DNA of 64,000 nucleotides from a virus. Below are positions 1 through 64,000 of this stretch, piece after piece (positions within the stretch are counted from its first letter, which is position 1; each line of letters opens with the position of its first letter). The notes beneath the pieces are model-generated. The model saw only the letters and a list, made by a program, of their open reading frames with translations, did no database searches and was not told where the DNA came from. A program made the translations under genes and the position numbers. The stretch is taken from the IMG/VR virus record IMGVR_UViG_3300017754_001832; one strand, given 5' to 3'.

Positions 1-114
1 ACCCCCGGCACGCCACGCCTGAAGACGGGGCCCAGGGCGACCGGGCTGCCGGGCCGCCGGCCGCCCCCACGTCTGCACCCCTGCCCCACAACTCAGACGC
101 ACATAGCTTGTTAG

Positions 115-800
115 TTGAGTGATACCCTGCACCCCACCCACCCCCACCCCCTGCACCCCCACCCCCTGCACCCACCCCACCCACCCCCTGTAGGGGATAG
201 CCTGCACCCACCCCCTGTAGGGGATAGCCTGCCCCACCCTGCCCCCCATCAACCCCCCCCCCCCCCCCCACCCCCTGCACCCCCACCCCCTGCACCCCGA
301 TCCGGACGGCGCCGCCCCTCCCGTTGATCTCCGCCAAGGGCCTGCCCCATGGCGCCGCGTTCGCGCCATTCTGGCGACGTTCGCAATTGCCTGGCTTTTG
401 TTAACTGCCCCTTCATGGGGCTATGCCTGCACCCACCCACTGCACCCACCCCACCCATGGCGGGCCTGCACCCTGACTGCAGTCAGCACGTCACCCCATG
501 GGGGCACGCTCTACAGGGGGCAGGGTGCAGGGGCAGGCCGCCGCTCTGGCGTGGCGTGGATCAACCCCGCCCCATGGCATGGCCCTTGCTCCCTTCTCCC
601 TGTCTGCACCCACTGCCTGACTCGTGGTTCCCCACCACACTAGAGATAGGCAGGGACAAGCAGTCACCCCCGCAAGGCCCGCCCCTCACTAGGGCGGGCC
701 TTGTTCGTTGTGGCCTGCCCCTGCCCCACGTGGCCCGCTCTGGCGCGGCCTGCCCCTGCACCCCCGCCACGGGGCAGGCCCGATGCACGCTTGCCCTAAC
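115..800. repeat. C-rich repeat region: at least 12 copies of CTGCACCC(N), two copies of CACCCCCTGTAGGGGATAGCCTGC (181-240) and a 17-nt poly-C tract (253-269)
   Basis: Read directly in the sequence. The long ORFs here are low-complexity proline/glycine artefacts. Confidence 0.8.
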
Positions 801-898
801 GCCGCGTTTCGCCGGGCTCGCCACTTTACCCGGCGGGCCTGGCTTTTCGTTAAGTGTAGAAAAGTGGCCGCAACTCAAAAGTTTCTTGTCTTGTTTAC

Positions 899-925
899 TT
901 GATCTTAAGGGGGGCTCGCGTAGTC
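899..925 (+). promoter_or_regulatory. Candidate early promoter: TTGATCT, 13-nt spacer, GCGTAGTC (matches the alphaproteobacterial sigma-70 pattern TTGACgS-N10-14-GCtANAWC)
   Basis: AT-richer island just upstream of the first plus-strand gene (ATG at 953). Confidence 0.3.
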
Positions 926-952
926 TCTTCTTATCAGCAACGGAGTCGCCCG

Positions 953-1114
953 ATGAAAACCGCCCCCACCTTCGGAAAGAAAAAAGCCCCCGCCCCCGTC
1001 GCCACGGCTCGCCAGATTGCCGAGTCCGTCGCCCGTGAGTGGGTCGGGCACAAGGGCCCGCTTGATGCGGCCACGCTGCGCACCGTTGCGCGTCTGGCGT
1101 CGGAGTCGCTCTAA
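953..1114 (+). CDS. hypothetical small protein (53 aa)
   Basis: ATG start lies in frame within the ORF 899..1114 and follows the candidate promoter. Confidence 0.4.
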   Translation: MKTAPTFGKKKAPAPVATARQIAESVAREWVGHKGPLDAATLRTVARLASESL

Positions 1115-1140
1115 TGCTCACGCGCCGCGAAGTCTTCGTT

Positions 1141-1248
1141 ATGCACCTTCAAATAGCTCTGGAAATGTCGCCGGTTATCGTGCTGGCGATTGTCCCGATG
1201 ATCCTAATGGCGTCGGGCCTCTGCTACCTCATGAACGCGGGAGTCTGA
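1141..1248 (+). CDS. small hydrophobic peptide (35 aa, 1 TM)
   Basis: MHLQIALEMSPVIVLAIVPMILMASGLCYLMNAGV. Ends in GGGAGTCTGAtATG, which overlaps the next start. Confidence 0.4.
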   Translation: MHLQIALEMSPVIVLAIVPMILMASGLCYLMNAGV

Positions 1249-1249
1249 T

Positions 1250-1378
1250 ATGGCGCCGCGTACCGTCATCGGGACTCTTTGGCTTCTCGCGTTGCTCGCC
1301 ATCGGCGGAGTCGTTCTCGCCATCGGTTACGGCTTCGTGGGTCTTTTCAATCTCTGCAACAAACAAACGGGAGTCTGA
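1250..1378 (+). CDS. small hydrophobic peptide (42 aa, 1 TM); tandem paralog of the previous peptide
   Basis: MAPRTVIGTLWLLALLAIGGVVLAIGYGFVGLFNLCNKQTGV. The same ACGGGAGTCTGATATG junction is repeated. Confidence 0.4.
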   Translation: MAPRTVIGTLWLLALLAIGGVVLAIGYGFVGLFNLCNKQTGV

Positions 1379-1379
1379 T

Positions 1380-1562
1380 ATGCGCTGGAATGATTGCTTC
1401 GAGTCGGATGAAGTCACCACGGCCAAACGCAAGGCCCGCGAAGAGGTGGCGGCCATATTCGCCGACCTTGAGTCCGACATGCTCGAAACGTTGAACGAGA
1501 TTCGCGGCGCCCTTGGAAAGCATGCGCTGCAATCGCTCGCCGACATCCGCGACGCGGCCTAG
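1380..1562 (+). CDS. hypothetical protein (60 aa)
   Basis: ATG follows the repeated GGGAGTCTGATATG junction. The track ORF 1017..1562 is a composite and this is its C-terminal part. Confidence 0.45.
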   Translation: MRWNDCFESDEVTTAKRKAREEVAAIFADLESDMLETLNEIRGALGKHALQSLADIRDAA

Positions 1563-1565
1563 CCC

Positions 1566-1907
1566 ATGTCATCCGTTACCTTGTGGAGCAAAAACGGAGT
1601 CGCCGCTCGCTGGAATAAGGGCGCCGCTCACACTGTAGAAACGGCCACTAGCTCCCGCGCATATCCGAACGAAGAGGCCGCGATAAGAGCGGCCAAACGC
1701 AAGGCGGCCAAGGCCGCGAAACAGGAAAGGACTCCGCCCATGTTCAAGCTCGAATATCGCGACCTCAACGCGGCCAACGTCAACTGGCGTTCATGGTCTA
1801 GCATGACATGGGACTCGCGTGAGGCCGCCGAACGTTTCAAGAAACAGGCGGAGATTGCATCGGCGCGCGACTCCCTTGCTCACGTCTACCGAGTCGTGCC
1901 CGCTTAA
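1566..1907 (+). CDS. hypothetical protein (113 aa)
   Basis: ORF with a non-repetitive, protein-like composition. Confidence 0.5.
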   Translation: MSSVTLWSKNGVAARWNKGAAHTVETATSSRAYPNEEAAIRAAKRKAAKAAKQERTPPMFKLEYRDLNAANVNWRSWSSMTWDSREAAERFKKQAEIASARDSLAHVYRVVPA

Positions 1908-1952
1908 TCGCCCCCACATCGCCCCACATTCGCAAGTCAAAGGATTCCCAAC

Positions 1953-3200
1953 ATGTCTAACCGCCCTTTCCCGCTCATGCTCGAAGCCTTCCCCGCGTTC
2001 GATCAATCCACGCTCCCGCCTATCCCGTTGCAGTGGGTTGACATGTCATGGCGCGGCGCCCGCTTCTCTGACTCGTGCCCGCAATTCGGCGCCACGCCAG
2101 AGGCCCTAGCGGGAACGGGAGTCGTGGTTGTCATCAATTGGGAAGACCGTTGCGGATGCGGACAAGACTATGTCGCAGTGCTGTATGATTGCGCTGGCGA
2201 GTGCGTCGAAGAGTGGGGCGGGGATGATTGGACCGAATGCCTTCACGCGGTCTCACGGCTTCGCAGGAAATGGGCGCCACTGCTTGCCGCGAACATTCGC
2301 GAAGCGGAGGAGGCCGAACGCAAGGCCGCCGCGCAACGTGAGGCAATCGCCAGAGCGGAGAAGGCCGCCGCAACGCCGCGCGCTCTTGTGGAGTTTCCCG
2401 ACTATCCCGCCGACTCGCTCCCGCCCCTGCCTACTGACACGCTCTGGCATGACGAGTCGTGGCATAATGACATGTGCCCCTGCTATCACTCCGCCGACGG
2501 ATTCGGCGTGTGGATTGACTGGCCCGAGTCGAAGGATCGGGAGTTGATCGGCTCTAAGCGTTTCTGTGTTTTCGACTATGAAGAAAACGCGCGCGGCATG
2601 AGCAAGGCCCGCGACTCGTTTGAGTGTGACACATGGGAGGAGGTTCTAGCCTTCATCAACGCCGCGCGCGAAAGTCTCGGCGCCGACATCGCCAAGGGAT
2701 TCGGCGATGACATACAAGAGGCCGCCGCGTGGATTGCAGCGATGCACAAGGCGGGCAAGGCGTTCCATTGGGAAGACTCGCCCTATGACATAATCGAAAC
2801 AGTGAGCGGAAAACGCACGTTCACGGATGCGGAGTCTATCATCGTGAACGCATGCCGACTCCGTCTCTATGACTTCACGTGGCCCGCCGACTCGTGCCCG
2901 TGTGGCGTGTCGCTGGCGCTCATGTCAAAGGAAACGATAGACGGCATGTGCGCCGAATATACGAAGCTACTCGAACGCTTCGAGTTGCCTAGCATGTCGG
3001 CGGACGAATTATATTTTGAGATCGGCGCCGTTATTGAGGGACTCGAGTCTGCCTTCATCACGCCAGAGCGCGCGGCCAAGGGCGGACTAGAAGAGGCGAT
3101 GAAGCACGTCCGCAGTTTTTCCGTTGATTGGGAAGACCGAGTCGACTCGTTTCAAACCGTGAAAGACGCATTCCCCGCGCTTCGTTCGCTGATCTACTGA
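1953..3200 (+). CDS. hypothetical early protein (415 aa), rich in Asp-Ser and Glu-Ser dipeptides
   Basis: Long ORF in which GACTCG/GAGTCG sequences are frequent. Confidence 0.6.
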   Translation: MSNRPFPLMLEAFPAFDQSTLPPIPLQWVDMSWRGARFSDSCPQFGATPEALAGTGVVVVINWEDRCGCGQDYVAVLYDCAGECVEEWGGDDWTECLHAVSRLRRKWAPLLAANIREAEEAERKAAAQREAIARAEKAAATPRALVEFPDYPADSLPPLPTDTLWHDESWHNDMCPCYHSADGFGVWIDWPESKDRELIGSKRFCVFDYEENARGMSKARDSFECDTWEEVLAFINAARESLGADIAKGFGDDIQEAAAWIAAMHKAGKAFHWEDSPYDIIETVSGKRTFTDAESIIVNACRLRLYDFTWPADSCPCGVSLALMSKETIDGMCAEYTKLLERFELPSMSADELYFEIGAVIEGLESAFITPERAAKGGLEEAMKHVRSFSVDWEDRVDSFQTVKDAFPALRSLIY

Positions 3201-3238
3201 GACCCTAGACTGCAGTCATCAACACAAGGAATCCGAAC

Positions 3239-3700
3239 ATGACTCACACTCCCGCCGCGCCAGAGATTGTCGCCGCGCGTCGACTCGTTCGCGACGCATG
3301 CCACGAACTAGGCGCCCTTCCGAATCACGTCTCGCACTGGAATCCGATCCGACTCGCCATGGCCGCCGACAACGTGCGAGCGGGCCTCACAACGCTAGGC
3401 CACAAGCTGGCGCCGAACGAAGAGGCCGCCTATTGGCGCCAGTGCGCAGAGCATGCGGAGGAACGCGCGGCGCTTCTCTCCCTCTTCACGGCTCGCCTAT
3501 TGGCGGAGACTCATGATTGGGCGTGGAGCCTTTGCGGCGAACGTGAAGGACTCGACTCGTTGCGCGCGGATTGCCTCACGGCTCTACAGGCTCACGCCGA
3601 ATCAGGCGGCGCCACAACGGGCGATTTTCTGGCGTTGCTGGAGTCGCTCAAGTCTGAGTCCCTGCCCCACTTGAAACAGGCGGCCAATGCGAGCCGCTAA
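3239..3700 (+). CDS. hypothetical protein (153 aa)
   Basis: ORF. Confidence 0.5.
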   Translation: MTHTPAAPEIVAARRLVRDACHELGALPNHVSHWNPIRLAMAADNVRAGLTTLGHKLAPNEEAAYWRQCAEHAEERAALLSLFTARLLAETHDWAWSLCGEREGLDSLRADCLTALQAHAESGGATTGDFLALLESLKSESLPHLKQAANASR

Positions 3701-3788
3701 ACTGATAATCCCCGCCGCTCTGTTTCTCGTTTGCGTCGCAGTGCAATGCACTGCGGCGCCTTCCCTGTTTCAATAGAAGGAGTCGCAC

Positions 3789-4019
3789 GTGAAGAATCGT
3801 TACGCTTATACGTTCGATGACGCGGGCCTAAACACAATCGGCGCCGCGTTGCATGTCTACATGACGCGGCCACACTTCGCGGAATTTCCAGACGAAGCCA
3901 AGCAACGCGCGCGGCGGATATACGCCAACGTCTCAGACGTTCGGCGGCCTTCGTTCCTTATCCCTCAACCCGACTCATGCGGATTCAATCTCGCATCCGT
4001 CGCCAGCTTCTCAGAATAG
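3789..4019 (+). CDS. hypothetical protein (76 aa, GTG start)
   Basis: Preceded by the conserved AGGAGTCGCACGTG translation-initiation cassette. Confidence 0.45.
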   Translation: MKNRYAYTFDDAGLNTIGAALHVYMTRPHFAEFPDEAKQRARRIYANVSDVRRPSFLIPQPDSCGFNLASVASFSE

Positions 4020-4028
4020 GAGTCGCAC

Positions 4029-4424
4029 GTGCTTTCAATTGTTGCCCCTAAGAAGGTCCGAGTCTCGAAGGAAGGAGTCGCCGCATTCAATGCGCAGTGG
4101 CCCTGTAGCGAGTTGGACTCAGGCCGCGCTTATTGGTTCGAGTTTGACTCGGATGCAAACCTAATCGACTCAGACGTGCCCGAACATTCCGACGGCGCCG
4201 CCGCGCTCGCCATGTCGCAGGATTGCGAGCGTTGGCTATTCAACGAAGAGTGGCCCGATTGGGCGCCGGAAGACGCGCCGACTCCGATTGCTGAAACTGC
4301 GGCGGAGGAAGGTGCAAGGCATGCGCTCGAAGCTCTGGCCTATCTCGACTCCGACATCACGCCAGAGCAACGCGCGGCGCTCGCATCGCTCAAACAATGG
4401 GCCGAGTCGATCATCCGCGAATAG
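4029..4424 (+). CDS. hypothetical acidic protein (131 aa, GTG start)
   Basis: Preceded by the same AGGAGTCGCACGTG cassette. Rich in Asp-Ser dipeptides. Confidence 0.45.
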   Translation: MLSIVAPKKVRVSKEGVAAFNAQWPCSELDSGRAYWFEFDSDANLIDSDVPEHSDGAAALAMSQDCERWLFNEEWPDWAPEDAPTPIAETAAEEGARHALEALAYLDSDITPEQRAALASLKQWAESIIRE

Positions 4425-4429
4425 TCGAA

Positions 4430-4468
4430 ACGTCAAAACCTGGAAATTGCGAAAGAAGGAATCAACGC
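4430..4468 (+). promoter_or_regulatory. Repeated intergenic element, copy 1 of 3 (AACGTCAAAACCTGGAAATTGCGAAAGAAGGAATC)
   Basis: Near-identical copies at 5103..5140 and 6028..6064, each immediately 5' of a gene start. Contains the RBS GAAGGAA. Confidence 0.6.
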
Positions 4469-5101
4469 ATGACTCGTTATATCAAACTCTCCGCCGAAAC
4501 ATACGCGCGACTCAACTATGCACTAGCAGACGCCAGCGACGCGCGCCGCTCTGAGATCAACGCGACGCGAGACTCTGAGATCATCACAAGCAACGAGTCG
4601 GCGATTGCCGCTAACAACGTGGCCGCCGATCAACTGACTCAAGCGTGGAACGCGGGCAATCGACTCCCGACTCAATGCGCCACGCTCGAAGCGGAAAAAG
4701 AAACGCGCGAACGCATGCCCGGCGAACGCACGAATCGCGACCGCTCTAACCGCGCGGCGGATGCACTGCGCAAATACAACGGGAGCGACTCACGTGAAGA
4801 CGGAGTCGAAGGCGACTCGGAAATGCTCGCCGACATGCTAGGCGATTTGCGCCATTGGGCGCGGCTTCGCGGCGTTGACTTCGACGCATGCGCGGCGCGC
4901 GGCTTCGCAATGTCAGAGATGGAAAGAGTCGAAGACTTCGACGAAGAAGAAGAAGAAGACGAAGAGAATCCGCAACGCCGCGCGCTTCGCGAGATGATCC
5001 GACTCGCGTCTTCTCTTCGCGCCGCGAAGAACGAACGCGACCGCAAGCAATGGCGCGAATCGCTTTTCGCTTTCACTGAGACCGCGCGCGACACGCTCTA
5101 A
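4469..5101 (+). CDS. hypothetical protein (210 aa) with a poly-Glu tract
   Basis: In-frame ATG after the 35-nt repeated upstream element. The track ORF starts earlier, at 4397. Confidence 0.5.
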   Translation: MTRYIKLSAETYARLNYALADASDARRSEINATRDSEIITSNESAIAANNVAADQLTQAWNAGNRLPTQCATLEAEKETRERMPGERTNRDRSNRAADALRKYNGSDSREDGVEGDSEMLADMLGDLRHWARLRGVDFDACAARGFAMSEMERVEDFDEEEEEDEENPQRRALREMIRLASSLRAAKNERDRKQWRESLFAFTETARDTL

Positions 5102-5102
5102 A

Positions 5103-5140
5103 CGCCAAAACCTGGAAATTGCGAAAGAAGGAATCGAGCA
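5103..5140 (+). promoter_or_regulatory. Repeated intergenic element, copy 2
   Basis: See copy 1. Confidence 0.6.
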
Positions 5141-6016
5141 ATGAAACTGCACCCCGAAGAACGCAAGGCCCGCGATGAAGTGGCCGTGTATGGATTGCGC
5201 CAGCGACTCAAACGCCACAAAGAAAAGACGGAAGGCGCAATTGAAAAGCGCCGCGCCGCGCTCGCGCCCTATGTGAAGGACTCCGCATTGTTGGAGTCGC
5301 GCGTCGCCGATCCGTCGGACTCGTATCTCGCCAGCTTGTGGCCGCTAGACTGGCGCGAATCCGCGCGGCTCGAAGCGCGGCGCCGGTTTGCGTTCGGCGA
5401 GTCCACGCCGACTCCAATGCCCGCCGACGGGCAACGCTTCGTTGAGAATATCGACTCGGCGTTCCGTAGCTGGCGCTATGTTCGCGACATCACACGCGGC
5501 CACTATATGCGCAGCGTCGATTCCGATTGGTATTGCGACTCGGACGGCCATAGGGTGGGGCGGGCAATCGTGGCCCGTCTCTCACATGGCCGATTCATCG
5601 GCGGAGTCAAATTTGAAGAACGCTCTTACAAGGACTCGGGCGCCTTGTTTGACTTTCGCGACATCACAAGCGGAGAAGAGACAGAGGCCGCAATCTCCGC
5701 CGCGCGCTTGTGCGAGCGTGTCGCCGAAAAAGAGCGCGACTATAACGAAGCGTGGCAAGCTGGCGCGGAATGCGTCGCGCTTCGCGAAGAGGTGGAGTCG
5801 ACGCGCGGCGAATTGCTGGAGTCGTTGGCTGAAATGCGCGCGGCTCGCAAGGCTCTGAAACAATCCGGAGTCGAGCAACTGCCTAGCGTCTGCAACGCCA
5901 TGCGCTCGCACGTTCGCGCGGGCCTTCGTGGAATTGCCCGCGCCAGAAAACGAGTCGAGGAACTACGGGAACGCTTCGAGCGTGAACCGGGATTCGCCGA
6001 CTCGTTCAATAGCTAG
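5141..6016 (+). CDS. hypothetical protein (291 aa)
   Basis: ORF preceded by the second copy of the 35-nt element. Ends in a TAG stop. Confidence 0.55.
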   Translation: MKLHPEERKARDEVAVYGLRQRLKRHKEKTEGAIEKRRAALAPYVKDSALLESRVADPSDSYLASLWPLDWRESARLEARRRFAFGESTPTPMPADGQRFVENIDSAFRSWRYVRDITRGHYMRSVDSDWYCDSDGHRVGRAIVARLSHGRFIGGVKFEERSYKDSGALFDFRDITSGEETEAAISAARLCERVAEKERDYNEAWQAGAECVALREEVESTRGELLESLAEMRAARKALKQSGVEQLPSVCNAMRSHVRAGLRGIARARKRVEELRERFEREPGFADSFNS

Positions 6017-6027
6017 AACTACACAAC

Positions 6028-6064
6028 GTCAAAAACCTGGAAACGAAGAGAAGAGAGAATCACA
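6028..6064 (+). promoter_or_regulatory. Repeated intergenic element, copy 3 (more diverged)
   Basis: See copy 1. Confidence 0.5.
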
Positions 6065-7657
6065 ATGGGTTACGGTAACGGGACTCGCACTAGCCATTTT
6101 GCGTCATCGGCGAATCGCTATCGCGACGGCGCCAAGGTCGCGCAATCTTTCCACAACGCGCAATGCGGCCACGTCTGGCGCCAAGGCGTTCAAGACTTCG
6201 GACGATCAAGCAACGGGAATCTATTCTTTCACCACGCGCGACTCTATTCCTATGGGCGTCACTTCGTCGTCGCTATCCTGACTCCGGATGGCCGCGCGCT
6301 TGTGAACGCCGACTCGTCAAGCGTCACCACGTCAGGCCATCAAACCGACGCGCGACGCGCGCTAGGGTGGGGCGGTTACGCCAGCGTGCCCGACCTTACC
6401 GCGCTAGTCGAAAAGACTCCTTTTGGCCTATGGTGCGACTATCACACGCGCGCGGCCGGCGGCGACAAGATCGACTCGGGCAATCTGGAGTCGCTCAAAC
6501 GCGGCGCCCGCGTGGCCGTGGTGGAATATGTCACGCGCGAAGCGTACCGACTCGAAGACGAAGGAGTCGGCGTTGCGTTGCTGGCGCTTGTCGGAGTCGA
6601 AGACGCGCCGACTCGTTTCGCTCGCATGCTCGCCACGTCGAAGAAGAAACAGGAGTCGATAAAGGCAGACGCAGAGAAGAAGCGCCGCGACTATTACCTA
6701 GGCGTTGCGTCTCGCGTCGCGAACATGAGCGAGACAGAGCGCGCGGAATATCTGGCGAGTCGACTCCCGCGTTCCGTTGTGACCTCAGAGCATGAGATAG
6801 CGAAAGAACGAGTCAAGCTCCACCGGGCGCGCGGTTACGCCAAGGCCGCGAAGCGGACAAAGCAGGCCGCCGCAGTCTCGGCAATGATTCGCGACATCGA
6901 CTCCGCGCTCAAGAAAAAGCGCGCGGGCCTTGATCGCTGGCAAGCCCGGCGCGGACTCGCAAACGCAATTGGCGCATATCGTGAAGGCTTGGCCCGCATT
7001 GCGCGCGGCGGAGTCTATCCGGATGGCCCATGGGACTCCGCATGGCGCGCGGAGTCGTTCGTCGAAGCCGTGGCCTATGTCGCGCGCAACGTCAAAACGC
7101 TGCGGCCTGAGAATCGCGAGACCCTGGAAAACGCGGCGCGACTCCTCACGCAAGGACTCGCCGCGTGGAAAGAACGGGAACGCGAAGAGGCAGACGAACG
7201 CGAACGAGTCCGCGTGGCGGAACGTTTCGCCAAGCAGGCAGACGCTCGCCGGGCTTGGCTTGCTGGCGAGCGTGTGGAGTCCTACTTGCTCCACGGACTC
7301 ACGGATGAAACAGGCGGCGCCCTGCTTCGAGCAATCGGAGTCGAGCGTGACGAGTCGGGCGCCATTATCGCGGGAACGCTCGAAACGTCACAACGTGCGA
7401 GCGTGCCCCTGCCTCACGCTATCCGCGCTTTCCGCTTCCTGAAACGCTGCAAGGAGTCCGGTCGCGCGTGGCATAAGAACGGCCACGCAATCCGAGTCGG
7501 GCATTTCCAGATTGACTCCATTGAGCCGTCCGGAAATTTCCGCGCGGGATGCCACCGCATCAATTGGGCGGAGGTGGAGCGTCTGGCGCTGGCGCTTGGC
7601 GTGTTTGACGTGGCGAGCGATGACGGCGCCCTAGAGCCGTCGCACGTTGCGGCCTGA
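6065..7657 (+). CDS. hypothetical protein (530 aa)
   Basis: Long ORF preceded by the third copy of the upstream element. Confidence 0.6.
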   Translation: MGYGNGTRTSHFASSANRYRDGAKVAQSFHNAQCGHVWRQGVQDFGRSSNGNLFFHHARLYSYGRHFVVAILTPDGRALVNADSSSVTTSGHQTDARRALGWGGYASVPDLTALVEKTPFGLWCDYHTRAAGGDKIDSGNLESLKRGARVAVVEYVTREAYRLEDEGVGVALLALVGVEDAPTRFARMLATSKKKQESIKADAEKKRRDYYLGVASRVANMSETERAEYLASRLPRSVVTSEHEIAKERVKLHRARGYAKAAKRTKQAAAVSAMIRDIDSALKKKRAGLDRWQARRGLANAIGAYREGLARIARGGVYPDGPWDSAWRAESFVEAVAYVARNVKTLRPENRETLENAARLLTQGLAAWKEREREEADERERVRVAERFAKQADARRAWLAGERVESYLLHGLTDETGGALLRAIGVERDESGAIIAGTLETSQRASVPLPHAIRAFRFLKRCKESGRAWHKNGHAIRVGHFQIDSIEPSGNFRAGCHRINWAEVERLALALGVFDVASDDGALEPSHVAA

Positions 7658-7667
7658 TAGGGGCAGG

Positions 7668-7823
7668 GTGCGAGTCTTGTGGCCGCTCTATGTGGCCGCC
7701 TTGCTCGCATCCCTCACGCTTGCCGCGTTGGCGCTGGCGTTGTGGGGCTGTCTCAAGTGGTGGCGTGAATTGATCGGCGCCGCGATTCTCTATTGGCTGA
7801 TATTGGGGCGGAGTAGACACTAG
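7668..7823 (+). CDS. small membrane protein (51 aa), a possible holin
   Basis: GTG start after the RBS AGGGGCAGG. Hydrophobic (MRVLWPLYVAALLASLTLAALALALWGCLKWW...). Lies just before the bidirectional terminator and convergent with the endolysin. Confidence 0.3.
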   Translation: MRVLWPLYVAALLASLTLAALALALWGCLKWWRELIGAAILYWLILGRSRH

Positions 7824-7840
7824 CCCCCGAAACGAACGAA

Positions 7841-7873
7841 GGCCCGCCGGATCATCCGGCGGGCCTTTTTCAT
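7841..7873. terminator. Rho-independent terminator (GGCCCGCCGG-ATCAT-CCGGCGGGCC followed by TTTTT), plausibly bidirectional
   Basis: Perfect 10-bp GC stem and a T-run, between convergent genes. Confidence 0.85.
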
Positions 7874-7930
7874 TGCACCCCAAAAACCTGGCCCGCGTCT
7901 GCCCGGCGAAAAGAACGCGCGCGGCGGGCC

Positions 7931-8326
7931 TCAGACGGGGGCAGGATAGGCTTTCCAGCTTAGTTGCCAGTGCGGGCCATCCTGAAACGTGCGCCAATCT
8001 CCGCCCCACTCAATCGCGACTCCTTCGAGCCGCGCGGCTTCCTTCATCCCCTCCGCAATTTTCCGGATCACGGGCCAGCTATAATCAGGGGCGCCCGCAA
8101 TCCATCCGCAAACGTCTATTGCGTGGCCCGTGAGATGGCGGGAGCGGAGAGTCTTGCTTGCTCCCGCCGCGACTAGCTGGCGCTGGCGTGCGAGCGTCCT
8201 AAGCCCCTCTGTAACCCTGACATCTACGGCGCCCGTTTGCGCCAGATACCGAGTCAGGACTCGGACTAGGTCGGGATGCACCCCCGCCAGCTTTTCACGG
8301 GATGACTTGCCTAATTTGAACGCCAT
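7931..8326 (-). CDS. endolysin, peptidase M15 (VanY-like D-Ala-D-Ala carboxypeptidase / L-Ala-D-Glu peptidase) family (131 aa)
   Basis: Protein MAFKLGKSS...RSRHLTGHAIDV...WGGDW carries the SxHxxGxAxD zinc-peptidase motif. Start set at the internal ATG, not the 239-aa ORF start. Confidence 0.75.
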   Translation of the reverse strand: MAFKLGKSSREKLAGVHPDLVRVLTRYLAQTGAVDVRVTEGLRTLARQRQLVAAGASKTLRSRHLTGHAIDVCGWIAGAPDYSWPVIRKIAEGMKEAARLEGVAIEWGGDWRTFQDGPHWQLSWKAYPAPV

Positions 8327-8459
8327 GGCGTGGACTCCGGATACGGGCGCCGCCGGGTAAGGTGACGCTAGGTTATGCTCCGGACGAGCATATGGGGCGC
8401 CCGGCGCGTGCGCGCCTGGGTGCGCGCGTGCGCGTACACTACGGGAATGACTCGTGTAG

Positions 8460-8650
8460 TGCAACGCCAGGCCGGCCGGGCTCGGGAATTTTGGGACTTT
8501 GGATTCATTCTGGGAATTTTGGGGCGCCAGCGTCAATTTTTTACAGTTCCGAATCGAGCCGGGGAATTTTGGGGCTTTCGAGTCAAGTTTTGAAAATATC
8601 AAGTCAGCCCCCGCTTGACTTGCAGATCGGGGGTCGGCATAAACGGCCAA
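8460..8650. promoter_or_regulatory. Regulatory region: three direct repeats of GGGAATTTTGGGG (8474, 8510, 8562), an inverted repeat CAAGTCA-N9-TGACTTG (8596-8618), and a sigma-70-like promoter TTGACT-N17-CATAAA (8613-8641)
   Basis: AT-richer intergenic region between the divergent endolysin and plus-strand genes. Confidence 0.5.
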
Positions 8651-8655
8651 TGGGA

Positions 8656-8850
8656 AAGCCAGTAACGCACTACGCCTACGTCCGGACGGGGATGTTCGGT
8701 TCGGACACCACGATCACGGGCTCTGCCTGCGGTCGGGAGACGGGCCTCGAAGTCGGCATCAACTCCGACGACGATCTCGACAAGGTCACGTGCAAGCTGT
8801 GCCTCAAACATCCTCGGTATCTCAAAGCGAAAGCAGCAGCAGCCAAATGA
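8656..8850 (+). CDS. small Cys-containing protein (64 aa), possibly a regulator
   Basis: ATG after the promoter-like element. The track ORF 8362..8850 extends over the regulatory region and is probably too long. Confidence 0.4.
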   Translation, partial: KPVTHYAYVRTGMFGSDTTITGSACGRETGLEVGINSDDDLDKVTCKLCLKHPRYLKAKAAAAK

Positions 8851-9275
8851 ACACCCCGATCCTGCCCACCAAGCGTCAACTCGACGAGCGCGACTTCTTC
8901 ATGCGCCGCCACGAGAACAACATCGAACACGCCTCGCCGGCTCTGCTCTCCACCATCGACCAGAACATGCCGCCGCCGGTCATCGTGAACTCCATCAAGA
9001 CGATGGACAACCTCATGGTGGGCCTCGGCCCTCGCATGATGCTGATGATGATGGCGGACACCTGCATGGGCCTCATCACCAACTCGCCGCCGGTAGATAA
9101 GCGGGCGATGGAGATCGAACTCGGCTCGTGGAACCGCGCGCTCTACATGCTGGCGAACCACCCGACGAAGTATCTGGAGATGGCGCAGGAGTTCGAGTTG
9201 CTGCGCGCCGTGAAGATGCGCGACGAGGTCGAGCCCGGCGACGTGGTTTCGGAAAAACCGAAAACGGATTCCTGA
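8848..9275 (+). CDS. hypothetical protein (142 aa)
   Basis: ATG in frame within ORF 8790..9275. Lower-GC gene. Confidence 0.5.
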
Positions 9276-9446
9276 AAACGAATCTCTGAAAACGAATCTG
9301 ATTTTATGAATCTGATTCTACGAAGCGACGAAACGAAAAGCGACTGAGGGGAAGCGACTTTGGGTTATCTGTTTGACCGAGCGATCCGGATCAGCCACGA
9401 CACGGGCAAGCAGTGCCCGGTCGCCGAGGGACGTGCCGTCTACGTG

Positions 9447-10148
9447 ATGGAGAACGCCGCTCGGGAAGCCGCCGCCCACATCTTCGCCGGCATGGCGTCC
9501 GAACAGTTGATCCGCTTCCTGTTCCTCCCGTTCCCCGAACTCTGCATGGAGTGGCGCCACGAGGACGAGCAGGTCTGCGTGCTGATCGAAGAGTCGAAGG
9601 CCACCAACTCGAAGACGGGCGAGGAGTTCGACTCGGTCACGGTCGCGATCCTCGTCGAGAACGAGGCAGGCCGTCAGTGGCAGGCGTCGATGTATTACGT
9701 CCGCGCGGTGAACAGCAACGGCAACATCCCGTGGGATGAATCGCCCGCAGCGAAAGCGATCCCCGAGAACAAGCGGATGTCGAGCGACGCGCACAAGAAC
9801 CTGATGGCAGAGATCATCGTCCAGGTCGCGCTCCTCAACGCGCCAAACCTCCGCACCGCCGAGGCGCGCGACATGAGCAAGCTCAACAAGGCTCGCGCGA
9901 AGAAGGGACAGCCCTTGCTGTGCGGCCACACCGTGATCCGCCCGGCCGCAGAGACCCGTGAGTGGCTGCGCGCAAACGCCGACGTGGACCGCAAGCCCGC
10001 CATGCAGCATTGGGTCAAAGGCCACCTCCACACCTACTGGACAGGCCCCAAGACCGAACAGCAGAAGCCCGTCATCAAGCTCCTGGCTCCGCACAAGCGC
10101 GGCAACCCGGAGCGGGGTGAGAAACCCCAAAGGTACATCGTCACATGA
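9447..10148 (+). CDS. hypothetical protein (about 233 aa)
   Basis: ORF 9360..10148, with the start set at the first in-frame ATG. The antisense ORF 9318..10130 is judged spurious. Confidence 0.5.
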   Translation: MENAAREAAAHIFAGMASEQLIRFLFLPFPELCMEWRHEDEQVCVLIEESKATNSKTGEEFDSVTVAILVENEAGRQWQASMYYVRAVNSNGNIPWDESPAAKAIPENKRMSSDAHKNLMAEIIVQVALLNAPNLRTAEARDMSKLNKARAKKGQPLLCGHTVIRPAAETREWLRANADVDRKPAMQHWVKGHLHTYWTGPKTEQQKPVIKLLAPHKRGNPERGEKPQRYIVT

Positions 10149-10828
10149 ACTCTTTTCAGAAACGTGCGGCAGCCGACAAGCGCAAGCCGCCCATCACAAC
10201 CAAGATGACGGCGGAGGAGTATCTGCGCCGTCAGAACGCCCGCCCTCCGTTGGAGCCGGTGTGCGAGGGGTTCCTGTTGACCGGCGTGGGATACTGCACG
10301 CTCCGCGAAGTCTGGGAGGGTCGGGGACTCAACAAGAAAGGTGCGTCTCTAACTGACAGAACAAAGGCCGTCCAAGCCTTGATCGCGAAGCACCCCGAGA
10401 TCACGCTAGCCTTGCTCACGATAGGAGCCCAAGTCGCCGTGGGCGAGATCAGGGCTACTGAATCGCAGAACAAGATGCGGGCCGCGATGAACCAGCCGGA
10501 ACGGGCCAAGCACCTGCACAATAAACGATCCGCGACTGTTAAACGGCGGCAGGCGGAGGACTCGGTCGCCCTCACGAAGATCGCAGCGTTCGACCGGATC
10601 GTTGAGATGCTTGACCACCAGAAGGTCGGCGACAAGATGCTCGGAGACTGCCGCAAGTCTGATCTTCTTCGCGAGGCCGTTCGTCTCGACACAATTTCAG
10701 ACGAGGCGAAACTGCGAGCATCCTTCTACCGCCAACTCGCCAAAATGATCGGAGACAAGACAGTTCGCGGCGCACAGGACCGTGGCGGCATCGTTGCCCT
10801 CCTGACCCACACCTTTCAGGACGCTTGA
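10145..10828 (+). CDS. hypothetical protein (227 aa)
   Basis: ORF whose start overlaps the upstream stop (ATGA). Confidence 0.55.
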   Translation: MNSFQKRAAADKRKPPITTKMTAEEYLRRQNARPPLEPVCEGFLLTGVGYCTLREVWEGRGLNKKGASLTDRTKAVQALIAKHPEITLALLTIGAQVAVGEIRATESQNKMRAAMNQPERAKHLHNKRSATVKRRQAEDSVALTKIAAFDRIVEMLDHQKVGDKMLGDCRKSDLLREAVRLDTISDEAKLRASFYRQLAKMIGDKTVRGAQDRGGIVALLTHTFQDA

Positions 10829-10829
10829 C

Positions 10830-11084
10830 ATGAGCATTCGTTGGACCCTCTGGACTGCCGGCGCAGCCTACCGCCTTTGGGTGGGTCTGATGATCGGCGC
10901 CGCGATCATGGGTGGCTGCGCCTCGCCGCCCAAATACAATTGTGCGTACTGGACACAGTTCGAGCCTGACATGCAGGCGAAAAGGGAGTATTGCTTTCCC
11001 GACTGCCCGTCCTGCGGCCCTGTGATCCGCAGCCGGAACCCCTACGAAGGACTCAAGCGCGATGTCGAGCCACAAGGAACTTGA
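10830..11084 (+). CDS. putative lipoprotein (84 aa, Cys-rich)
   Basis: N-terminal hydrophobic segment ending IMGGC (lipobox-like). Confidence 0.4.
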   Translation: MSIRWTLWTAGAAYRLWVGLMIGAAIMGGCASPPKYNCAYWTQFEPDMQAKREYCFPDCPSCGPVIRSRNPYEGLKRDVEPQGT

Positions 11085-11265
11085 TTGGATTATCGAGCGG
11101 GCGCCCGTCACGAAGGCTATTCGCCGGGCACAAGACCTCTCGATCAACTTCTACTACCGGGCCGACATCGGCATGTCGGAACTCATGGATGCCTGCCACA
11201 GCATCTTCTATGCGCGCCTGGTCGAGGTGGACACGAAGCACTACGGCTGCGTGCAGGAGATGTGA
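11062..11265 (+). CDS. hypothetical protein (67 aa)
   Basis: ORF. Confidence 0.4.
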   Translation: MSSHKELDWIIERAPVTKAIRRAQDLSINFYYRADIGMSELMDACHSIFYARLVEVDTKHYGCVQEM

Positions 11266-11474
11266 TGAGCTACGCCGCACAAGTCAGAACCATGACCGCG
11301 TCCGAGCGGTTCGAGCTAGTCAACGCACTGCTCGCGATCTCGATCCAGCGCCACGGCCCGTTGGTGATCTCCCGAGCGGATGTCGCTCTCGAACTCATGG
11401 GGGCCGCGCACAAGACGGTCTACATCAAAGACCTGCCCAACGGCGACTTCGAGGTGATGGTTCACAAGCAATGA
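11265..11474 (+). CDS. hypothetical protein (69 aa)
   Basis: ATG inside the track ORF 11085..11474. Its stop overlaps the next start. Confidence 0.4.
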   Translation: MSYAAQVRTMTASERFELVNALLAISIQRHGPLVISRADVALELMGAAHKTVYIKDLPNGDFEVMVHKQ

Positions 11475-12088
11475 CCCGGCGCGAGCAGATCGAAGCGAAG
11501 ATCGCGGCCCGATCCCACTACGAGGATCGCGGATACGAGACGCCATGCCGTATCTGGGATGGCCCCAAGAGCGGCGACCCCGAGAAGACGCGGGGCCACG
11601 GCTACGGGCGCATGAACCTCGACGGCGCAACTGTTGCAGTTCACATCGCCGCGTGGGTCAACGTGAACGGCCTGATCCCGCCGCGAAAACAACTCGACCA
11701 TTTGTGCCATCAACGGGACTGCTGCGAGGAGCGACACTTGAAGCTGAAGACGCACAAGCAGAATCAGCGCAACAAGAAACCGAAGCTCTCCCTCGTCGAG
11801 GTTGACCTGGCCCACATCGAACAGCGCGTGGTCGCGGCGATGATGGATGCGAAGCCCCTGCACCGGATGCCCGGCCAGCACGAGCCGGTCGAATACGGCC
11901 ACACGATCACAGGCCGTATGCGCCGGGCCAACCCGAACCCGTGGGGTGGCTACAACGAGAACGTGCCGGCGCCTGACGGCTTCGACCCGACGAACCCGAG
12001 TGACTCCTCCTACAAGGACCAGGTCATCGGTCACGACATACCCGCAGACCGGCTTCCGCCGGCCGCGCCTATGGTGGAAGACGAATGA
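11471..12088 (+). CDS. HNH homing endonuclease (205 aa)
   Basis: GYGRMNLDGATVAVHIAAW...QLDHLCHQRDCCEERHL is the classic phage HNH (HNH_3-type) motif. Confidence 0.8.
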   Translation: MTRREQIEAKIAARSHYEDRGYETPCRIWDGPKSGDPEKTRGHGYGRMNLDGATVAVHIAAWVNVNGLIPPRKQLDHLCHQRDCCEERHLKLKTHKQNQRNKKPKLSLVEVDLAHIEQRVVAAMMDAKPLHRMPGQHEPVEYGHTITGRMRRANPNPWGGYNENVPAPDGFDPTNPSDSSYKDQVIGHDIPADRLPPAAPMVEDE

Positions 12089-12372
12089 AAACGAAGAAGC
12101 CCAAAGAGCCGTTGCCTGTCCCTGAGAAGGCGACCTCCTGCATGATGACCTCGATCCCGAAGTCAGCCGGCGTGTTCTGGACGCCTGGCATCGGCTACCG
12201 CGAGAAGTATTACCAGCCGACCGCGCTGGTACTCTACTTCGACGGATTCGGCCTGCGCCGCGTCTACATCAACCAGAGGGGCCAACATTGCGTGAAGATC
12301 AATCGGCGCCATCGCCGAGTCGACATCGCAACCATGTCCCTCATCCAGCCAAAGGTGCCTGATGCGAATTGA
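12085..12372 (+). CDS. hypothetical protein (95 aa)
   Basis: ORF. Confidence 0.45.
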   Translation: MKTKKPKEPLPVPEKATSCMMTSIPKSAGVFWTPGIGYREKYYQPTALVLYFDGFGLRRVYINQRGQHCVKINRRHRRVDIATMSLIQPKVPDAN

Positions 12373-12568
12373 AGTCTTCAACGCCTCGAAGAAGCACATC
12401 TGGACGCTCGAAGTCGGCTTCCCTGTGCCTCGCATCGGCGAGACCATCACCTTCAGCGAGCCCTACCCGAACCGCAACCCGCATCGCGTGATCCACGTCC
12501 ACTATGTCGCCGTCTCTGGCATCGGACAGTCGCACGCGGAGATTTTAATCAACGAGGAAGCACCATGA
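12362..12568 (+). CDS. hypothetical protein (68 aa)
   Basis: ORF. Confidence 0.4.
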   Translation: MRIEVFNASKKHIWTLEVGFPVPRIGETITFSEPYPNRNPHRVIHVHYVAVSGIGQSHAEILINEEAP

Positions 12569-12903
12569 GAATTGCAACCAAGCTCGGCCTTGCGGAGTGG
12601 TTCGAGAAACAAGCTGCCGATGAGGAGCGAAGACTCGCTCAAGGCCATCCCTACGCGGACCTCTACCGGGACCGCGTGGAGCAGTATGTCCACAACTGCC
12701 GCACCGCCGCCTACGCGATCCGCAAGCTCACCACCGAGCAGGAGATCGACATGCTCGAATGGCAGGCCGGCGGGCCTGACGGATCGGGAATCGAGTCCTA
12801 CGACAACCCGATCAAGATCGTGCGCCCGGTCGCCGAGATCGAGCCGCCGACGAAGCGTTCGTGGATCGACAACTTCCGTGATCCGCTCTGGGACTACGGC
12901 TGA
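12565..12903 (+). CDS. hypothetical protein (112 aa)
   Basis: ORF. Confidence 0.45.
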   Translation: MRIATKLGLAEWFEKQAADEERRLAQGHPYADLYRDRVEQYVHNCRTAAYAIRKLTTEQEIDMLEWQAGGPDGSGIESYDNPIKIVRPVAEIEPPTKRSWIDNFRDPLWDYG

Positions 12904-13148
12904 TGCCGTATCGTCCATTGAAGGGGCGCCCCGACCCCGAAGAGATCGCGGAGGCCATCAGGTGGCTCCAGAAGAACGATGTCGATGACGATTCCGGCCG
13001 GGCGTGCGGGAAGGTCGCGGTCCTCCTCCAGAGCATCCGGAAGAAAGACCTCAAGAGGATCGAGGAGAGCATCACGCTCGACACGATCCGGGCCTCGGGG
13101 CTTGGCGAACTCCTCGGGGTGCTGGATTCCGAGGGAAAACTCGGGTAG
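12903..13148 (+). CDS. hypothetical protein (81 aa)
   Basis: ORF. Confidence 0.4.
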   Translation: MPYRPLKGRPDPEEIAEAIRWLQKNDVDDDSGRACGKVAVLLQSIRKKDLKRIEESITLDTIRASGLGELLGVLDSEGKLG

Positions 13149-13220
13149 GGGAAATTCAACCTTTTCTGACCCGCAAAAAATTATTGACGAATTGCCGATG
13201 GAAACGAGTCTCGAAACCTA

Positions 13221-13613
13221 ATGGCGGCCCGCTCTAAAACTCCCAAGCTCGACGCTGCCGTGGCCTGGCTCGCACAGGCGAAGAAGGGCGAGCGTATGGA
13301 GGTCTGGCGTGGTCATCTCGACCGTGCCTGCGCCACCCCCGAGTCCAACATGAGCAACGCGCAGCGGCGGACCCACCAAGCCGCCGCGCGCAAGGCCCGC
13401 AAGCTGGGGAAGAAGCGGCCCGACCCGCCCGATCCATACGCCAAGGTCCGCGAGGAAGCCCGACTCATGATCGAGTGGCTTGAGCGCAATGAGCTTCGCG
13501 GTCTGATCGAGATCAAGATCACGGTGATGGATGCGAAGCTGCACGACCGCATCTACGAAGTCGAGTGCGCGGTCCAACGCAACGGGCTTGCAGCGGTGAG
13601 GGCACGTCGATGA
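13221..13613 (+). CDS. hypothetical basic protein (130 aa)
   Basis: ORF. Confidence 0.45.
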   Translation: MAARSKTPKLDAAVAWLAQAKKGERMEVWRGHLDRACATPESNMSNAQRRTHQAAARKARKLGKKRPDPPDPYAKVREEARLMIEWLERNELRGLIEIKITVMDAKLHDRIYEVECAVQRNGLAAVRARR

Positions 13614-14728
13614 TCCCAGCATACTACAACGAGTTCGACGAGTTCGCTGCGCAGTGGCTCCGCAACCTCATCGCGGCAGACAAGATCGCGCCCGGCGAAG
13701 TCGACTCACGCGATCTCTGGGACGTTGCGCCCGATGATCTCAAGGGCTTCGGCCAAGTCCACCTCTGCGCCGGCATCGGCATCTGGTCGCACGTCATACG
13801 ACAACTAGGAGTCCCTGATGACTACCCAATCTGGTCCGCATCCTTCCCTTGCCAGCCTTTCAGCGCGGCAGGTCAAGGACTTGGGTTTGCTGACGAGCGG
13901 CACCTATGGCCCGCCGGGCTTCACGTCATTCGAGAGCGACGCCCTGTCCGCATCGTTGGCGAACAGTCTTCAGCGAAAGCTGGACTCGCTTGGATGGAGC
14001 TTGTTCAAGCTGATCTGGAAGCCGAGGGCTATGCCGTCGGGCGGACAGATATATGCGCTGCGGGGTTCGGCGAGGCCCCAGGAAGATCGTACCATATTCG
14101 TCAACGACTCTATTGGGGTGCTGCGCAGTTGGCCGACGCCGACAAGCCGCGATCACAAAGACGGCGCGTCAATCGGGACGGCGGAGACGAATGGCTTGCT
14201 CGGGCGGGTGGCTTGGCTAGCAGGCTGGCCGACAGCGGTAGCCTCCGACGAGAAGTGGCGCTACTCCAATCAGGACGCAGCACTTCGCAGGGCAGCGAGC
14301 GGCAAGCAGATGTGTCTGGAGTCGACGGCCCATCTCGCGGCGCCATTGAGTGGGTGGGCGAGCCCGACGGCATCCGACGGCTCCGGTGGACGAACGAAGA
14401 AAACCAAGGGCGGGGGCGGGGCCTACGTGGACGCACAGGCGAGGCTGGCGGGGTGGCCGACACCTCTGGCGGCGCCGACGGGCCCGGCGAGCCACGGGCA
14501 GAGCAGCGGCAAGTATCGGGAGAAGGTTCTGGAGCTAGTCGGCGATCCGTCGATCTCATCCTCTGCAACGACCCCGAAGGTCCGGTTTACAGGCCGGTTG
14601 AGGTCGGGACATTCCCGCTGGCTTCAACGGATACCCACCGAGTGGGCCAACTATCTGCCTACGGCAACGCGCTCGACACGGAAGCCGCCAAAGCCTTCTT
14701 CGGGGCGTGGATCGAGCACGCCCCGTAG
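13610..14728 (+). pseudogene. DNA (cytosine-5)-methyltransferase, disrupted by two compensating frame changes; WPTP-repeat target-recognition domain is in an alternative frame
   Basis: Frame A carries motif IV (FPCQPFSAAG), the ENV-like region and AAGFGEAP. Frame B, from about 14080, carries PQEDRTIFV (motif VIII), the WPTPxxxD repeats and RLRSGHSRWLQRIPTEW (like RLTPRECARLQGFPDDW). The C-terminal YGNALDTEAAKAFFGAWI (motif X) is back in frame A. Confidence 0.65.
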
Positions 14729-14819
14729 GAAACTTGATCGGATTCTGGGTTGACTCCCTGATTATTGCCACCCCAAGCCCCGTGGTGTAAGGGTCTATGG
14801 CTAACCCGGAGGACGCAAC

Positions 14820-15158
14820 ATGAGCACGACCGTCGCAGTCTACGGCGAGGACAAACACGTTGGCGGTCTTCCCGTGGGCAACCCCGAGTTCCGATACGAC
14901 GACGTGCTCGGCGCACAGGACTCCAACAGCAACACATGGCCCACTGATTCGCTGGTGCGGATCACCACGCCGCGTCGCCTGACGCGCCTCGTCATTATCG
15001 AGACGGACACGCCGCTCGAAGTCGCTGTGACCTACATGAATGAGACGCCTGACTCGGTCGTCGCCATGCCTGTTCGACCTGCCACGGGTGGCCGCGTCGC
15101 CTACTCGCTCATCGTCGAAGGCGGCCGGGCTAAAGTCTGGACCCGGAGGATCGACTAA
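14820..15158 (+). CDS. hypothetical protein (112 aa) carrying one DSNS motif; possibly a virion protein
   Basis: ORF lying directly upstream of the tail-fibre-like gene. Confidence 0.45.
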   Translation: MSTTVAVYGEDKHVGGLPVGNPEFRYDDVLGAQDSNSNTWPTDSLVRITTPRRLTRLVIIETDTPLEVAVTYMNETPDSVVAMPVRPATGGRVAYSLIVEGGRAKVWTRRID

Positions 15159-16618
15159 TGGGAGCGTTTAGCTACTCCTCTGCCGGCGCCGGAATCCTGC
15201 CCGAGGGCTCGGTGTCTGACGCCGAACTCGCGATCATGGTCGCGCTCTCGATCAAGGGCAACCCGACGAACGCCTCCGCTTCGCCGCAGGACATCGTGGC
15301 GTCTGCCAACGGGCAGTTCCTCGGACGCACCTCAGACGCGCTGTCTTTCCAGGCGATCACGGGCGCTCTCGTATCGAACACCCCCTCGGGAAACCTTGTC
15401 GGGGTTACGGTGCAGGCGGCAATCGACGAGCTTGAGGCGGGTAAGGCAAAGCTGGCATTCAACAACACCTATACTGCAAACACCCACACATACAACTTCA
15501 CGAGCAACGGCTCGCTCTCGCTCAACGGCGATGACGTGACTTGCACCATCACGCAGACGCGGTTCGGGAACAACGCTACCAGCCCGATCATCAACAGCCG
15601 CAAGGCGCGTGGCTCACAGACCACCCCTCTCGTTGTCGCCACGAACGACAGCGCGGGGGTTTACAACTTCACATTCTACGATGGGAGCGGGTACACCACT
15701 GGCGCGCGTCTGACATCCAACGTTATCGAAACTACGCCGTCTTCTACGGCAATGGCGACGCGACCGCGCTTCCTCGCTTGCGCGGTGGGCTCTACGACTC
15801 TCTCCGATCTTGTGGCGTGGGACCACACCAACGGGCAGACGATGTTCGGCACGTCCAACATCGTGATCGACGCCAACCGCATCCTGCGTCCACGCTCCTA
15901 CACGATCTCCACGCTCCCGACGATCACGACGACGGGCATCATCCATTGCTCGGACCTCGGCCCGACGGCGAGTTCGGCAGGCTCGGGCCTGCTCATGTCG
16001 AACGGAACCAATTGGGTTCGCGTATCGCAATCGGGCGTCGAGTCCATCGCCAGCGATGCGGCCTACGACGCGACCTGGCAGTATCTCACGAACGCCCCGA
16101 CCATCCGTGGCGCGGCTTCCATGACCGCAGACCGCACGTACACCCTTGGCACGACTAACGTCGTCGTGGGTGCCCGCGTTCGTGTGGCGAGGCTCAACAC
16201 GAGCGCGTTCAACTGGTCGATTGTCGGCCTGACGACGGCGGTCCTCGCGCGCTCGGGCGATTGGGTCGAGTTCGAGTATTCTCTCGCGGGGTGGATTCTC
16301 ACCGCGCACAACCTCTCGAAGCCGTCCGGTGTCGCCACGATCTCCACAGACGCAAACCACACCGCGACCTACAGCGTTTACGGCGGCGCCGATCACGTGC
16401 GCGGCAACGCCACCTTGACGGCGACCCGCACCTACACGCTTGGCACGACGGGTGCAAAGAACGGCGACCGAGTCACGATCACACGTCTCGGAACAGGCGC
16501 GTTCAATTGGGACATTGTCGGAAGCACCACGGTCTCCCTGACCGCCACGAAGCAGTGGGTCACATTTGAATACGACGGCAGTGCATGGAACATGGCTGCC
16601 GGCGGGACCATCCCCTAA
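15158..16618 (+). CDS. tail-fibre-like protein (486 aa), rich in Thr/Ser/Asn/Gly, with a duplicated C-terminal module of about 55 aa
   Basis: Composition typical of fibre proteins. RTYTLGTTxxxxGxRVxxxRLxTxAFNWxIVGxTT...WVxFEY is repeated twice. Confidence 0.5.
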   Translation: MGAFSYSSAGAGILPEGSVSDAELAIMVALSIKGNPTNASASPQDIVASANGQFLGRTSDALSFQAITGALVSNTPSGNLVGVTVQAAIDELEAGKAKLAFNNTYTANTHTYNFTSNGSLSLNGDDVTCTITQTRFGNNATSPIINSRKARGSQTTPLVVATNDSAGVYNFTFYDGSGYTTGARLTSNVIETTPSSTAMATRPRFLACAVGSTTLSDLVAWDHTNGQTMFGTSNIVIDANRILRPRSYTISTLPTITTTGIIHCSDLGPTASSAGSGLLMSNGTNWVRVSQSGVESIASDAAYDATWQYLTNAPTIRGAASMTADRTYTLGTTNVVVGARVRVARLNTSAFNWSIVGLTTAVLARSGDWVEFEYSLAGWILTAHNLSKPSGVATISTDANHTATYSVYGGADHVRGNATLTATRTYTLGTTGAKNGDRVTITRLGTGAFNWDIVGSTTVSLTATKQWVTFEYDGSAWNMAAGGTIP

Positions 16619-16631
16619 GAGGAATACGGAA

Positions 16632-17099
16632 ATGAAAATCGAGAACCGGGTCGTCTCTTTCTACGCCCAAATCCACGACGTGAACGCACCCGAGCGCGGC
16701 TTCGGCTACCACGTCAATTACGTCGAGGTGAAGACCTACGACGACGGCGAGGTGGTCATCAGCGGCGAACGGCAATGCAATGCCGCACGCGCTCTCGAAC
16801 TCGGCCTCGATCTTGGGCCGTCGCTCGCGGCGCTCAACCTCACGGCGCAAGCGGTCGCAGAGGAAAGCCACCAGCGCGCGGAGAAGGCGGAGGAGGCTGT
16901 TGCGGAGAAGCAGGCCGAGGTAGATCGCAATCAGGCGCTCGCCCTTGAGGCCATCCGGCAGCGCGATCTCGCCCTCGCCACGGTTAGCGCGGCACAGGTC
17001 GTCGCGGAAGTCTCAGCGGAGGCTGCGGTCGGGGCCCCTGCCGCCGAGGAGAAGTCCGAGTCCCTCATCAGCAAATTGACGCTGGGATTGTTTGGATAG
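16632..17099 (+). CDS. hypothetical protein (155 aa), possibly a tail-fibre assembly or chaperone protein
   Basis: ATG after an RBS. Ala/Glu-rich coiled-coil C-terminus. Position after the fibre-like gene. Confidence 0.35.
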   Translation: MKIENRVVSFYAQIHDVNAPERGFGYHVNYVEVKTYDDGEVVISGERQCNAARALELGLDLGPSLAALNLTAQAVAEESHQRAEKAEEAVAEKQAEVDRNQALALEAIRQRDLALATVSAAQVVAEVSAEAAVGAPAAEEKSESLISKLTLGLFG

Positions 17100-17211
17100 G
17101 CGCTTGACACAGGATTCATCTGAGTTCATGTTCGGCCCGTGGCGAGCAGGGTGAGAGTCCCCCGACCCGTGCAACCCACACCCTTTCCAGGGGTTGACCT
17201 CCCTAAACTCG

Positions 17212-17252
17212 GCCCGGCGGGAAACCGTCGGGCCTTCCCTTTTTATGAGAGC
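17212..17252 (+). terminator. Rho-independent terminator (GGCCCGGCGG-GAAA-CCGTCGGGCC followed by TTCCCTTTTT)
   Basis: GC stem with one mismatch and a T-rich tail, at the end of the fibre cassette. Confidence 0.6.
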
Positions 17253-17267
17253 CAGAGGGGATGACCG

Positions 17268-17510
17268 TTGCAAGACAAACCGCGCGATCCGCTGATGAGA
17301 CTCACCGATAACAAGGCGCGTCTTTCGCAGTTCAAGGTTGTTTCCGGCGGAGTCATCAAGCCTGCACCCAAGCCAACCCGGCCGCCGAGCAAGCTCCGCC
17401 GCCTGTTGTGGTGGGTGGGGTTCTTCATCCTCACCGTTTCTATTCCATGGTTCACAGGGCTCACGCTGATCTTCAGCGGGGCTTGGGACTTTCTAACCAG
17501 AGGGCACTAA
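17268..17510 (+). CDS. small membrane protein (80 aa; alternative ATG at 17295)
   Basis: C-terminal hydrophobic helices LLWWVGFFILTVSIPWFTGLTLIF. Confidence 0.35.
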   Translation: MQDKPRDPLMRLTDNKARLSQFKVVSGGVIKPAPKPTRPPSKLRRLLWWVGFFILTVSIPWFTGLTLIFSGAWDFLTRGH

Positions 17511-17513
17511 CCT

Positions 17514-17906
17514 ATGCACAGACCATCGACTGCACGACTCGCCATGCTCGGGGCGGCCTTCGGGTCGCTCATGGCTGCGGCGAAGAACGCATCCGCCGAG
17601 ATCAATCAGGCGGCAGAGGCGTTCAACCTCGAAGAGTTCCAATCGTCGCTCGCGGCGAAAGGCTACCCGGTCCACGCGCACCAGAAGTCGCACACGGCGT
17701 TCCTCAATCAGGAAAGCCGCCGGCCGTCAGAAGCGTACAAGGCGCGTCAGAAGATGCGGCGCCGGTATGACAACGGCCTGCCTGTTCCGCCGGATGTCGA
17801 GGCCGCGTACAAGCGGCACGAGGCAGAGCGTGCGGACATCGCCCGCCGTCGCGCCTTCTACGATCAGCACCCGTCGGTGCGCGCTCGCTTCGCGGTGTCC
17901 GCTTGA
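17514..17906 (+). CDS. hypothetical protein (130 aa) with an N-terminal signal/TM segment
   Basis: ORF. Confidence 0.45.
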   Translation: MHRPSTARLAMLGAAFGSLMAAAKNASAEINQAAEAFNLEEFQSSLAAKGYPVHAHQKSHTAFLNQESRRPSEAYKARQKMRRRYDNGLPVPPDVEAAYKRHEAERADIARRRAFYDQHPSVRARFAVSA

Positions 17907-18436
17907 ACGAGCTTGCCATCATCGGGGGCATCGCCCTCGGCACCGCACTCCTGACAGCCATCGCTGCGTCACGAGTCGGCTTCCTGATCGGCAAGACACA
18001 CGGCTTCCTCGAAGGGCAGTCGTCGATCATCAACCCCATCATCGACCGCGTCGCCAAGGGCGAGGAAGAGATCACCGTCGGCATCTATCAGGCCACATCG
18101 CTGCGGACCTGGTACGGCCCGATGCCGGGCACGGTCCACGGGTTCAACCACCTCGCGTTCAAGCTCGCTGGCGAGACCGGCGAGTTCATGGAGCACGTCG
18201 GCAAGGCGCTGCGCGACGACCCCGGCACGCTCGAAGACTTCCACAATGGCTTCGTGAAGTTCACGCCAGAGCGTCGCAAGGCGCTGCTGAAGGAACTCGG
18301 CGATGTGCTCTGGTACATCACGGTCCTCGCGAAGGAACTCAACTCCAGCCTGATCGAGGTGATGGCGATGAACGTCATCAAGCTCCGTGACAGGCACGCA
18401 CGCGGCAAGATGAAAGGTTCGGGCGATGACAGGTAA
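17903..18436 (+). CDS. MazG-like nucleoside triphosphate pyrophosphohydrolase (177 aa) with an N-terminal TM segment
   Basis: LAFKLAGETGEFMEH (EExxE-type) and LGDVLWYITVLA helices are typical of the MazG/all-alpha NTP-PPase fold. Confidence 0.6.
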   Translation: MNELAIIGGIALGTALLTAIAASRVGFLIGKTHGFLEGQSSIINPIIDRVAKGEEEITVGIYQATSLRTWYGPMPGTVHGFNHLAFKLAGETGEFMEHVGKALRDDPGTLEDFHNGFVKFTPERRKALLKELGDVLWYITVLAKELNSSLIEVMAMNVIKLRDRHARGKMKGSGDDR

Positions 18437-18914
18437 GCTCGGAAACAAGGGCCACGAGGACATGCTCGGTACGCCGAAGGAACGGCTCACCTCGAAGGAC
18501 ACGAACCCGAAGGACGCCGTCGGCGTGGCGAAGGTTTCGGAGTCCTGCATCCCGCAAGGGGTCATCGGCGAACTCGCCATCGCCATGCAGGAGGGCGCTC
18601 GCAAGTACGGGCGCCACAACTACCGGATCGCCGGGGTTCGCGCCTCGGTCTACTTCGATGCTCTCATGCGCCACAGCAAGGCGTGGTGGGAGGGCGAGGA
18701 CAACGATCCGGAGTCGGGCGCGAGCCACATCACCAAGGCCATCGCGACCCTCGTGGTCCTCCGCGATGCCATGATGAACGGCAAGATGACCGACGACCGC
18801 CCGCCGCCGATGACCGACCCCGATTGGCAGCGAAAACTCAACGAACTTGCGAAAGGGCTCATCGAGAAGTATCCAGATGCCAAGCCCGCCTACACTCGCG
18901 AACCCCAGGAGTAG
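18426..18914 (+). CDS. protein resembling the N-terminal domain family found in phage dATP/dGTP diphosphohydrolases (162 aa)
   Basis: NPKDAVGVAKVSESCIPQGVIGELAIAMQEGARKYGRHNYR matches the NPKD...P...GA.KYG..NW pattern recalled for this MazG-associated domain. Homology call from memory. Confidence 0.4.
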   Translation: MTGKLGNKGHEDMLGTPKERLTSKDTNPKDAVGVAKVSESCIPQGVIGELAIAMQEGARKYGRHNYRIAGVRASVYFDALMRHSKAWWEGEDNDPESGASHITKAIATLVVLRDAMMNGKMTDDRPPPMTDPDWQRKLNELAKGLIEKYPDAKPAYTREPQE

Positions 18915-18919
18915 CCGTC

Positions 18920-20794
18920 ATGGCCGTCAAGCCCAAGTCACCGCAGATCACCAAAGCCCAACTCCAGAAGTGGGTGAACCTCGTAAACCGGCTTGACGGC
19001 AACGTCTCACGCGCGGCGGAAGAAGCAGGCATCTCCGCCCGCCAACTCAAGCGCCACCTCGACACCTGCAAGAAACGCGGCGTCGTTCCGCCGAAGCCCT
19101 TCAACCCCCAGAACGCCATCCGATCAACCGACATCGCCGACGACGAACTGCACGATGTCTGGAACGTCTACGAGCGATACGGATACGACGCACAAGCGAC
19201 CGCCGAAGCTCTCGGCATCCACGAGTCCTCCCTCCGCAACCGCATCAAGAAAGCGCAGCACAAGTTCGGCTACGTGAAGAAGTCCCTCGGGGTGACTCAC
19301 GCGCAGGCCGCCGCGCCGCTGCCGCTCCCCGACGCCGGCAAGATCAACTACTTCATGCTGACGACGGCGCAGAACAACACCAAGGTCCACGACGCAACGT
19401 GGGCTTCGGGCATCAACCTCGCGAAGCACTACGACGCCGAGATCAAGGTCTCGACCTTCACCTACATCGGCAACGAGGAAGGCTCGCAGAAGCGCGGGCA
19501 CGAGAAGTCGGGCGAGGCCATGGGCCGCAAGGTCGAGGACCGCTGGTATGATCCGCGCGTCGTCCCGTACATCTCCGACGAGTTCCAACAGCTTGCGCCG
19601 GGTCTCGTGTGGTGCGGCCACTCCAACACACTGCCGACCGCGTCCGACCCGCTCCGTGGCACGCAGTCTCTCAATGGCCGTGCGTCTGGTGTCTGGCCCC
19701 ACACGCGGATCGAGATGCGCCCGGTCGCCACGGCTGCCGGTGAAGCCACCAAGTTCAACTTCACGACCGGCGCCGTCACGCTGCGCAACTACATCCAGAA
19801 GCGGGCCGGCATCGCGGCGGAGTTCTACCACTGCTTCGGCTTCCTGCTCGTCGCCGTCGACTCGAACGGCAATTGGTGGTGCCGCCAACTCAACGCCGAT
19901 AGCGAAGGCAACATCTACGACCTCGACCTGCTCGCGACTCCCGAAGGCGTGTTCGAGTGGATCGACGAGAAGAAGGGCGGCCTCGAAGGTCTGGTCTATG
20001 GCGACATCCACCGCTCGAAGATCGACGAGACGATCCGCGATGCGACGTGGGGCCCCGGCGGCCTCGTGGACTTCCTCAAGCCCAAGGTGCAGGTCTTCCA
20101 CGACCTCCTCAACTTCAACCCGTCGCACCACTCGCGCAAAGACCCGCACGAGATGTATAAGCAGCGCAAGCGCGCTGAAGACCTGGTGTACGGCGAGATC
20201 GAGGGCGACGGCTCGTTCCTCGATTGGACGCACCGCCCGTGGTCGCGCGAAGTCGTGGTCGACTCCAACCACCACCGTCACCTCGACCGCTTCCTGAAGG
20301 AAGTCGATTGGCGTGACGACCTCAACAATGCGCGCGTCATCCTCGACATGAACCTCGCGTGGCTCGACGCCATCGACAAGGGCGAGGAAGAGGACTTCCT
20401 TGCCTACGAGTGGCAGATCAGGAAGATGGGCTACGGCAAGCACGCCCACTTCATGAACCTCACCAGCGAGAAGCCCGAGAAGCTGAGCCTCGTGCTCTGC
20501 AAGGGCAACGGCGGGGGTATCGAGGTCGGCGCGCACCACGGGGATCGCGGGCCGAACGGCGCACGCGGCACGCCGCAGAACCTATCGAAGATGGGCCGCA
20601 AGAATGTCATCGGCGACAAGCACTCGCCGGGCATCTGGGGTGGCACCTACGTTGCAGGCATGACCGGCAAGCCGCGTCAGGGCTACAACATCGGGCCGGG
20701 CTCGTGGGCTGCCGCGCACGTGCCGATTTACCCGAACGGAAAGCGGCAAGTCCTGTTGTTCTGGAAAGGCATGCCGCACGAACCGCGCGGTTAG
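18920..20794 (+). CDS. large hypothetical protein (624 aa) with an N-terminal HTH-like segment and possible phosphoesterase-like motifs
   Basis: ATG at 18920 follows the upstream stop. The track ORF begins 79 aa earlier, overlapping the upstream gene. Contains VYGDIHRS and GAHHGDRG. Confidence 0.5.
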   Translation: MAVKPKSPQITKAQLQKWVNLVNRLDGNVSRAAEEAGISARQLKRHLDTCKKRGVVPPKPFNPQNAIRSTDIADDELHDVWNVYERYGYDAQATAEALGIHESSLRNRIKKAQHKFGYVKKSLGVTHAQAAAPLPLPDAGKINYFMLTTAQNNTKVHDATWASGINLAKHYDAEIKVSTFTYIGNEEGSQKRGHEKSGEAMGRKVEDRWYDPRVVPYISDEFQQLAPGLVWCGHSNTLPTASDPLRGTQSLNGRASGVWPHTRIEMRPVATAAGEATKFNFTTGAVTLRNYIQKRAGIAAEFYHCFGFLLVAVDSNGNWWCRQLNADSEGNIYDLDLLATPEGVFEWIDEKKGGLEGLVYGDIHRSKIDETIRDATWGPGGLVDFLKPKVQVFHDLLNFNPSHHSRKDPHEMYKQRKRAEDLVYGEIEGDGSFLDWTHRPWSREVVVDSNHHRHLDRFLKEVDWRDDLNNARVILDMNLAWLDAIDKGEEEDFLAYEWQIRKMGYGKHAHFMNLTSEKPEKLSLVLCKGNGGGIEVGAHHGDRGPNGARGTPQNLSKMGRKNVIGDKHSPGIWGGTYVAGMTGKPRQGYNIGPGSWAAAHVPIYPNGKRQVLLFWKGMPHEPRG

Positions 20795-20802
20795 AGGGAA
20801 GC

Positions 20803-21288
20803 ATGAACCATATTGCAATGATCGTCGCCCATCAGTTCGTCACGAACAAAGAGCGCGTTGAATACGTCCGGAAGATCACCGCCGACTTCGAGGAGCGCAG
20901 GCCGCGCGGATACGCGGCGACCGGGTGCCTGCTTGAACCCGTCTACGGCGCCGCCATCGTGGCGTTCAACGACATCCCGACTGCAGTCGAGAGCGACTAC
21001 TCGTCGACTCCTCGCGGCGTTGAGCGGGCGCCGAAGTTCGCCGCGCTCGGGCACGCCGAGGTCAACGCCATCGCGTTCGCGGCCTACGCCGGCACTGCGA
21101 CGGCGGGCGCCACGATGTCGCTGGCCTGGTTCCCGTGCATCAACTGCGCGGCAGCCATCGTGAAGGCAGGCATCAAGCGTGTCGTCGCGACCGAGCCGAA
21201 CTACGACTACAAGCCCGAGCAATACGACTTCCGTGGCGCTCGAAAGATTCTGGAAGACGCAGGCGTCATCGTCTGCTTCGAGAAGTAG
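20803..21288 (+). CDS. dCMP/cytidine deaminase family protein (161 aa)
   Basis: HAEVNAI (H-x-E zinc ligands) and PCINCAAAI (PCxxC) motifs. Confidence 0.75.
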   Translation: MNHIAMIVAHQFVTNKERVEYVRKITADFEERRPRGYAATGCLLEPVYGAAIVAFNDIPTAVESDYSSTPRGVERAPKFAALGHAEVNAIAFAAYAGTATAGATMSLAWFPCINCAAAIVKAGIKRVVATEPNYDYKPEQYDFRGARKILEDAGVIVCFEK

Positions 21289-21297
21289 GAGACTCCA

Positions 21298-21597
21298 ATG
21301 GCCTCGGGCCAATTCGTTTTGAACGGAACTGAGAAGCAAGCGGAGGTGTTCGATGTCATCCTCGGCGAGCGCGACTACCAAGACCAGCAGCAGGGCAACG
21401 CCAAACGTCACGAAGGGCAACCGCCGATGACGCCCGGTGAATACCTCCTGTGCATGGAGAAGTGCCTACAGGACGCCCGCACCGAATGGTACAAGCCCGA
21501 TGGCGGCAAGTCCTGCCTCGACTTCGTTCGCAAGGTCACGGCTCTTGGCGTAGGCTGCATGGAGCTTCACGGCGCTCCTCGTCGGGAGGGCTTCTGA
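21298..21597 (+). CDS. hypothetical protein (99 aa)
   Basis: ORF. Confidence 0.45.
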   Translation: MASGQFVLNGTEKQAEVFDVILGERDYQDQQQGNAKRHEGQPPMTPGEYLLCMEKCLQDARTEWYKPDGGKSCLDFVRKVTALGVGCMELHGAPRREGF

Positions 21598-21878
21598 TGT
21601 CGGCCACCAAACCGAACGCAGGCAATCGAGGCATCAACGGCGATGCCAAAGAGAAGGTGAAGCGGTTCGTCTCCCGCATCCGCAAGCTCAAGGCCGAGCA
21701 GGCGGAGATCGGCGAAGAGGTGAAGAACATCTACGCCGAGTGCAAGTCCAACGGATACGACGCAGCGGCCATCCGCGAGTTGATCTCGGAGATGGAGAAG
21801 CGCGAGAAGAACCCTGAAAAGTGGGAAGCGAAAGAGGACATGAAAGATGTCCTCCGCGTCGCGCTGGGAATGGTCTGA
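21597..21878 (+). CDS. GapR-like (DUF2312/UPF0335) DNA-binding protein (93 aa)
   Basis: VSRIRKLKAEQAEIGEEVKNIYAECKSNGYDAAAIRELISEMEK...ALGM closely resembles Caulobacter GapR, a family restricted to alphaproteobacteria and their phages. Confidence 0.7.
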   Translation: MSATKPNAGNRGINGDAKEKVKRFVSRIRKLKAEQAEIGEEVKNIYAECKSNGYDAAAIRELISEMEKREKNPEKWEAKEDMKDVLRVALGMV

Positions 21879-22042
21879 TGCGCTGGGAAAGAATCTACCT
21901 GATTGCGTGCCCGACGGTCGGCCTCCACGCCGTGACACGTCGCGCACGCCTCGGGTGGGTCACGATCTACCGCGATCTCGACCGCAAGGTGAAACGCATG
22001 TGGACCGTCCTCAAACCTGAAACCTGCCCGAGAGAAGCATGA
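21878..22042 (+). CDS. hypothetical protein (54 aa)
   Basis: ATG overlaps the GapR-like stop (TGATG). Confidence 0.35.
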   Translation: MRWERIYLIACPTVGLHAVTRRARLGWVTIYRDLDRKVKRMWTVLKPETCPREA

Positions 22043-22587
22043 TGGACTTCAACGTCGTCCAGTGGCTCGGCGAGAACGTCGCGAAGGTGCTGCCCTTCCG
22101 CACGATCTACTCGTATGAGCGCGGGGTCCGCTGGACGATGGGGAAGAACCCGAAGGAACTGAAGCCCGGCCTCCGCTGGTGCCTCTACTTCTTCCACCGC
22201 GTCGAGCAGTTCGCCGTCGTCGAGCAGATCATCAACCTGCCAACGCAGTCGGTCGTGACCGCTGACGGCCGGGCGGTCTGCTTCTCGGCCAACATCTCTA
22301 TCGTGATCGACGACGCGGTGAAACACTACTGCGACGTGCAGAACTTCGAGCAGTCGGTTCGCGATCTCGCCATGGGCCACCTGTTCGAGCGCGTCTCTCA
22401 GCAGCGGATGGAAGACCTCGTGAAGCGCGAGACGACGAAACGACTCGAGTCGTCGCTCGAAGGCACCCTGACGACCCGCCTCCGCGATTGGGGGACTCGA
22501 GTCGTCGGCGTGAACTTCACCGACTTCGTGCCTGTCCGAAACCAATTCCGGCTGTTCCAGGATCAGCCCACAACCAAGGTGCTTTAA
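22039..22587 (+). CDS. hypothetical protein (182 aa)
   Basis: ORF. Confidence 0.5.
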   Translation: MMDFNVVQWLGENVAKVLPFRTIYSYERGVRWTMGKNPKELKPGLRWCLYFFHRVEQFAVVEQIINLPTQSVVTADGRAVCFSANISIVIDDAVKHYCDVQNFEQSVRDLAMGHLFERVSQQRMEDLVKRETTKRLESSLEGTLTTRLRDWGTRVVGVNFTDFVPVRNQFRLFQDQPTTKVL

Positions 22588-22859
22588 TGGGCCTCGCCGA
22601 ACTCCTGAAGATCATGGACAGCGGAGGCGTGAGCCTCGTCCAGCTTCAGAGCTACAAGCCCACCACGGGCAAGTTCTACGCAGCCACCGTCGGGTGGTTC
22701 GTCAGCGGCGCGTGGCGTTCCTCGTGCGCCAACGGGCCGACACAGGAAGCCGCGCTGGAGCTTGCCATGCGGTCGACCGGGCTGTTCGAGGACTTCCCTG
22801 TGATCCGGATCGAAGCGCCTGCAAGGCGCCGCCGCAGCGCCGAGGACTTGCTGGCATGA
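22587..22859 (+). CDS. hypothetical protein (90 aa); tandem paralog A, ending EDLLA
   Basis: Homologous to the next gene. The identical 3' end GAGGACTTGCTGGCATGA overlaps the next start. Confidence 0.5.
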   Translation: MGLAELLKIMDSGGVSLVQLQSYKPTTGKFYAATVGWFVSGAWRSSCANGPTQEAALELAMRSTGLFEDFPVIRIEAPARRRRSAEDLLA

Positions 22860-23128
22860 AGGACCACCTCACCCTCGAAGAACTCCTCGACAAGCTCGAC
22901 GAGGAAGGAGTCACGGTTGCCGAGGCAAAGAGCCGCCGCAACATCGGCCCCGGCCGGTGGCACGTCTACGTCGAGAACGACAAGGGCACGTTCGCCGGAG
23001 TCGGATCGAGCTTCCGCGAAGCCCTGACACAGGCCGCAGGGAATGCCGGCGCCATCACCGGCCGGCGCTCCATGATCGACGAGGACCGCCCGAAGAAGCG
23101 CAAACGCCGTGAGGACTTGCTGGCATGA
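22856..23128 (+). CDS. hypothetical protein (90 aa); tandem paralog B, ending EDLLA
   Basis: See the previous feature. Confidence 0.5.
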   Translation: MKDHLTLEELLDKLDEEGVTVAEAKSRRNIGPGRWHVYVENDKGTFAGVGSSFREALTQAAGNAGAITGRRSMIDEDRPKKRKRREDLLA

Positions 23129-23343
23129 TTATCTGTCTCAGGAAGGATGTCGCGTGGCTACACATCCGAACCAACAGAGGCCGCGGATTCGCGCGCCGAG
23201 TGAAGCACTTCGGCAAAGTTTTCCGAGTCGAGAAATACACGTGGAGCCGGGCCACCGGAGGGCCTGCGGACTACGTCATTAAAGACATGTGGGCGGGACC
23301 GCTGGTCCTCATCCTCGAACACTGGAGACAGACCGATGCGTAA
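23125..23343 (+). CDS. hypothetical protein (72 aa)
   Basis: ORF. Confidence 0.4.
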   Translation: MIICLRKDVAWLHIRTNRGRGFARRVKHFGKVFRVEKYTWSRATGGPADYVIKDMWAGPLVLILEHWRQTDA

Positions 23344-23626
23344 GAAGAAGAAGCCCACGCTCAACGAGACCGAGCGCCTGGCTCGCGAGGACGCCGCGCT
23401 CGCCGTCATCAAGGCCAACCGCAAGCCTCTGCCGTTCGGCGAAGAGGTGATGCAGGGCTTCGAGGGCATGAGCCGCCATCGCATCAGCCAGTTCATGGCG
23501 CGTGAACGGATGCGCGCCGAGGCCGAGGAGAAGCGGGGCCGCACCGACCGCGCCAACGATGCCCGCTGGAATATGGCTCGCGCCAAGCAGGCGCTCAAGT
23601 TCATCGACGCACAGGCCGCAGCATGA
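23336..23626 (+). CDS. hypothetical basic protein (96 aa)
   Basis: ORF. Confidence 0.4.
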   Translation: MRKKKKPTLNETERLAREDAALAVIKANRKPLPFGEEVMQGFEGMSRHRISQFMARERMRAEAEEKRGRTDRANDARWNMARAKQALKFIDAQAAA

Positions 23627-24291
23627 AGATCGCAGCACTCCCGCCGGGTCCGTTCGGCCTTATCTACGCCGACCCGCCATGGCGCGTCGAGACCTACAGC
23701 GAGAAGGGCCGCAACCGGCTGCCCGACGGCGATGTGGGCCACTACCAGACGATGACGCTCGACGACATGAAGTCGATGCCGGTCGCCGATGTCGCGGCGA
23801 AGGACTGCATGCTGGTGATGTGGGTGATCGACACGCACATTCCGCAGGCGCTCGAACTCGGCGCGGCGTGGGGCTTCACCTACAAGACCACGGCGTTCTA
23901 TTGGGCCAAGCTCCGCAAGCTCGGCGCCGACGGGAAACCCGGCCGCGAAGCGAAGACTCCCGAGAAGGAGTTCCCCGCCGGCATGGGATACTGGACCCGG
24001 GCGAACCCGGAGCAGGCGTTCCTGTTCACCCGAGGCAAGCCGCAGCGGATCGACAAGGGCGTGCCCAAGCTGATCCCCTTCGACGACTACCCACAGGTGG
24101 TCGCGGCCAACCGGCGCGAGCACAGCCGCAAGCCCGACGAGGTCTACGACCGCGTCAACCGGCTGATCGGCGACGTGCCCAAGCTCGAACTGTTCGCCCG
24201 CACCTCCGCACCCGGCTGGACCGCATGGGGCAACGAGGTCGGGAAGTTCGATACGAAACCCCGCAGATCGAGGACCGATTTGCTGGGATAA
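23623..24291 (+). CDS. N6-adenine DNA methyltransferase, MT-A70 family (222 aa)
   Basis: LIYADPPW catalytic motif, with downstream FYWAKL and VMWV segments typical of MT-A70-like methyltransferases. Confidence 0.8.
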   Translation: MKIAALPPGPFGLIYADPPWRVETYSEKGRNRLPDGDVGHYQTMTLDDMKSMPVADVAAKDCMLVMWVIDTHIPQALELGAAWGFTYKTTAFYWAKLRKLGADGKPGREAKTPEKEFPAGMGYWTRANPEQAFLFTRGKPQRIDKGVPKLIPFDDYPQVVAANRREHSRKPDEVYDRVNRLIGDVPKLELFARTSAPGWTAWGNEVGKFDTKPRRSRTDLLG

Positions 24292-24409
24292 AGCTCACAG
24301 GCTTGAGGCTGGACCCGCCTCGGGCGATAAGGCCGGTACGTCGGAGCCTCCGGACTCCCACCCTCACCCACGGGCTTCTAATCGAGCCTGCACGTAATAG
24401 GAGAGTAGC

Positions 24410-25000
24410 ATGTCCCAGATCGGCGAAAGAGCCCCCGTCACCTTCGGGTACGTCGGGACGTGGTCGGGCAAGCAGGTTTGGCTTGATGCCGACAAATACA
24501 CCGACGAGTCGATCTGCCTGCGGGACATCCTGCACAGCCTGCCCCATGTGAACCGCTACATGGGCGGCACGCGGGCGCCGGTCTCCACGGGCCAGCACAC
24601 GGTCGCCTTCGCCAAGGCGGTCGAGCGCGCCGGCCTCGGGGAGATGCACGTCCGGTGGGCCCTGATCCACGACATGCCCGAGTACGTGATCGGCGACATC
24701 CCGCGCCCCTTCAAGAAACAGATGCCGATGATCCAGGCGCTCGACGACCGCATCCTGCTCACGCTCTCGCGCCGCTACGATCTGCCCGAGCAGATGCCCG
24801 ACATCCTCCACGAGTGGGACCAGCGCATGTGCAGGCACGAGATGGACGCTGCGGGCAATCCGGACTTGCCGCTCGAACTCCAGTGGTGGAAGCTGCTCGA
24901 CGCCGTGCCGACCGTCTACGACGTGGACCTTCGCCCGCGTTCGGCGGTCGCGGTGCGGATCGAGCTTCGCGCCATGTGCAAGCAGTATGGGATTGTGTGA
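24410..25000 (+). CDS. HD-domain phosphohydrolase, YfbR-like 5'-deoxynucleotidase family (196 aa)
   Basis: HSLPHVNRY...H...ALIHDMPEYVIGDIP shows the H...HD...D metal-binding signature. Confidence 0.65.
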   Translation: MSQIGERAPVTFGYVGTWSGKQVWLDADKYTDESICLRDILHSLPHVNRYMGGTRAPVSTGQHTVAFAKAVERAGLGEMHVRWALIHDMPEYVIGDIPRPFKKQMPMIQALDDRILLTLSRRYDLPEQMPDILHEWDQRMCRHEMDAAGNPDLPLELQWWKLLDAVPTVYDVDLRPRSAVAVRIELRAMCKQYGIV

Positions 25001-25260
25001 TGACCAAGACCTACTTCGGAGAGCGTAGACCGCGTGTGGCTGCGCTGATAATCGGCGTCGTGTGGGGAGCCATCATGGTCCTCTCGCTCGCTCTGGTCTT
25101 CGGATGTACCGCGACGCCGGCCGTCGTGATCGACGAGAGGCCGATTGTCATGATCGTCCGTCAGTATGTGCTTGTGCCGCTCGTGCAGCCGCCAGACCCT
25201 AGCTGCGGGGGCATCGAGAACTGCTGGTATGAGGAGCCCACTGAAGAGGGGCCGATCTGA
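25000..25260 (+). CDS. small membrane/lipoprotein-like protein (86 aa)
   Basis: ATG overlaps the upstream stop (TGATG). Contains LALVFGCTATP. Last plus-strand gene before the strand switch. Confidence 0.4.
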   Translation: MTKTYFGERRPRVAALIIGVVWGAIMVLSLALVFGCTATPAVVIDERPIVMIVRQYVLVPLVQPPDPSCGGIENCWYEEPTEEGPI

Positions 25261-25303
25261 TGTTACGATTCGTCGGCAGTTGCGGATAAGTGCCGACGGT
25301 TTG

Positions 25304-25639
25304 TCAGCCGCCGCGCGCCATGGCTGCGAAGGCTTCCTTGGCGGCGATCAGGATCACCGACACAACGAACGCCACCCCGGCCGCGACGGATGCCATGCTG
25401 GCCTTCCACGACGTGCGGGTGTGTTCGAGGCTCGTGACTCGTTTGGTGACGCTATCGTGCCGCGTCTGTGTTTCGAGGACGTGAGCGTCCTGCGTGGTCT
25501 TCATGTTCCCGACCCGCTCGACCAGCGTCGCGCCCTGAAGCCCCAAGGAATCCACCTTGAGGTCCACTGCGCTTAGCTGGCCTTCGATCCGTGCGAGAGC
25601 GGATGCGATCTGAGCGGCGTCGGTCACGTGAAGCTCCAT
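25304..25639 (-). CDS. hypothetical coiled-coil protein with a C-terminal TM anchor (111 aa)
   Basis: ORF with the C-terminus AGVAFVVSVILIAAKEAFAAMARGG. Confidence 0.45.
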   Translation of the reverse strand: MELHVTDAAQIASALARIEGQLSAVDLKVDSLGLQGATLVERVGNMKTTQDAHVLETQTRHDSVTKRVTSLEHTRTSWKASMASVAAGVAFVVSVILIAAKEAFAAMARGG

Positions 25640-25842
25640 CAGCCTGCGGCGACGTTGACGAGGAGATCGCGGGCTTCCGCATACTTCGCGGAGTTCGCGG
25701 CGATCTGTTTGGCGAGCGCGTCTTTCAGGGCAGCTTCGTCGTCAGACGAGAGCGTGCCCTTGATCGACGCAACGAGGCTGGGGATCGCGGCTGCGATCTC
25801 CTGGCCGGCGGAGATCAGTGCGAGGATGGTCTTGAGGTCCAT
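25639..25842 (-). CDS. hypothetical protein (67 aa)
   Basis: ORF. Confidence 0.4.
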   Translation of the reverse strand: MDLKTILALISAGQEIAAAIPSLVASIKGTLSSDDEAALKDALAKQIAANSAKYAEARDLLVNVAAG

Positions 25843-25852
25843 GGTGATCCTC

Positions 25853-26215
25853 CTACAGGCCGGCGGCTTTGAGGGCCGCCGTCAGTTGGGCGAGCGCCGC
25901 GAACACCGCAGCCGTGGTGTCAGACGCTTCGAGAGCGGCGCCATCAGCGTAGAGCTTACGGGCCTTCTTCACAGCGGCTTCCACATTGTCGAGGAGCGGG
26001 ACGAGCTTCGCGGCTGCGTCTTGGTCGATGAGACCAGAGCGGCCGGCGATGATGACCCGGTCGAGCGCGAAGCCGTAGAGGTCTTCGAGCGTGAGCAGGG
26101 CCTTCTCGTCGTAGGTCGCGACCTGCTCGTTCTGAGTCAGGCCAGCGAGTTGCGCGCAACCTGCTGCCGAGAACGGCAGCAGGGCGAGCGCGAGGGCGAG
26201 CGCGATCTTTTTCAT
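25853..26215 (-). CDS. lipoprotein (120 aa)
   Basis: MKKIALALALALLPFSAAGC: a signal peptide with an AAGC lipobox. Start set inside the track ORF 25853..26521. Confidence 0.55.
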   Translation of the reverse strand: MKKIALALALALLPFSAAGCAQLAGLTQNEQVATYDEKALLTLEDLYGFALDRVIIAGRSGLIDQDAAAKLVPLLDNVEAAVKKARKLYADGAALEASDTTAAVFAALAQLTAALKAAGL

Positions 26216-26226
26216 TGGGTGATGTC

Positions 26227-26439
26227 CTACTGCGGCTTCACGCCCATCGGCGTGGTCGTGACCGCGCGGAGGGCGACGTTGAGGGCAGCCCAGGCCGCGA
26301 TCAGCGCGTCTTCCGCGTTGTCGAGACCGAGGCCGAGGCCAGCGAGGGCTTTCACCGCCTCGTCGCCCCACAGCACGCCGGCCACAGCGATGGCGACGTT
26401 GAAGGCGACGGTGCGGTAGCCACGGAATTTCTTCAGCAT
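26227..26439 (-). CDS. small membrane protein (70 aa), holin-like
   Basis: Two hydrophobic helices. Confidence 0.35.
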   Translation of the reverse strand: MLKKFRGYRTVAFNVAIAVAGVLWGDEAVKALAGLGLGLDNAEDALIAAWAALNVALRAVTTTPMGVKPQ

Positions 26440-26525
26440 GGTAGTTCTCCGGTTCGTCTGAGGTCACAGGTTGCGACCGCTTGAGACCACAAGCTGTGAC
26501 CTCAAGCGGATTGAACGTCAACTCG

Positions 26526-26747
26526 TTAGCCCGGATCGCCCGTGAAGAACTGGCTGTTCGAGTCGTTGAGGCCGGTCTGGACCGCCAGCACGTCAGCTTC
26601 GAGAGCAGTGACGCGAGCGGCGACGGCGGCGAGCGCGGTGTCGATCAGGCCGAAGCCGGTGCGAACCGAGTTCTGGAGCGCGACATGCCCGTAGACGGAC
26701 AGCGGCAGGGAGTAGTTTGCGGTGACGGGCGGGGTGACGGCGGCCAT
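26526..26747 (-). CDS. hypothetical protein (73 aa) with one DSNS motif
   Basis: ORF ending GLNDSNSQFFTGDPG. Confidence 0.4.
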   Translation of the reverse strand: MAAVTPPVTANYSLPLSVYGHVALQNSVRTGFGLIDTALAAVAARVTALEADVLAVQTGLNDSNSQFFTGDPG

Positions 26748-26833
26748 GGGACTTCTCCTGAGTTTGGGCCGCTTTGTCGCGGCACCTTCGATGCCCCAAG
26801 AGATAGCGGATCAGAGGCCCGCAGTGCAACCCC

Positions 26834-27562
26834 TCAGTCGGGCAGCCGGAAACACTGCTCCAGCGGCTCATACGGAGCCTCTGGGATGCCCGGCTCGGTC
26901 GCCCGCACCACCGGAACCCCCAGCGTCGCGAGCTTCAGGACGACCTGCGTGAGGCTCGCGGCGAACTTCGGGTAGTTGGCGGCAAGGGTCTTGCGCTTGT
27001 GCTTGTCGTGCCACTGCGTCGCACCGTCCTTGCCCATCTGCATGTCGATCCCGAATAGGACTATTTTCCTAGCCCCGAGGTGATAGGCGAGGTTCACCGC
27101 CTGCGTCCCTGAGTCCCATCCGTGCAGGATCGAGGGCGTCGTCGAGAAGTTCCTCCGGTCACGCCAGTAGCGGAAGATGCGGGGGTGGTTCACGGTCGCC
27201 ACGTCCGAGGTCGCGGTCGAGATCGGGCCCTCGAACTTCGCGAGCACGTCCTTGCTGTTCCACTGCCACCACGAGGCGTCAGCGAAGTGCAGCCAATCGG
27301 CCCACGGCGCGATCTCGTAGCTCTGGTTCACGGCGATGCTTGCGCTCTGCTTCGCGACCGAGATGTCGAAGCCCTTCAGCGACGGCCCGCCGCCGATGAT
27401 CGACACGACCTGTCCCTCGAAGATGCGAGCGTGCGTGTGAGGCTGGATGCCTCGCGGCGCGTGCGGGTTGTGGCCTGGCTTGATCCGCCCGGCGAACGCC
27501 GCGTGCTTCTTCTCTGCCGCCGCGAGCGCCTTGCGCACTCGCCATGGAACGCCGTCCTTCAT
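26834..27562 (-). CDS. DUF115 / Maf-like (MptE-like fold) protein, paralog 2 (242 aa)
   Basis: VVSIIGGGPSLKGFD...IAVNQSY...GARKIVLFGIDMQ parallels the gene at 55645..56265. The GxGPSL motif is recalled as typical of motility-accessory-factor-type nonulosonic acid transferases. Confidence 0.5.
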   Translation of the reverse strand: MKDGVPWRVRKALAAAEKKHAAFAGRIKPGHNPHAPRGIQPHTHARIFEGQVVSIIGGGPSLKGFDISVAKQSASIAVNQSYEIAPWADWLHFADASWWQWNSKDVLAKFEGPISTATSDVATVNHPRIFRYWRDRRNFSTTPSILHGWDSGTQAVNLAYHLGARKIVLFGIDMQMGKDGATQWHDKHKRKTLAANYPKFAASLTQVVLKLATLGVPVVRATEPGIPEAPYEPLEQCFRLPD

Positions 27563-28884
27563 TACGTCACCACAAAGATCAATCCGGAGTTGGTGGAGTC
27601 GACCGCGCCGCCGCCCGATCCATCTGTCATCGCGAGAGCCATGAACAGGAAGGCCGTGCCGGGCGCCGTCGTGAAGTCGAGATCGAAGCCGTCGCTCGTG
27701 AACGCATCGAACTCCGCAGCGAGGATTCCGTCAACGGTCGGGTCGCCGAGCGTGAGCAGGCTGCCGTCGCTGTTGCTGTAGTTGATCGAGTTCGACGGGT
27801 CCACGCCGTTCTGGCTCGCCAGCGAATACATGCCCGGCTCGGCTGCGGTGTAGACCGACATGTAGCTCGTGGCGTTGTTCGCGTCCGGACCCGATGGCGT
27901 GTTGATCGTGGTCGAGCCGCCGCCGGCCAGCACGAGGATGTCAGGCGTGAAGCCGACACCCGTGTAGCTCTGCACGCCGGTCGATGTCTTGGTGAGGAAG
28001 TCGTCGAGGTGGAAGTCCACGCCGGGCGCCTTGATCGCGAGCGCCGACATGATGATGCTGGAGTGCGAGGCCGACGGCGTGACGCTGTAGCCGCTCGCGT
28101 CGTAGTCGCCGATGGTGACTTGCGCACCAAGGGTCGGAGACGTGCCTCCATTGAGGAAGACCGCGATCCGGTTGTCGAGCATGCAGAAGTTCGAGCGGTT
28201 GACCGTGAGCGTGCCAGAGCCATCGCGCCGGCCAATGCAACGCTGCGTGTTCGAGCCGTCGTTGAGTCCGATGCCGAACGTGAACAGGCCGAAGCCGGCG
28301 CTGCTCGACGAGAGGCCAGTTGCCGATCTGGCGCAGTGCGCCGCGAACACGATGTCAGGCTCGAAGCCCGGCGCGGTCTGGTCGAGAGCAGACGTGCCCG
28401 TGCCGAGGTCGATATTATTGAGGTGCGCCTGGCAGTCCGATCCGCCGAACACGATGAGCGTGAACTGCCTCGTGTTGCCGAGCGAGATCGGCGCGTTGGT
28501 GAAGTCGAGGCTCACCTCGTCCACGTCGACTCCGGTGAGGTAGACTTCCCAATTCTGACTGAAGGTGCCGCCCGTGTAGACGAGCCGGTTCTCGTATCGC
28601 GTGTTGGATGATTGGACGGAGTTTCCGTCCTGAATAATCATCTTGTGCTCGGCATGTTTCGAGGAGTCGATTGCGCTGTTGCTATCGTCCACGGCCACCG
28701 CGAAGCCGACCGACATCTCAGGCCCGGTCGAAGTGGAGAGCGCCGTGCCTGCCGTCCCGTTGGCCGGGTCGTGCGAGTTCGAGATGAGGACCACCGCAAC
28801 AGGAATCTCGCCGCCCATATCCACGGCGAAGTCCACGACGCCTTTTGCGGCCTGCGTGAAGGTGACGACTGCGACCCTTGCCAT
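27562..28884 (-). CDS. tail fibre / structural protein (440 aa) with one DSNS
   Basis: Ser/Thr/Gly/Asn-rich. Contains AVDDSNSA. Confidence 0.55.
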   Translation of the reverse strand: MARVAVVTFTQAAKGVVDFAVDMGGEIPVAVVLISNSHDPANGTAGTALSTSTGPEMSVGFAVAVDDSNSAIDSSKHAEHKMIIQDGNSVQSSNTRYENRLVYTGGTFSQNWEVYLTGVDVDEVSLDFTNAPISLGNTRQFTLIVFGGSDCQAHLNNIDLGTGTSALDQTAPGFEPDIVFAAHCARSATGLSSSSAGFGLFTFGIGLNDGSNTQRCIGRRDGSGTLTVNRSNFCMLDNRIAVFLNGGTSPTLGAQVTIGDYDASGYSVTPSASHSSIIMSALAIKAPGVDFHLDDFLTKTSTGVQSYTGVGFTPDILVLAGGGSTTINTPSGPDANNATSYMSVYTAAEPGMYSLASQNGVDPSNSINYSNSDGSLLTLGDPTVDGILAAEFDAFTSDGFDLDFTTAPGTAFLFMALAMTDGSGGGAVDSTNSGLIFVVT

Positions 28885-29807
28885 TAGCCGATCCTCGAAC
28901 CCATGAGCGTGATCGAGATGCCGAGCAGCGCACCGAGCGATGCCGGCGCGACGATGCCAAGCCGATCACCAGCGGCGAACGAAGTGGCGCTGGCGAACGT
29001 GAAGACGCCCGTCTGCGATCCGCCGTCGAACGTCAGCGTGCCGATGCTCGATCCGTTCTTCTGGATGTCGAAGGCGATGCTGGCCGAGTTGGAGTCATCC
29101 GTGGTCGGGGTCTCCGCCCACGACTGCGATCCCGTGAGGTTGATCGGCAGGATGAACGGGCGGCTCGCCACGTAGGTCACGCGGCGGTTGGCGTCGCCCG
29201 ATCCACCGACGAAGAAGAACGCGGGGTCGAGGACGCGGAGTCGACCGTAGAGGTCGTCCAGTGCGCCCTGCACCGTGGTCTCATCAGAGTTCGAGTCGCC
29301 GCCGTCGCCCGAGTTGTAGGTCACGCTCGAAGCGTCAGGCGTGCCGCCGACCGAACGGATGCGCGCATAGAGATCGTCGAGCGCGTCGCCGACGTTCGTC
29401 TCTGCCGAGTTGGAGTCTCCCGTGTCGCCCGCATCGTATCCGATGTCCGTGGCGACCAGCGTGCCCGAGCCCGCGATAGCGACCCACGCGGCGCCGTTGA
29501 AACGGTACTTCGTGGAGTCACCGATGTTCCAGACCTCCCACCCTTCGAGCGGCGTGATGTAGGACCACGCGGCGCCGAAGTAGTAGATGATCGAGTTCGC
29601 GGCTCCAGAGTTGGAGTCTTCCGCAGACAGGATGTGACGGTCGCCCTCGGTCGGGGCGTCCGGAAGCTCCGTGACGAAGCTGAAGACCACCGGCTGCGTG
29701 AGCACGGAGAGCTTGGTGAGGTCGGCTGTATAGCCGGGCCCCCAGCCATCCTCGCCGATGCTGTAGCCGACTGATAGTCCAAGACCGGGTGCGCTGGATG
29801 CGGGCAT
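28884..29807 (-). CDS. tail fibre-like protein (307 aa) with four DSNS motifs
   Basis: Repeated module GDxGDSNSxETxVxxALDDLYxRxR, plus AEDSNSG and TDDSNSA. Confidence 0.55.
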   Translation of the reverse strand: MPASSAPGLGLSVGYSIGEDGWGPGYTADLTKLSVLTQPVVFSFVTELPDAPTEGDRHILSAEDSNSGAANSIIYYFGAAWSYITPLEGWEVWNIGDSTKYRFNGAAWVAIAGSGTLVATDIGYDAGDTGDSNSAETNVGDALDDLYARIRSVGGTPDASSVTYNSGDGGDSNSDETTVQGALDDLYGRLRVLDPAFFFVGGSGDANRRVTYVASRPFILPINLTGSQSWAETPTTDDSNSASIAFDIQKNGSSIGTLTFDGGSQTGVFTFASATSFAAGDRLGIVAPASLGALLGISITLMGSRIG

Positions 29808-29809
29808 GA

Positions 29810-32119
29810 TTAGGCTCCTCCGCCGAAGGTATATCCGAAGTTGAGGCCAAAGCCACCATAACCAACTCGGATCAGAAGGTCGTGGCCCTGAATGCTTTCA
29901 TTGCCGTCCGCGTCCACCGCCTTGACGTTGACGCGGATCAGGGTCTTGCCGGCGTAGTCGTAGGGGTTGAGCACGTAGCTCTCGCCCGTGATCCCTGCGT
30001 GCGTGGCGATCAGGACATCGCTCGCGCTGTAGATGCGGACAGTGGTCGTCACCCCGGCCGGCGGAGTGAGGCCGTCGTCATCCCACCCATAGACCGTGGT
30101 CTCTTCCATGTCGCGGTTGCGGAGCGCCCATGTGATGGTGATGTCGCCGTCTGCCTCGGCCACCGCGATCAGGTCGATCTCGCCGAACCCCGTCCCGTTG
30201 GCGCGCACCTTGGCGGGCCGGATCGGATCGGTCGGACGGTTGCTGACGGTGACAGGGATCGCCGTGGCGTCGTCGATGGCGAGCGTGCCGAGCGAGGTCT
30301 TGGGCAGCACCTTGTAGTTCACCGTCTGCCCGTCAGCGAGCGCCGTGGCGTCACCGAACTGCACCGTGGATGACAGGAACCAGATTTCCGTGCCGGCATC
30401 CCACGCCTTGGGAGTGGTGTCGAGCATGCCGCGCTTCACCGTCCACACGTTGTTCGAGTCGATCTCGGACAGGAAGGCGATCTCCTGCTCGTCCTCGTCG
30501 CCGCCGATCAGCACGAAGCCGTCGATCTCCGGGCCGGTGCCTGCCGTGGCGGTGCCGAACTCGATCTGCGATTCAGACTCCGCGTCGAGCGCGTCCACCA
30601 AGGTCGAGCGACCCGTGAGCATGCGCTCGCCGAGGTTGCCATACTCCACGGTGCCGCCGAGCGTCGTCTGCTCGCTCCAGAGTTCATAGCGCGAAGTGTC
30701 GCCATCCGTCTGCGTCGCCAGGATCGCGGCGAAGCTCTCGTCAGGATCAGGGAACGCGCCCGAAAACTGCGCGATGAAGAACGCGGGCATCGTGAAGGTC
30801 TTCGTGAACGGAGCCTCGGAAGGCGTCGCGCCGTCCGTGTGCAGCGTCTCGGGCGGAGCATAGTACGCACCAACGCGGAAGCCGAAGATGTCTTCTATCA
30901 GCGTGAGCCTGATCTTCGAGTCGGTCGTCTTGCCATAGTCCACGGAGCCGATGCGGAAGATCACGCTGTAGAGGCCGAGCGCCGCGTTCGAGACCTTGAT
31001 GACGCCGCCGGGCACGATCTGCGGATTGGTCGTGCGGAAGATTTCAAGCTCGCACGTCGCCAGCGGGGCAGACGCGGTCTGCGTGTCACGCACCGCCAGC
31101 TTCGTCGCCAGGTCCGCGCTGCGCACGCCATAGTAGTCGCGGTTGTCCGAGACCACGGCGCCCTGTGCGATCACGTTGCCGAGGTCTTGCCACGAGACGG
31201 TGGCCTTGTCCTCGTTGAGCGGGTTCGTGAAGCTGACGACGATCTCGTTGATCGTCTCGCCCCATGACTTCCGCTGGAAGTTGGTGAGCTTGGCGTTCGA
31301 CTCATCGAACTCCGGAAGCGTCGCGATGTCGTAGTCTGCACGCAGGAGCTTGATGTGGAACAGGCCGTCGGCCGGGTCCGTGTAAACGGTCGCCTGAATG
31401 TGGTCGAGGACTTCGCTGATGAAGCTCTCGGGAGTGTCCTGCTCGAACCACCCCATGCTCAAACCGAAGCCCTCGTCGGTGAGGGTCTGCGCCGCGTCGA
31501 TGAAGGATGCAGTGTGGATGCCCGCAGCAGAGCCGCCCATGAGGTTCGGGTCCACGAGCACGTCGTAGATGATATGGATCGGGTTGCAGTCGTCGCCGAT
31601 CATGGCGGTGTCTGCCGGCAGCACGCCAGCGGTGTATTCGGGCTCGCCCGTCACCTTGACCCACGCGGTCTTCAGGTAGGGGTTGTTGTATCCCCACACG
31701 AAGCCGGGAAGCGTGTAGCCCGGCGTGCCCGGCACGAGCGGGATGCCGTATGCGGTGCGAACGATCTCCGTGCCACCGACGAGGGTGGCGTTGCCGGTCA
31801 TGAAGACGGAGGCGAAGCCACGAAAGCCAGGGCAGGTGTCAGTCGTCCGACCAAGGCGGGCCGCCAACTCCTCGGGGATGGTCTGCGTTTCGTCGCCGGG
31901 CAGGAAGAACACGCTGCCTTCGACGCCGCCTTCTTTCTGGTTGCCGCCGAAGAGGTCGGGCTTGTTGAGGTCGATCACCTCCATGCTGGAGATGTCGCCT
32001 TCCCATGCCAGCTTCTCGCCGAAGTACAGGCCGCGCAGACGCACCGGCCCCAGACACACCCCGAAGTGCGTCGAGAGCCGGTACTCGGCAACCCTCATCT
32101 TCTGTGACTTACCGCCCAT
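29810..32119 (-). CDS. lambda gpJ-like tail tip / host-specificity protein (about 770 aa)
   Basis: N-terminal MGGKSQK... resembles the lambda J N-terminus. Large size, and position distal to the tape-measure gene. Confidence 0.65.
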   Translation of the reverse strand: MGGKSQKMRVAEYRLSTHFGVCLGPVRLRGLYFGEKLAWEGDISSMEVIDLNKPDLFGGNQKEGGVEGSVFFLPGDETQTIPEELAARLGRTTDTCPGFRGFASVFMTGNATLVGGTEIVRTAYGIPLVPGTPGYTLPGFVWGYNNPYLKTAWVKVTGEPEYTAGVLPADTAMIGDDCNPIHIIYDVLVDPNLMGGSAAGIHTASFIDAAQTLTDEGFGLSMGWFEQDTPESFISEVLDHIQATVYTDPADGLFHIKLLRADYDIATLPEFDESNAKLTNFQRKSWGETINEIVVSFTNPLNEDKATVSWQDLGNVIAQGAVVSDNRDYYGVRSADLATKLAVRDTQTASAPLATCELEIFRTTNPQIVPGGVIKVSNAALGLYSVIFRIGSVDYGKTTDSKIRLTLIEDIFGFRVGAYYAPPETLHTDGATPSEAPFTKTFTMPAFFIAQFSGAFPDPDESFAAILATQTDGDTSRYELWSEQTTLGGTVEYGNLGERMLTGRSTLVDALDAESESQIEFGTATAGTGPEIDGFVLIGGDEDEQEIAFLSEIDSNNVWTVKRGMLDTTPKAWDAGTEIWFLSSTVQFGDATALADGQTVNYKVLPKTSLGTLAIDDATAIPVTVSNRPTDPIRPAKVRANGTGFGEIDLIAVAEADGDITITWALRNRDMEETTVYGWDDDGLTPPAGVTTTVRIYSASDVLIATHAGITGESYVLNPYDYAGKTLIRVNVKAVDADGNESIQGHDLLIRVGYGGFGLNFGYTFGGGA

Positions 32120-32309
32120 TGCGAACCCTCTTCGCTTCGACAACCTTGCGCGCGAGTGCGTCACCCGCAGCGATCAAGTCAGCCGCAGGTAATCCTTCGC
32201 GCAAAAACGCCTTGAAGTCCAATCCGTGAAGCTCGAACCATTTGCGGGCGCCCTTCACGCAGAAGCCGGCAGCCCGAATGTCCGCAATGTGTATGCGTTC
32301 TTCGGACAT
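32109..32309 (-). CDS. hypothetical protein (66 aa)
   Basis: ORF. Confidence 0.4.
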   Translation of the reverse strand: MSEERIHIADIRAAGFCVKGARKWFELHGLDFKAFLREGLPAADLIAAGDALARKVVEAKRVRNGR

Positions 32310-32557
32310 TACTTCTTCCCTCCGCCGGTCTTCACCTCGAACTCCCGCACGTTCTTATCGCCGTACCAGAGCAGGTTGATCCCCTTGACCGTGAGTGTGC
32401 CCCAGACGCGCGGCATCGGCTTCCCTGCCTCGGCGACGGGGTTCTCCAGGTCTTTCGCGGACTCTGTCTTCGGGCCCTTGGGCTTGGGCAGGATGAGTTG
32501 CGCCGCGACCGAGATCGCGATGGCGATGAGGATTTGAATGACCCACTGATATACCAT
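32309..32557 (-). CDS. small membrane protein (82 aa)
   Basis: N-terminal TM helix VIQILIAIAISVAAQLIL. Confidence 0.4.
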   Translation of the reverse strand: MVYQWVIQILIAIAISVAAQLILPKPKGPKTESAKDLENPVAEAGKPMPRVWGTLTVKGINLLWYGDKNVREFEVKTGGGKK

Positions 32558-32560
32558 GCG

Positions 32561-33439
32561 TCACCCGTATGTGTTGACTTGGCCGCCGACCGGATTCGCA
32601 ACAGGAATCCAAGGGCAGCCGCCGAAGTTGTGGATGTTCGAGTGCAGGGCCGTGCAGTGATCCATCTGGTGATTGCACCCGAGGGAGATGCGAACGGCCT
32701 GCGTGGTGAGCAACGTCGTCGGGCCCGTCATGTAGACCGTGTAGCCGTTCGACGACTCCGCCACCTCAAGCACGGTCCTGATCTCGACGTTGCCGGCCGG
32801 CGTCGTCCATTCGATGACACCGCCCTTGAAGTTCTCGATCATGCTCTCCGGTGCGAAGCCATCGGGCAGCCCAAGCTCCACGGCGTTCTCGACTACGGAG
32901 TTCGGGATCACGGTGAAGGTGGCCGCCGCCTTGTTCGCGTTGCACGCCTTCGGCCCGGTCGTGTAGAGCGTGTGCGTGCAGGTGAGTTGGAAGTTCCGGC
33001 GGAGCGCCACGCGCCGCAGCGAGGTCGCCAGAGGTTCGCACGTGAGCACGCACTGATGCGACCCATCGCCTTCGTGCTTGCCGTTGAGCACCCTGCCAAT
33101 CCAGATCGAGCGCCACTCGGTGTCCGCCTCGGACAGGTGGCCGCGCATGATGGTCATGGAGATCGGATACGACGGAGGATATGCGCGATAGAGTTGCGCG
33201 ATAGCCGCCGTCGTGGGCACGCGGAGTTCGAGGCTCTTGCGGTCGAGCGTGCCGCTCGCGCTGATCTTCCCGGCGGAGACCGGAATCGGTTCGTAGGTCA
33301 CGCCATCCTTGACGATGGCCTGCTCCGCGTCCGTGTAGCCGTACACCGAGAGAGTCCCGACACCATACCTGAAGAGGATCAGGTTGACGGGCATCCCGTG
33401 CTCGCGGCTCTCGTCATACTCGTCATAGGCGTTCGTCAT
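32561..33439 (-). CDS. tail protein with a Cys-rich C-terminus (292 aa), resembling the DUF2163 / GTA 'BR0599' tail-hub family
   Basis: Start MTNAYDEYDE overlaps the upstream stop (ATGA). C-terminus LGCNHQMDHCTALHSNIHNFGGCPW. Family assignment from memory. Confidence 0.4.
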   Translation of the reverse strand: MTNAYDEYDESREHGMPVNLILFRYGVGTLSVYGYTDAEQAIVKDGVTYEPIPVSAGKISASGTLDRKSLELRVPTTAAIAQLYRAYPPSYPISMTIMRGHLSEADTEWRSIWIGRVLNGKHEGDGSHQCVLTCEPLATSLRRVALRRNFQLTCTHTLYTTGPKACNANKAAATFTVIPNSVVENAVELGLPDGFAPESMIENFKGGVIEWTTPAGNVEIRTVLEVAESSNGYTVYMTGPTTLLTTQAVRISLGCNHQMDHCTALHSNIHNFGGCPWIPVANPVGGQVNTYG

Positions 33440-35211
33440 CAGACGATCTCCGAGTTCGATTGGTCGTCGCCATCCTTGGCGACCCACGGTTGAGTTTGCA
33501 CAGTGAAGCTGACCTGGCAAACTTCATCCGTCAGGAACTCGAAGGTCGCCTGATCGGTGGCGAAGCGCCACAGCGTCACCCAGCAAATCTTGTCGATGTC
33601 TGCGAGGTCGATGTCCTGCCCAATCGTCTCGGTGAGTTGGATGGTGCTCTGCCCTTCTCCGGTCGAGTCGAGTTCGGCGAAGATGTCCGCGATCTGCTTG
33701 TAGACGATGGTGCCGTCGAGCAGGACAATCGCGATGCCGGCGCCATAGCGCACCGGGTCTTCGGCGTAGGTGCCCGCGAAGTCGACTCCGTCCACCACAA
33801 TGATGTCGTCGCCCGAGAGCATGTCCTGCGCGGCGTCGATGTCATACTCCCACGTCGGCATGTAGAACTCGCGGCACTGGCCGGCGCAACGGAAGAAGAA
33901 CTTCCGCAGCATCTCCGATTGCTCGAAGTCGCGGCCTGTGTAGTTGAGCACGAGACGGCGCTGCTGGAAGTCCTGATCCGCGATGCGGTCCACACGACCG
34001 ACATCGAAGTTGATGAAGATCGTCGGGTGGAAGTCCAGCGTCTCGGGCGGGTCGGCCCAATTCGGCTTCTCCAGCCACAGTTCCCGGTTGTCGAACGTGT
34101 AGAGCGGCGAGGATGTGGGCTCGATTGCCTGCGTGCCCGGCCGCACGAAGAAGTTCGGCGTGATCGTCTGCACCGTGTTGGTGAGCATGTTGCCGCCCGT
34201 CTCGTCGCCAATGAAGGCCGAGAGCGCGGGGAATATCTTGGTGCCGACGGGCCACTCGATCTCGTCGTCCGACTTGAAGAGGACCAGAGGCGCGCTGTTG
34301 GAGTCCTCGCTCTGCAAGTCGATGCGGCGCAGAGACCAATTCGTTCCATCGTAGAGGATGACGTAGGCGTTGGTCTCCGCCAGCCACCACGGGATGTCGC
34401 CGTCGATGTACGCCTCAAGACCGTTCGCCGGGATCACGGCGGAGGTCGTGACATAGCGCGTCATCTCAGGAACGAAGAACCGACCGCGCTGGTTGCCGGT
34501 CATCAGGCGTTGATACTCGCGACGCTCTGCGCGCTTGAGCGCGATCTCGAACTCCAGAGACATACGCGGCGTCTGGCGATACTGGATGCGCTGCTCGCGC
34601 CCGTTCGCCGAGGAGATGACCTCGGTGCGGAACTCGTATTGGATCGTGTAGGACGACGACCAATTAGGACGGTATTCCCAGACCTGATCGGTGAGCGTCG
34701 GCGTGCGGAAGCCCGTCACGTCGAGCGTCAGGATGTCGCCGAGGTTGAAGGCCAGTGTGAAGGAGTCGGACAGGACCGTCGATCCATCGCCAAGCGCCGT
34801 GAACGCGAGGGTTTGAATCTGCAAGGCACTGAGGTTCACAGGAACCGAGCCATCGTAGGAGACCTCGGTCCCGATAGCCGGCGTCACCGTGTTGAGCACG
34901 GCGTCATCGAAGTAGGCGTTCCACACCTGCACGTTGATCGTCGTGTCCGCAGCGAAGGTGCCGTAGGCCAGTTCGCTCGGGATCAGGTAGAAGCGGAAGT
35001 AGAAGTCATCGAACATCGTGAACTGGCGCGAGCCGGTGCGCGTCTCGCCGAGTTCCTGCACCATGAAGTAGTTCGTCCCTGGTCCGAGGACAGAGGACGC
35101 CGTGTCCTCGCCATGGATGCGGGCGCCGGATTGCACGCCGCCAGCGACGCCGGTTGCAGCATTGCCCGGCGTCGTGAAGGTCTCCATGAGAGGCTGGATC
35201 GAGCTAGCCAT
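33439..35211 (-). CDS. tail structural protein (590 aa) with an internal EDSNSA and the C-terminus DDQSNSEIV
   Basis: Long ORF in the tail-tip region. Confidence 0.55.
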   Translation of the reverse strand: MASSIQPLMETFTTPGNAATGVAGGVQSGARIHGEDTASSVLGPGTNYFMVQELGETRTGSRQFTMFDDFYFRFYLIPSELAYGTFAADTTINVQVWNAYFDDAVLNTVTPAIGTEVSYDGSVPVNLSALQIQTLAFTALGDGSTVLSDSFTLAFNLGDILTLDVTGFRTPTLTDQVWEYRPNWSSSYTIQYEFRTEVISSANGREQRIQYRQTPRMSLEFEIALKRAERREYQRLMTGNQRGRFFVPEMTRYVTTSAVIPANGLEAYIDGDIPWWLAETNAYVILYDGTNWSLRRIDLQSEDSNSAPLVLFKSDDEIEWPVGTKIFPALSAFIGDETGGNMLTNTVQTITPNFFVRPGTQAIEPTSSPLYTFDNRELWLEKPNWADPPETLDFHPTIFINFDVGRVDRIADQDFQQRRLVLNYTGRDFEQSEMLRKFFFRCAGQCREFYMPTWEYDIDAAQDMLSGDDIIVVDGVDFAGTYAEDPVRYGAGIAIVLLDGTIVYKQIADIFAELDSTGEGQSTIQLTETIGQDIDLADIDKICWVTLWRFATDQATFEFLTDEVCQVSFTVQTQPWVAKDGDDQSNSEIV

Positions 35212-36281
35212 TACGCACCCGCAGAGTTCGAGTCTTCCTCACCAACAGCGTAGGCGTAGCCCACCCACAGCGAGGTCTCGAACTCTGGCGGGTTCGAGCC
35301 GCTGCCGGTCGACTCGGGCATCGTGACTTCGGAGCGGCGCGCGTGCGAGGGGAAGACCCGCCACAGCATACCGCCGACGATGATCTCTGCACCCGGCTGG
35401 AGGTCTTGCATGTGGACGTGGCGAACGCCGGCCGGGCGACCGATCGGTCGGAACTCCACATCGCCGACGATGGGGTCCGCGTTGTAGAGGTTGATCGGCG
35501 AGAGCGTGTTGAGGCTCGCGAACGGCGAGCGACCGCGTGCCAGATAACCATCGTTGATCGCGTCGTTGTAGCCGCCGATCACACCGTTCACCGGGAAGCT
35601 CAGCAGGGGCGTGCTGCTCGTCGCAGTCGAGCCCACGAAGAAGCGCCACGGGTAGGCGTTGTCCGCGTGATCCACATGCACGCCGCCACTCTCCGCCGCA
35701 GCCCTGCGGCTCTGACGGCCCGAGAAGAGGTACTTCATGTCGAGGTCGTAGTAGACTCGAGTCGAAGAGGAGTTGCCGGGTCCATCGGTGGCCGAGATGC
35801 ACTCGCCGCCCTGATAGTCGCCGACCTTCTCCATGTTGCCGATATACATGTGCCGGTAGAGGTTCGAGCCATACTCCACGATGATCGCGATGTAGGGCTC
35901 GGGGGTGAGCGCCCCGATCAGGTGGACTTGCGTCGGCAGAACGACGGCCGGCGATCCTGCACCGACGACCGGCGACGCGAAGATCGCGGAGCCCGCCTGC
36001 AATGCGGTCACAGCGGAGTTCGATTCGGAGTCGTACTGATACGCCGCACAGGTGAGGGTGTGCGTGCTGCCGGCCACCGAGGCGGTGACTTGGAACGGGA
36101 TCGCATCGCTCGCCTCGAAGGCCGAGTTCGATCCGGAGTTCGAGTCGCCGCCCTGCGGCCTGCGGAGGATCGGTTGCGTGGGAGTGGTGAGGTCCGTCTC
36201 CCATCCGATCAATGCTGCGAACGTGCCGACCAGAGCCGGCACGTCCGTAATCGCGCTGATGGAGTTTACTTGGTATGTCAC
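35211..36281 (-). CDS. tail structural protein, paralog B (356 aa) with three DSNS/SNS motifs, one at the C-terminus (EEDSNSAGA*)
   Basis: Paralogous to 36278..37342 (similar length, shared MxYQ...N start, YIGN/FIGG core). Confidence 0.55.
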   Translation of the reverse strand: MTYQVNSISAITDVPALVGTFAALIGWETDLTTPTQPILRRPQGGDSNSGSNSAFEASDAIPFQVTASVAGSTHTLTCAAYQYDSESNSAVTALQAGSAIFASPVVGAGSPAVVLPTQVHLIGALTPEPYIAIIVEYGSNLYRHMYIGNMEKVGDYQGGECISATDGPGNSSSTRVYYDLDMKYLFSGRQSRRAAAESGGVHVDHADNAYPWRFFVGSTATSSTPLLSFPVNGVIGGYNDAINDGYLARGRSPFASLNTLSPINLYNADPIVGDVEFRPIGRPAGVRHVHMQDLQPGAEIIVGGMLWRVFPSHARRSEVTMPESTGSGSNPPEFETSLWVGYAYAVGEEDSNSAGA

Positions 36282-37342
36282 GAGTTGGACTCCTCGTTCG
36301 CGATGAATGCACTGTTACTATCTTCTGGCCCGCGTGTCACGGCGAACCAATTTCCAAGTGCGGTGCGGAAGGTGTTCTGGAAGACGATGTGGACGGAGTT
36401 CTCCGCCTGGATCACATTCTCGATTGTCTGGCCTCGGCCGGGCACGCGGTAGACGCCATCCAGCACGCCGAAGGTCTGGTCGCTCGGGCTGGCCTGCGTG
36501 AGCGTGAAAGGGGTGAGCGTGAAGCTATCGCCATACGCCACCTGCTCACGCTTGCTCACGTCCTCGTAGCCGTACTCGCCGCTGCCCGAGTTCGATTGCA
36601 CAGAGTTGAGGACCGCGCCGAGCCCGAGGCCAACGCCGAAGAACGCCGGGCCGATGCAGGCCGGCGCCGACGTGTCATTCTTCGAGACCTTCAGCCAGTT
36701 GCCAGAGGGATCGAGCATCCACGCGCTCGGCATGTAGCCGCTCGACCCGGTCGACGAGTTGCTGTTGGAGAAGCAGAAGGCGGAGTGATCGTCGGAGACC
36801 GAGGAGTGCGAGGTCGACTCCGAGGAGCCGCCCGATCCACACGAGCCGCCGATGAACATCGGATAGGTGTAGACCGTGGGGTCCGCGTAGGGGAGGAAGA
36901 AGCCGGCATACATCGTCTCGTAGACCGTGCCGACCTGGACAACGATGATGAAGCGACGACCGTTCGCGATGAACCAATAGCGCATCGTGTTCGGGCGCGT
37001 GAACATCTTGACCGGATACGGGGTCATGTTGACGTGCAGGTCGTAGCTGGCAGCCGACTCCACGATGCCCGTGCAGCCGCGCATGTACCACGTGCTCACA
37101 TCGCCAGCGACGTTCGAGTCATCGCGCTTCATCGCCACATAGACAGACGCATCTGCCGCGAGGCCGGGGCCACGCAGCACGACGCCGAGAGCGGCGTCTG
37201 CGGAGTCGCTGTTGGAGTCGGAACCCCATGCGATCTCCCAATTCTGTCCGAGGGCCACGAGTTCCGCGTCCGTCGTGATGAACGAGATGAACTTGTCCCA
37301 AAGATCGGCGTGATTGGTCGCCGTGCCTGTCTGGTAAGCCAT
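36278..37342 (-). CDS. tail structural protein, paralog A (354 aa), possibly a distal tail protein, with two DSNS motifs plus the C-terminus EESNS*
   Basis: Immediately downstream of the tape-measure gene. Confidence 0.55.
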   Translation of the reverse strand: MAYQTGTATNHADLWDKFISFITTDAELVALGQNWEIAWGSDSNSDSADAALGVVLRGPGLAADASVYVAMKRDDSNVAGDVSTWYMRGCTGIVESAASYDLHVNMTPYPVKMFTRPNTMRYWFIANGRRFIIVVQVGTVYETMYAGFFLPYADPTVYTYPMFIGGSCGSGGSSESTSHSSVSDDHSAFCFSNSNSSTGSSGYMPSAWMLDPSGNWLKVSKNDTSAPACIGPAFFGVGLGLGAVLNSVQSNSGSGEYGYEDVSKREQVAYGDSFTLTPFTLTQASPSDQTFGVLDGVYRVPGRGQTIENVIQAENSVHIVFQNTFRTALGNWFAVTRGPEDSNSAFIANEESNS

Positions 37343-40300
37343 TAGCTGAGTGCTCCGTTCACGGCTGTTTTGTTATCGCGGATGTAGTTCATGAAGGCTT
37401 GCTGCCCCACCGGGCTGTTGAGGCCCGCTTGGATGAAGTCAGCCGCGTCCACGAAGTTGTTGATGACGGGTCGCTTGTCTCCACCACCACCGCCAATGCC
37501 CGCATTCTTGATGTGACGCGGGTTGTTCTCGGTGACGACCTCTTCGCCCTTCTGGAGGATCGCGGCGACCTCATTCTTGCGAAGGCCCGGCAGACCGCCA
37601 TTGTGGAAGCGGCCCGCGTTGCGGAACAGGGAGGCCGGCACGGTGCGCTTCTGGAGGCCCGCCCCCGCGATACCGCCACCGTGCGCGATGCCTGCCACTG
37701 CCGAGGCAGCAGCCGCAGCCGCGATAGCCGCAGCAGCCGCAGCACCCGCCGTCGTGATCGCGGCTGCCAGAGACAGGCCGGTGGCCGTCAGAGCAGCGCC
37801 CGCCGTCGTTCCCGCAGTGGTGATGCCGACCGCCGTCGTCGTTCCCGCCGTCGTGACCGAAGTTGCTGCGGTCACACCAGCAGTCGTCAGGGACGCGGAG
37901 ATCGTGGCAGCCGCAGCCGTTGCGGCCGGGTTGAGTGAAGCCACGCCGCTCGCCACGCCATCAAGCAGGCCGCCGATGGGCGTGTTCTGGAGCGCGTTGA
38001 GGACGGCCTGCTGCGCGATCATCTCTGCGATCTTCAGCAGGAAGTCCGCGCCAAACTGGAGGGCCGCGTCTCGGATGTTGCGGAAGACCTTCTCCCACCG
38101 CTCACCCTCGTCGATGCCTTTGCCGATAGCCGCGCCAGCCGCGAGGATGGCGTCAACAGCACCGCTGCCGAACGCATCACGCACCTGCTGCTTGATCTCC
38201 AGCAGCTTGATCTGTTGTTCCGAGAGTTCGACGTTGACCCGAGTCAGGGCCGCGATTGCCTTCTCGTCGCCGAGGGCACGCGCCAGAGCCAGCGCCTCTT
38301 CTTTCGCGGCGAGGATTTTGACTCGCATCTCTTCGAGCGCGGCAGTACGGCCTTGCGTCTCCTCGGCGGAGAGGGCGCCACCTTCGCTGAGTTTGTTGAA
38401 CTCCTCCAGAGCTTCCTGGCGCTGACGCTCCAGAGCGCGGACATCTTCGACCGCGTCCTTCAGCTTCTTCTCGGCACGCTCGCGTTCGATGATCTGCGAA
38501 GTGACGGCAGCCCATGCCTGTCCTTCTTTCGAGAGCAGGTCGATGTTCTGCTGGATCGCCAGACGTTCGACTTCCTGTTGGACAGTCGTCTCTTCGCCGA
38601 GCAACTTCCGCAGTTCCGCCTGCTGTTCCAGAACGGAGTTGTGGACGCGCTCTGCCTCGGTCGCGTCGAAGAGTGCGCCAACGCTGGCGCGCAACGCATC
38701 CTCTTGCGTCTGCGTGAACTTGAGGCCGTCCTCTTGCGCCTTTTGCTTCGCAGCGAAGATGGCCTTCTCGATCTCCTGATCGCGCAGCGACTTGCCGACG
38801 AGGGTTGCCTCGAAGCGACGGAGGTCGATGCTGCGCTGGAGTTCGTCGTTGAACTCTTTCTGCGGATCGCGAGGAGGCTTGTCACGCTTCGCGGCCTTGG
38901 CGTCTTCAGCCGCGAACTCTTTCTCAAGCTGAGCGCGGGCCGCCGCGATGAGTTCGAGACGGCGCTTCACTTCCGCCGGGTCTTGGATGCCGAGCAGGGA
39001 CTTGCCGCCAGCGTCGCTGAGCTTCTGCCGTTTGGCATCGCGCTCGCGCTGCTTGGCGATCTCGGGCAGGAACGACTCAACCTCAGACAGAGCAGCCGCC
39101 GCTTGGTCCGCGACACGGCGTTGCTCCGCGAGAGCGTCGGTGGTGCGCTTGATGGAGCCGGTCGTCGTGTCGTAGCTCAGACCGAGGCGCGCAATGGTGC
39201 GGTCGATGTCGATGGTCGAGTCGCCAAGCTGCTTCGTGATGATGGCCTGCCGACCCATCGCTTGCTCGACTTCGCTGGCCTTGTCGGTGACGCCGATGAG
39301 GCTCGATGCGAAACCCTGGATCGCATTCGCAGCGGGACCGTCCAGTGTGTCGCTGACCTTCCGGACTTCCGCCTGGAACTCGCTGATCGTCAGCTTGCCT
39401 TGGATGAACTTGCTCGCCAGAGCGCCGAGCTTCTGCGCGGCCTCTTCACCGACGACGCCGCTGTTCATGCGCGCGAAGTCTGCCACCACGTCGAACGCGG
39501 CCTTGCGCGATTCGTCGCGCAGCTTCACGTATTCGTTCGCGAGGTCGTCGAGGTTCTTGCGAGCGCGCAGTGCGTCAGTCGCAACGAGCGTTGCATTGAA
39601 CGCCCGGCCGGCGCGCTCTGCTTCGTTGGTTTCCGCCGTGTAGGAGTCGAGTTGGCGCGTGTGCTCGTCGAGCGCGGTGGTAGCGCCATCGACCTTGGTC
39701 GCCATGTCGAAGAACATGCCGCCGAGCAGGGATACCGCAGTGAACGCGAGAGCCAGAGGGCCGAGAGCCCTGATCGCCGTGATCGCGGCGGTGGCAAGAG
39801 AGCGAAGCGCGATGCCTGCGGCTGCGCTCGCTGCTGCGAACGTCTTGCTGGCCGTACCCGAGAAGATAAGAGCCCTGCCCATGGTGAGGGCCGAAGCTGC
39901 GGCGACTCGAACCGCAAGATTGAACCCTGCGACGGCGTTCTGCGCGGACACCATCGTCACGACCTGCGCACGCTCGGCAGCCGTCAGCGCCAGAACTTCC
40001 TTGGTGGTGAAAGCCGTGGCTGCCGCGTTTGCGCGCAAGCCCGCAGTGAACTCCGTGAAGAACTTCGCAACCTTGAGCGCGATGAGCCCGGCGAAGACAG
40101 GCTTCAACGCACTCGCGACCTTCACGACCTCGGTGATGGCCTTGACTGCGTTTCCAAGCAGGGCGCCGAGTTGCAGGAAGAAGTCGCGGCCTTCGCGCGA
40201 TTTGAATCCTTCGTTGAGTTGCTTCAGCGACTCTTGCAGCGCGTCAGCGAAGCCACCTTCCGCCACCTTCTGCTGCGCCTGAAGCAGGTTGTTCGAGAAG

Positions 40301-42327
40301 CGGTCGATCTCGGTCGTGACCGTGTTGAGCGCAGCCGGCAGCGCACCACCAAAGCGGCGCGTCAGTTCGTCGGCGAACTTGAGCAGGGTCTCTTCAGACG
40401 CCGCGACCTCGCCGCGCCGGATCATCTTGTCCAGTTCGGCAGTCGAGACACCGAGGGCGTCAGCGAAGATGTTGAACGCGCCGGGCAGTCGGTCGCCCAA
40501 CTGCCTGCGAAGTTCTTCCATCGACACCGTGCCCTTCGACACGATCTGTTGCAGGGCGAGGAAGGTGCCTTCGAGTTCTTCGGTCGAGACCTTGTTGACG
40601 CGCGCTGCCTCGGCAACGGACGTGAAGATTTTCCGAGTCGACTCGGCAGAGAAGTTCGCCGCGTTCGTCGCGATGGCGAAGCGGCCATACTCCTGCGACA
40701 AGACCTGGAAGCTCAGACCGAGGCGATCCGCTTCCTGCGAGATGAAGCGAAGCTCCTCACGCACGCGGTTCTGGTTGCCGTCGAACACCGCCGTCAGTCG
40801 AGACTGCGCAGCCTCCACGGAGCGGAGGGCGTTGATGACGCCACCAATGGCCGTGATGCCGGCGTAGAAGCCGACGAAGGCCGTGGTGAGGCCGAGCACC
40901 TGTCCGCGAAGGCGCTGGAAGATCGAGAGCGCGCGACGGCTCTGGTCGGTCGATTGAGCGATGCCGCCTGCCGCCTGGCGTGCTGCCGGCCCGAGCGCGG
41001 TGAACGCACCAGCGAGAGACCGCACGTCCTGCCCGAGGATGCTCGCCACGAGGGAGAGCCTGCGCTGAGCGTTGACCTGTTGGTCGATAGCCAGCGCGGC
41101 AGACACGGCCTGCTGACGCGACTCCTGATCCGCCGCGATCTTGGCCCGCTCGGCTGCCGCCGCTTCCTTCAGCTTCACGCTGAGCGCGGAGAGTGCCTGA
41201 GTCTGGTTGCGCCATTCCTGCCCGGCGCCTTGCGCGTTGATCCGCGCCGCCAGAAGCTCGGCAGCAAGAGCCGCCGTCGGTTGTGCGGTCGCCGCCATCT
41301 CGGCCTTGAGGCGCTTCAGTTCGGCGCTGGCCTGCTGGAACGCGGCGCGAGCCTCGTTGACGGCTTGCTCCTGCGCACGGAAGGCGTTGACAGGCGCGTT
41401 CGCTGCGGCCCCCGCAGCCGTGGAGGCCCGCACGGCGGCCTGCTGGCGTGCCAGTGCGTCGGACACCTTCTGGATCGCCACGGCCACACGCGCGCTCTCT
41501 GCGGCGATAGCCTCCTGCTTCAGTTCCACCTGCCCGAGAGCGGCTGCTGCCGAAGTCGCGGAGGTCTTCACCTCGGCGAGCGCGGCCTGCGCCTGCTTTA
41601 CGGCAGCCGTTTCTTCCCCGGCCGCTGATGTCAGCTTCGCGAATTGATCCGTGACGCGCGCCAGATCGCGCTCGGCGAGTCGGGCTTGGCCCGAGAGCGA
41701 GGAGAACGCCTGCCCGGCGATCCGGACGTTGGCCTGCTGTTGCTGCACCACGGAGTTCTGGCGCGTCTGCGCCTCGATCAGGGCGACGAGCGAGTTGGCT
41801 TGTTGACGGACTGCGTCGCGTGCCTGATCGCTCGCGCCCTTCTGCGCGCGGAGAGCGACGACGAGTTGCTGGTAGCGATCCTTCGCCTTCTCGACCTCGG
41901 CATTGAGGGAGGCTTGCTCGCCGCGTGCGGATGCCAGATCGGCCTGCGAACGCTTCAGCGCGGCGCCGGCCTGCCGCGTGGCCGAGTCAAGCTCGGCGAA
42001 TTTGTCCGCCGTGGCTCCTGCGCGCTGGCCCGTCTCCAGAAGGCGCTGCTGCGTCTGCGCAAGCTCGACCTCCATGCGCTCCACGTTCTTCGTGGTGCGG
42101 TCGAAGTTGGAGGCCAGACGGTTGAGGCTCGTGAGCCCGGCCGCGTTGGCTTGCAGACTCTTCAGTTCGGAGGAGAGCTTGCCGAGGGCCGTGTTCGCGA
42201 TAGCGCCAGACTTGCTGAGCCCGCTCTGCGCCTTCGCCAGGTCGTTGATTGAACCAACGATTCCATCGACCGCAGCCTTCGCTTGGTCGCGCGCCTTGAT
42301 AATAAGCTCGACCTCACGCTTCGCCAT
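37342..42327 (-). CDS. tail tape measure protein (1661 aa)
   Basis: Very long Ala/Gln/Glu-rich coiled-coil ORF lying between the chaperone genes and the tail-tip genes. Confidence 0.85.
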   Translation of the reverse strand: MAKREVELIIKARDQAKAAVDGIVGSINDLAKAQSGLSKSGAIANTALGKLSSELKSLQANAAGLTSLNRLASNFDRTTKNVERMEVELAQTQQRLLETGQRAGATADKFAELDSATRQAGAALKRSQADLASARGEQASLNAEVEKAKDRYQQLVVALRAQKGASDQARDAVRQQANSLVALIEAQTRQNSVVQQQQANVRIAGQAFSSLSGQARLAERDLARVTDQFAKLTSAAGEETAAVKQAQAALAEVKTSATSAAAALGQVELKQEAIAAESARVAVAIQKVSDALARQQAAVRASTAAGAAANAPVNAFRAQEQAVNEARAAFQQASAELKRLKAEMAATAQPTAALAAELLAARINAQGAGQEWRNQTQALSALSVKLKEAAAAERAKIAADQESRQQAVSAALAIDQQVNAQRRLSLVASILGQDVRSLAGAFTALGPAARQAAGGIAQSTDQSRRALSIFQRLRGQVLGLTTAFVGFYAGITAIGGVINALRSVEAAQSRLTAVFDGNQNRVREELRFISQEADRLGLSFQVLSQEYGRFAIATNAANFSAESTRKIFTSVAEAARVNKVSTEELEGTFLALQQIVSKGTVSMEELRRQLGDRLPGAFNIFADALGVSTAELDKMIRRGEVAASEETLLKFADELTRRFGGALPAALNTVTTEIDRFSNNLLQAQQKVAEGGFADALQESLKQLNEGFKSREGRDFFLQLGALLGNAVKAITEVVKVASALKPVFAGLIALKVAKFFTEFTAGLRANAAATAFTTKEVLALTAAERAQVVTMVSAQNAVAGFNLAVRVAAASALTMGRALIFSGTASKTFAAASAAAGIALRSLATAAITAIRALGPLALAFTAVSLLGGMFFDMATKVDGATTALDEHTRQLDSYTAETNEAERAGRAFNATLVATDALRARKNLDDLANEYVKLRDESRKAAFDVVADFARMNSGVVGEEAAQKLGALASKFIQGKLTISEFQAEVRKVSDTLDGPAANAIQGFASSLIGVTDKASEVEQAMGRQAIITKQLGDSTIDIDRTIARLGLSYDTTTGSIKRTTDALAEQRRVADQAAAALSEVESFLPEIAKQRERDAKRQKLSDAGGKSLLGIQDPAEVKRRLELIAAARAQLEKEFAAEDAKAAKRDKPPRDPQKEFNDELQRSIDLRRFEATLVGKSLRDQEIEKAIFAAKQKAQEDGLKFTQTQEDALRASVGALFDATEAERVHNSVLEQQAELRKLLGEETTVQQEVERLAIQQNIDLLSKEGQAWAAVTSQIIERERAEKKLKDAVEDVRALERQRQEALEEFNKLSEGGALSAEETQGRTAALEEMRVKILAAKEEALALARALGDEKAIAALTRVNVELSEQQIKLLEIKQQVRDAFGSGAVDAILAAGAAIGKGIDEGERWEKVFRNIRDAALQFGADFLLKIAEMIAQQAVLNALQNTPIGGLLDGVASGVASLNPAATAAAATISASLTTAGVTAATSVTTAGTTTAVGITTAGTTAGAALTATGLSLAAAITTAGAAAAAAIAAAAAASAVAGIAHGGGIAGAGLQKRTVPASLFRNAGRFHNGGLPGLRKNEVAAILQKGEEVVTENNPRHIKNAGIGGGGGDKRPVINNFVDAADFIQAGLNSPVGQQAFMNYIRDNKTAVNGALS

Positions 42328-42772
42328 AGCGGTTGCCCTTCGAGACGTTTTCCAGCGCCGGAAGGTACTGGAGGTTGTTCAAAACATGCAGCCCCGAGAC
42401 GTTTTTCCCACGCAACGGGACAATGTGATCTACGTGATACCCCAAAGGACAGGCTTCGTAAAATCGCTCTATGGCTTTTAGATCGGCCCACGCGGGGGTC
42501 TGCTGAGACAAGCACGCACGGCGCTTGGCTTCCTTGGCGTTTTTCTTTCCGGGGTTGTTCCTCGCCCATGCGGCGATGGCGGCCCGATCCTTGGCTTTTT
42601 GTTCTTCGGATCGAGCCGCTTTAGACGCACGGACGCGGTCGGGGTGTCGCTGCCTGTATCGTTTGGCAGCCTCTCGTTTAGCCTCCGGGTTGCGGGCGGC
42701 CCAACCGTCTGCGGGGTTGCGCCGTTTCCACTCGCGTTGGGCCGCCCGCTGTTTGCTGATGTCGCGCGCCAT
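42314..42772 (-). CDS. HNH endonuclease (152 aa) inserted between the G/T chaperone and the tape-measure gene
   Basis: GYHVDHIVPLRGKNVSGLHVLNNLQYLPALENVSKGN is an H-N-H motif. Confidence 0.7.
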   Translation of the reverse strand: MARDISKQRAAQREWKRRNPADGWAARNPEAKREAAKRYRQRHPDRVRASKAARSEEQKAKDRAAIAAWARNNPGKKNAKEAKRRACLSQQTPAWADLKAIERFYEACPLGYHVDHIVPLRGKNVSGLHVLNNLQYLPALENVSKGNRYGEA

Positions 42773-43664
42773 TAGCCTAGGATGTCTTGGTCTGAGCGTC
42801 TTTTGACGGGAGGAGGCAGGCGCGGATCGCGGCGTCCCTTGGTCGGGATGATCGCGGGCTTCGCGGTCTGCGTCTTCGTCTCCGCCGGCTCTTGCCCCTT
42901 CGATCCTCCACCGAGGTCGTTGAGCATTTTCTGAAAGCCCTTGGCGCCCTTCTTATCCATCACGGAGATGATCGCGCCCTGAGTCAGGACGGCGTTCGTG
43001 ATGAGTGCATCGTTGATGCGCTTCGTCAGGCGAGCCGCCTCTTGCCATACGGCGTAGAGGGGCCACCTGTCCGCGTCAGGGAAGCCGTGGGCCTTCAGGA
43101 GGCCGACTGTATTCCAGACACCATCGAGCCAGACGCGGAGGTTCGCAGGGCGCTCACGAGACCGTTGACGCCCCCGAACAGGCTGGTCACGGTCTCGATC
43201 AACTCCCCCACACCGCCATGATCCTCCAGCGTCAGCCGGGCGACCTCTTGGATGATCTTGAGTTGGACAGGGACCGGGAGGCGCTTCGCCACCTCGAACG
43301 CCTTGGTCTGGTCTGCGTCGTCGGTGACGAGCACAACCATGTCGGCGATGAGGTCGGGGAACTGCTCGACGAGTTGCAGGAGGATCGGGCCGAGATCGAG
43401 CGCGCTCTCCTCGACCGTGGTCGGGTCAACACCCTTGGCTACCGCAGCGTCGTGGATCAGCGTGTCGGCGTGAACCTTGTTGGCGATGGTGCGCTCGAAG
43501 ATCATCACCATGGTCGGGCCGTGGACCCGCATGAGTTTGACGAGGTCGCCTGCGGACAGGCCGCGCACTTGGATGTTCTGCTCGGGCTTGTCGCCCTTGG
43601 CCTTGCGGATGGTGATCTCGGCGGTTTCAAAGCCGATGGACGAAAGCTGACTGACGGACTTCAT
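42772..43664 (-). CDS. tail assembly chaperone G (43095..43664) with a -1 frame T-like extension (42772..43097); candidate programmed -1 frameshift giving a G-T fusion
   Basis: G starts MKSVSQLSS. The -1 frame stays open across the G stop and continues to 42772. Candidate slip site TTCGGGGGC near 43168-43180. The arrangement matches lambda G/GT. Confidence 0.5.
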
Positions 43665-43748
43665 ATTTACCCTCTTCTGAAACGAGCCGGGGCCCGTAGC
43701 ATCTTGTGCCACGGGCCCCGGAAGATTGCAACCCAACTTCTACCTGTC

Positions 43749-44588
43749 TTAGGCGTAGGCGGGTCGGCCAAGGGCGTAGATCGCCGCGTAGCTGGTGGGC
43801 TTCAGGATTTCGACCTGGAACGGGATGACGTTCCACTCGTCCGACTTCAGCGCGTAGTCTCCGTTCGGGGAGACCTTGATCCACGGGAAGAAGTAGTCGA
43901 TGTCGTCGCCGACCGGGTTGAAGGCGATGAACTGCATCGCGCCTTCGACCGGCTCCGAACCCGAGAGGATGCGGTTGTAGGTCGAGGGACGGATCGTGTA
44001 CGTGACCTGAAGGTCCGTGCCGTCCGCGATGCCACCGCCAACGATGACGTACAGGCGGCCCGTCTCCGGATCGACCGTGTAGTCCGTGCCGTAGACGAAC
44101 TCCGTGTTGCCCGCCGAGTTCGAGTCGTTCTCGACAACCGTGAAGGCGCCGCCCGAGTTCGAGTCGGTGTCGCCACCGGCCACGAGGCCCTTCGCGCCGG
44201 CAGGGCGCGTGGTCGAGATGCCAAGCTGGTAGTAGAGGCCCTGCTCGACATCGTTGACTTCTTCGGCGGTGATCGTCGCACCAGCTTCCGTCACGACTTC
44301 TTCCTCGCCGAAGAAGAAGATGGCGACGTTCTTGATGTCGATGTTGTCGGTCGTGAAGGTGCCCGAGCGGTTGACCTGGAGAGCAATGCTCTCGTCCTTC
44401 TCGCGGATGCCGTGATCCGAGTTGAAGTGGTCGAGAACCTCTTGCTCGATGGTGAGCGAGAACTCCGGTGTGTTCCCGATATACCGGAAACCCTTTGGGG
44501 TTTGGGTGCCCGTGACAAAGCGGGCGAAACTGATTTCGCCACGACCCAGCGTGTAGTTGTTAGTGACAATGCCTTCGGTGGCGGCCAT
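43749..44588 (-). CDS. major tail protein, gpV-like (about 279 aa) with two DSNS motifs
   Basis: Start MAATEGIV after the RBS GGAGAT. Located between gpU-like and gpG-like genes. Confidence 0.6.
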   Translation of the reverse strand: MAATEGIVTNNYTLGRGEISFARFVTGTQTPKGFRYIGNTPEFSLTIEQEVLDHFNSDHGIREKDESIALQVNRSGTFTTDNIDIKNVAIFFFGEEEVVTEAGATITAEEVNDVEQGLYYQLGISTTRPAGAKGLVAGGDTDSNSGGAFTVVENDSNSAGNTEFVYGTDYTVDPETGRLYVIVGGGIADGTDLQVTYTIRPSTYNRILSGSEPVEGAMQFIAFNPVGDDIDYFFPWIKVSPNGDYALKSDEWNVIPFQVEILKPTSYAAIYALGRPAYA

Positions 44589-44665
44589 GGTGGTATCTCC
44601 TGCTGGCGGTGGTCCGTGTTCCTTACGTGTTACAGCCTCGCTGGCGTTGAAAGTCAACGCCTCAC

Positions 44666-45220
44666 TTAGCTGTACGGATTCTCCAAGTCCTCGGCGATCT
44701 TCAGCCGTATCGCGAGCCAGAAGTACGCCTTGCCCGAGACTTCATCCGGAGGGCGGCAGACCGGGCTCCCGATCTGCATTGAGATGACCCCCGGCTTACC
44801 ATTGGCCCCGCGAACACTCAACAGGGCAGGCCCAACGCCGGCCGGCGAGCGGCCCTGATCCAGCCGCTTCTTCTCTTTCGCGAGGCAGCGGCACACGTCG
44901 GCCACCAGAAGGTAGGCCGGATCGGTGGGGTTCGCCTTGTCGTCTTTGCAGAACCCCTGGATCGAGATGTCCCAATCGCCGGTCGAGTAGGGGGAGGATG
45001 CCGCAGAGTCGACCTGATCGTTGGCGATAGGCGTCTCCAGAATGGCGATCATCGGCAGGGGGTCGTTCTCCCCGTAGATGTTGCGGCCACGGAAGACGCG
45101 GCCCGCCAGATCGTGGTGGTAGCCGGTCGGCCCCGAGTTGGAATCCTCGATAGCGATGGTCTCCAGAAGCTCAGTGAGCTTGCGCATGACGCGGAGGCGG
45201 AAGGGGTAGGTCTCGGTCAT
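44666..45220 (-). CDS. tail terminator, gpU-like (184 aa) with one DSNS
   Basis: Size and position. Confidence 0.45.
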   Translation of the reverse strand: MTETYPFRLRVMRKLTELLETIAIEDSNSGPTGYHHDLAGRVFRGRNIYGENDPLPMIAILETPIANDQVDSAASSPYSTGDWDISIQGFCKDDKANPTDPAYLLVADVCRCLAKEKKRLDQGRSPAGVGPALLSVRGANGKPGVISMQIGSPVCRPPDEVSGKAYFWLAIRLKIAEDLENPYS

Positions 45221-45819
45221 CAGACGTTCTCCAGCCCGAGTTGTCTCAGGTATTCGGTTTCGAGCGCGTTGGCGATCTCGTCTTCCATGTCGGGCCAGAT
45301 GCCCTTGCGCCCGCTCGCGCCGATCAGGGCTTGTGCGACCGAAGGACCATAGAGGAGCCAGAGGCTCTTAGCCAGCCGGCGCGGTCTGTAGGCCCCCGAG
45401 GGCTTGCCCGGTGAGCGCACGGCCAGCATCGTCGACTCTCCGCCCGCCTTGCCTACGCCAAGCAGGAACGCGCCCGGCAGGGCTCGCTGGCCTCCGGGTT
45501 GGACCTCGACTTTGATCTTGCCCTTCTTCGCGTTCGTGTTGGTCACGAAGCGTGCGAGGCCCGTAGGCCGCGACGCGGCGGTGAGCTTGCCTTCGAGCTT
45601 CCCGGCGCCCGCTGAGAACTGCTCGATCTTGCCGTCCTGCCCCGTGAGGTAGCGGGCAGGAAAGGCCACCTGCTGCCGCAGCATGCGGCCCGAGCGGGCC
45701 CGTGCGTCACGCAGGGTGCGGTTGATCGCACGCTGTGCGGCGATCTGCGACTTCTTCGGGATGTCTTCGAGATCGCGGAGAGACTTGATGCCGAGGATCG
45801 TCACGGAGAGGTTGGACAT
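45220..45819 (-). CDS. tail completion protein, gpZ-like (199 aa)
   Basis: Position. Confidence 0.4.
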   Translation of the reverse strand: MSNLSVTILGIKSLRDLEDIPKKSQIAAQRAINRTLRDARARSGRMLRQQVAFPARYLTGQDGKIEQFSAGAGKLEGKLTAASRPTGLARFVTNTNAKKGKIKVEVQPGGQRALPGAFLLGVGKAGGESTMLAVRSPGKPSGAYRPRRLAKSLWLLYGPSVAQALIGASGRKGIWPDMEDEIANALETEYLRQLGLENV

Positions 45820-46260
45820 TTACTCCTCCGGAGGAAGAGGCAGCCCGGCCGAGTCTGCGGAATCCTGGCGCGTGACGCGAGCCGTGATCGTTTCCTGATC
45901 GTGCGGCTCGACCACGTCGATGTAGTACGACTCGCCACTCGTGACGGAGATCACATCGCCGCGCGCCGGGCTGATGCCCGCGTCTTCGAGTTCGGTGCGC
46001 CAGAAGATAACCCTCGGGACCGAGTCGAACCGCTCTGCGCTGTTGAGTGATGTGCCGGCTTGATCGCCGAGCTTCATGCCCTTCTCGTGGATGCGAACTT
46101 CCACGACGGGCAGGCCGTGCATGTTGCCAGAGGTCGAGCCCGAGAACGACGTGCTGTTGGAGTCGTTCTCGGGTGATCCGCCGACGAGATAGACGGCGCG
46201 GACCTTCAAAGTCTGGTGGACCGTTTCGCGGGCCGCCCGTTTGATGTCGCGCCATCCCAT
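45820..46260 (-). CDS. head-tail joining protein, FII-like (146 aa) with one DSNS
   Basis: Position. Confidence 0.4.
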   Translation of the reverse strand: MGWRDIKRAARETVHQTLKVRAVYLVGGSPENDSNSTSFSGSTSGNMHGLPVVEVRIHEKGMKLGDQAGTSLNSAERFDSVPRVIFWRTELEDAGISPARGDVISVTSGESYYIDVVEPHDQETITARVTRQDSADSAGLPLPPEE

Positions 46261-46261
46261 C

Positions 46262-46657
46262 TCAGTCTACCTTCTTCGCTGCCCCATTGAGGCCGGCGCC
46301 GAGGTCGGTCAAGTCGCGACGACGGCGGGTGGTTGTGGTCTTCTGTTCTGCTGCGGCCTTGGCGTCTGCGCGAACCTTGTCCGCTGCTTCCTTCATGGCC
46401 TTCTTCACCGCGACCTTTTCCGCGAGGCCGGGGGTCTCGGCGTCGAGACGCATACGGCGGGTCTTCGGATTGACGCGGGGGAGTTTAGCGAGAAATTCCT
46501 TCGCCTCTTTCGAGTCTGCCATTGCGGCGAAACCCTGCGCGAGGAGCGACTCGGCTTCCTTGTCCACGATGTCGGCGATCTCTCCGCCGTAGAACTTCGT
46601 GGGTCCGTCTTTGCCCACCTCGGTCGAGGTGGTGCCAACGAATAGTGCGATCTGCAT
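46262..46657 (-). CDS. hypothetical head-associated protein (131 aa), in the FI-like position
   Basis: ORF preceded by the conserved CAGCACTAGAGGGAACTACATG element. Confidence 0.4.
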   Translation of the reverse strand: MQIALFVGTTSTEVGKDGPTKFYGGEIADIVDKEAESLLAQGFAAMADSKEAKEFLAKLPRVNPKTRRMRLDAETPGLAEKVAVKKAMKEAADKVRADAKAAAEQKTTTTRRRRDLTDLGAGLNGAAKKVD

Positions 46658-46730
46658 GTAGTTCCCTCTAGTGCTGATGGACTAAGGGGGCGGCCCGAGA
46701 GCCACCCCCTGTCCGGTTGACCAACTCGGG

Positions 46731-47801
46731 TTAGGAGTTGGAGTCTTCTTCCACGACCCGAGCATGGAAGCTGCGGTTCGGGAACGGCGAGATGGCGAGC
46801 GGCGCCGACTGCGTCATGATGTTCATCGCGGACGGGTCTTGCTCGACCCACATCTTCGTGAACACCGGCTGAGCGATCAGGTTCTCGATCTCCAGGATCG
46901 CGCCGTAGGCCGACACGCCACCGTAATCGGCAGCCGTGATGACCAGGTCACGCGGGTTCATGATGTCCACGTGGTTGCCGCTGTTGTCCTCGTAGAAGTC
47001 CTCGTAGAGGACCAGCGTGAGGCCCGGCAGCGAGCCGACCACGGTCCACGGAGCATCCGGCGTGCGCGCTTGGATCAGCGAACGCGCGATGGAGTTGCCC
47101 TCGCCGCCACGGACGTTGGTGTCCATGAGTTCGAGCAGCTTCGTGTTCGAGCGCATGACGCGCCAGACTTCACGACCCATCGTGACAACCGAGCCGCGTC
47201 CGCCGAAGTCAGCGTTCGCCATCGCGTCGGTGTATTCCTGGAGTTGCGCCACGATGTCCGTGGTGGAGTCCCAGAGGCCGGTCGTCTTGATGTCCGTGAG
47301 CGCGGTGTCGCGGCCATAGTCAACTTCGACGGTCGGGCCGTCCTGATACTCGACCAGCACCTTGCCGTAGGTCACGGCTTGGAAAGCCATGATCTCCTGG
47401 CGCCGCTCGATGATCTTGCGGTGATGCTCAAGGATCGCGGCGATCTCCGCGTCGCGGTTCTGAGCCGGCGAGCGAGGCGAGTCGTCGTAGAGGTTGCCGG
47501 GGCGGCGCGTGAACTGCTCGCCGGGGATCACCGGGTCTTTCAGCTTGATATAGGCCGGGCTGAAGGACGCGGCGGTCGAGCCACGGCGCCGGTAGGACGG
47601 GCGGCCGGGGTTCTGCGGCAGAGAGAACGTCGCGACCTCGCGGTTGCCGACGATCTTTTCCCAGATGATCGCTTGCTTGTCCGACTGGAAGATGTTGGAC
47701 GAGAAGCCGCCGAGATTCCGCCAGTAGTTGCTGACGGTTTCGAGGCGCTGGTCGCGGAATACGCCCAGCAGCGCACGGGGGGAGAGAACTTCGAGAGACA
47801 T
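46731..47801 (-). CDS. major capsid protein, lambda gpE-like (356 aa) with a C-terminal ...VVEEDSNS* extension
   Basis: RGSTAASFSPAYIKLKDPV and IMTQSAPLAISPFP align with lambda E segments (RGGSTSEFTPGYVKPKHEV, TMIQSAPLMLLADP). Confidence 0.75.
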   Translation of the reverse strand: MSLEVLSPRALLGVFRDQRLETVSNYWRNLGGFSSNIFQSDKQAIIWEKIVGNREVATFSLPQNPGRPSYRRRGSTAASFSPAYIKLKDPVIPGEQFTRRPGNLYDDSPRSPAQNRDAEIAAILEHHRKIIERRQEIMAFQAVTYGKVLVEYQDGPTVEVDYGRDTALTDIKTTGLWDSTTDIVAQLQEYTDAMANADFGGRGSVVTMGREVWRVMRSNTKLLELMDTNVRGGEGNSIARSLIQARTPDAPWTVVGSLPGLTLVLYEDFYEDNSGNHVDIMNPRDLVITAADYGGVSAYGAILEIENLIAQPVFTKMWVEQDPSAMNIMTQSAPLAISPFPNRSFHARVVEEDSNS

Positions 47802-47840
47802 TGGGGCGGCCCTTTCTTATCGGCTGCTGGACGGCGGGGG

Positions 47841-48290
47841 TTAGGACGGGGTGCCGGGGGTTGCGGTTGCGATCTGATCGACGCCGAGGGGCGTGCGGTC
47901 GAGAGCGCGGCGGAGGAGGGCGAGAGACCACGAAGCATCTTTCGCGATGACATCGTAGTTGAAGACGCCGTCCGTGTAGTAGGACACGTCCGTCACGTCG
48001 GCGCCGACTTCCGAGTTGGAGTCGCTGCCGCCCGAGTTGGAGTCATCGACCGCCACGACGGCGGAGGTGATGCCAACCGGCTCTTGCGAGCCGTCGGTGG
48101 CCGTCTGGACGGACGGAACGATCAGGCCCGTGCCGGTGACGCGGCCAACGAGCGTGTTGACGGGGATGTCAACAGTCGTCTTGCCACGGCCAACCATGGT
48201 GGGGGCCTTGAACCACAGACCGTTCGTCTGCGTGAAGGTGTCCGAGCTTTGAACCGGGACGCCGGGCGGGTTTGAAGTGAGGGCGGTCAT
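47841..48290 (-). CDS. head decoration protein, lambda gpD-like (149 aa) carrying a DDSNSGGSDSNSE doublet
   Basis: TFTQTNGLWFKAPTMVGRGKTT resembles the gpD N-terminus. Located between the protease and the major capsid gene. Confidence 0.6.
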   Translation of the reverse strand: MTALTSNPPGVPVQSSDTFTQTNGLWFKAPTMVGRGKTTVDIPVNTLVGRVTGTGLIVPSVQTATDGSQEPVGITSAVVAVDDSNSGGSDSNSEVGADVTDVSYYTDGVFNYDVIAKDASWSLALLRRALDRTPLGVDQIATATPGTPS

Positions 48291-48327
48291 GTGACTTACT
48301 CCGTGGGGGTCTCAGGGGCTCGGCGGC

Positions 48328-49644
48328 TTAGTGCTTCGCGGTTGACTTGGGCTCGCCGAAGCGAGCGGCGAGGACGCGGGCCGCAGCAGCCGCATCTTTC
48401 TGTTCGGCGGTCATCTGCTCCTGCGTTTCCGAAGCAGCAGCGCCAGGGCCTTTGCCGGCGTCCGCCATGAGCTTGTCGAAGGCCGGGTTGCCGCTGTTGG
48501 TCGCGGTGTCGGCTTTCGGCTCGACCTTGGCCTCTTCCGGCATCTTGCCGAGGAACGCCTTGGCCTGATCGACCGTCATGTCCGTGTCCATGGCGCACGC
48601 TTCAGCGGCGGCCGGGCGGGTCTTGGCTTCGTCCAGACCCTTGATCGCGACGATGCGCTGCTTGGCTTCGGCACGGGCGGTCGCGGCGGCAGCCGCAATG
48701 GCGGCATCGTGATCGGCCTGCGGGACGGTCTTGGCTTCGGTTGACATCCTAGTATCTCCTGTGTCGCCCATGAGGTGGGCCGCAAATTCACTCATCGCCT
48801 CATCGAAGGCGCCAATGGCGTCGGCGAGTTGTTCCGTTACAGCCTCACTGGCGGTGAAAGTCAACGCCTCAGTCTTGCGGACTTTTGCGTCGCTGATTCC
48901 ACGGTTGCGGGACACCTGCGAACAGAACACGCCGTAGGTCTCGTCGATGCGGGATTGGATGCGGTCTTTCGCACCTTCCGAGAGGGCCTGGTACGGGTTG
49001 CCGTCCACCTTGTGTTTACCCGCGTAAATGAAGGTGATCTCGACGCCTTCCATCTCCATCGCCTTGGCGAAGTTGATGTGCATCGTGACCACGCCAATCG
49101 AGCCCACGCCACCCGTGCGGGAGACCGTGATCCGCTCTGCGGCGGAGGCCACCGCGTAGCCGGCGGAATAGGCGTGCTCGTGCGAGAAGGCGCGGATCGG
49201 CTTGACCGAGCGCGCGGCGTAGATGCGGTCGCAAAGCTCGAAGCACCCCGCGACGTGGCCGCCGGGGGTGTCGCAGACGAGGGCGATGCCCTTCACTTCG
49301 GGATCGGCGAGGCCGCGTTCGAGGGCCTTCTGGATGTAGTAGTATCCGGTGGCATACGAGCCAGCGGCATACGGGAAGTTGTGGAGCAGCGCACCCTTGA
49401 CGGGGATGTGCAGGATGCCCGCCTTGACGGTGTAGGGCTTGTACGCGGACTGCCAATCACCGGCTTGCGGCCAGTAGTCGTCGTGCATCATGTCGCCGTT
49501 GGCCGCAGCCATCAGCGCCGGGAAGTGGGTGTCTGCCGCTAGAGCGCGAATGCAGGCCGTGATGCGGTTCGACTGATCCGGAGCGACGAGGATCGGATCG
49601 AAGTCACCGCCGACGAGCGTGGAGAGTGCGAGGGGCTGGCTCAT
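48328..49644 (-). CDS. prohead protease, S49/ClpP-like (lambda gpC-like), fused to a scaffold-like Ala-rich C-terminal region (438 aa)
   Basis: SppA/S49-like core (GIALVCDTPGGHVAG...GSIGV), then a long Ala/Glu/Lys-rich tail. Confidence 0.7.
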   Translation of the reverse strand: MSQPLALSTLVGGDFDPILVAPDQSNRITACIRALAADTHFPALMAAANGDMMHDDYWPQAGDWQSAYKPYTVKAGILHIPVKGALLHNFPYAAGSYATGYYYIQKALERGLADPEVKGIALVCDTPGGHVAGCFELCDRIYAARSVKPIRAFSHEHAYSAGYAVASAAERITVSRTGGVGSIGVVTMHINFAKAMEMEGVEITFIYAGKHKVDGNPYQALSEGAKDRIQSRIDETYGVFCSQVSRNRGISDAKVRKTEALTFTASEAVTEQLADAIGAFDEAMSEFAAHLMGDTGDTRMSTEAKTVPQADHDAAIAAAAATARAEAKQRIVAIKGLDEAKTRPAAAEACAMDTDMTVDQAKAFLGKMPEEAKVEPKADTATNSGNPAFDKLMADAGKGPGAAASETQEQMTAEQKDAAAAARVLAARFGEPKSTAKH

Positions 49645-51359
49645 TCGGTTACGTCCTTCTTCTTCTCTTTCTTCGCCGGGTCCGTTTCGTTCGAGTCACG
49701 CGCGTCGCCGCTGATGGCGTTCTGCATGTTCGGGTCTTGGTCTATCGGCATCAGATCGTATTCCTTGAGAAGTTCCTTCTCGCGTTTTTTCTGCTTTAGC
49801 ACGCGGCGCCAATCGGCGCCATATGTGCGCGCAAGCTCGCGCTCCAGCGTCGAGAGGTTGTTGTTGATCTTCAGGACCGAGGCTTGCGTTTCCTTCAGTT
49901 CGTCGATCTGGTCGCGGCCAACGCCGAGCCATTCGCACTGCGTGTAGGCATCGCGGTTCATGCCCTCGTAGAAGTCGGGCTTGCCCTTCATGGTCTCCAG
50001 AAGGCCCTTGCCGACGGCCTCCTCGAACCACAGGCGGTAGATGTAGGTCGCGAAGCGATCCGCCACCATCCGCTTGCGCGAGGACATCGTCTTGTCGGTC
50101 TGGTTGAGCGCGGCGCGCAGCGACGAGTAATTCGACTGCGACGTGTCGCGGCTGAGTTCTTCGTAGGACACGCCGAGGTTCGCCGCGATGTAGCGGAGCA
50201 GGGACGACTCGAACTCGGTGCCGAGCGGGCCACCCTTGCCGGCCGGGCGCAGTTCGAGCTTCTGGCCGGGGAACAGGTGCGGGATGCGAACGCCGTCGAT
50301 GGAGAGCGAGCGCGATCCACCGGAGTATTCGTTGACCGCGCCGAGGTAGTTCTCGGCCCACGTCACGAGGTTGTCGTCGTCGCCAGTTCCCAGAGCCTCA
50401 TACGCCTGGCTCGGAAGCTCGGCTTCGATGGAAGCCGCGAACGTCGCGTTGACGACCGCGTTCTGGAGGTTGATGTCGCGCCACTTCTTCGTGATCCGCA
50501 TCTCTTTGAGTGCGGACACGAGATCGGAGATGCCGCGCGTCTAGTCGATGCGCTGTTGCTCCATGATGTGGATGATGCGCTGGCGGCCCCATGCGGTGCG
50601 GGCCGGATAGTTCGACCACTTCGAGGCATCCTCGGGCCGGGACATCGCAACGTCTGACGGGTGCGCGTCGCGAATCCAATAGCTGATCGGAGCGCCATAG
50701 TAGTCACGCTCGACGCCGGCACGCAGGCGGCCCTGCGGCAGCCCACCATACGGGTTCGAGAGACGGTCGCTCTCGATCATCTGGATCGCGGTCTGATAGG
50801 GCCGCGCCATCGACGAGCGCATGTATTCGGCGGAGGCGAGGACTTCGCCGCTCGCGAGGTAGACGCCGACCGCAAGGCGCACGAGGCCCGTCAGCGTGTT
50901 GTGGCGCGAAGCGTCGGGCCAGTTGTCGGGGCTCTCTGCCCACAGACCGAACTTGCTCTCGACCTCTTCCTGAAATTCCTCTTCCCACTTCTCGTCCTTG
51001 ATGCCGAGAGCGAGCGCGTTCGGCTTGGCCGAAAGCATGAACATCGAGCCGACCACGCCGTCCCGGTGGAGGCGTTCGCCGGCTTGCACGTAAGCGTCGT
51101 TCCGCAGCACGTCGCGTGCCCGGCCGGTGGCTTCGTCCCGTTCGTCGAGGATGTCCGCGTCGGCGGAACGCAGGGCGGGCGACCAGAGGGCCAGGTCGCG
51201 GTTCGTCTTCGACGCGCCTTCATGCGCGCCGCCTACAAGGGCGAGGTCTCGGCCCGGCCGCACGCGAGAGGGTTGCGCGTTTGACCGGGACCGATCCTCT
51301 CCCGAGGGAGCTTCGATTCCGAGGATGTCTTCAATGCTGCGACGAGTCATCCCATCCAC
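49641..51359 (-). CDS. portal protein, lambda gpB-like, interrupted by an in-frame TAG at 50541..50543
   Basis: The N part (272 aa) and C part (292 aa) are in the same frame, separated by a single amber codon. Together about 571 aa, typical of a portal. Position between gpW and the protease. Confidence 0.7.
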
Positions 51360-51583
51360 ACCTTGATCGGGCCAGAGCGCGTAGACACTTCGGCGAGTTG
51401 ATCCGTGAGTTCCTGAATGTAGGCTTTCAGCGCCGCACGGTTGGCCGGCGTGTATTCCACCCGCTCACCGTTCTGATCGACGACCACACGCGGCGCTCCG
51501 CCGACGACGAGGTTGTGATACGCGGTCTCGGCAGCGGTCTTGCGCGCCGTCAGAGTCGCTATTTGTGCGGATGTAAGCGCCAT
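51347..51583 (-). CDS. head-tail joining protein, gpW-like (78 aa)
   Basis: Small ORF between TerL and the portal. Start MALTSAQIATL. Confidence 0.45.
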   Translation of the reverse strand: MALTSAQIATLTARKTAAETAYHNLVVGGAPRVVVDQNGERVEYTPANRAALKAYIQELTDQLAEVSTRSGPIKVWMG

Positions 51584-51645
51584 ATCTGAGCCCTCGGCAT
51601 GATTGCAAGCAATAACCTTGAGCCGCCCGGAATGCAACCGGACGG

Positions 51646-53721
51646 TCAAGCCATGGATTCTCCCAAGGCGGAGAGCTTCTTACGGGGCTTTGCCTTGCTC
51701 ACAAAGCCACCTGCGGCGGGGCCCGAGATCACGAGATCGTTGTGGTCCCATTCCTTGGCCCAACCCGGCGGTGTGTCCCAATCCATCGTCTCGCCACGGA
51801 TGCGCGCGTCGATCTGGAGAGACACGACGTAGTAGAGCAAGTCCCACGCTTCGTTGCGGCGACCCTTGCCGGTCGTCTCCCACCCTTTCGGTGTGCGGAC
51901 CTCGGCGGTCAACTGCGTGTAGAGCCAATCCTCGGCCCAACGAGGGAAGTGAACCATGCCGCCGCCGGGCTCGGTCCTGCCGAGCATCGCGTAGGCCGTG
52001 TCCTTCTGGAGGTTCGAGTTGATGAAGCCCACAGGGATGTCGCCGCGTGCGCCGGCCTTGCGATCCTTGCGCTGCGAATCCGGGTGATGGATTTTGTATC
52101 GCTGCGCAGTCTTCGACGGCTCGCCCTTCAGCAGTTGGAACCGTTTGTGGTGGCCGCCCGGGTGAGTGTCGCGGAGCCAGCGCCAGAAGTTGTAGGCGTT
52201 CGTCGTGACGCCTTCCTTACCGCCCGAGTCGCAGCCCACGAGCTTGATCTGCATGTGGCGGCCCGAACCATCGGCGAGCGGGTACGTGCGCTCGATCACC
52301 TGATCGACGAGCAGGTGCCAATCTTCAGGATACGCGGCGGGGTCGATGGGCTCGGGGTCGCCGTCCACGTCGAGTCGGAGCGACTTGCGAATCTTGAACA
52401 TGTCCACGTGCCAGACATCGCCACCAACGCCGAAGCCGTAGACATGCACGACGAAGGTCGAGCGCATGCCGGCCTGCACGTCGATGGTCGCCATCATGTA
52501 GCGGACACCGTGAGGCACGACCGGCTCGCGTTGTGAGCCACCCCAATCCTCGGCGCGTGCCTTCAGTTCCTCGGGCAGGCGCTCGGACATCAGCGCCTTC
52601 GGGATGTACGCCTCGCCCTGGTCCACGTTGACGGTGGACTTCAGTGATTGCTCGGAGCCGGTCTTCTCGTATTCCTCGCTCGCCTTCAGGAAGTTGAAGA
52701 CGAGGGTCTGCCATGTCGCGAACGCGGCGGCCGGGCCCTTGAGCCAGAAGCTCGCGATCTCGCTTCGCACCGGAGTCCCCGTGATGCGACCGTCCTGCTG
52801 CCAGACCTGCCCGTCGCGAATCCATTTGCCGCCGAGGTTGAGACGGTGCTTCTGCGAGTGCTGGATGTGCGTCAGGCAGTGCGGGCACTCCATGGTGGCG
52901 CGCTCGGACTTGAACACGTCGTCGCCTTCCTCGGGCCACTGAAGCAGGCTGAAGGACGGCTCGAACTTGCCACGGCAATCAGGGCACTCCCAGAACCAGC
53001 GGCGCCGGTCGCCACGGTTGAACAGCGAGAGGATGCCCTTGGTCGGCGGAGCTTCGTGCTTGCTGCTGGCGATCCACTTCGGGTTGTCCACCGTGAAGCC
53101 CGGCGAGGACTCCGCCACGGTCATGCCGAAGCGGCGGAACGTCGTCGCGCGTTTGCGTGCCAGATCGAAGGGCGAGCCTTCGCCGTCGATGTCCTCGGGC
53201 ATGCGGTCGTAGTCAGTGAGCCACAGGCGCGGGATCGGCTTACCCGAGAGTTCGGAGATCGCAGGGTGGCCGAGGGTGAGCAGCATCCCACTGCGGAACT
53301 GCGTGTCGAACACGTTCTCGTCGAGCGTCCTCTCGCGAAGCTGCGGCACGTCGCGATAGAGACGCGAGAGACGACGGAGCGAGAAGTCGCGGGCTGCCGT
53401 GTTCGTCGGGTTGATGATGAACATGTCTGCCGGATCGCAGATCGCGGAGTACGTGACCCAACTCAGGAATGGGTCGGTCTTACTGGCCTGCGCCGGGCCG
53501 ACAAACACTGCACCCGTGTATTCGTGGGAAGTCAGCGTGTCCTGAAACTCGACGCTGTAGGGCGCGATGCTGCGGATGTACGGGCCGACGTAGTTGCCGG
53601 GGTTGTCCATCCAGCGATACTTCTCGGCGGCCTCGGTGACAGACAGGCGCTCGGGCGGGCGCACGGTCTCAGCCGCAGAAGCGACCATGTCTTCGAGACA
53701 GAGGAACTTAGGCCCCTTCAT
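51646..53721 (-). CDS. terminase large subunit, GpA family (691 aa)
   Basis: Size, position and a lambda-A-like N-terminal ATPase region (FVGPAQASKTD). Confidence 0.8.
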   Translation of the reverse strand: MKGPKFLCLEDMVASAAETVRPPERLSVTEAAEKYRWMDNPGNYVGPYIRSIAPYSVEFQDTLTSHEYTGAVFVGPAQASKTDPFLSWVTYSAICDPADMFIINPTNTAARDFSLRRLSRLYRDVPQLRERTLDENVFDTQFRSGMLLTLGHPAISELSGKPIPRLWLTDYDRMPEDIDGEGSPFDLARKRATTFRRFGMTVAESSPGFTVDNPKWIASSKHEAPPTKGILSLFNRGDRRRWFWECPDCRGKFEPSFSLLQWPEEGDDVFKSERATMECPHCLTHIQHSQKHRLNLGGKWIRDGQVWQQDGRITGTPVRSEIASFWLKGPAAAFATWQTLVFNFLKASEEYEKTGSEQSLKSTVNVDQGEAYIPKALMSERLPEELKARAEDWGGSQREPVVPHGVRYMMATIDVQAGMRSTFVVHVYGFGVGGDVWHVDMFKIRKSLRLDVDGDPEPIDPAAYPEDWHLLVDQVIERTYPLADGSGRHMQIKLVGCDSGGKEGVTTNAYNFWRWLRDTHPGGHHKRFQLLKGEPSKTAQRYKIHHPDSQRKDRKAGARGDIPVGFINSNLQKDTAYAMLGRTEPGGGMVHFPRWAEDWLYTQLTAEVRTPKGWETTGKGRRNEAWDLLYYVVSLQIDARIRGETMDWDTPPGWAKEWDHNDLVISGPAAGGFVSKAKPRKKLSALGESMA

Positions 53722-54337
53722 CTTCGTCCACCTCTATCGAGGGGTCGGGCCCGTGGTCGAGCGCGCTCAGCGTGTTCTGATGCTTCGGCATCTCGACAAG
53801 AGCCCGGTAGAGGTCTTCACGGAGCGCGTCGACTCTGGCGATCAGGGCGAGGTACTGCTCGCGCGGCATCCCCGCTTCACGCTCCACGTCGTCGGCCCAC
53901 ACCTGCGTCGTCTGCTTGATCCGCTTGAACGCCTCGGCGAGGACCGAGAGCACGCTCTCGGTCGGCCAGAGTTCGCCGGCTGCCTGCTGATACTTGAGCC
54001 GTTTGTTTTCCGCGTCCCAGAACTCTTTGCGGAGCATCGGGGGAAGTTCCGTCGGGTTCATGGTCTTGATGTAGTCGCGGATGTCGAAGCGCGGCTTGAT
54101 GAGGTAGGAGAGCGCCAGCAGCGGGTCGTAGAGTTCGGAGCCCGACATCTTCCCGATGGCAGGGCAATCGCTCAGCCGTTTCTTGACGGTCTTGCGATCC
54201 ATGCGCGTGAAACCGCCAAGCCACGTGAGCGAGACCCCCTTGCGGAGCTTCGCCCAATCGGTCTCGACCGTTTCGCGCTCGACCTCCTCGGCTTCGTTGC
54301 CGAGCAGATCGTCGAGGTTGCGGCGGCTGCGCGCCAT
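53708..54337 (-). CDS. terminase small subunit-like protein (209 aa)
   Basis: Immediately upstream of TerL. HTH-like GVSLTWLGGFTRMDRKTVKKRL and a YDPLLALSYL segment resembling Nu1/P27-type small terminases. Confidence 0.5.
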   Translation of the reverse strand: MARSRRNLDDLLGNEAEEVERETVETDWAKLRKGVSLTWLGGFTRMDRKTVKKRLSDCPAIGKMSGSELYDPLLALSYLIKPRFDIRDYIKTMNPTELPPMLRKEFWDAENKRLKYQQAAGELWPTESVLSVLAEAFKRIKQTTQVWADDVEREAGMPREQYLALIARVDALREDLYRALVEMPKHQNTLSALDHGPDPSIEVDEDEGA

Positions 54338-54909
54338 CAGACTTCACCCTTCATGTATCGGAGCACGGCTTCGATCTCCTCGACGGTGCCGTTGCCCTTT
54401 AACTCGTTAGCACGCCACGAGATTACACGCACGTTGCCTTTAACGTATCCGAGGGCGGGCACGATCTTGTCAAGACTCGGGCTGGTTGGGCAGTTACGCC
54501 CTCCGCCTACTTTTAGTTCGAGCCCAAGGACCGGACACCTCTCAGGGAGCACAATGTCTGAAGGCTCGATGTCGAAAGGAAGACCCGCTTCCTCCGCACG
54601 AGCCTTGGCCCCGCGCCACGTCACCTTCGCCCACTGTTCCGGCCTTCGGTATAACGAGTTCAACTGTTTCTTGACCTTCTCGCGAAAAGCAGGATCGGCT
54701 TCATACTTCTTAACGTGCCAATCGGCCCTACGGGTGTTATCTTTCTTGCGTTGAATTGGGTCAGCCTTCCGGCTGCGATCAACGGCTTTCTGTTTCTCTT
54801 GGCGGCTTGCCCACGCGGCAGGGTCCGCTTTGATAGCGGCGTACCTTTCCCTGTCTCGATCCGCGTCTCGCTTCGTTCGGGTTCTCACCGCCAGTGTTCC
54901 TTTATCCAT
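54337..54909 (-). CDS. HNH endonuclease (190 aa) adjacent to the terminase, a possible packaging cofactor
   Basis: CPVLGLEL...NCPTSPSLDKIVPALGYVKGNVRVISWRAN is an HNH-type motif. HNH genes beside the terminase are known in cos phages (HK97 gp74). Confidence 0.6.
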   Translation of the reverse strand: MDKGTLAVRTRTKRDADRDRERYAAIKADPAAWASRQEKQKAVDRSRKADPIQRKKDNTRRADWHVKKYEADPAFREKVKKQLNSLYRRPEQWAKVTWRGAKARAEEAGLPFDIEPSDIVLPERCPVLGLELKVGGGRNCPTSPSLDKIVPALGYVKGNVRVISWRANELKGNGTVEEIEAVLRYMKGEV

Positions 54910-55658
54910 GGGCTGATCGCCTGCCGCTCAGGCTTCCAGGGGCTATGGGGTCCGTTGCACTGCACGACTCGTGCCCCTGCCGGCAGGGGTCCACCCGTGG
55001 GCTCGTGCTTCAGTTGATCGACGAGATTGCGCTGGCGCCACGAGGCGTAGTGCCAGAGGTTACGCGGGCAGATGTCGTCGCGATAGCAGTAGAGGCCGTC
55101 CTCGCGAGTGATCTTCGTGATCTTGTGGTTGGCCTTGATCGCCAGCCACGCCTGATCGCTGCCGCCGTAGCGCAGGCCGCGACCCTTGACGTTGTTCTGC
55201 CAGAGGTTGCGGTCGAACTCGGTGAAGACCTCGGGAGCGACGCCGTGGTCCGCGATGACGATGGAGCCGTTCACCGGCTGCGGGCCAAGCTCGACGCCCG
55301 ACATGAGGAACGGCTCGGTGCGACCGAAGATCGGACTGCAGTCGTCAACGAGGACCATGTCGAGATCGAACCACGACCAGCGCGGCTCGGGGATGATGTT
55401 GCGGAACGAGTTGTCGAAGCACTTCAGACGAACGAGGCACTTGCCGCCTTGATCGGCGAGGTCATTCCACAGCGGCACGACCTGGTCGCCCTCTGCCTTG
55501 AAACGCTCGCGAGTCTTCTTCGAGTCGGAGATCACCACGATCCGGTACGGGATGTGGAGGTTCCGACCGAGCATGTTCTTCATTATCCGGATGTAGTCGT
55601 CGGAGAACTTGTCTCCCCACGACCACAGGATGATCGGCAGCACGTTAGGCGATGTCAT
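54885..55658 (-). CDS. glycosyltransferase, GT-A fold with a DXD motif (257 aa)
   Basis: Start MTSPNVLPI. FDLDMVLVDD (DXD) and a Rossmann-like N-terminus. Family not assignable by eye. Confidence 0.45.
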   Translation of the reverse strand: MTSPNVLPIILWSWGDKFSDDYIRIMKNMLGRNLHIPYRIVVISDSKKTRERFKAEGDQVVPLWNDLADQGGKCLVRLKCFDNSFRNIIPEPRWSWFDLDMVLVDDCSPIFGRTEPFLMSGVELGPQPVNGSIVIADHGVAPEVFTEFDRNLWQNNVKGRGLRYGGSDQAWLAIKANHKITKITREDGLYCYRDDICPRNLWHYASWRQRNLVDQLKHEPTGGPLPAGARVVQCNGPHSPWKPERQAISPWIKEHWR

Positions 55659-56265
55659 GTTCTTGTCCCTCTGGGAGATATGGGTAGGCTTTGAGCGCGG
55701 AGTCGGGATTGAGGTTGTAGACAGCAACCCCACGTTTTTTGAGATCGGCAGGCTGGCGCGCGAGGCCCCACTGCTGGCGTTTGTAGCGATCATTCCAATC
55801 CTCAGTCAGCGTGCCCGTGAAGTGGCGTTCCTTGTTCGGGCCGGGCTTCACGTCCACGCCCACCAGAAGGATGCGGCGCGATCCACGGAGCACCGCGTAG
55901 TTGATGGCGAGCGCGGTCGTCGTGAATGTTCCGCGTAGTTCGGCCGGGTTCTTCGAGAGCCCGCCGCCGGCCACCTTCGGGATGAACCGGATGCGGTCGT
56001 CGTGAAGCTCGGGCGGCAGGGGCTTCGGGTCCGTGTAGAGGATCAGCGGCCCCTTGTAGCCAGACAGGTCTGGCGTGCGGCGCGCGTACCGATGATCGCC
56101 GATCATCAGCACCTCGGCGTGAGGCACCTTCAGGTAGCCGTCCTTGACCGCTATCGTCTTCAGGCCCGCGATGCGCTCGAAGTTGAACGAGTTCACCGAC
56201 GGGCCCGAGGCGACGATAGCGACCGTGCAGCCAGCCCAATCACGAGGGACGACGTGAGACTTCAT
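55645..56265 (-). CDS. DUF115 / Maf-like (MptE-like fold) protein, paralog 1 (206 aa)
   Basis: TVAIVASGPSVNSF...IAVKDGY...ILLVGVDVK. Same motif family as 26834..27562. Confidence 0.5.
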   Translation of the reverse strand: MKSHVVPRDWAGCTVAIVASGPSVNSFNFERIAGLKTIAVKDGYLKVPHAEVLMIGDHRYARRTPDLSGYKGPLILYTDPKPLPPELHDDRIRFIPKVAGGGLSKNPAELRGTFTTTALAINYAVLRGSRRILLVGVDVKPGPNKERHFTGTLTEDWNDRYKRQQWGLARQPADLKKRGVAVYNLNPDSALKAYPYLPEGQEHDIA

Positions 56266-56831
56266 TCGTCAGTCGAACCGATGCCATCATTCTTGAACGG
56301 GCGCACGAGCACCGCGAGTTCAACGCCGATGCGCTTGGGCTTGATCGGATCAACCTCGACCACCTCGGCGAAGTGCTTCTTCAGGCGCTCCATCCACCAC
56401 TTCGTCGGCTTGACGATGAGGTGCGCGTTGCGACCGTCGGCGAGGGTCTTGTTCGCCAGGCGTTGCGAGATCACCAGCAGGCCGCGCACCTTAACGAGCG
56501 AGGCGATGTGCTCCAGCACGTTGTCGAGCATGTCCGGTTCTACGTGCTCCAGAACGTCGTTGCAGGTGACGAAGTCTGCCGGCTTCGGCATCTGCGGCGC
56601 GGTGACGGGGTCATAGCCCTGTGTCGCCACCATAGGCGCGCGGGCCGCGATCTCAGCGAGCAGGTTGCCCTTGCCGCAGCCGTAGTCGAGATACGAGAGG
56701 GCGCCGGCACCCGTCATGTAGTCGAGCACGCGGTCGGCCCACGCATCGCCCTTGCCGCCGTACTTCGCCTTGCGGCCATGAAGCTCAGCGTTGAGCGCGC
56801 GATACTGTTCGGAGATGAGTGGCTTGGTCAT
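56262..56831 (-). CDS. class I SAM-dependent methyltransferase, paralog 1 (189 aa)
   Basis: LDYGCGKGN (motif I) and FVTCNDVLEHVE. Confidence 0.65.
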   Translation of the reverse strand: MTKPLISEQYRALNAELHGRKAKYGGKGDAWADRVLDYMTGAGALSYLDYGCGKGNLLAEIAARAPMVATQGYDPVTAPQMPKPADFVTCNDVLEHVEPDMLDNVLEHIASLVKVRGLLVISQRLANKTLADGRNAHLIVKPTKWWMERLKKHFAEVVEVDPIKPKRIGVELAVLVRPFKNDGIGSTDE

Positions 56832-57367
56832 TTGATCCTCGTGATGAGCACAGCAAGTTCGGATGCGGCTTTCGTCTCGTCGAGGATAGGAACCTCTTCG
56901 ATTCTGTAGGGGCCTGCGAAAGCGACGGCGATGGTCTGGAGCCACCACTCGCGCGGCTTCACCAGCGGGTGCGTGTCGCGCTTCTTCGGCGAGCGGTTGC
57001 GCAGCGAGATCGTGATGAGGGCGCCGTTGCGAGCGCAGCGGCGGATGTCGGTGAGGACCGCGTCATACATGCCGACCTCTACGTGCTCCATCACGTCGAT
57101 GCAGGTCACGAAGTCGGCGGGCATCGGCGTGATGTCGCCGAACGCAGGCTCATACGACGTGCCGGTGAAGTGCAGGCCGTCGGGGTGTTCGAGAACGTGG
57201 TACGCGAGGGCGCTTCGACCAGCGCCGTAGTCGAGGATCGACTCCGAGGCCGTCTGGTGCATGTAGGCCACGACACGGTCGGCCCATCGGTGCCCGATGA
57301 TGCCGAAGTTCGGGTCGCGGTCGTGCAGCGCCTTCAGACGCTTGCGGTGCTCGACGGTGATGGTCAT
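56828..57367 (-). CDS. class I SAM-dependent methyltransferase, paralog 2 (179 aa)
   Basis: LDYGAGRSA and FVTCIDVMEHVE. Paralogous to the previous gene, with ATGA start/stop overlaps. Confidence 0.65.
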   Translation of the reverse strand: MTITVEHRKRLKALHDRDPNFGIIGHRWADRVVAYMHQTASESILDYGAGRSALAYHVLEHPDGLHFTGTSYEPAFGDITPMPADFVTCIDVMEHVEVGMYDAVLTDIRRCARNGALITISLRNRSPKKRDTHPLVKPREWWLQTIAVAFAGPYRIEEVPILDETKAASELAVLITRIK

Positions 57368-58077
57368 TGCTTGTTCGCTCGCTGCGCTTCGATCTCTGCC
57401 GCCGCGTGGACCCACAGGTCTGCGAAGCGAACGCTCTTGTGGTTGTAGAACCACGGGCCACCGTTGGTGTAGTGGATGCCGGCCGGCGGCTGCGCGCTCT
57501 CCCACTCATACTCGCCTTCGAGCCAGTTCCACGTCTGCGGAACGCCGAGGATTTGATGTTCCGCGATCCAGTTGAAGCGGTGCAGGTCGGCGGCCTTGGC
57601 GCTGTTCACATACTCCGGTGTCAGTTGCCGACACTGCGGGTTGTTGAACAGCATCAGCGACGACCAATTCTTGCGGGGGTACGCGACCTGGGGCTGCCCA
57701 TCCATCTTGAAGGCGGCCTTGGGCGTGTAGTCGTGCTTCACGAGGGCGACGCCGTACTGCACCGGCTGCACCTTGTCCTGCTCGCCACGGACGAAGTCGA
57801 GGAGGCTCTTGATGTCGCGGGTGAAGAGGAAGTCGCAATCCACGAAGAGGGCCGTGCCCTTGTAGCCGCACAGGTAGGGCACGAGGAAGCGGGTGTGGGC
57901 GAACTCGGTCGAGGCGGGCTCGTCTGCCGGGCGGGTGTAGATACCCCGCTCCCGCAGCTTGTCCTGCTTCAGGCCGACGATGGCGAGCGGGATGGATGTG
58001 TGGGCGCGGAGCGAGGCAGCGCAGACCTCGAACGCGGCGTGTTCTCTGGCGTCGTAGCCGATGAAGACGTGTAGCAT
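57364..58077 (-). CDS. glycosyltransferase, GT-A fold with a DXD motif (237 aa)
   Basis: Start MLHVFIGYD. FVDCDFLF (DXD). Preceded by the conserved CAGCACTAGAGGGAACTGACATG element. Confidence 0.45.
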   Translation of the reverse strand: MLHVFIGYDAREHAAFEVCAASLRAHTSIPLAIVGLKQDKLRERGIYTRPADEPASTEFAHTRFLVPYLCGYKGTALFVDCDFLFTRDIKSLLDFVRGEQDKVQPVQYGVALVKHDYTPKAAFKMDGQPQVAYPRKNWSSLMLFNNPQCRQLTPEYVNSAKAADLHRFNWIAEHQILGVPQTWNWLEGEYEWESAQPPAGIHYTNGGPWFYNHKSVRFADLWVHAAAEIEAQRANKQ

Positions 58078-58112
58078 GTCAGTTCCCTCTAGTGCTGCCT
58101 TATAGCGCGGCC

Positions 58113-59564
58113 CTACCGCAATCGCAACTCTCGGTCGATGTCTTCTTTCGTGATCCGGACCCGGCTCCTCAGATCGTCCTCTTCGGCCTGTTTTACGGCC
58201 TGGTTGTAGATCACGTCCTCGTCCCGCGTGCCCCGTGCGAGGATGTGGCGGATGTAGACGTGCGGGGCCTCTTGGCCGGGCCGAGGCAGACGCATGTTCA
58301 ACTGCCGGTAGGTCTCGCCCGATTCCTGTAGGCCGTACCAGATCAGGTTGTGGCCGCCGTACTGCATGTTGGTCCCGTGCGAGATGTTGCCGGGGTGGAC
58401 TGCGAGGTTCCTGATCTTGCCTGCGTTCCAATCTTTGATCGCGTTCTTCCCGTACTCGTCGAAGAAGACGACCTTCTTCCCGAACCGCTTCCTGATCGCT
58501 TCCTTGTCGAACTTGTAGCTCCACGCGATCAGGGCGTGGTGCCCGTCGAGATCGCGGATCATGTCTTCAAGCACGTTGAGTTTGTAGTCGTGAACGAAGA
58601 TCGCGTTTCCACGTTCGCGGTACATCGACCCGTTGGCCCACTGAAGCTGCTTGCTCGTGAGCACTGCGGCGTTGATCGCTTCGATGTCGCGCTTCTCATC
58701 GTAGTTCTCACGGGAGAATTTTTTATACTCGCGCATGAGCGACGGCGGGAAGTCTACCCACCGTGTCGTGAAGGGGTGCGTGATGACCGGCGGGAGCTTG
58801 ATGTGGTCCTCGGCGCGCAGCGAGATCATCAGGTCGGAGCACCTATCCATGATCTCGTCTTTGGCGCCGGGTCGAGGCTTCAGCGTGAAGCCGTTGTAGC
58901 TCTTGGAGAACCACCGCTCCTCGAAGTCGGATTTCTTGATGCCGAGTCGCTCGCCGCCGTCGAGCACGTACATGAGACCCCACATGTCGTGGACGCCTTC
59001 GGGAGACGGTGTGCCGCTCATCTCGATCACGCGCTCGCACATCTTGCGCGCACGCGCGAGGATGCCGAAGCGTGATAGCGGCTTCGAGCCTTTGCCGCCG
59101 CCGGCTCGTGTGGTGCGCTTGCGGCCTTCCTTCAGCATGGACGCTTCGTCGATGACGAGCGTGTTCCAGAACCACCCGTCTTCGCCGCCGATCACCTCCC
59201 AGAGCCACGCGAGGTTTTCCTTGTTGATGATGTGCAGGTCCACGTCCTTGTCGAGCGCGGCGAGACGTTCGGCCGGGGTGCCACACATCACCGCGTAGGT
59301 GATGCCGCGAAGGTGTCGCCATGTGGCGATCTCGGTCGGCCACGTATCGGTGGCGACGAGCAGCGGCGCGATGACGAGGCCGCGAAAACGCTTGCGGCGC
59401 TGCTGCTTCCGCTTCTCTTTGTCCTCGGCGACGAAGTCCAGCACGGCCTCGGTCTTGCCCAACGACATGTCGATGGCAAGCAGGGCCGAATCCATATCGT
59501 GACACTTCATGGTCGCGAAAAGCTGGTATCCACGTCGCTCGAAGTCAAAGCGGGTCTTAGGCAT
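58113..59564 (-). CDS. SF2 (DEAD/SNF2-like) helicase (483 aa)
   Basis: GKTEAVL (Walker A-like) and LVIDEASMLKE (DEAS box). Confidence 0.6.
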   Translation of the reverse strand: MPKTRFDFERRGYQLFATMKCHDMDSALLAIDMSLGKTEAVLDFVAEDKEKRKQQRRKRFRGLVIAPLLVATDTWPTEIATWRHLRGITYAVMCGTPAERLAALDKDVDLHIINKENLAWLWEVIGGEDGWFWNTLVIDEASMLKEGRKRTTRAGGGKGSKPLSRFGILARARKMCERVIEMSGTPSPEGVHDMWGLMYVLDGGERLGIKKSDFEERWFSKSYNGFTLKPRPGAKDEIMDRCSDLMISLRAEDHIKLPPVITHPFTTRWVDFPPSLMREYKKFSRENYDEKRDIEAINAAVLTSKQLQWANGSMYRERGNAIFVHDYKLNVLEDMIRDLDGHHALIAWSYKFDKEAIRKRFGKKVVFFDEYGKNAIKDWNAGKIRNLAVHPGNISHGTNMQYGGHNLIWYGLQESGETYRQLNMRLPRPGQEAPHVYIRHILARGTRDEDVIYNQAVKQAEEDDLRSRVRITKEDIDRELRLR

Positions 59565-59858
59565 AGGGGCCGAGCTTCAGTGCTTTGCGGGCCTGGTCGT
59601 GCGTGTCGCAGACGTAGACGTGATGGCCTGCGGCCTTGAGTTCGCGGTGACGCTTCAACTGCCGGCCATCCGGCGGCTCGCCGACCTTTTTGTATTCGAT
59701 GATGACCGGCTGCGGGTGATCCTTGCGGAAGTGCCAACGGTCGGGGCAGCCCCCGATGCCGATGATCTGCATCTTCCACACGAGCCAGCCGGCACGCTCA
59801 GCTTCCCCGTCGGGGCCGCTGATGTCGAGTTCGAGCACGATTTCTTTGGGCGTCGCCA
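59557..59858 (-). CDS. VRR-NUC domain nuclease (100 aa)
   Basis: Start MATPKEIVLEL. PDG...IIEYKK...LKAAGHHVYV is a PD-(D/E)XK / VRR-NUC signature. Confidence 0.55.
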
Positions 59859-59861
59859 TTA

Positions 59862-62063
59862 TCAGTCCTTGATCCAAACCTTGCCAATGCTCCCCTTGGC
59901 ATACAGGGGTAGTTCTTTCTCGGTGGCCCACGGCATGGGCTCACGCAAGCATTCTTCCATCGTCTTCAGCACCCACTCTGCCTTGCTCTCCTGCGCGATG
60001 GCAACGGGTTCGTCGTGGACGTGGAGGACGAGGCGACCGACGTTGCGCGGCACGCGCTTGCGGAAGCGCATCATCGAAGTCGCGAGGATGTCGCGCGAGA
60101 TGGCTTGGTCCGCGTTTTCCGTCAGTTTGCCGGGGTGCGTCTGGATGCGGACCCACTTGTTCTTGTCGTTGAGACCTTCGTAGGTCAGCGAAACTTTCTC
60201 TTTGGTCTTCTTCTTATTCGGTTCCTTGCACAGGAACTCGGGCAGGTACTTTTTCTGCTTCTCGCACCAGATCAGTTCCACGTCTTCGAGACGCGGGCGC
60301 ATGTAGCTCAAGCAGCGGCCCGAGGGCAGCCACATCTGGAGGAAGGGGCCGCTGCGGGCGAAGCGAACCGGGCCTGCCCACGCTTCCTTGTCCGTTTTCA
60401 TCGTGAGCTTGGCGGCCTTCTCGATCTCCCACCAATACGCGACGGCGTCCTCGTAGGTGTCGCGCCAGACACGCACCGAGTCGATGGCTTCCTGCGCGGT
60501 GAGCTTCACACCCATGTTCCACGCATAGCCGAGCAGGCCCGTGGCCTCCATCTCGCCGGTCTTGTGGTTCTCTTTCTCCTCACCAGCAGACAGCATGTAG
60601 CCGCAGCCAAGCACGCCCGGCTTCGCGACGGTACGCTTCTTCTTGTTGCCGGCGGCGACCTCCGCCGCGATTGCCTCGTAGGTGTCACCGTACATCTTCG
60701 TCGCGAAGTCGATGTAGGGATCGAGGTTGTTGCGGAAGACGTTGAGAATCTTCTGGTCGCCCGAGAGATAGCCGAGGACGCGGTTCTCGATAGCGTTCAA
60801 GTCAGCGGAGACCATGACCATGCCCTTCGGCGCCTGCACCGTCGGACGGATGCAGGTGGAGAGCATGTCGATGGGGCCGGGCTTCTGCACGTCCTTCCAC
60901 GACTTGTCGTAGACCAACTCAAGAGCTTCCGGTGTCAGGTGCTCCAGATGCTCGACGCAGACCTCTTGCAGCTTCTCCAGAGCCGGATGCGGCCGGGCTA
61001 GGTTCTGCGGCTGGATGAGTCGACCGGACCAACGCCAGGTGCGCTGCGCGCCCGCGAACTGCAAGCAGCCTTGAATGATGTCGTGGTCGAGATCGACCGC
61101 GCGCTCCATGGCGTAGTATTTGTCGGTCGAGGTCTTGGCGATCTCGGCGCGCATCGCGAGCACTTCCCGCACGGTGTCAGAGAGGCGCGTGTCCTCGGCG
61201 GCCTTCTTCACGTGCGCGGCCTGCATGTCACTGAAGCGATAGCCGTTGTCGTTGAGCCATTCGAGAAGCTGCGGGTTCGAGCGGGGGTTATCGACCCCGG
61301 TCAACTGCTTGATCCGCGCGTATCGCTTCGCCCTGATGTGCTCGACGAACTTGATGGCGTTCGTCACGACATTCATGTTGATCGGGATGCCGTCGTTGTT
61401 GATCTCGTAATCGAGGCACCACAAGTCCCACTCATGCTGCGGCAAGTCCCATTTGCGGATGCGGTTGTAGATGCCACGCTCCGCCGCGATGTCGGCGCGG
61501 TTGTATCCCTTGAACTCGTCCCACTCCTCGGGATCGGTGAGGTAGTCGGACCAGACCCACGGCTTGTGCTTGGTCGGCTTGCGAGGCTTGCAGAAACGGT
61601 TGATGAGCGCCTTGCCGCGCTGCTCTTTCTGGAGATCGAGCGGGAGGTCGAAGATCGGCCCGGCCATGCCGAGGCCGGTCGGCGCGGAGAGGCACATCGC
61701 CTGCGTCTGCGTGCAGCGCCACTCGTCGGGGAATATCTCGACGCCGCAGACCTCGCGCCAGACCGACATCTCCATTGATGCGTTCCACGAGCGTTTCTGC
61801 ACTTCGGGATCGCGGATCGCGTCACGCAGATCGCCGGGCATCTTCTCGCCCTCCGCCGGCACCCACTGTTCGATGGGGCCGTTGTCGAAGGCGTAGGCGA
61901 GCATCAGGACTTTGGTGGAGGGATCGCGCGCATAGCGGCGGGCGCCGACTTTCTTGATGTCGGAACGAGACTTGGTCTCGAAGTCATTGAAGAAGATCGT
62001 CACCGAGGACGGCCTCGTTTCGCTTCGGATTCGGGGGTGAGGGGTCTCACGTTGATCTCCCAA
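59862..62063 (-). CDS. family A DNA polymerase with 3'-5' exonuclease (733-aa ORF; the true start is possibly a GTG near 62003)
   Basis: Exo I FFNDFET; motif A DLNAIENRVL; motif B RTVAKPGVLGCGYM; motif C VHVHDE. Confidence 0.8.
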   Translation of the reverse strand: MGDQRETPHPRIRSETRPSSVTIFFNDFETKSRSDIKKVGARRYARDPSTKVLMLAYAFDNGPIEQWVPAEGEKMPGDLRDAIRDPEVQKRSWNASMEMSVWREVCGVEIFPDEWRCTQTQAMCLSAPTGLGMAGPIFDLPLDLQKEQRGKALINRFCKPRKPTKHKPWVWSDYLTDPEEWDEFKGYNRADIAAERGIYNRIRKWDLPQHEWDLWCLDYEINNDGIPINMNVVTNAIKFVEHIRAKRYARIKQLTGVDNPRSNPQLLEWLNDNGYRFSDMQAAHVKKAAEDTRLSDTVREVLAMRAEIAKTSTDKYYAMERAVDLDHDIIQGCLQFAGAQRTWRWSGRLIQPQNLARPHPALEKLQEVCVEHLEHLTPEALELVYDKSWKDVQKPGPIDMLSTCIRPTVQAPKGMVMVSADLNAIENRVLGYLSGDQKILNVFRNNLDPYIDFATKMYGDTYEAIAAEVAAGNKKKRTVAKPGVLGCGYMLSAGEEKENHKTGEMEATGLLGYAWNMGVKLTAQEAIDSVRVWRDTYEDAVAYWWEIEKAAKLTMKTDKEAWAGPVRFARSGPFLQMWLPSGRCLSYMRPRLEDVELIWCEKQKKYLPEFLCKEPNKKKTKEKVSLTYEGLNDKNKWVRIQTHPGKLTENADQAISRDILATSMMRFRKRVPRNVGRLVLHVHDEPVAIAQESKAEWVLKTMEECLREPMPWATEKELPLYAKGSIGKVWIKD

Positions 62064-62171
62064 TGCCGCAAGCGCCAGGCGGAGTACGCCTCGCGCTTCT
62101 CGGCATCAGTCGCCCCCTCCGGTAGTGAGGTCGGAGGGGGCACTGAGTCGTCAACGTAGAACGGTTTGGGC

Positions 62172-63038
62172 TCAGAAGGGGATGTCATCGTCATCCCGAT
62201 TGCGGCTGCGGCGCGAACGCGGGGCGTCCTCGTCGTCATCGCGGTTGCGGCGCGAACGAGGAGCTTCCTCCTCGGCGTCGCGGTTACGGCGCGAACGAGG
62301 AGCTTCCTCCTCGGCGTCGAAGCGTTCGCGGCGACCGCGCGGAGCGTCGTCCTCATCGCGGTCGCGGTTGCGGCCACGCGGGGCGTCATCTTCGTCACGG
62401 CCACGGCGCGAGCGCGGGGCGTCGTCTTCATCACGATCACGGCCACGACCACGCATCGGGACATGGCTGCCCTCGTCGTCGTCTTCGTGTGCCTTGAACT
62501 TGCTGAGATCGGCGGCGCCTTTGCCGAACGCTTCGCCCTTGCGGAAATACTGGACGATCTCCAGCGAGGCGTTCACCTGGTCGTTCCACTCGTCGTAGGC
62601 GTAGATGCGAACGAGAGCGTTGACGTAGCACCCGCCGTAGGGCTTTCCGTCCTTCTCTTCCGCACGAGTCATGTCGGCGAGGAAGACCTGCGGCGCACTC
62701 TTGGCCGGCGCGGCGGCTTTCAGCAGCATGCAGCCCTGAAGCTCGTCCTTGTCGGTGTCATCACCATCCACGAGGCAGAGGTTCTGCTCCTGGATTTTCG
62801 GGGGGTTCTTGCCCCACTTGTCGGCGATCACGTCGTCGATTGCGTCCTCGATCTCCTCGATCAGCTTCTTGTGCTTCTTCTTGTCGAGGATGAAGCCGCA
62901 GGTGTAGCGCGGCTTGGAGTTCGGGTCGGCCTTGCCCTTCCGCTGGAAGGTGGTCGGCTCGAACAGGTGGGGGTGGGAGCAGCGAACGTCTTCGAGATAG
63001 ACTTCGACGTTCAAGTTTTTCTGACCTTTGGCGGCCAT
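62172..63038 (-). CDS. DUF2815-type phage ssDNA-binding protein with a tandem Asp/Arg-rich C-terminal repeat array ending DDDDIPF (288 aa)
   Basis: N-terminus MAAK..KNLNVEVYLEDVRCSHPHLFEP is DUF2815-like. Six copies of DEDDAPRSRRGRxR. The tip DDDIPF matches the SSB C-terminal tip. Confidence 0.65.
   Translation of the reverse strand: MAAKGQKNLNVEVYLEDVRCSHPHLFEPTTFQRKGKADPNSKPRYTCGFILDKKKHKKLIEEIEDAIDDVIADKWGKNPPKIQEQNLCLVDGDDTDKDELQGCMLLKAAAPAKSAPQVFLADMTRAEEKDGKPYGGCYVNALVRIYAYDEWNDQVNASLEIVQYFRKGEAFGKGAADLSKFKAHEDDDEGSHVPMRGRGRDRDEDDAPRSRRGRDEDDAPRGRNRDRDEDDAPRGRRERFDAEEEAPRSRRNRDAEEEAPRSRRNRDDDEDAPRSRRSRNRDDDDIPF
62200..62460. repeat. Tandem repeat of about 45 nt inside the SSB-like gene (encodes the DEDDAPRSRRGRNR repeats)
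   Basis: Visible as repeated GCGGTTGCGGCGCGAACGAGGAGCTTCCTCCTCGGCGTC units. Confidence 0.7.
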
Positions 63039-63121
63039 GGGGTAGTCCTTTCACGGTTTCAACGGTTTCACAGATCAACGCCTTTCGGCGTGCGTGACAA
63101 TCGACCTACAGCTTTCTCAAG

Positions 63122-64000
63122 TCAACCCTCCTCTTCCTCATCTTCAAAATGCTCGGTGAAACGCTCGCGCATCGTCGCCATTGGTTTGCGCGGATCGGTG
63201 AGGGGCACCAGCACAGGTTTTCCCGGTGCTTGCACGACGTGCGGCTTCAGCTTGTCCTTGCCGCCCTTGCCGAGAACTTTCTGCGCGGTCGCAGGCGAGA
63301 TCAGCTTCTTCGGTTGGAATAGCTCGACATGCTCGGGCAGCGTGTCCTCCAGCCATTCTTCAGCGGCTTTCTCATCTGCCCACTGACGGATGCCGAGACG
63401 GCCCTCGACGACCTTCTTCCCGCCGCCATCCTTGCCCGCCATGCAGTCGTTGATGTGCGCTGCGTGCAGGCGCTTGAGCCACTGCGTGAGGGCGGGCGCC
63501 ATATCGAGGATGCGGGCGCGGTGTTCGGGGTCGAGCGTTTCGAGCGGCGGTAGCTCGGGCTCTTTGTGCGTGCGGCCTTGGAACTGCTTCAGCTTGAGCC
63601 GGGCCTTGTTGAGGTTCCACTCGTCGTATTCGCGGCAGTGGCCGTTGACCGCTGCCTTGCAGTATCCGCACTGCTTGTCGCCCGGCGTGCGCGGTGCGTC
63701 GGCGTCATAGGTCAAGGCACCCTTGTCCTTCACCTCGGCCATGAAGTCCATGAGTTCGTCGTAGGTGCAATACATCTCACCGCCGCCGCCCTCGTTGCGC
63801 GGCTGGTCGATGACGATGCGGAACAGCGGATCGGGCGCGTCCTTCGGCCAGATTTTCTTGGCGTACTGATCCCAGAAGCCGCCGGCATAGATGCGAAGCT
63901 GGCGGTTGCCCTCCGCGCGCACAGGCAGGCCCGCGCCATACTTCAGATCGCGGATCGTGATGAGGCCGCGCTTGACGTTGATGATGCCCACGTCGAGCGT
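63122..64000 (-). CDS. PD-(D/E)XK / Cas4-like nuclease family protein (DUF2800-like), 5'-truncated by the window edge
   Basis: KQCGYCKAAVNGHC cysteine cluster. Lies beside DUF2815 and the polymerase, as is typical. The ORF continues past the window end. Confidence 0.4.
   Translation of the reverse strand, partial: TLDVGIINVKRGLITIRDLKYGAGLPVRAEGNRQLRIYAGGFWDQYAKKIWPKDAPDPLFRIVIDQPRNEGGGGEMYCTYDELMDFMAEVKDKGALTYDADAPRTPGDKQCGYCKAAVNGHCREYDEWNLNKARLKLKQFQGRTHKEPELPPLETLDPEHRARILDMAPALTQWLKRLHAAHINDCMAGKDGGGKKVVEGRLGIRQWADEKAAEEWLEDTLPEHVELFQPKKLISPATAQKVLGKGGKDKLKPHVVQAPGKPVLVPLTDPRKPMATMRERFTEHFEDEEEEG

Follow-up and report, generated by a model that had tools for sequence, protein, structure and literature searches.

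A sharply bounded GASTC-rich domain next to the probable end of a phage genome is a shared trait of related phages of Alphaproteobacteria

A 7.6-kb domain next to the probable physical end of a phage genome carries a roughly six-fold excess of the word GASTC (GAGTC/GACTC), multiplied there by selection acting at the level of the DNA. In the window, the 64-kb stretch of phage DNA analysed here (part of a 68.5-kb contig, minus its last 4.4 kb), positions 943–8584 hold 112 GASTC sites by exact count, or 14.7/kb, compared with 136 sites, or 2.4/kb, in the remaining 56.4 kb. At the density found elsewhere in the window, this domain, which we call the GASTC island, would hold 18.4 sites (Poisson P = 3 × 10^−49). 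Its edges are sharp: it starts about 0.9 kb from the probable genome end, spans a plus-strand operon, a minus-strand endolysin gene and an intergenic region, and gives way to background density where the next plus-strand operon begins (Table 1). Every island gene contains sites at 4–23/kb, and 105 of the 112 sites lie within genes.

Table 1. Features of the window that bear on the GASTC island
Feature	Position	Strand	Remarks
Non-coding terminal region	1–900	+	C-rich (46% C, + strand), short CTGCACCC(C)ACCCC-type repeats, poly-C run
GASTC island	943–8584	both orientations, about equal	112 sites
Four small ORFs	953–1114, 1114–1248, 1250–1378, 1380–1562	+	gene calls on identical Logan contig L006
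113-aa ORF	1566–1907	+	no assigned function; 5 sites
415-aa ORF, phrog_34896	1953–3200	+	no assigned function; 14 sites
153-aa ORF	3239–3700	+	no assigned function; 8 sites
76-aa ORF	3789–4019	+	no assigned function; 1 site
131-aa ORF	4029–4424	+	no assigned function; 8 sites
210-aa ORF, phrog_3963	4469–5101	+	no assigned function; 12 sites
291-aa ORF, phrog_8188	5141–6016	+	15 sites; widely conserved, phiCbK included
530-aa ORF, phrog_7247	6065–7657	+	hallmark protein of block; 30 sites
GC-rich hairpin	7839–7867		13-bp stem, terminator-like; between convergent operon and endolysin gene
Peptidase M15 endolysin	7931–8326	−	inside island
Intergenic region	8330–8650		last 3 island sites: 8333, 8449, 8580
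GapR-like DNA-binding protein	21597–21878	+	PF10073, E = 2 × 10^−14
MT-A70 family DNA methyltransferase	23623–24291	+	DPPW motif; outside island

The original prediction had reported GAGTC/GACTC to be over-represented at 1100–7700 from hand counts, and exact counting against Markov and codon-shuffled nulls confirms the excess as stronger than claimed. This region contains 103 sites, whereas Markov models of order 0, 1 and 2 yield 14.5 ± 4.1, 16.1 and 27.3, respectively, and GACTC/GAGTC far outranks every other 5-mer in the block (z of about 20). When synonymous codons were permuted within nine island genes, preserving the proteins and their codon usage, 36.1 ± 4.2 sites remained (maximum 48 in 500 shuffles), compared with the 95 observed. 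From the density, Markov and shuffle counts, we arrive at an enrichment of about 6–7-fold, and of 2.6-fold over the protein- and codon-preserving null. The G/C-centred variants account for it: GAATC and GATTC (GAWTC) occur 24 times in 1100–7700, with 9–21 expected under the Markov nulls, and 19 times in the nine genes, with 21.6 expected after codon shuffling. As GAWTC is not enriched, the enriched word is GASTC and not GANTC as a whole.

The earlier hand counts were themselves exact (14 sites in 2401–3300 and 1 in 20001–21000), and the sequence elements then singled out are in place: GGGAGTCTGATATG is repeated at 1239 and 1369, AGGAGTCGCACGTG at 3778 and 4018, and GASTC doublets lie at 3040/3045 and 3139/3144. 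The ribosome-binding sites of the four small ORFs include GGAGTC/GGGAGTC. Two details changed. The block had been called leftward, but its genes sit on the plus strand and run rightward in window coordinates; and the enrichment, described as confined to the early block, runs on through the endolysin gene and the following intergenic region, to 8580. The endolysin gene alone has 4 sites compared with 0.86 expected by codon shuffle (P = 0.002). Because this opposite-strand gene is enriched, and because the block genes of some relatives run away from the contig or record end and those of others run towards it, the enrichment is a property of the DNA domain rather than of one operon.

Could the sites be a compositional by-product without function, arising because the early block has an unusual amino-acid make-up or codon usage, was acquired horizontally or mutates with a bias? 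The block does have a lower third-position GC content; CGCGCG, ATTGC and CTAG are skewed as well; ES and DS dipeptides are 3.5 times commoner in its proteins; and, within islands, GAGT without a following C is depleted three-fold, a possible sign of a directional process. Four lines of evidence nevertheless largely refute this explanation, which we consider highly improbable. First, the excess persists under codon shuffling, a check that had been named as able to overturn the claim, so Asp-Ser and Glu-Ser usage does not explain the density.

Second, rare codons are chosen specifically where they complete a GASTC site. Gly-Val is written GGA-GTC in 59% of cases inside the island and 4% outside, and Arg-Val is written CGA-GTC in 53% and 14%, respectively; the site-forming encodings of Arg-Leu (58% versus 11%), Gly-Leu (38% versus 2%) and Glu-Ser (83% versus 47%) follow the same pattern. 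Together with the shuffle, these choices bear out the view that sites in all codon phases reflect a signal in the DNA. Third, in a relative that is about 72% identical at the nucleotide level, 52% of GASTC sites are retained at the same position, compared with 30% of all 5-mers (p = 1 × 10^−4), indicating that the sites are under purifying selection with turnover. Fourth, GACTC/GAGTC is the only 5-mer consistently over-represented across nine blocks (mean z 15.3, minimum 4.6), and it is enriched in blocks that have little or no detectable protein homology and differ in GC content.

At least 13 related phages, including the cultured phages DSS3-P1, R16L, Carli and S-ESS1, carry a GASTC island close to an end of the contig or record, and show little homology at the gene level. 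Pooled over 12 islands, the ratio of observed to expected sites is 6.4 for GASTC and 1.16 for GAWTC. The hosts of cultured relatives are Ruegeria, Erythrobacter and Sphingomonas, in agreement with the alphaproteobacterial association proposed earlier; the GapR homolog and the MT-A70 methyltransferase noted at that time are both present. GapR homologs also occur in other island-bearing phages, and the protein probably marks an alphaproteobacterial host lineage. Comparison of these genomes indicates that the island trait is conserved in related phages of Alphaproteobacteria and that most genes of the domain are not. Only two block proteins are widely conserved, and two have homologs inside the phiCbK terminal repeat. 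The hallmark protein begins with a beta domain, continues through a long helical middle and ends in a domain that weakly matches PUR/Whirly-like folds.

Other relatives depart from this arrangement. Some that also have the hallmark protein contain almost no GANTC (0–3 sites in 12–21 kb), and some distant ones have a weaker, modest GAWTC-rich block; the relative examined from a gammaproteobacterial host had no GASTC island, no GAWTC-rich block and no GANTC avoidance. The suggested link to the GANTC class is supported in part: it fits the family-wide pattern of island, GAWTC-rich block or avoidance but, as GAWTC is not enriched in the window, a plain reader of any GANTC does not explain the island.

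The region at 1–900 is probably the left physical end of a linear genome, on the indirect evidence of its C-rich repeats, the contig ends of relatives and an adapter remnant. Contigs and records of the window phage and its relatives from other samples stop 0.4–1.4 kb from the block, relatives' contig ends, 0.6–1.4 kb upstream of the block, bear similarly C-rich repeats, and one contig (L008) begins with a remnant of an Illumina adapter.

Within the island, the two orientations of GASTC are about equally frequent (roughly 47 to 57 on the plus strand over 1001–8000) and interleaved at random. The flanks show no preference, leaving only the core; pairs of sites 10 bp or less apart are depleted; and the spacing (coefficient of variation 0.83) shows neither a 10–11 bp periodicity indicative of helical phasing nor an excess of short spacings in the spacing analysis. 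Core-only, apolar and spaced, the sites therefore resemble independent binding sites for a protein that would read a 5-bp core. One such protein might be a dedicated GASTC-specific DNA-binding protein of phage or host, acting independently of methylation; it would coat, protect or anchor the DNA near the genome end, or help to pull it in. The even, apolar spread of core-only sites, the depletion of close pairs expected if each site has its own footprint, the specificity for G/C at the centre and the end-proximal position regardless of transcription direction are all consistent with this explanation. We consider it somewhat unlikely, however: our search yielded no candidate protein, both widely conserved block proteins also occur in phages without an island, 5 bp is short for a dedicated binding protein, and the GANTC-avoiding relatives point instead to the methylation or restriction class.

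The same arrangement argues against cleavage. PleI, MlyI and N.BstNBI recognize GAGTC, the phage encodes HNH endonucleases, and some other phages, T5 among them, have nicks at specific places. If cleavage were their role, the sites would be cut or nicked by a nicking or Type IIS enzyme specific for GAGTC, and the end-proximal domain would thereby be processed, recombined or shut off. The asymmetric site use expected of such targets is absent from the island, and equal orientations together with the back-to-back doublets mean that nicking would yield double-strand breaks throughout the early genes. Searches of a subset of the ORFs against Pfam, PHROG, NCBIfam and PDB sequences found no PleI/MlyI/N.BstNBI-like domain, and the HNH_3 proteins of the phage look like homing enzymes. 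We regard targets of this kind as very unlikely.

Reading of a 5-bp core is typical of DNA methyltransferases and restriction-type enzymes, and we tentatively favour a reading in which selection has built up an array of 5-bp duplex recognition sites belonging to the CcrM/GANTC class; these would most likely be methylated on adenine and tag the end-proximal domain. Because every GASTC site is also a GANTC site, and GANTC is the target of CcrM, which is widespread in Alphaproteobacteria, and of the GANTC methyltransferases often carried by their phages, we take the sites to be putative N6-adenine methylation sites. Phages of Alphaproteobacteria commonly encode methyltransferases specific for GANTC (PMC5537653). 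DSS3-P1 is reported to encode a methyltransferase about 45% identical to a verified GANTC-specific enzyme (PMC7139368), and the methylase annotated in the DSS3-P1 record is CcrM-like in sequence. In the window, the MT-A70 methyltransferase is a candidate writer. Virion DNA would enter the cell with the end-proximal domain densely methylated, the first replication would bring the domain to a hemi-methylated state, and a host or phage factor sensing that state could handle the parental copy of the domain differently, in early expression or protection. The preference for a central G/C would mean that the writer or the reader discriminates the central base pair.

Several observations weigh against methylation sites of this kind. 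Caulobacter CcrM methylates all four GANTC variants, yet GAWTC is not enriched in the window and only 1.16-fold in the pooled islands. The MT-A70 enzyme bears no relation to the phiLM21 enzyme whose GANTC specificity is verified, and the methyltransferases of island-bearing phages come from different families. Sites lie mainly in coding sequence rather than at promoters and lack the flanks preferred by GcrA, and a methylation tag leaves the need for about 100 sites over 7.6 kb unexplained.

The original prediction also proposed a sponge or decoy. In such a role, the many GANTC-type sites of the replicating phage would bind up CcrM or GcrA of the host and so disrupt its cell cycle. Phages of Alphaproteobacteria do interfere with the CcrM/GcrA module, phiCbK encoding a GcrA homolog and many phages GANTC methyltransferases (PMC3556154, PMC5537653), and each genome offers many sites. 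But titration needs no single end-proximal domain with sharp bounds; GAWTC, which is not enriched, would suit CcrM just as well; and GcrA-favoured flanks are not in excess, all of which makes this role unlikely.

It is possible, if doubtful, that the island represents a previously unrecognized cis-acting domain of phage genomes, in which about 100 coding-embedded 5-bp sites are read by a factor of the cell-cycle methylation system that controls the fate of the incoming DNA; this factor could belong to host or phage and recognize the sites directly or through their methylation. In that case, lineages of related phages would have met one host system in opposite ways, through a GASTC island, a GAWTC-rich block or complete avoidance of GANTC. 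Our literature search found no description of a GASTC island or of what reads its sites.

Among known systems, CcrM/GANTC methylation is the closest in sequence, GASTC comprising two of the four GANTC sequences and all 112 sites fitting GANTC. The hosts of cultured relatives are Alphaproteobacteria, and adenine methyltransferases are encoded by related phages, including a CcrM-like one reported to be related to a verified GANTC enzyme (PMC5537653, PMC7139368). GANTC is, however, depleted in Alphaproteobacteria and some of their phages (PMC8919816, PMC9516812), in contrast to the local six-fold excess in the island, where methylation is putative and the enrichment of G/C-centred variants alone departs from the central-base equivalence expected of CcrM. 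Caulobacter GcrA binds methylated YGAKTCK near promoters, centred near −20 or at +2 to +30 (PMC4647560). GAGTC fits its core, GAKTC, but island sites are spread through coding DNA, and YGAKTCK flanks occur at 196 of 637 sites (31%) in islands and 141 of 422 (33%) outside (p = 0.38); this known methylation reader is therefore not supported.

Like Chi and KOPS, GASTC is a short word over-represented through selection on DNA; those words are strand-polar, unlike the evenly oriented sites of the island. Clusters of Dam (GATC) sites, such as those of Escherichia coli oriC with SeqA and of the phage P1 pac region, also represent a local excess of a short methyltransferase site, and there the methylation state tells old from newly replicated DNA. 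Such clusters are 0.1–0.3 kb long and non-coding, with 7–11 sites, whereas the island extends over 7.6 kb of mostly coding DNA, with about 110 sites and no helical phasing. In position and gene content, the island resembles the terminal early or host-takeover regions of phages with large terminal repeats, such as the first-step-transfer region of T5 and the 10-kb terminal repeat of phiCbK, which are end-proximal blocks of small, function-unassigned genes; as in the T5-type pre-early region, its place is probably where a linear genome physically ends. No GASTC excess is seen, however, in the phiCbK repeat or in the homologous block of Brevundimonas phage Leszy. Both have GTTAAC repeats in intergenic DNA instead, and several of those in phiCbK are similar to CtrA boxes.

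Exact counting finds 248 GAGTC/GACTC sites (together GASTC) in the 64-kb window (63% GC), with 10–20 in each kilobase from 1 to 8 kb, 7 in the next (8–9 kb) and 0–6 per kb elsewhere. The dense stretch, or island, runs from a first closely spaced site at 943 to a last one at 8580 and holds 112 sites in 7,642 bp (14.7 per kb), versus 136 sites (2.4 per kb) in the other 56.4 kb of the window, a rate that predicts only 18.4 sites for the island (Poisson P = 3e-49). The over-representation originally predicted for 1100–7700 is borne out: this interval has 103 sites, compared with 14.5 ± 4.1, 16.1 and 27.3 under Markov nulls of order 0, 1 and 2 built from the block itself, that is, from the gene region inside the island. 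GACTC/GAGTC also stands far ahead of every other 5-mer in its enrichment within the block over the remainder of the window (106 observed, 18 expected, z about 20). GAATC/GATTC (GAWTC), which together with GASTC makes up the CcrM site GANTC, is not enriched in the block (24 versus 9–21 expected), so the enriched word is GASTC and not GANTC in general. At finer scale, the 14 sites counted by hand in 2401–3300 recur in the exact count, and the repeated ribosome-binding cassettes and back-to-back doublets are present as described (see table). Other words are enriched in 1000–8200 relative to the rest of the window, namely CGCGCG (45 versus 6.6), CCGCGCG (32 versus 3.6), ATTGC (38 versus 6.6) and CTAG (22 versus 2.2); none is consistent across more distant relatives as a second conserved word.

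The excess reflects selection on the DNA. The block has a lower GC content at third codon positions than the remaining genome. A compositional by-product was weighed against a null that keeps proteins and codon usage: synonymous shuffling, gene by gene, of nine genes yields 36.1 ± 4.2 sites (maximum 48 in 500 shuffles) versus 95 observed, and the same shuffle yields 21.6 GAWTC sites versus 19 observed. The compositional explanation is largely refuted and we give it almost no weight. Neither refuting condition set at the outset holds: the enrichment survives the codon-shuffled null and is not a by-product of Asp-Ser codon usage. Sites fall in all three codon phases, as first noticed, and synonymous choices shift towards them: Gly-Val is encoded as GGA-GTC in 59% of cases inside and 4% outside, Arg-Val as CGA-GTC in 53% and 14%, and a site is used to encode 58% and 11% of Arg-Leu, 38% and 2% of Gly-Leu, 83% and 47% of Glu-Ser and 97% and 77% of Asp-Ser pairs, respectively. 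The share of GGA among Gly codons rises from 9% outside to 28% inside. The richness of the block proteins in ES and DS dipeptides also holds, these being about 3.5 times commoner there; codons and protein sequence are thus both bent towards GASTC, and selection is strong enough to alter the codon use, and even the dipeptide content, of about a dozen genes.

Two parts of the original prediction need correction. The block had been described as leftward, whereas its ORFs with protein-like translations and PHROG matches all lie on the + strand and read rightward; none has a known function. The enrichment had also been described as confined to this early block, but it continues into the − strand endolysin gene (4 sites, 0.86 expected from codon shuffling, P = 0.002) and past it into an intergenic stretch with 3 further sites, making it a property of a DNA stretch and not of one operon or strand. 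The endolysin gene, which has a late function, is by itself on the − strand, with a + strand operon on either side, and the strong hairpin beside it could terminate transcription coming from either side; a relative at about 72% nucleotide identity (L007) has the same arrangement. Searches of the block against phage records by megablast and of IMG/VR with a single protein gave no match, and a PDB sequence search with four further ORFs gave nothing useful. One L007 protein has an AcrVA2-like domain (PF26125) in precomputed Pfam annotation; its window ortholog has no Pfam match at E 0.001.

Coordinates of features in the window and in compared contigs or genomes (L-numbers)
Feature	Source	Coordinates	Strand	Remarks
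Poly-C run	window	roughly 259-275	+	about 17 C
GASTC island	window	943-8584
Four small ORFs	window	953-1562	+	ahead of larger ORFs
Repeated ribosome-binding cassette	window	1239/1369
Repeated ribosome-binding cassette	window	3778/4018
Larger block ORF	window	1566-1907	+
Larger block ORF	window	1953-3200	+
Back-to-back doublet	window	3040/3045
Back-to-back doublet	window	3139/3144
Larger block ORF	window	3239-3700	+
Larger block ORF	window	3789-4019	+
Larger block ORF	window	4029-4424	+
Larger block ORF	window	4469-5101	+
Larger block ORF	window	5141-6016	+	291-aa protein, phrog_8188
Larger block ORF	window	6065-7657	+	530-aa protein, phrog_7247
Hairpin	window	7839-7867		13-bp stem, GC-rich, 3′ of 7657
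Peptidase M15 endolysin gene	window	7931-8326	−
Intergenic stretch	window	endolysin gene to ~8650		ends at next + strand operon
Ortholog of AcrVA2-like protein	window	9360-10148
AcrVA2-like domain protein	L007	7983-8771
GapR-like protein	window	21597-21878
GapR-like protein	L001	13685-13981
GapR-like protein	L014	10678-10956
GapR-like protein	L002	19157-19381
GapR-like protein	L041	about 44274-44438
GapR-like protein	L036	1082-1336
MT-A70 methyltransferase	window	23623-24291		candidate writer
End-proximal block, no GASTC excess	L003 (phiCbK)	788-10263
End-proximal block, no GASTC excess	L004 (Leszy)	28727-28971

The island is not peculiar to this phage. Its DNA polymerase and the 530-aa protein, the hallmark of the block, place it among Casjensviridae-like siphophages of Alphaproteobacteria, where its kin are Ruegeria phage DSS3-P1 and relatives, S-ESS1 and Erythrobacter phages R16L and R22L. 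Every closer relative examined has a 4–8 kb block with a GASTC excess (observed/first-order expected: R16L, 62/8.5; S-ESS1, 36/3.7; L007, 73/10.8; L008, 44/5.8; L010, 44/6.3; L011, 53/4.1; L012, 17/5.6; L013, 32/9.7). Islands are found too in four IMG/VR contigs (L020, L021, L024 and L036) and in the cultured phages DSS3-P1, within the first 6 kb (6–10 per kb versus about 1.6), and Sphingomonas phage Carli, at 52–56 kb (3–10 per kb versus about 1). Among all 5- and 6-mers in nine blocks, GACTC/GAGTC is the sole consistently over-represented word (mean z 15.3, minimum 4.6), and 12 pooled islands give observed/expected ratios of 6.4 for GASTC and 1.16 for GAWTC. The blocks differ in the genes they hold: of the block proteins, just the 530-aa and 291-aa ones recur, and tblastn of the window block proteins against DSS3-P1 detected no shared protein, although DSS3-P1 has an island. 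In the window, L007, L008, L010 and S-ESS1 the block genes read away from the end of the contig, into the genome; R16L, DSS3-P1 and Carli have theirs reading outward, to the end of the record. What islands of either gene direction share is a place beside the end of a contig or record. The window phage encodes a GapR-like protein, and so does each relative that has an island and enough sequence to find one.

Between the window and L007, 36 of 69 sites occupy identical aligned positions (52%, versus 30% for all 5-mers; p = 1e-4), and about 30 sites are private to each. The sites are thus maintained yet turning over, a pattern that would follow if how many there are and how they are distributed mattered more than where each one lies. 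CGCGC keeps its position between the same two genomes in 50% of cases.

The sites themselves are bare. Counts over ±8 bp around the 104 sites of 1001–7700 reveal no extended motif: the sole preferences, S at −1 and G at +5, are also seen at sites elsewhere in the window. Both orientations are about equally frequent and follow one another at random, which rules out a Chi- or KOPS-like polarity. Spacing is slightly more regular than random (coefficient of variation 0.81–0.94 in nine islands); helical phasing and paired sites were rejected, as there is no helical periodicity and pairs ≤10 bp apart are instead depleted (about 10 versus about 45 expected, pooled). Nor are the sites promoter-proximal. 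This is what a 5-bp duplex read by a protein would look like, each site acting independently with its own footprint. One-mismatch neighbours of the site, examined for an origin in biased repair, show an unexplained asymmetry in the 12 pooled islands: GAGT without a following C is 3-fold rarer inside (1.17 versus 3.51 per kb), and AGTC without a preceding G is unchanged (3.21 versus 3.89 per kb).

Indirect evidence suggests that the phage has a linear genome whose physical left end is window position 1, which would put the start of the island 0.9 kb inward. Positions 1–900 are non-coding, with 46% C on the + strand, and carry short CTGCACCC(C)ACCCC-type repeats and the poly-C run. The source contig is 68.5 kb, and a Logan assembly of the window phage begins a few bases from position 1. 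Seven contigs of relatives from other samples (L007, L008, L009, L010, L013, L017 and L020) end 0.6–1.4 kb upstream of their own blocks; the six checked, all but L009, have C-rich repeats of their own at that end, and L008 starts with an Illumina adapter remnant. The terminal regions were compared over window 1–900 and the first 600 bp of L007, L008, L010, L017 and L020: the non-coding sequence is strongly strand-asymmetric, with 43–49% C on the block-gene strand (window, the identical Logan contig L006, L007, L008 and L020), and its short repeats are lineage-specific (the window and L007 have CTGCACCC(C)ACCCC, L010 has CCTGACCCC). This region may be a packaging or terminus element.

Other carriers of a homolog of the 530-aa protein depart from this pattern. 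An island is absent from phiCbK, Brevundimonas phage Leszy and Rhizobium phage RHEph01, all of them GANTC-poor overall, and five IMG/VR contigs (L022, L023, L028, L029 and L039; 12–21 kb, 61–69% GC) have 0–3 GASTC and few or no GAWTC sites; GANTC avoidance in these five is much stronger than elsewhere in the family. Three more (L017, L033 and L034) show a modest GAWTC excess (2.2–3.4-fold), with GASTC depleted in the same stretch in L033 and L034; because GAWTC is not the top word there, these blocks are only suggestive. Xylella/Xanthomonas phage Bacata, a member of Casjensviridae with a gammaproteobacterial host, has no island. GTTAAC occurs 19 times in the homologous block of phiCbK and 9 times in that of Leszy; every phiCbK copy is intergenic, with several in gTAACC-N-TTAAC arrangements like CtrA boxes (TTAA-N7-TTAAC), and the word TTAAC is absent from the phiCbK genome paper.

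Published work reports that Alphaproteobacteria, and some of the phages that infect them, have fewer GANTC sites than expected, and that CcrM homologs can be narrower in specificity, for example GAWTC (PMC8919816, PMC9516812). Alphaproteobacterial phages frequently carry GANTC methyltransferases that are not related to CcrM (PMC5537653), and a GcrA homolog is present in phiCbK (PMC3556154). A DSS3-P1 methyltransferase is reported to be ~45% identical to an enzyme verified as GANTC-specific (PMC7139368); the methylase in the DSS3-P1 record is of the N6_N4 type, with CcrM as its best match in the PDB (E 8e-27). GASTC thus belongs to a sequence class that these hosts and phages clearly ‘see’.

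In these phages the array of apolar 5-bp duplex sites is end-proximal, conserved and under selection. The protein that recognises the sites would read the core only, as a methyltransferase or restriction-type enzyme does. Given the GANTC context, adenine-methylation sites are the most likely identity; targets of a nicking or Type IIS enzyme are a rival that we consider improbable. A densely methylated tag could then mark the parental copy of the end-proximal domain, a step that we propose tentatively. A GASTC-binding protein acting independently of methylation would suit sites with separate footprints and is an unlikely but serious alternative. Since GAWTC is not enriched, either the central base pair is distinguished by the writer or reader, or the factor is no classical GANTC enzyme.

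The candidate writer in the window, an MT-A70 methyltransferase, is not supported as a GANTC enzyme: it does not resemble phiLM21_p027, a methyltransferase of verified GANTC specificity, and relatives of it are common among enterobacterial phages, where GATC specificity has been reported for the family. Nor do all island phages share one methyltransferase family, the window phage and S-ESS1 having MT-A70 and DSS3-P1 the CcrM-like N6_N4 enzyme. The known methylation reader, GcrA, is likewise not supported: its preferred context, YGAKTCK (PMC4647560), flanks 31% of sites inside islands and 33% outside (p = 0.38, 637 island sites). A search for a GcrA-like ORF in the window with an approximate query sequence, a weak test, gave no match. 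With neither GAWTC nor GcrA flanks enriched, we think a sponge for CcrM or GcrA distinctly unlikely.

Short methylation and restriction sites in phage genomes have usually been studied as avoided words. Here such a site is strongly selected for, within one sharply bounded domain beside a probable genome end, and its presence in cultured phages (DSS3-P1, Carli and R16L) makes it directly testable. If read through the CcrM/GcrA methylation system, the island would be a new phage link into the alphaproteobacterial cell cycle, joining phage GcrA homologs and phage GANTC methyltransferases; if the reader is something else, there is a new DNA-binding specificity and a new end-proximal DNA function to find. 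The island is also a simple sequence mark by which the ends of such phages, and the gene block beside them, can be located in metagenomic data. Published accounts cover GANTC depletion as well as the GANTC methyltransferases and GcrA homologs of phages; none found in the open-access literature describes an island of GANTC or GASTC within a phage genome, although absence there is not proof. The nearest known kind is the methyltransferase-site cluster read by methylation state, as in oriC/SeqA and P1 pac. Compared with these, the island is larger (7.6 kb, about 110 sites), lies within coding sequence and has no known reader, and there is a real chance that it is something more distinct.

Follow-up and report, generated by a model that had tools for sequence, protein, structure and literature searches.

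Two-polypeptide C5 methyltransferases and nested phage genes

M.EcoHK31I of E. coli HK31 is a C5 methyltransferase composed of two polypeptides and has M.EaeI as an isoschizomer. According to later accounts of the original work, its beta chain bears motif IX and is read from a different frame within the alpha gene, and the enzyme needs both chains (Lee, Kam & Shaw 1995, via PMC2836561, PMC3404938). The locus described here lies in a window of 64,000 nucleotides, the whole stretch of viral DNA that was analysed (IMG/VR virus record IMGVR_UViG_3300017754_001832), and comprises two genes, A and B. Like M.EcoHK31I in its published descriptions, it has a second polypeptide whose coding sequence sits within the first gene, on the same strand but in a different frame. 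In those descriptions both M.EcoHK31I chains are needed for activity and the N-terminal portion of the nested chain is important for association; by analogy A and B may also depend on each other, and the N-terminal part of B may play a comparable role.

As far as the accounts of M.EcoHK31I go, the two systems also differ. The nested ORF takes up about 80-90% of the host gene in the window (311 of 372 codons) and 176 of 309 codons in M.EcoHK31I. The recognition region would reside in the nested frame of the window locus whereas it is assigned to alpha in M.EcoHK31I, which counts against reading A and B as a split enzyme of the same kind. Unlike in the described enzyme, the middle of the host frame in the window appears to be an unconstrained linker, and the window enzyme is a phage/prophage orphan with an unusual family N-terminus.

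[quoted passage not shown] As is proposed for the A/B pair, M.AquI consists of two polypeptides separated in or near the variable region, and one type of natural A-to-B fusion (L089, see below) resembles the M.AquI split. Unlike A and B, its subunits are described as products of consecutive genes rather than of almost completely nested ones, and it has motif X on the same chain as motif IX. Phage genes nested out of frame on the same strand include those of phiX174 and Rz/Rz1, the spanin subunits, which work together in one complex; these overlaps are much shorter than the one in the window. Nor do they distribute parts of a single ancestral enzyme over two frames. At the locus described here about 0.7-1.1 kb is open in both frames, with doubly constrained ends. 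The Rz/Rz1 overlap is mentioned in PMC11445585. A search of open-access papers returned nothing relevant that describes the A/B overlap, an absence that is no proof of novelty.

Organisation of the locus

The two genes and the start signals of the nested one are located as follows.

13610..14728, plus strand: gene A, 372 aa, its ORF open from 13565; predicted to be the subunit with the catalytic large domain of a C5 cytosine methyltransferase
13818..14753, plus strand: gene B, 311 aa, in the +1 frame relative to A; WPTP-repeat protein, putative recognition/small-domain subunit
13807-11 (AGGAG) and 13818 (ATG), plus strand: start signals of gene B, inside gene A; a +1-frame TAG lies at 13806-08

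ORF analysis of the window shows two complete ORFs without interruption, which overlap on the same strand by 911 nt, in line with the roughly 900 nt open in two frames reported in an earlier note on this DNA. Frame B is contained in frame A except for its last 25 nt, which run past the end of A. The ATG of gene A shares an ATGA with the stop of the upstream ORF. The AGGAG precedes the ATG of B by 6 nt and is kept in the close relatives L003-L006. Other lineages also have a conserved AGGAG and ATG, with the ATG 125 nt before PCQ and preceded by GAAAGGAGTATTGAAG, which uses a frame-A AGG arginine codon. Called B proteins begin at two recurrent profile positions. The architecture is one of two nested same-strand genes with demonstrated dual coding, and not that of a broken gene.

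Conservation of both frames

Relatives were retrieved as 86 loci fetched via frame A and 80 loci from bacterial genomes fetched via frame B. The nested architecture is present in all of these distant loci, including the cultured phages N15, epsilon15, K1G and PhiXhv-28, and in every locus fetched via frame B (80/80) B lies inside an A gene at +1 relative to A. The +1 frame is free of stops over the N-terminal and middle regions in 86/86 loci, where synonymous shuffling puts P(0) at about 0.23-0.27 for each region and locus, and stops in the +2 frame agree with the shuffle expectation. The openness of the +1 frame is far beyond chance. Across 78/78 viral loci with a GC content of 53-68%, the open +1 frame covers on average 90% of gene A, against 19% for the +2 frame. 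The middle of frame A is stop-free in 82/82 loci, where 2.83 stops would be expected (mean P(0) = 0.058). Conservation of the A/B pair extends to thousands of phages and prophages, N15 and epsilon15 among them. Some relatives, namely L123, P0392 and P0400, carry real indels.

Gene A encodes the catalytic motifs

The features of frame A, all on the plus strand, are listed below.

13760..14116, plus strand: catalytic motif region, marked by invariant columns in A1, alignment to M.HhaI and frame-A wobble substitutions
13760-89, plus strand: motif I-like HLCAGIGIWS
13844-64, plus strand: motif IV FPCQPFS, invariant in A1, aligned to M.HhaI F79-P-C-Q
13958-66, plus strand: motif VI GEQ in place of ENV, aligned to M.HhaI ENV
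14054-71, plus strand: CAAGFG
14093-14116, plus strand: motif VIII HIRQRLYW, with the family profile aligned to M.HhaI QKRERIY
14117..14548, plus strand: middle of frame A, Arg/Gly-rich, variable in length, open; putative linker from motif VIII to the C-terminal part
14549..14725, plus strand: conserved C-terminus, starting at about 14549, VDLILCND...YRPVEVGTFPLA...RVGQLSAYGNAL
14660-74, plus strand: motif X YGNAL (GNA)

Gene A has more than 6700 homologs and matches phrog_363, annotated as 'DNA methyltransferase' (E 4e-54). Its residues 71-118 match PF00145 (28.2 bits, cut-off 22) and TIGR00675, the latter with a score of 23 that is far under the cut-off of 100.65, and these models cover just the N-terminal half of the gene. 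The family profile aligns to M.HhaI 71-172. The family N-terminus is unusual in that AYYNExD...WLRNLI stands ahead of the motif I-like FAGIGxWS, and GEQ replaces ENV family-wide. In A1 the residues E118, Q119, R164 and R166 of motifs VI and VIII are invariant, as are C319, D321, R328, P329, G333, P336, L337, G352, N353 and A354 in the C-terminus. AlphaFold2 models the same domain in the relative P0382 with a pLDDT of about 90, and the best Foldseek matches of this model in the PDB are M.HaeIII and M.HhaI (probability 1.0). On this model the N-terminal domain of gene A is a C5 methyltransferase large domain with a Rossmann-like fold. Between motifs VIII and X, conservation and substitution tests find neither a conserved recognition domain nor motif IX in the gene A chain, and amino-acid conservation of the middle is 0.27-0.46.

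The earlier note had assigned the first motifs to one frame, and FPCQPFS, the ENV-like GEQ and CAAGFG are all in frame A; the C4 run that it pointed to is also present, as GGCCCCAGG at 14074-82. Its motif VIII, PQEDRTIFV in frame B, gives way to the frame-A HIRQRLYW. Because HIRQRLYW aligns with motif VIII of M.HhaI, frame A is still conserved about 35 nt past the C4 run, and the frame does not change at that run as had been supposed. The terminal YGNAL does lie in the original frame, but the return to it was put too late, at 14640-14670: conserved frame A resumes at about 14549, and 14640-14670 is therefore conserved in both frames. The methylase of the window locus is an orphan, with no restriction partner seen nearby.

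Gene B encodes a WPTP-repeat protein

Frame B contains three regions, the second of which is made up of the repeats.

13857..14078, plus strand: conserved N-terminal region, LSARQ.K.LGLLTSGTYG ... LF/YKLxWK ... P.G ... LRxS, dual-coded with motifs IV-VIII of frame A
14127..14477, plus strand: repeat region of four W-x-T/P-P-x-x-x-D units, with a putative role in target recognition
14127-65, plus strand: repeat SWPTPTSRD
within 14196-249, plus strand: repeat GWPTAVASD
14352-78, plus strand: repeat GWASPTASD
14451-77, plus strand: repeat GWPTPLAAP
14592..14675, plus strand: C-terminal block GRLRSGHSRWLQRIPTEW-ANYLPTATRS, with GRLRSGHSRWLQRIPTEW at 14592-14645; motif IX-like, dual-coded with FPLA...YGNAL of frame A

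The four WPTP-type repeats and GRLRSGHSRWLQRIPTEW are carried by the +1 frame, as had been noted. The N-terminal region contains invariant or near-invariant columns in A2/A3, and the number of WPTP repeats differs between homologs. The C-terminal block has the family consensus GGQLNPAHSRWLMGLPxEWDDCAPTATRS, and among 103 sequences W268, L269 and W276 are invariant while R267 and P273 are at least 90% conserved. The nearly invariant SRWLxxxPxEW block immediately precedes motif X, ending 5 residues before YGNAL when the chain is read A-B-A. It resembles the LNPxFxEWLMGxPxxW motif of phage C5 methyltransferases; since no profile ties the B block to motif IX, its designation is based on position, pattern and this resemblance.

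More than 1500 homologs of gene B, of about 300 aa and devoid of Pfam domains, were found, and 20,767 representatives of clusters at 50% identity match its profile at E<=1e-3. B matches phrog_1008 and phrog_31772, PHROG families annotated as DNA methyltransferase. When frame B, its homologs and an artificial A-B-A chimera were searched against Pfam and NCBIfam, nothing matched past the N-terminal half of frame A; for the chimera and frame B this includes the motif IX-like block, which neither PF00145 nor an NCBIfam model matches. Among PDB sequences the B profile retrieves no C5 methyltransferase of known structure at E <= 10. Its sole PDB match is a designed repeat protein, at a meaningless E of 0.13.

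AlphaFold2 models frame B from 103 sequences with a mean pLDDT of 58, predicting a helix and a beta-hairpin in the N-terminal region (pLDDT 78-90) and leaving the repeats unfolded (pLDDT 30-50), and neither this model nor that of a natural fusion supports a small domain docked onto the catalytic one. P0382 is a natural fusion; in its model the catalytic domain is confident and the repeat region remains unfolded (pLDDT 30-45), and therefore Foldseek confirms the large domain alone. The underlying alignment mixed fragments of A and B, and some B fragments were misaligned into N-terminal columns, which may have hurt the model.

Selection on the two frames

Codon-position substitution patterns show that the conserved frame along the gene runs from A to B and back to A, the same order in which the earlier note had seen the methyltransferase parts distributed. 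Variable sites fall on the frame-A wobble position in nt 1-450 of the gene and on the frame-B wobble position in nt 541-990. Changed codons in the N-terminus comprise 20 synonymous and 7 non-synonymous ones in frame A, and in the middle 5 and 46 respectively in frame A versus 37 and 15 in frame B. The entropy of frame-A fourfold sites is 1.75 bits outside the overlap, 0.99 bits in the N-terminal overlap (p = 8e-5) and 0.51 bits in the C-terminal overlap (p = 3e-7), where several sites are invariant in 64-82 loci. Each frame is under purifying selection within its own segments, and both ends of the gene are doubly constrained.

A proposed split enzyme and its alternatives

It is proposed that A and B are nested genes, both translated, whose products probably form one split C5 methyltransferase. 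[quoted passage not shown] Gene B would be translated from its own Shine-Dalgarno sequence and ATG within gene A into a protein of about 310 aa. Its conserved N-terminal helix/hairpin is followed by WPTPxxxD repeats in variable number and then by a C-terminal block, LNPAHSRWLMGLPxEW, at the position that motif IX has in single-chain enzymes. In a manner modelled on M.EcoHK31I alpha/beta, A and B would assemble into one active enzyme with B as the small domain that provides target recognition and motif IX, and in the phage this orphan methylase may guard the phage DNA. What is inferred is that A and B assemble physically, that B takes part in recognition and that the enzyme methylates DNA.

Natural in-frame A-to-B fusions combine motifs I-VIII with the repeats and the IX-like block, and their junction falls right after HIRQRLYW. 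In the variant L089 a single ORF combines motifs I-VIII with the repeats and the IX-like block, and a second ORF holds motif X. Such fusions could be pseudogenes made by indels, because any indel in the dual-open region creates a fusion ORF. Among the best 120 matches to the chimera there is no protein with motifs I-VIII, repeats, IX and X in a single frame; the fusions present there run from A to B and terminate in frame B.

The most serious competitor, which we consider unlikely, is that B is an unrelated gene overprinted on A, with a function in DNA binding, anti-defence or regulation, and that A alone is a complete methyltransferase whose Arg/Gly-rich middle binds DNA loosely. That searches detect no resemblance of B to C5 methyltransferases in sequence or fold, that AlphaFold2 shows no docked small domain and that a plain recognition module has no obvious need of the separately constrained N-terminal region would all fit an independent gene. 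However, the middle of frame A is unconserved at the amino-acid level and evolves at the frame-B wobble position, so that gene A would be left without a conserved recognition domain and without motif IX. Furthermore B never occurs outside an A gene, the order of motifs I-VIII, repeats, IX-like block and X is that of single-chain enzymes, the natural fusions join exactly after motif VIII, and the PHROG families that match B are annotated as DNA methyltransferases. All of these observations speak against an independent gene.

It is very improbable that a single A-B-A polypeptide arises by programmed recoding, with one shift of +1 behind motif VIII and another of -1 ahead of motif X, as the earlier note had entertained. 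Such a reading restores the canonical motif order and is tracked by the pattern of selection, but frame B comes with a Shine-Dalgarno and ATG of its own, is open and constrained for about 300 nt ahead of the supposed entry and continues for about 100 nt past the supposed exit to the stop at 14753, while frame A stays open across the middle. No slippery heptamer is conserved: an X XXY YYZ sequence is found in the return region of 5/83 loci and is absent from that of the window, the longest homopolymer in any locus is 4, and the junction after motif VIII varies in both sequence and length. We know of no gene with two opposite programmed shifts.

A decayed gene, a sequencing error or phase variation at the C4 run has next to no probability, for although both frames are methyltransferase-like, as in a frameshifted pseudogene, and three relatives do carry indels, the two ORFs are intact rather than joined by compensating shifts, four independent assemblies (85-99% identical) share the architecture and, in a comparison of five independent sequences, show none of the indels that alignment to relatives was expected to place, which excludes sequencing error and decay, the same architecture is universal in the 166 distant loci and in cultured phages, the catalytic residues whose loss would mark a pseudogene are intact, and the C4 run is itself part of conserved frame-A sequence, with no run longer than 4 in any locus in the scanned stretch between the motif IX-like segment and GNA, the place at which frame A would have to be re-entered. 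The accompanying idea of a switchable recognition domain found no support.

Implications for annotation and for the family

Gene callers retain one of the two ORFs, with the result that some contigs are annotated with A only and others with B only. A few GenBank records, those of K1G and PhiXhv-28, list both without comment. The B family, at about 20,000 clusters at 50% identity, is uncatalogued and has no Pfam or NCBIfam model. On balance, we lean towards the view that the large phage/prophage 'DNA cytosine methyltransferase' family is an obligate two-subunit enzyme with its specificity subunit in a nested +1 gene of 0.7-1 kb. If this is true, N15 gp58, the epsilon15 methylase and K1G ORF31 would be among thousands of entries that belong to a two-subunit family, and the specificity subunit would have been systematically dropped by standard annotation. 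The annotated 'variable region' would be a linker and a by-product of the other frame, and specificity predictions made from the annotated frame-A protein would use a non-functional translation.

The domains of the enzyme would then be interleaved, with motifs I-VIII in frame 0, recognition and motif IX in frame +1 and motif X again in frame 0, and few dual-coding regions known from prokaryotic viruses would be as long or as widespread as this overlap. The locus is a clean natural case of long dual coding in which double constraint is measurable. It would extend the curiosity of M.EcoHK31I, one restriction-modification system, to a major phage gene family, and would offer a testable model for one enzyme split between reading frames, for which N15 and epsilon15 are easy experimental models.

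Organisation of the locus

The window (63% GC) looks like a phage genome, judging from an HNH endonuclease and a DNA transfer protein alongside many ORFs without matches. It carries a C5 cytosine methyltransferase-like ORF (A) and a nested ORF (B) that share a stretch of 911 nt.

Features in the window
10991-12088: HNH endonuclease (phrog_1872 and others)
13221-13613: upstream ORF, 130 aa; its TGA stop overlaps the ATG of ORF A as ATGA at 13610-13613
13610-14728, + strand: ORF A, 372 aa
13818-14753, + strand: ORF B, 311 aa, +1 frame relative to A
18683-20794: DNA transfer protein (phrog_1745, E 4e-140)

The ATGA overlap suggests translational coupling of gene A to the upstream ORF, which has no match in PHROG. 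A minus-strand ORF of 152 aa (14110-14568) is open across the frame-B-selected middle and is probably a chance ORF in DNA of 63% GC. JGI metagenome 3300022407 has a near-identical 3.4-kb contig (L006).

Frame A is matched along its entire length by phrog_363 ('DNA methyltransferase'), and its Pfam match to PF00145 is confined to residues 71-118. The methyltransferase motifs listed in an earlier note, which read the locus as one enzyme spread over two frames, were found in the window and assigned coordinates. Aligned with residues 71-172 of the single-chain enzyme M.HhaI, the frame-A family profile places HIRQRLYW (14093-14116) opposite the motif VIII sequence QKRERIY of M.HhaI. The frame-B sequence PQEDRTIFV is thus not motif VIII as had been supposed, and frame A is still the conserved frame beyond the C4 run (14074-14082) at which a frame change had been placed. 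Nor is there a simple point of return at 14640-14670, since the conserved frame-A C-terminus, beginning at about 14549 (VDLILCND...YRPVEVGTFPLA...YGNAL), overlaps the frame-B block GRLRSGHSRWLQRIPTEW (14592-14645). More than 6700 homologs of frame A have the N- and C-terminal blocks together in one ORF.

Selection on the two frames

Selection holds the +1 ORF open, and its presence is universal. Averaged over 78 distant viral loci, whose frame A is about 40-45% identical and whose GC content is 53-68%, 90% of gene A is open in the +1 frame, against 19% in the +2 frame. Stops are absent from the N-terminal and middle regions of the +1 frame in 86/86 loci, against 1.3-1.4 expected per region when frame A is shuffled among synonymous codons (P(0) 0.23-0.27); +2-frame stops equal the expectation from such shuffles. 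The middle of frame A is likewise free of stops in 82/82 loci, with 2.83 expected from synonymous shuffles of frame B (mean P(0) = 0.058).

Among close relatives, variable sites in gene nt 1-450 fall at the frame-A wobble position, those in nt 541-990 (window 14150-14599) at frame-A position 1, the frame-B wobble position, and nt 991-1080 hardly change.

Changed codons, window vs close relative L003 (synonymous / non-synonymous)
N-terminus, 13610-13817: A 20 / 7; B 1 / 24
Middle, 14127-14545: A 5 / 46; B 37 / 15

Third-base entropy at frame-A fourfold-degenerate sites, 83 divergent loci (p vs the region before B)
Before B ORF: 1.75 bits
Overlap with B N-terminal region: 0.99 bits, p 8e-5
Overlap with B C-terminal block: 0.51 bits, p 3e-7
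After B stop: 1.75 bits, no difference from the region before B

The lower entropy in the overlap was repeated as a trend in a second analysis, and the C-terminal overlap contains several fourfold sites that do not vary in 64-82 loci. From the wobble-position, codon-change and entropy patterns it follows that the overlap is truly dual-coding at both ends and that its middle codes in frame B only, frame A there being just kept open.

The frame B protein and natural fusions

Homologs of frame B number more than 1500, each about 300 aa long, and an exhaustive search with its profile returned 20,767 cluster representatives at E<=1e-3, with 8,443 left at E<=1e-30. Frame B has no match in Pfam or NCBIfam and matches phrog_1008 and phrog_31772, each labelled DNA methyltransferase. 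Alignments reveal four conserved elements: an N-terminal region (LSARQAK.LGLLTSGTYG ... LYxLTWK ... PSGR ... LRAS.RRTS), WPTPTTRDHKDG ... LLGRVAWLAGWPTP, additional WPTP units that differ in number, and the block PARLTASGE.LTGS.AGMESGGQLNPAHSRWLMGLPxEWDDCAPTATRS, which at the DNA level ends 5 codons upstream of frame-A YGNAL. This block is similar to the motif IX region that single-chain C5 methyltransferases of phages carry (LNPxFxEWLMGxPxxW); no profile tool supported the motif IX assignment. Confident AlphaFold2 prediction for B is limited to an N-terminal helix and hairpin.

Searching with an artificial A-B-A chimera (frame A start, frame B middle, frame A end) recovered proteins in which frame-A motifs I-VIII lead in-frame into repeats of the B type and the IX-like block; the two parts join directly behind HIRQRLYW in P0380, P0381, P0382, P0384, P0389, P0417 and P0438. 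The AlphaFold2 model of P0382 contains a confident C5 methyltransferase large domain, matched by Foldseek to M.HaeIII and M.HhaI with probability 1.0, and an unfolded repeat region. In L089 (Logan SRR3314794, 1501-2567) the fused protein is present on 6 contigs.

ORFs of locus L089
1501-2547: fused ORF, motifs I-VIII, WPTP repeats and IX-like block
1532-2152: B N-terminal region, truncated ORF
2076-2567: frame-A C-terminus with motif X, separate ORF

Such fusions may be functional variants like the split enzyme M.AquI or indel pseudogenes; either way, their sequences display the canonical order I-VIII, repeats, IX. That B is an overprinted gene of unrelated function is considered unlikely. The favoured reading is of two nested genes, in which A would be the catalytic large domain, with an unconstrained linker bringing motif X back, and B the recognition/small-domain subunit, whose N-terminal region may dock on A. 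Assembled, A and B would constitute one m5C methyltransferase.

In L090 (JGI 3300045924, Ga0496407_004931) a 159-aa ORF (2479-2958) with HNH-endonuclease-like Cys/His motifs adjoins the stop of the fused methyltransferase ORF and terminates in a duplicate B-type C-terminus (LPPEWDACGVTAMASLRPKPRRA). The ORF for the frame-A C-terminus (1992-2996) continues across this 159-aa ORF, which looks like a mobile HNH element inserted in the nested gene pair.

Initiation of frame B and integrity of the locus

Frame B has its own start. In the window AGGAG (13807-13811) lies 6 nt upstream of an ATG at 13818, right behind a +1-frame TAG; the AGGAG/TAG stretch is written in frame A with CTA and GGA codons, and this start site is retained in the close relatives L003-L006. 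In many other lineages an ATG lies 125 nt upstream of PCQ and is preceded by GAAAGGAGTATTGAAG, a stretch that frame A reads as D-E-R-S-I-E-D with AGG as an arginine codon. Double ribosomal frameshifting, by which one protein would be read from both frames, is very improbable: between the motif IX-like block and GNA, 78/83 loci lack any X XXY YYZ heptamer, as does the window, and homopolymers there reach 4 at most. Gene decay, sequencing error or phase variation can practically be dismissed, as the gene aligns without any indel (85-99% nucleotide identity) to four contigs of independent assemblies, three of them from Logan runs and one from a JGI metagenome, and both frames have many homologs.

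Distribution and relation to known systems

The nested pair occurs in the cultured phages N15 (gene 58), epsilon15, Salmonella phage W5_chr3, E. coli phage K1G and Xanthomonas phage PhiXhv-28, and a B-profile search of bacterial genomes found B inside an A-type gene at +1 in 80/80 loci, a few with local disruptions (e.g. L123). These loci (L092-L171) include prophage regions of many Proteobacteria (Pseudomonas, Brucella/Ochrobactrum, Paraburkholderia, Comamonas, Desulfovibrio, Yersinia, Morganella, Klebsiella). The pair is also present in a few MAGs binned as Flavobacteriaceae, Kiritimatiellae, Phycisphaerales and Woesearchaeota, which may be binning artefacts.

Annotation is inconsistent between phages. 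The B-family +1-frame ORF is unannotated in epsilon15 (2595-3611, 338 aa, inside the annotated methylase gene, L002:2501-3670), where the frame-A C-terminus has an additional insertion upstream of GYGNAI, and in N15 gene 58 (L087:1002-2012; ORF 1291-1938, listed from TTG). In W5_chr3 (L088:522-1659) the +1 ORF alone is annotated ('Mte8-like protein') and the methyltransferase frame is left out, while K1G (L091:579-1403), K1H, K1ind2 and PhiXhv-28 have both annotated. A few GenBank records list both ORFs, without interpretation, and partial literature coverage yielded no published description of the A/B overlap.

The proposed pair is modelled on M.EcoHK31I, in which a different frame within the alpha gene encodes the beta chain (motif IX) and both chains are needed, as described in PMC2836561 and PMC3404938. 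Unlike that beta chain, the nested ORF here covers almost the entire gene and holds the sole conserved variable region. The data show dual coding and the joint occurrence of A and B, from which assembly of A with B, recognition by B and methylation activity are inferred. As a variant of the M.EcoHK31I-type nested subunit, the pair stands out by the length of the overlap, the constraint on both frames and a very broad occurrence.

What the first reader, a model, noticed from the sequence alone, without database searches (positions are those of the whole stretch)
26526..48290. Asp-Ser-Asn-Ser tetrapeptide recurs about 20 times in 12 virion proteins and nowhere else, including the extreme C-termini
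DSNS, usually in an acidic context (EDSNSA, GDSNSD, DDSNSG), occurs as follows:
- major capsid protein, as the C-terminal tag ...VVEEDSNS*;
- gpD-like decoration protein, as DDSNSGGSDSNSE;
- major tail protein, twice;
- gpU-like and FII-like proteins;
- both tape-measure-distal paralogs, three and two times, with the C-termini EEDSNSAGA* and EESNS*;
- the 590-aa tail protein, as EDSNSA plus the C-terminus DDQSNSEIV*;
- the 307-aa fibre, four times and embedded in a repeated GDxGDSNSxETxVxxALDDLYxRxR module;
- the 440-aa fibre, the 73-aa ORF at 26526, and the 112-aa ORF at 14820 beside the plus-strand fibre.
It is absent from replication, packaging-ATPase, metabolic and early proteins. Chance expectation for a specific tetrapeptide in about 7,000 residues is well under 0.1.
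The codons vary (GAC/GAT; TCC/TCG/AGC; TCG/TCT/TCC/AGC/AGT), so selection acts on the peptide, not on a DNA site. The C-terminal and loop-like placement in surface-exposed proteins (decoration protein, capsid C-terminus, fibres) fits a post-translational modification sequon, a ligand/metal-binding tag or a display tag.
Combined with the phage-encoded Maf-like, glycosyltransferase and methyltransferase genes (see the next finding), the leading hypothesis is virion-protein glycosylation at a short sequon. That would be a new type of phage system.
Basis: partly seen in the sequence, partly recalled or inferred. Interest (0 to 1): 0.92.

Follow-up and report, generated by a model that had tools for sequence, protein, structure and literature searches.

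The report
Short surface tag on phage virion proteins
An uncultured phage lineage has written the four-residue tag Asp-Ser-Asn-Ser onto the loops and tail ends of nearly all its outward-facing particle proteins, and only this lineage carries a set of sugar-transferring enzymes, so the tag is most likely a new, very short signal for coating the virus particle with sugars.

Summary
DSNS occurs 19 times in 12 virion proteins. It is the commonest tetrapeptide in the roughly 18,000-residue proteome. About 0.15 copies are expected, and 5,000 shuffles gave at most 4.

All 19 copies lie in outward-facing virion proteins (4,975 aa). None lie in internal or assembly proteins (3,364 aa, including the 1,661-aa tape measure) or in non-structural proteins (10,784 aa).

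Selection acts on the peptide. The motif is frame-specific, and both serines use TCN and AGY codons.

The tag defines a whole uncultured clade. Of 27 capsid homologues at 51% identity or more, 26 end in ...[E/D]DSNS plus 0-3 residues, and one ends in DSNT. All 36 homologues at 37% identity or less stop before the tag.

Only the DSNS clade carries two Maf/sialyltransferase-like genes, two GT8-like glycosyltransferases and one or two methyltransferases. Syntenic outgroups lack both the genes and the motif.

Best reading (about 0.55): DSNS is a strict acceptor sequon for phage-encoded cytoplasmic glycosylation of the virion surface. No chemistry is shown, and the enzyme-motif link rests on a single clade.

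Virion glycosylation is already known in mycobacteriophages, so this is a new variant of a known kind, but a striking one.

The parts
46731..47801 (-). Major capsid protein (lambda gpE-like, 356 aa). It ends in the C-terminal tag ...ARVVEEDSNS*, with DSNS at 46734-46745.
   Evidence: PHROG phrog_29, E 2.3e-57. The tag is an add-on beyond the '...ATVV(A)' end seen in all homologues at 37% identity or less. It is present in 26 of 27 homologues at 51% identity or more. The AF2 model puts the last strand at residues 344-348; residues 349-356 are coil and pLDDT is below 50 at 354-356.
47841..48290 (-). gpD-like head decoration protein (149 aa) with two sites, DDSNSGGSDSNSE (48033-48044 and 48012-48023).
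   Evidence: PHROG phrog_49. The orthologue in L105 hits PF02924 HDPD. Both sites are kept in relatives, while the spacer and flanks vary.
43749..44657 (-). Major tail (tube) protein with two DSNS sites (44154-44165 and 44115-44126).
   Evidence: PHROG phrog_807, E 1.4e-62. Both sites lie in the indel-prone loop between conserved blocks. Outgroup L008 has an insertion of about 130 aa at this position.
44666..45220 (-). Tail terminator (gpU-like) with one DSNS (45134-45145, codons GAT TCC AAC TCG).
   Evidence: PHROG phrog_5078; site. The site is conserved in L001 and L105.
45820..46260 (-). FII-like head-tail protein with one DSNS (46153-46164).
   Evidence: PHROG phrog_4858. The site is conserved in relatives.
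36278..37342 (-). Distal tail protein paralogue A (354 aa). DSNS at residues 42 and 341 (37208-37219 and 36311-36322, the latter coded GAT AGT AAC AGT). The C-terminus is ...NEESNS*.
   Evidence: PHROG phrog_687. Sites near residues ~50 and ~347 recur in the orthologues of L108, L109 and L110.
35211..36281 (-). Distal tail protein paralogue B (356 aa). DSNS at residues 46 and 350 (36135-36146 and 35223-35234). The C-terminus is ...EEDSNSAGA*.
   Evidence: PHROG phrog_687.
33439..35211 (-). 590-aa tail protein with one DSNS (34294-34305) and the variant ...DDQSNSEIV* at the C-terminus.
   Evidence: PHROG phrog_1082, E 1e-90. Orthologues in L014 and L017 carry C-terminal DSNS tags.
28884..29807 (-). 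307-aa tail fibre (DUF2793-type) with four DSNS (29607-29618, 29406-29417, 29286-29297, 29085-29096). Two of them sit in a repeated module of about 40 aa.
   Evidence: PHROG phrog_7049. Alignment with four orthologues shows shared sites as well as lineage-specific gains carried by small insertions.
27562..28884 (-). 440-aa fibre-like protein with one DSNS (28675-28686, codons GAT AGC AAC AGC) and three other xSNS.
   Evidence: No family hit. Its position between the fibre gene and the Maf-like gene is conserved in relatives.
26526..26747 (-). 73-aa coiled-coil-like ORF with DSNS near its C-terminus (26553-26564).
   Evidence: Small orthologous ORFs in L015 and L017 carry ...NDSNSQF... near their C-termini.
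14820..15158 (+). 112-aa ORF with one DSNS (14919-14930), immediately upstream of a 486-aa fibre-like ORF (15158-16618).
   Evidence: In L014 and L019, similarly placed 115-aa ORFs carry 'GEAF..DSNS' and precede large fibre-like genes just after the Maf-like gene. The homology was not formally aligned.
26834..27562 (-). Maf/sialyltransferase-like protein 1 (242 aa), at the end of the tail-fibre module. It is a candidate transferase.
55645..56265 (-). Maf/sialyltransferase-like protein 2 (206 aa), inside the enzyme cassette.
   Evidence: phrog_4603, E 3.5e-13. hhalign against the family alignment A1 gives probability 99.5%, E 1.9e-22. It is conserved at 65-93% identity in L101, L102, L103 and L105.
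57364..58077 (-). GT8-like glycosyltransferase 1 (237 aa).
   Evidence: PF01501, E 0.0037, below the cut-off. It has more than 7,700 homologues, several named 'glycosyltransferase' or 'LPS biosynthesis glycosyltransferase', some with a precomputed PF01501 hit and two fused to Methyltransf_23. A DCD motif is visible. A family HMM finds it only in DSNS-positive loci.
56262..57505 (-). Two adjacent class I SAM methyltransferase genes (56262-56948 and 56828-57505; the likely true limits are 56262-56831 and 56828-57367).
   Evidence: Methyltransf_23, E 1.2e-14 and 3.1e-6. phrog_24759. One or two copies are conserved in relatives.
54885..55658 (-). GT-A/GT8-like glycosyltransferase 2 (257 aa).
   Evidence: 597 homologues. 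Invariant D98-x-D100. The family profile matches only GT8 structures (Skp1 alpha-galactosyltransferase, glycogenin) at E 0.0075-0.02. Two homologues hit PF01501 and one is fused to Methyltransf_23. It is 65-92% identical in DSNS-positive relatives and absent from outgroups.

Best explanation
DSNS is a strict four-residue acceptor tag, optimally [E/D/G]-D-S-N-S-[A/G/T]. This phage clade has placed it on surface loops and C-terminal ends of the virion proteins that face outward: capsid, decoration protein, neck, tube, distal tail and fibres.

During late infection, phage-encoded cytoplasmic enzymes would recognise the tag on unassembled or assembling proteins. They would then build a short, probably methylated glycan on it. 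O-linkage to one of the serines is the most likely chemistry. The candidate enzymes are two minimal Maf/sialyltransferase-like proteins, two GT8-like GT-A glycosyltransferases and one or two SAM methyltransferases. The result would be a virion coated with more than a thousand glycans.

**Shown here**
- The motif is real, selected at the peptide level and extremely specific.
- It is restricted to exposed virion proteins.
- It sits on add-on tails and variable loops.
- It is conserved across a clade that is about 50% divergent.
- That clade alone carries the enzyme genes.

**Inferred**
- That the tag is modified at all.
- That the modification is a glycan.
- Which residue is the acceptor.
- Which enzyme reads the tag.
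- Which sugar donor is used. A nonulosonic acid donor is only suggested by the Maf-like fold.
- The biological pay-off, such as shielding, stability or adsorption.
For: 1. **Enrichment and partition.** There are 19 DSNS against 0.15-0.17 expected, and at most 4 in 5,000 shuffles. All 19 lie in 4,975 aa of exposed virion proteins. None lie in 3,364 aa of internal or assembly proteins, including the 1,661-aa tape measure, or in 10,784 aa of other proteins. Relatives show the same pattern.

2. **Peptide-level selection.** The DNA 9-mer GACTCSAAC is in sense frame 0 in 21 of 24 occurrences. Over 110 clade sites, every synonymous codon is used. AGY codons appear at Ser1 in 13 of 110 sites and at Ser2 in 39 of 110. 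The orthologous capsid tag differs synonymously between relatives.

3. **Strictness.** In 79 motif-bearing ORFs, DxNS is almost only S (141; G 2, N 1, M 1) and DSxS almost only N (141; I 1, E 1); DTNS does not occur. DSNx is S 141, against G 3 and T 2.

4. **Add-on or loop placement.** The capsid tag extends beyond the ancestral C-terminus and is predicted to be disordered. The tube sites lie in an indel-prone loop where one outgroup has a 130-aa insertion. Some fibre sites are carried by small insertions. Eighteen of 110 sites lie within 6 residues of a stop codon.

5. **Clade conservation.** Of 27 capsid cluster representatives at 51% identity or more, 26 carry the tag and one has DSNT. None of 36 at 37% identity or less carry it. 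About 298 kb of outgroup loci contain zero DSNS (none in any frame in L003-L013; none in ORFs of 60 aa or more in L111-L120) and show no other enriched tetrapeptide.

7. **Phylogenetic profile.** The cassette and Maf-like 1 are present in every DSNS-positive locus that covers those regions. They are absent from syntenic DSNS-negative outgroups by both tblastn and HMM search.

8. **Precedent.** Mycobacteriophages glycosylate capsid and tail-tube proteins with their own glycosyltransferases (PMC12363180, PMC11256854).
Against: - No chemical evidence exists. All members are metagenomic, and no isolate was found in the phage collection.
- The enzyme-motif association is a single evolutionary contrast within one clade, so it could reflect shared ancestry alone.
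- Maf-like homologues at 40% identity or less occur in at least 358 IMG/VR stretches, and the 77 examined have no DSNS enrichment and no alternative enriched tetrapeptide.
- Known Maf enzymes have no sequon and need large acceptor-binding domains or partner proteins (PMC11339370; bioRxiv 10.1101/2023.12.03.569772). The phage proteins lack these.
- O-glycosyltransferases usually accept both Ser and Thr, yet Thr is essentially excluded here.
- The Pfam hits to PF01973 and PF01501 are below their gathering thresholds.
- No sugar-nucleotide or nonulosonic-acid biosynthesis gene was seen in the window.
- The methyltransferases and GT8-like proteins could instead serve DNA or host-envelope modification.
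Confidence: 0.55

Rival explanations
1. DSNS is a functional surface peptide in its own right and is not modified. Possible roles are a multivalent low-affinity adhesion motif for a host surface component, a metal- or water-binding turn, or a solubility or anti-aggregation tag displayed in high copy number on the particle.
For: The motif is confined to exposed proteins, loops and termini. Copy number per virion is high. Side-chain requirements are extremely strict at all four positions, including exclusion of Thr. That pattern is more typical of a binding epitope than of an O-glycosylation site. Sites turn over by gain and loss in fibres.
Against: This reading does not explain why four glycosyltransferase-like genes and methyltransferases appear exactly in the DSNS clade and nowhere in syntenic outgroups. 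A four-residue unmodified peptide is a weak ligand. The motif also occurs on neck and terminator proteins, where adhesion makes little sense.
Confidence: 0.2
2. DSNS is the recognition site for a different post-translational step: a non-glycan modification such as methylation, phosphorylation or nucleotidylation, or covalent or non-covalent capture by another virion protein.
Against: The best structural match is a protein glycosyltransferase. Two more cassette genes are GT8-like with DxD motifs. GT-methyltransferase fusions point to sugar methylation. There is no kinase, Fic or ligase signature in the scanned genes.
Confidence: 0.12
3. DSNS is a proteolytic processing or autocleavage site, either for the S49 prohead protease or through Asn-mediated cleavage.
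For: A head maturation protease is encoded next to the capsid gene. Asn-Ser bonds are chemically labile (general knowledge).
Against: In many capsid proteins the motif is the very last four residues, so there is nothing to cleave off. The prohead protease cannot reach tail and fibre proteins. Cleavage at internal sites would fragment the tube, the fibre and the decoration protein. The scaffold/protease and portal have no sites.
Confidence: 0.03
4. The signal is at the nucleic-acid level, for example a late-mRNA or DNA site such as a methylation, packaging or restriction-related motif containing GANTC. A variant of this rival is that the motif is a compositional or repeat artefact.
For: Seventeen of 20 sites contain GA(C/T)TC, which fits GANTC. 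The core 9-mer GACTCSAAC occurs 24 times.
Against: Twenty-one of 24 copies of the 9-mer are in sense frame 0. Three window sites and 13 of 110 clade sites encode Ser1 with AGY, which destroys the DNA motif while keeping the peptide. GANTC itself is abundant (648 sites). No flanking DNA or peptide similarity exists apart from one fibre repeat. Shuffles never exceed 4. The outgroups have none.
Confidence: 0.02

Closest known systems
Mycobacteriophage virion glycosylation (Che8, Corndog, Myrna; Freeman et al. 2023, as cited in PMC12363180 and PMC11256854)
   Same: Phage-encoded glycosyltransferases modify the major capsid and tail-tube subunits and so produce a glycan coat on the particle. Here too the capsid and tube carry the tag and the phage encodes its own glycosyltransferase-like genes. 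The capsid tag is a C-terminal extension. That mycobacteriophage acceptor sites are C-terminal is my recollection, not something checked here.
   Different: - The host is probably an alphaproteobacterium rather than an actinobacterium; this rests only on weak indications and is an inference.
- At least 12 different virion proteins carry the tag, not two.
- The tag is a strict, portable four-residue motif.
- The enzymes are Maf/sialyltransferase-like and GT8-like; homology to the Che8 or Corndog enzymes was not tested.
- Modification is not demonstrated here.
Maf (motility accessory factor) flagellin nonulosonic-acid O-glycosyltransferases (MAF_flag10/DUF115, e.g. PDB 5MU5)
   Different: - Maf proteins are about 600 aa long and have N- and C-terminal domains, TPR domains or a GlfM partner for acceptor binding.
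- Maf proteins have no known sequon (PMC11339370; 10.1101/2023.12.03.569772).
- The phage proteins are bare cores of 206-242 aa, sit in phage tail and packaging-adjacent modules, and co-occur with a strict tetrapeptide.
- The Pfam score is below the gathering threshold.
Sequon-directed bacterial protein glycosylation (PglB D/E-X-N-X-S/T; the Bacteroidetes D-(S/T)-(A/I/L/V/M/T) O-glycosylation motif)
   Same: A short linear motif with an acidic residue upstream of the acceptor marks many unrelated surface proteins for glycosylation.
   Different: - Those systems act in the periplasm by en-bloc transfer from a lipid carrier, whereas virions assemble in the cytoplasm.
- DSNS does not fit either sequon. 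There is no S/T two residues after the Asn, and many proteins end right after DSNS.
- Asn is not an allowed third residue of the Bacteroidetes motif; that motif is quoted from memory.
GT8 cytoplasmic protein-directed glycosyltransferases (glycogenin; Skp1 alpha-galactosyltransferase AgtA)
   Same: The only solved structures matched by the profile of the 257-aa cassette protein are these GT8 enzymes. They build or extend glycans on proteins in the cytoplasm. The DxD motif is conserved.
   Different: The matches are weak (E about 0.01). The acceptor and donor are unknown. These phage proteins are much shorter than AgtA and have no demonstrated activity.

Membership tests
Maf / MAF_flag10 (DUF115, PF01973) flagellin glycosyltransferases | Catalytic core with the MptE/DUF115 sialyltransferase-like fold | tested here: met
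Maf / MAF_flag10 (DUF115, PF01973) flagellin glycosyltransferases | Score above the Pfam gathering threshold for PF01973 | tested here: not met
   Maf-like 1 scores 25.6 bits against a cut-off of 34.6. The paralogue scores 16 bits. Most homologues do carry a precomputed PF01973 hit, flagged 'faint' where contexts were read.
Maf / MAF_flag10 (DUF115, PF01973) flagellin glycosyltransferases | Accessory N- and C-terminal domains, TPR domains or a GlfM partner that bind the flagellin acceptor; protein of about 600 aa | tested here: not met
   The proteins are 242 and 206 aa, whereas the Maf chain 5mu5_A has 632 residues. The requirement is described in 10.1101/2023.12.03.569772.
Maf / MAF_flag10 (DUF115, PF01973) flagellin glycosyltransferases | Genomic linkage to flagellin and nonulosonic-acid biosynthesis genes | tested here: not met
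   The neighbours are tail fibres for copy 1, and GT8-like, methyltransferase and terminase genes for copy 2. No NulO pathway family was detected in the proteins scanned.
Maf / MAF_flag10 (DUF115, PF01973) flagellin glycosyltransferases | Transfers a CMP-activated nonulosonic acid to Ser/Thr | not testable with these tools
   This needs biochemistry or mass spectrometry.
GT8 glycosyltransferases (PF01501) | Significant match to the family model | tested here: inconclusive
   57364-58077 scores E 0.0037, 17.3 bits against a cut-off of 24.3, but the match spans profile positions 77-249 of 253. Homologues are named glycosyltransferase and some carry PF01501. The profile of 54885-55658 hits only GT8 structures, at E 0.0075-0.02.
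GT8 glycosyltransferases (PF01501) | DxD metal/nucleotide-sugar binding motif of GT-A enzymes | tested here: met
   D98 and D100 are invariant in the 40-sequence alignment of the 257-aa protein. The 237-aa protein has 'VDCDFLF', which aligns to that motif.
GT8 glycosyltransferases (PF01501) | GT-A fold | not tested
Phage virion glycosylation (mycobacteriophage type) | Phage-encoded glycosyltransferase genes together with capsid and tail-tube subunits that carry the acceptor | tested here: met
   There are four glycosyltransferase-like genes. The capsid and tube carry DSNS.
Phage virion glycosylation (mycobacteriophage type) | Glycans demonstrated on virion proteins | not testable with these tools
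   All members are metagenomic contigs. There is no isolate in the phage collection.
PglB-type N-glycosylation sequon D/E-X-N-X-S/T | Ser/Thr two residues after the Asn | tested here: not met
   The residue after DSNS is A in 29, G in 18, T in 13 and P in 7 of 110 sites. Six of the 27 capsid proteins end directly in DSNS, so that position does not exist.

The most novel reading that the evidence does not exclude
A bare Maf-like (or GT8-like) transferase of about 25 kDa recognises a portable four-residue sequon, D-S-N-S, in any exposed loop or C-terminus. It starts cytoplasmic O-glycosylation there, possibly with a nonulosonic acid that is then extended and methylated. This would be the first sequon-directed cytoplasmic protein glycosylation system in a phage. 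It would be used to coat the whole outer surface of the virion, and it could be reused as a minimal glycosylation tag.
Probability: 0.3. Interest if true: 0.92.

Novelty: new variant of a known kind. Interest (0 to 1): 0.8.

Why it matters
- If DSNS is a glycosylation sequon, it would extend virion glycosylation from mycobacteriophages to phages that probably infect Gram-negative, likely alphaproteobacterial, hosts.
- It would show that a phage can mark essentially its whole exposed surface, not just the capsid and tube, with one tiny tag.
- It would give the first short linear acceptor motif associated with Maf-like or GT8-like cytoplasmic protein glycosyltransferases. For Maf enzymes the literature states that no sequon is known.
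- A four-residue tag that works at C-termini and in loops would be an attractive glycoengineering and phage-display handle.
- A glycan coat has consequences for phage stability, adsorption, immune or defence recognition, and environmental persistence.
- The hypothesis is directly testable with a 149-aa decoration protein and six small genes.

Tried and rejected
- **DNA-level motif or CcrM GANTC site.** Rejected on frame specificity and on AGY/TCN codon switching.
- **Composition or repeats.** Rejected by shuffles and by the lack of flanking similarity, apart from one fibre module.
- **PglB-like N-sequon.** Rejected.
- **Protease site.** Rejected because the motif is often the terminal four residues and occurs in tail proteins.
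- **An alternative sequon in phages with distant Maf-like genes.** No enriched tetrapeptide was found in 77 loci or in the outgroups.
- **An independent DSNS-tagged lineage.** A DNA-pattern scan of IMG/VR for tandem DSNS gave 107 stretches. Only members of the same high-GC clade showed multi-protein tagging. The rest were single low-complexity repeat ORFs in low-GC contigs.
- **Isolates or hosts.**
  - A megablast search of the phage collection found nothing.
  - Protein searches found only relatives below 40% identity (Brevundimonas and Caulobacter jumbo phages for the Maf-like protein; Achromobacter, Rhizobium and Ruegeria phages for the capsid).
  - The one GTDB scan found no close prophage.
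- **Literature.** There is no paper on DSNS in phages or on nonulosonic acids on phage capsids. The Freeman 2023 paper itself is not held.
- **Pfam, NCBIfam and PDB sequence searches on cassette proteins.** These gave nothing above threshold. Only the profile built gave weak GT8 matches.

Full report
**Context.** The window is most of a siphophage genome of about 68.5 kb with about 63% GC.
- It has a lambda-like head module: small and large terminase, portal, S49 protease, gpD-like decoration protein and gpE-like capsid protein.
- It has a GTA/phiJL001-like distal tail.
- Its replication genes include a family A DNA polymerase, an SNF2 helicase, an Enc34-type ssDNA-binding protein and DUF2800.
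- No isolate is close to it. The best isolate matches are below 40% identity.

**1.
- A six-frame scan finds 20 DSNS. Nineteen are in real genes and one is a spurious antisense hit at 50206.
- With a codon-usage-based gene set of 85 genes, DSNS is the single most frequent tetrapeptide in the proteome. It occurs 19 times against 0.15 expected from composition. AAAA is second with 14.
- Shuffling residues within each protein gives a mean of 0.17 and a maximum of 4 in 5,000 trials. No tetrapeptide with three or more distinct residues exceeded 10 in 200 shuffled proteomes.
- The SNS tripeptide occurs about 30 times, exclusively in the same 12 proteins.

**2. The motif is selected as a peptide.**
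- The commonest DNA form, GACTCSAAC, occurs 24 times, and 21 of these are in sense frame 0.
- Three window sites use AGC or AGT for the first serine.
- Across 110 distinct sites collected from clade members, all synonymous codons are used. AGY appears at Ser1 in 13 sites and at Ser2 in 39 sites.
- The orthologous capsid tag is coded differently in different relatives.
- GANTC sites are abundant overall, so a CcrM-type explanation fails.

**3. The motif is very strict.**
- In 79 motif-bearing ORFs (27,185 aa), the second position is almost only Ser and the third almost only Asn. DTNS never occurs.
- The fourth position is Ser 141 times, against Gly 3 and Thr 2.
- The first position is Asp 141 times, against Asn 16, Gly 6, Ser 5 and Glu 4.
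- The preceding residue is Glu or Asp in 46% of sites. The following residue is mostly Ala, Gly or Thr. Nothing further is conserved.

**4. The motif is confined to what faces outward.**

Classification of the window's proteins:

| Class | Proteins | Residues | DSNS |
|---|---|---|---|
| Exposed virion | 16 proteins: capsid, decoration, FII-like, terminator, tube, distal tail, fibres | 4,975 | 19 |
| Internal or assembly | portal, protease/scaffold, 1,661-aa tape measure, chaperones, Neck1, adaptor | 3,364 | 0 |
| All other | remaining genes | 10,784 | 0 |

- Fisher's exact test gives p = 7.6e-12. Given the density in exposed proteins, the chance of zero copies in the internal set is 2.6e-6.
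- The assignment of proteins to 'exposed' or 'internal' is my inference from the known architecture of lambda-like virions.
- Relatives repeat the pattern. Tape measure, portal, protease, large terminase, helicase, polymerase and the enzyme cassette have none; the one exception seen is a single DSNS in the small-terminase-like ORF of L103.

**5. The motif sits on add-ons and variable loops.**
- All capsid homologues at 37% identity or less end at ...ATVV(A). The DSNS clade adds [E/D/Q][E/D]DSNS plus 0-3 variable residues.
- In the AF2 model the last strand is residues 344-348, and the tag is low-confidence coil.
- The two tube sites flank a short strand in the most indel-prone segment of the protein. 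One outgroup has a 130-aa insertion exactly there.
- In the fibre, some sites are shared by all orthologues and others arrive with small lineage-specific insertions.
- Eighteen of 110 sites lie within six residues of a stop codon.

**6. The motif is the hallmark of one uncultured clade.**
- Of 27 capsid cluster representatives at 51-90% identity, 26 carry the tag. The exception has DSNT, and that phage uses DSNS in its other proteins.
- None of 36 representatives at 27-37% identity carry the tag.
- Loci fetched through the Maf-like gene at 43-86% identity have 4-18 DSNS per 12-22 kb, all on the structural strand.
- About 298 kb of outgroup loci around homologous capsid or tail genes contain no DSNS (none in any frame in L003-L013; none in ORFs of 60 aa or more in L111-L120) and show no other enriched tetrapeptide.
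- A homology-independent DNA-pattern scan of IMG/VR found multi-protein tagging only in this clade.

**7. The candidate machinery.**
- A paralogue (55645-56265) belongs to the same superfamily (hhalign probability 99.5%).
- That paralogue lies in a cassette between the SNF2 helicase and the terminase genes. The cassette also holds the following genes.
  - A GT8-like glycosyltransferase (57364-58077). Its Pfam hit is sub-threshold, but it has more than 7,700 homologues, many named glycosyltransferase.
  - Two Methyltransf_23 genes.
  - A second GT-A/GT8-like protein (54885-55658). It has an invariant DxD motif, and its profile matches only glycogenin and the Skp1 galactosyltransferase, weakly.
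- Homologues of both GT8-like proteins occur fused to Methyltransf_23 domains. This suggests that the glycosyltransferases and methyltransferases act in one pathway.

**8. Co-occurrence.**
- tblastn and family HMMs find the cassette in every DSNS-positive locus that spans the helicase-terminase interval: the window, L001/L101, L102, L103 and L105.
- They find it in none of the syntenic DSNS-negative outgroups. In L003, L010 and L013 the SNF2 and large-terminase matches start 2.1-2.6 kb apart, which leaves no room for it. In L005 the SNF2 match runs off the locus end and the gap is about 4 kb, but no cassette homologue is found there either.
- Maf-like 1 follows the fibres in all DSNS-positive tail loci. 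It is absent within 10 kb downstream of the homologous tail gene in four outgroups.
- This is consistent and striking, but it is a single phylogenetic contrast.
- Conversely, Maf-like genes at 40% identity or less are common in other phages without any DSNS. There are at least 358 IMG/VR stretches, and P1 PmgO-like genes sit in Pseudomonas phage head modules.

**9. Interpretation.**
- The most economical reading is that DSNS is an acceptor sequon for phage-encoded cytoplasmic glycosylation of the virion surface.
- The motif does not fit the PglB N-sequon.
- Maf enzymes are reported to have no sequon and to need extra acceptor-binding domains or partners. A bare Maf-like core paired with a strict tetrapeptide would therefore be new.
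- Virion glycosylation itself is not new, as it is documented in mycobacteriophages.
- Points against the reading:
  - there is no chemistry;
  - Thr is excluded, which is unusual for O-glycosylation;
  - the family hits are below threshold;
  - no sugar-nucleotide pathway genes were found;
  - the association rests on one clade.
- I put glycosylation at about 0.55, an unmodified functional surface peptide at about 0.2, another modification or capture mechanism at about 0.12, and proteolysis or nucleic-acid explanations at 0.05 or less together.

**10. Verdict.**
- The novelty is a new variant of a known kind, with a real chance of something more fundamental: a minimal, portable sequon for a Maf-like or GT8-like transferase.
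- The hypothesis can be tested with a handful of synthetic genes.

Noticed in passing
window 49641-51359 (-), stop at 50541-50543: The portal gene is interrupted by a single in-frame TAG (...HIMEQQRID*TRGISD...), which splits it into ORFs 50541-51359 and 49641-50519 in the same frame. The orthologue in L102 has CAG (Gln) at that position. Relatives encode intact portals of 563-567 aa. This could be a nonsense mutation, an assembly variant, or reliance on amber suppression.
   Followed up: partly
window 17903-25000 (+): A cluster of nucleotide-metabolism genes. It contains MazG (17903-18436), a dATP/dGTP diphosphohydrolase N-domain PF18909 (18426-18914), a dCMP deaminase (20818-21288), an MT-A70 methyltransferase (23623-24291) and an HD-domain protein (24410-25000). 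Together these suggest non-canonical or modified DNA. In relatives the PF18909 protein is one ORF of 395-413 aa, whereas here MazG and PF18909 are separate overlapping ORFs.
   Followed up: no
window 1953-7657 (+): A block of genes with clearly lower third-position GC (about 0.69, against about 0.85 in the structural genes) and lower overall GC (0.60). The ORFs of 415, 291 and 530 aa have no known function (PHROG unknowns; a weak RecC_C hit). The block looks like a separately acquired island.
   Followed up: no
window 13565-14753 (+): Two long overlapping ORFs in different frames (13565-14728 and 13818-14753). The first has a partial C-5 cytosine DNA methylase match (PF00145, residues 86-133 only). 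This may be a frameshifted or degraded methylase gene. An HNH endonuclease lies nearby at 11471-12088.
   Followed up: no
loci L021-L100 (IMG/VR) and phage records H1-H30: The small MptE/DUF115 (Maf-like) family is widespread in phages. It matches at least 358 IMG/VR stretches, Brevundimonas and Caulobacter jumbo phages, Xanthomonas XacN1 and Pseudomonas D3/PMG1-like phages. In the Pseudomonas phages it sits beside head-tail connector genes and is labelled PmgO 'morphogenetic function'. Its role in any of these phages appears to be uncharacterised.
   Followed up: partly
L008 about 4485-6000 (tail tube orthologue): One outgroup tail tube protein carries an insertion of about 130 aa rich in Gly, Ala and Ser. 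It sits exactly in the loop that carries the two DSNS tags in this clade, so the loop is a general site for surface decoration of the tube.
   Followed up: no
window 28884-29807 (-), residues about 118-205: The 307-aa fibre contains a tandem duplication of a module of about 40 aa (..Y[DN][AS]GD.GDSNS.ET.V..ALDDLY.R.R..). The module is conserved in orthologues from L015 and L017 and present once in L019. Each copy brings one DSNS.
   Followed up: partly
window 22039-22587 (+); relatives L015, L017, L019: An SPFH/Band-7 protein is conserved across the clade. In relatives it lies next to a GapR-like DNA-binding protein (PF10073). GapR is typical of alphaproteobacteria, which weakly hints at the host group. 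No tRNA genes were found in the window.
   Followed up: no
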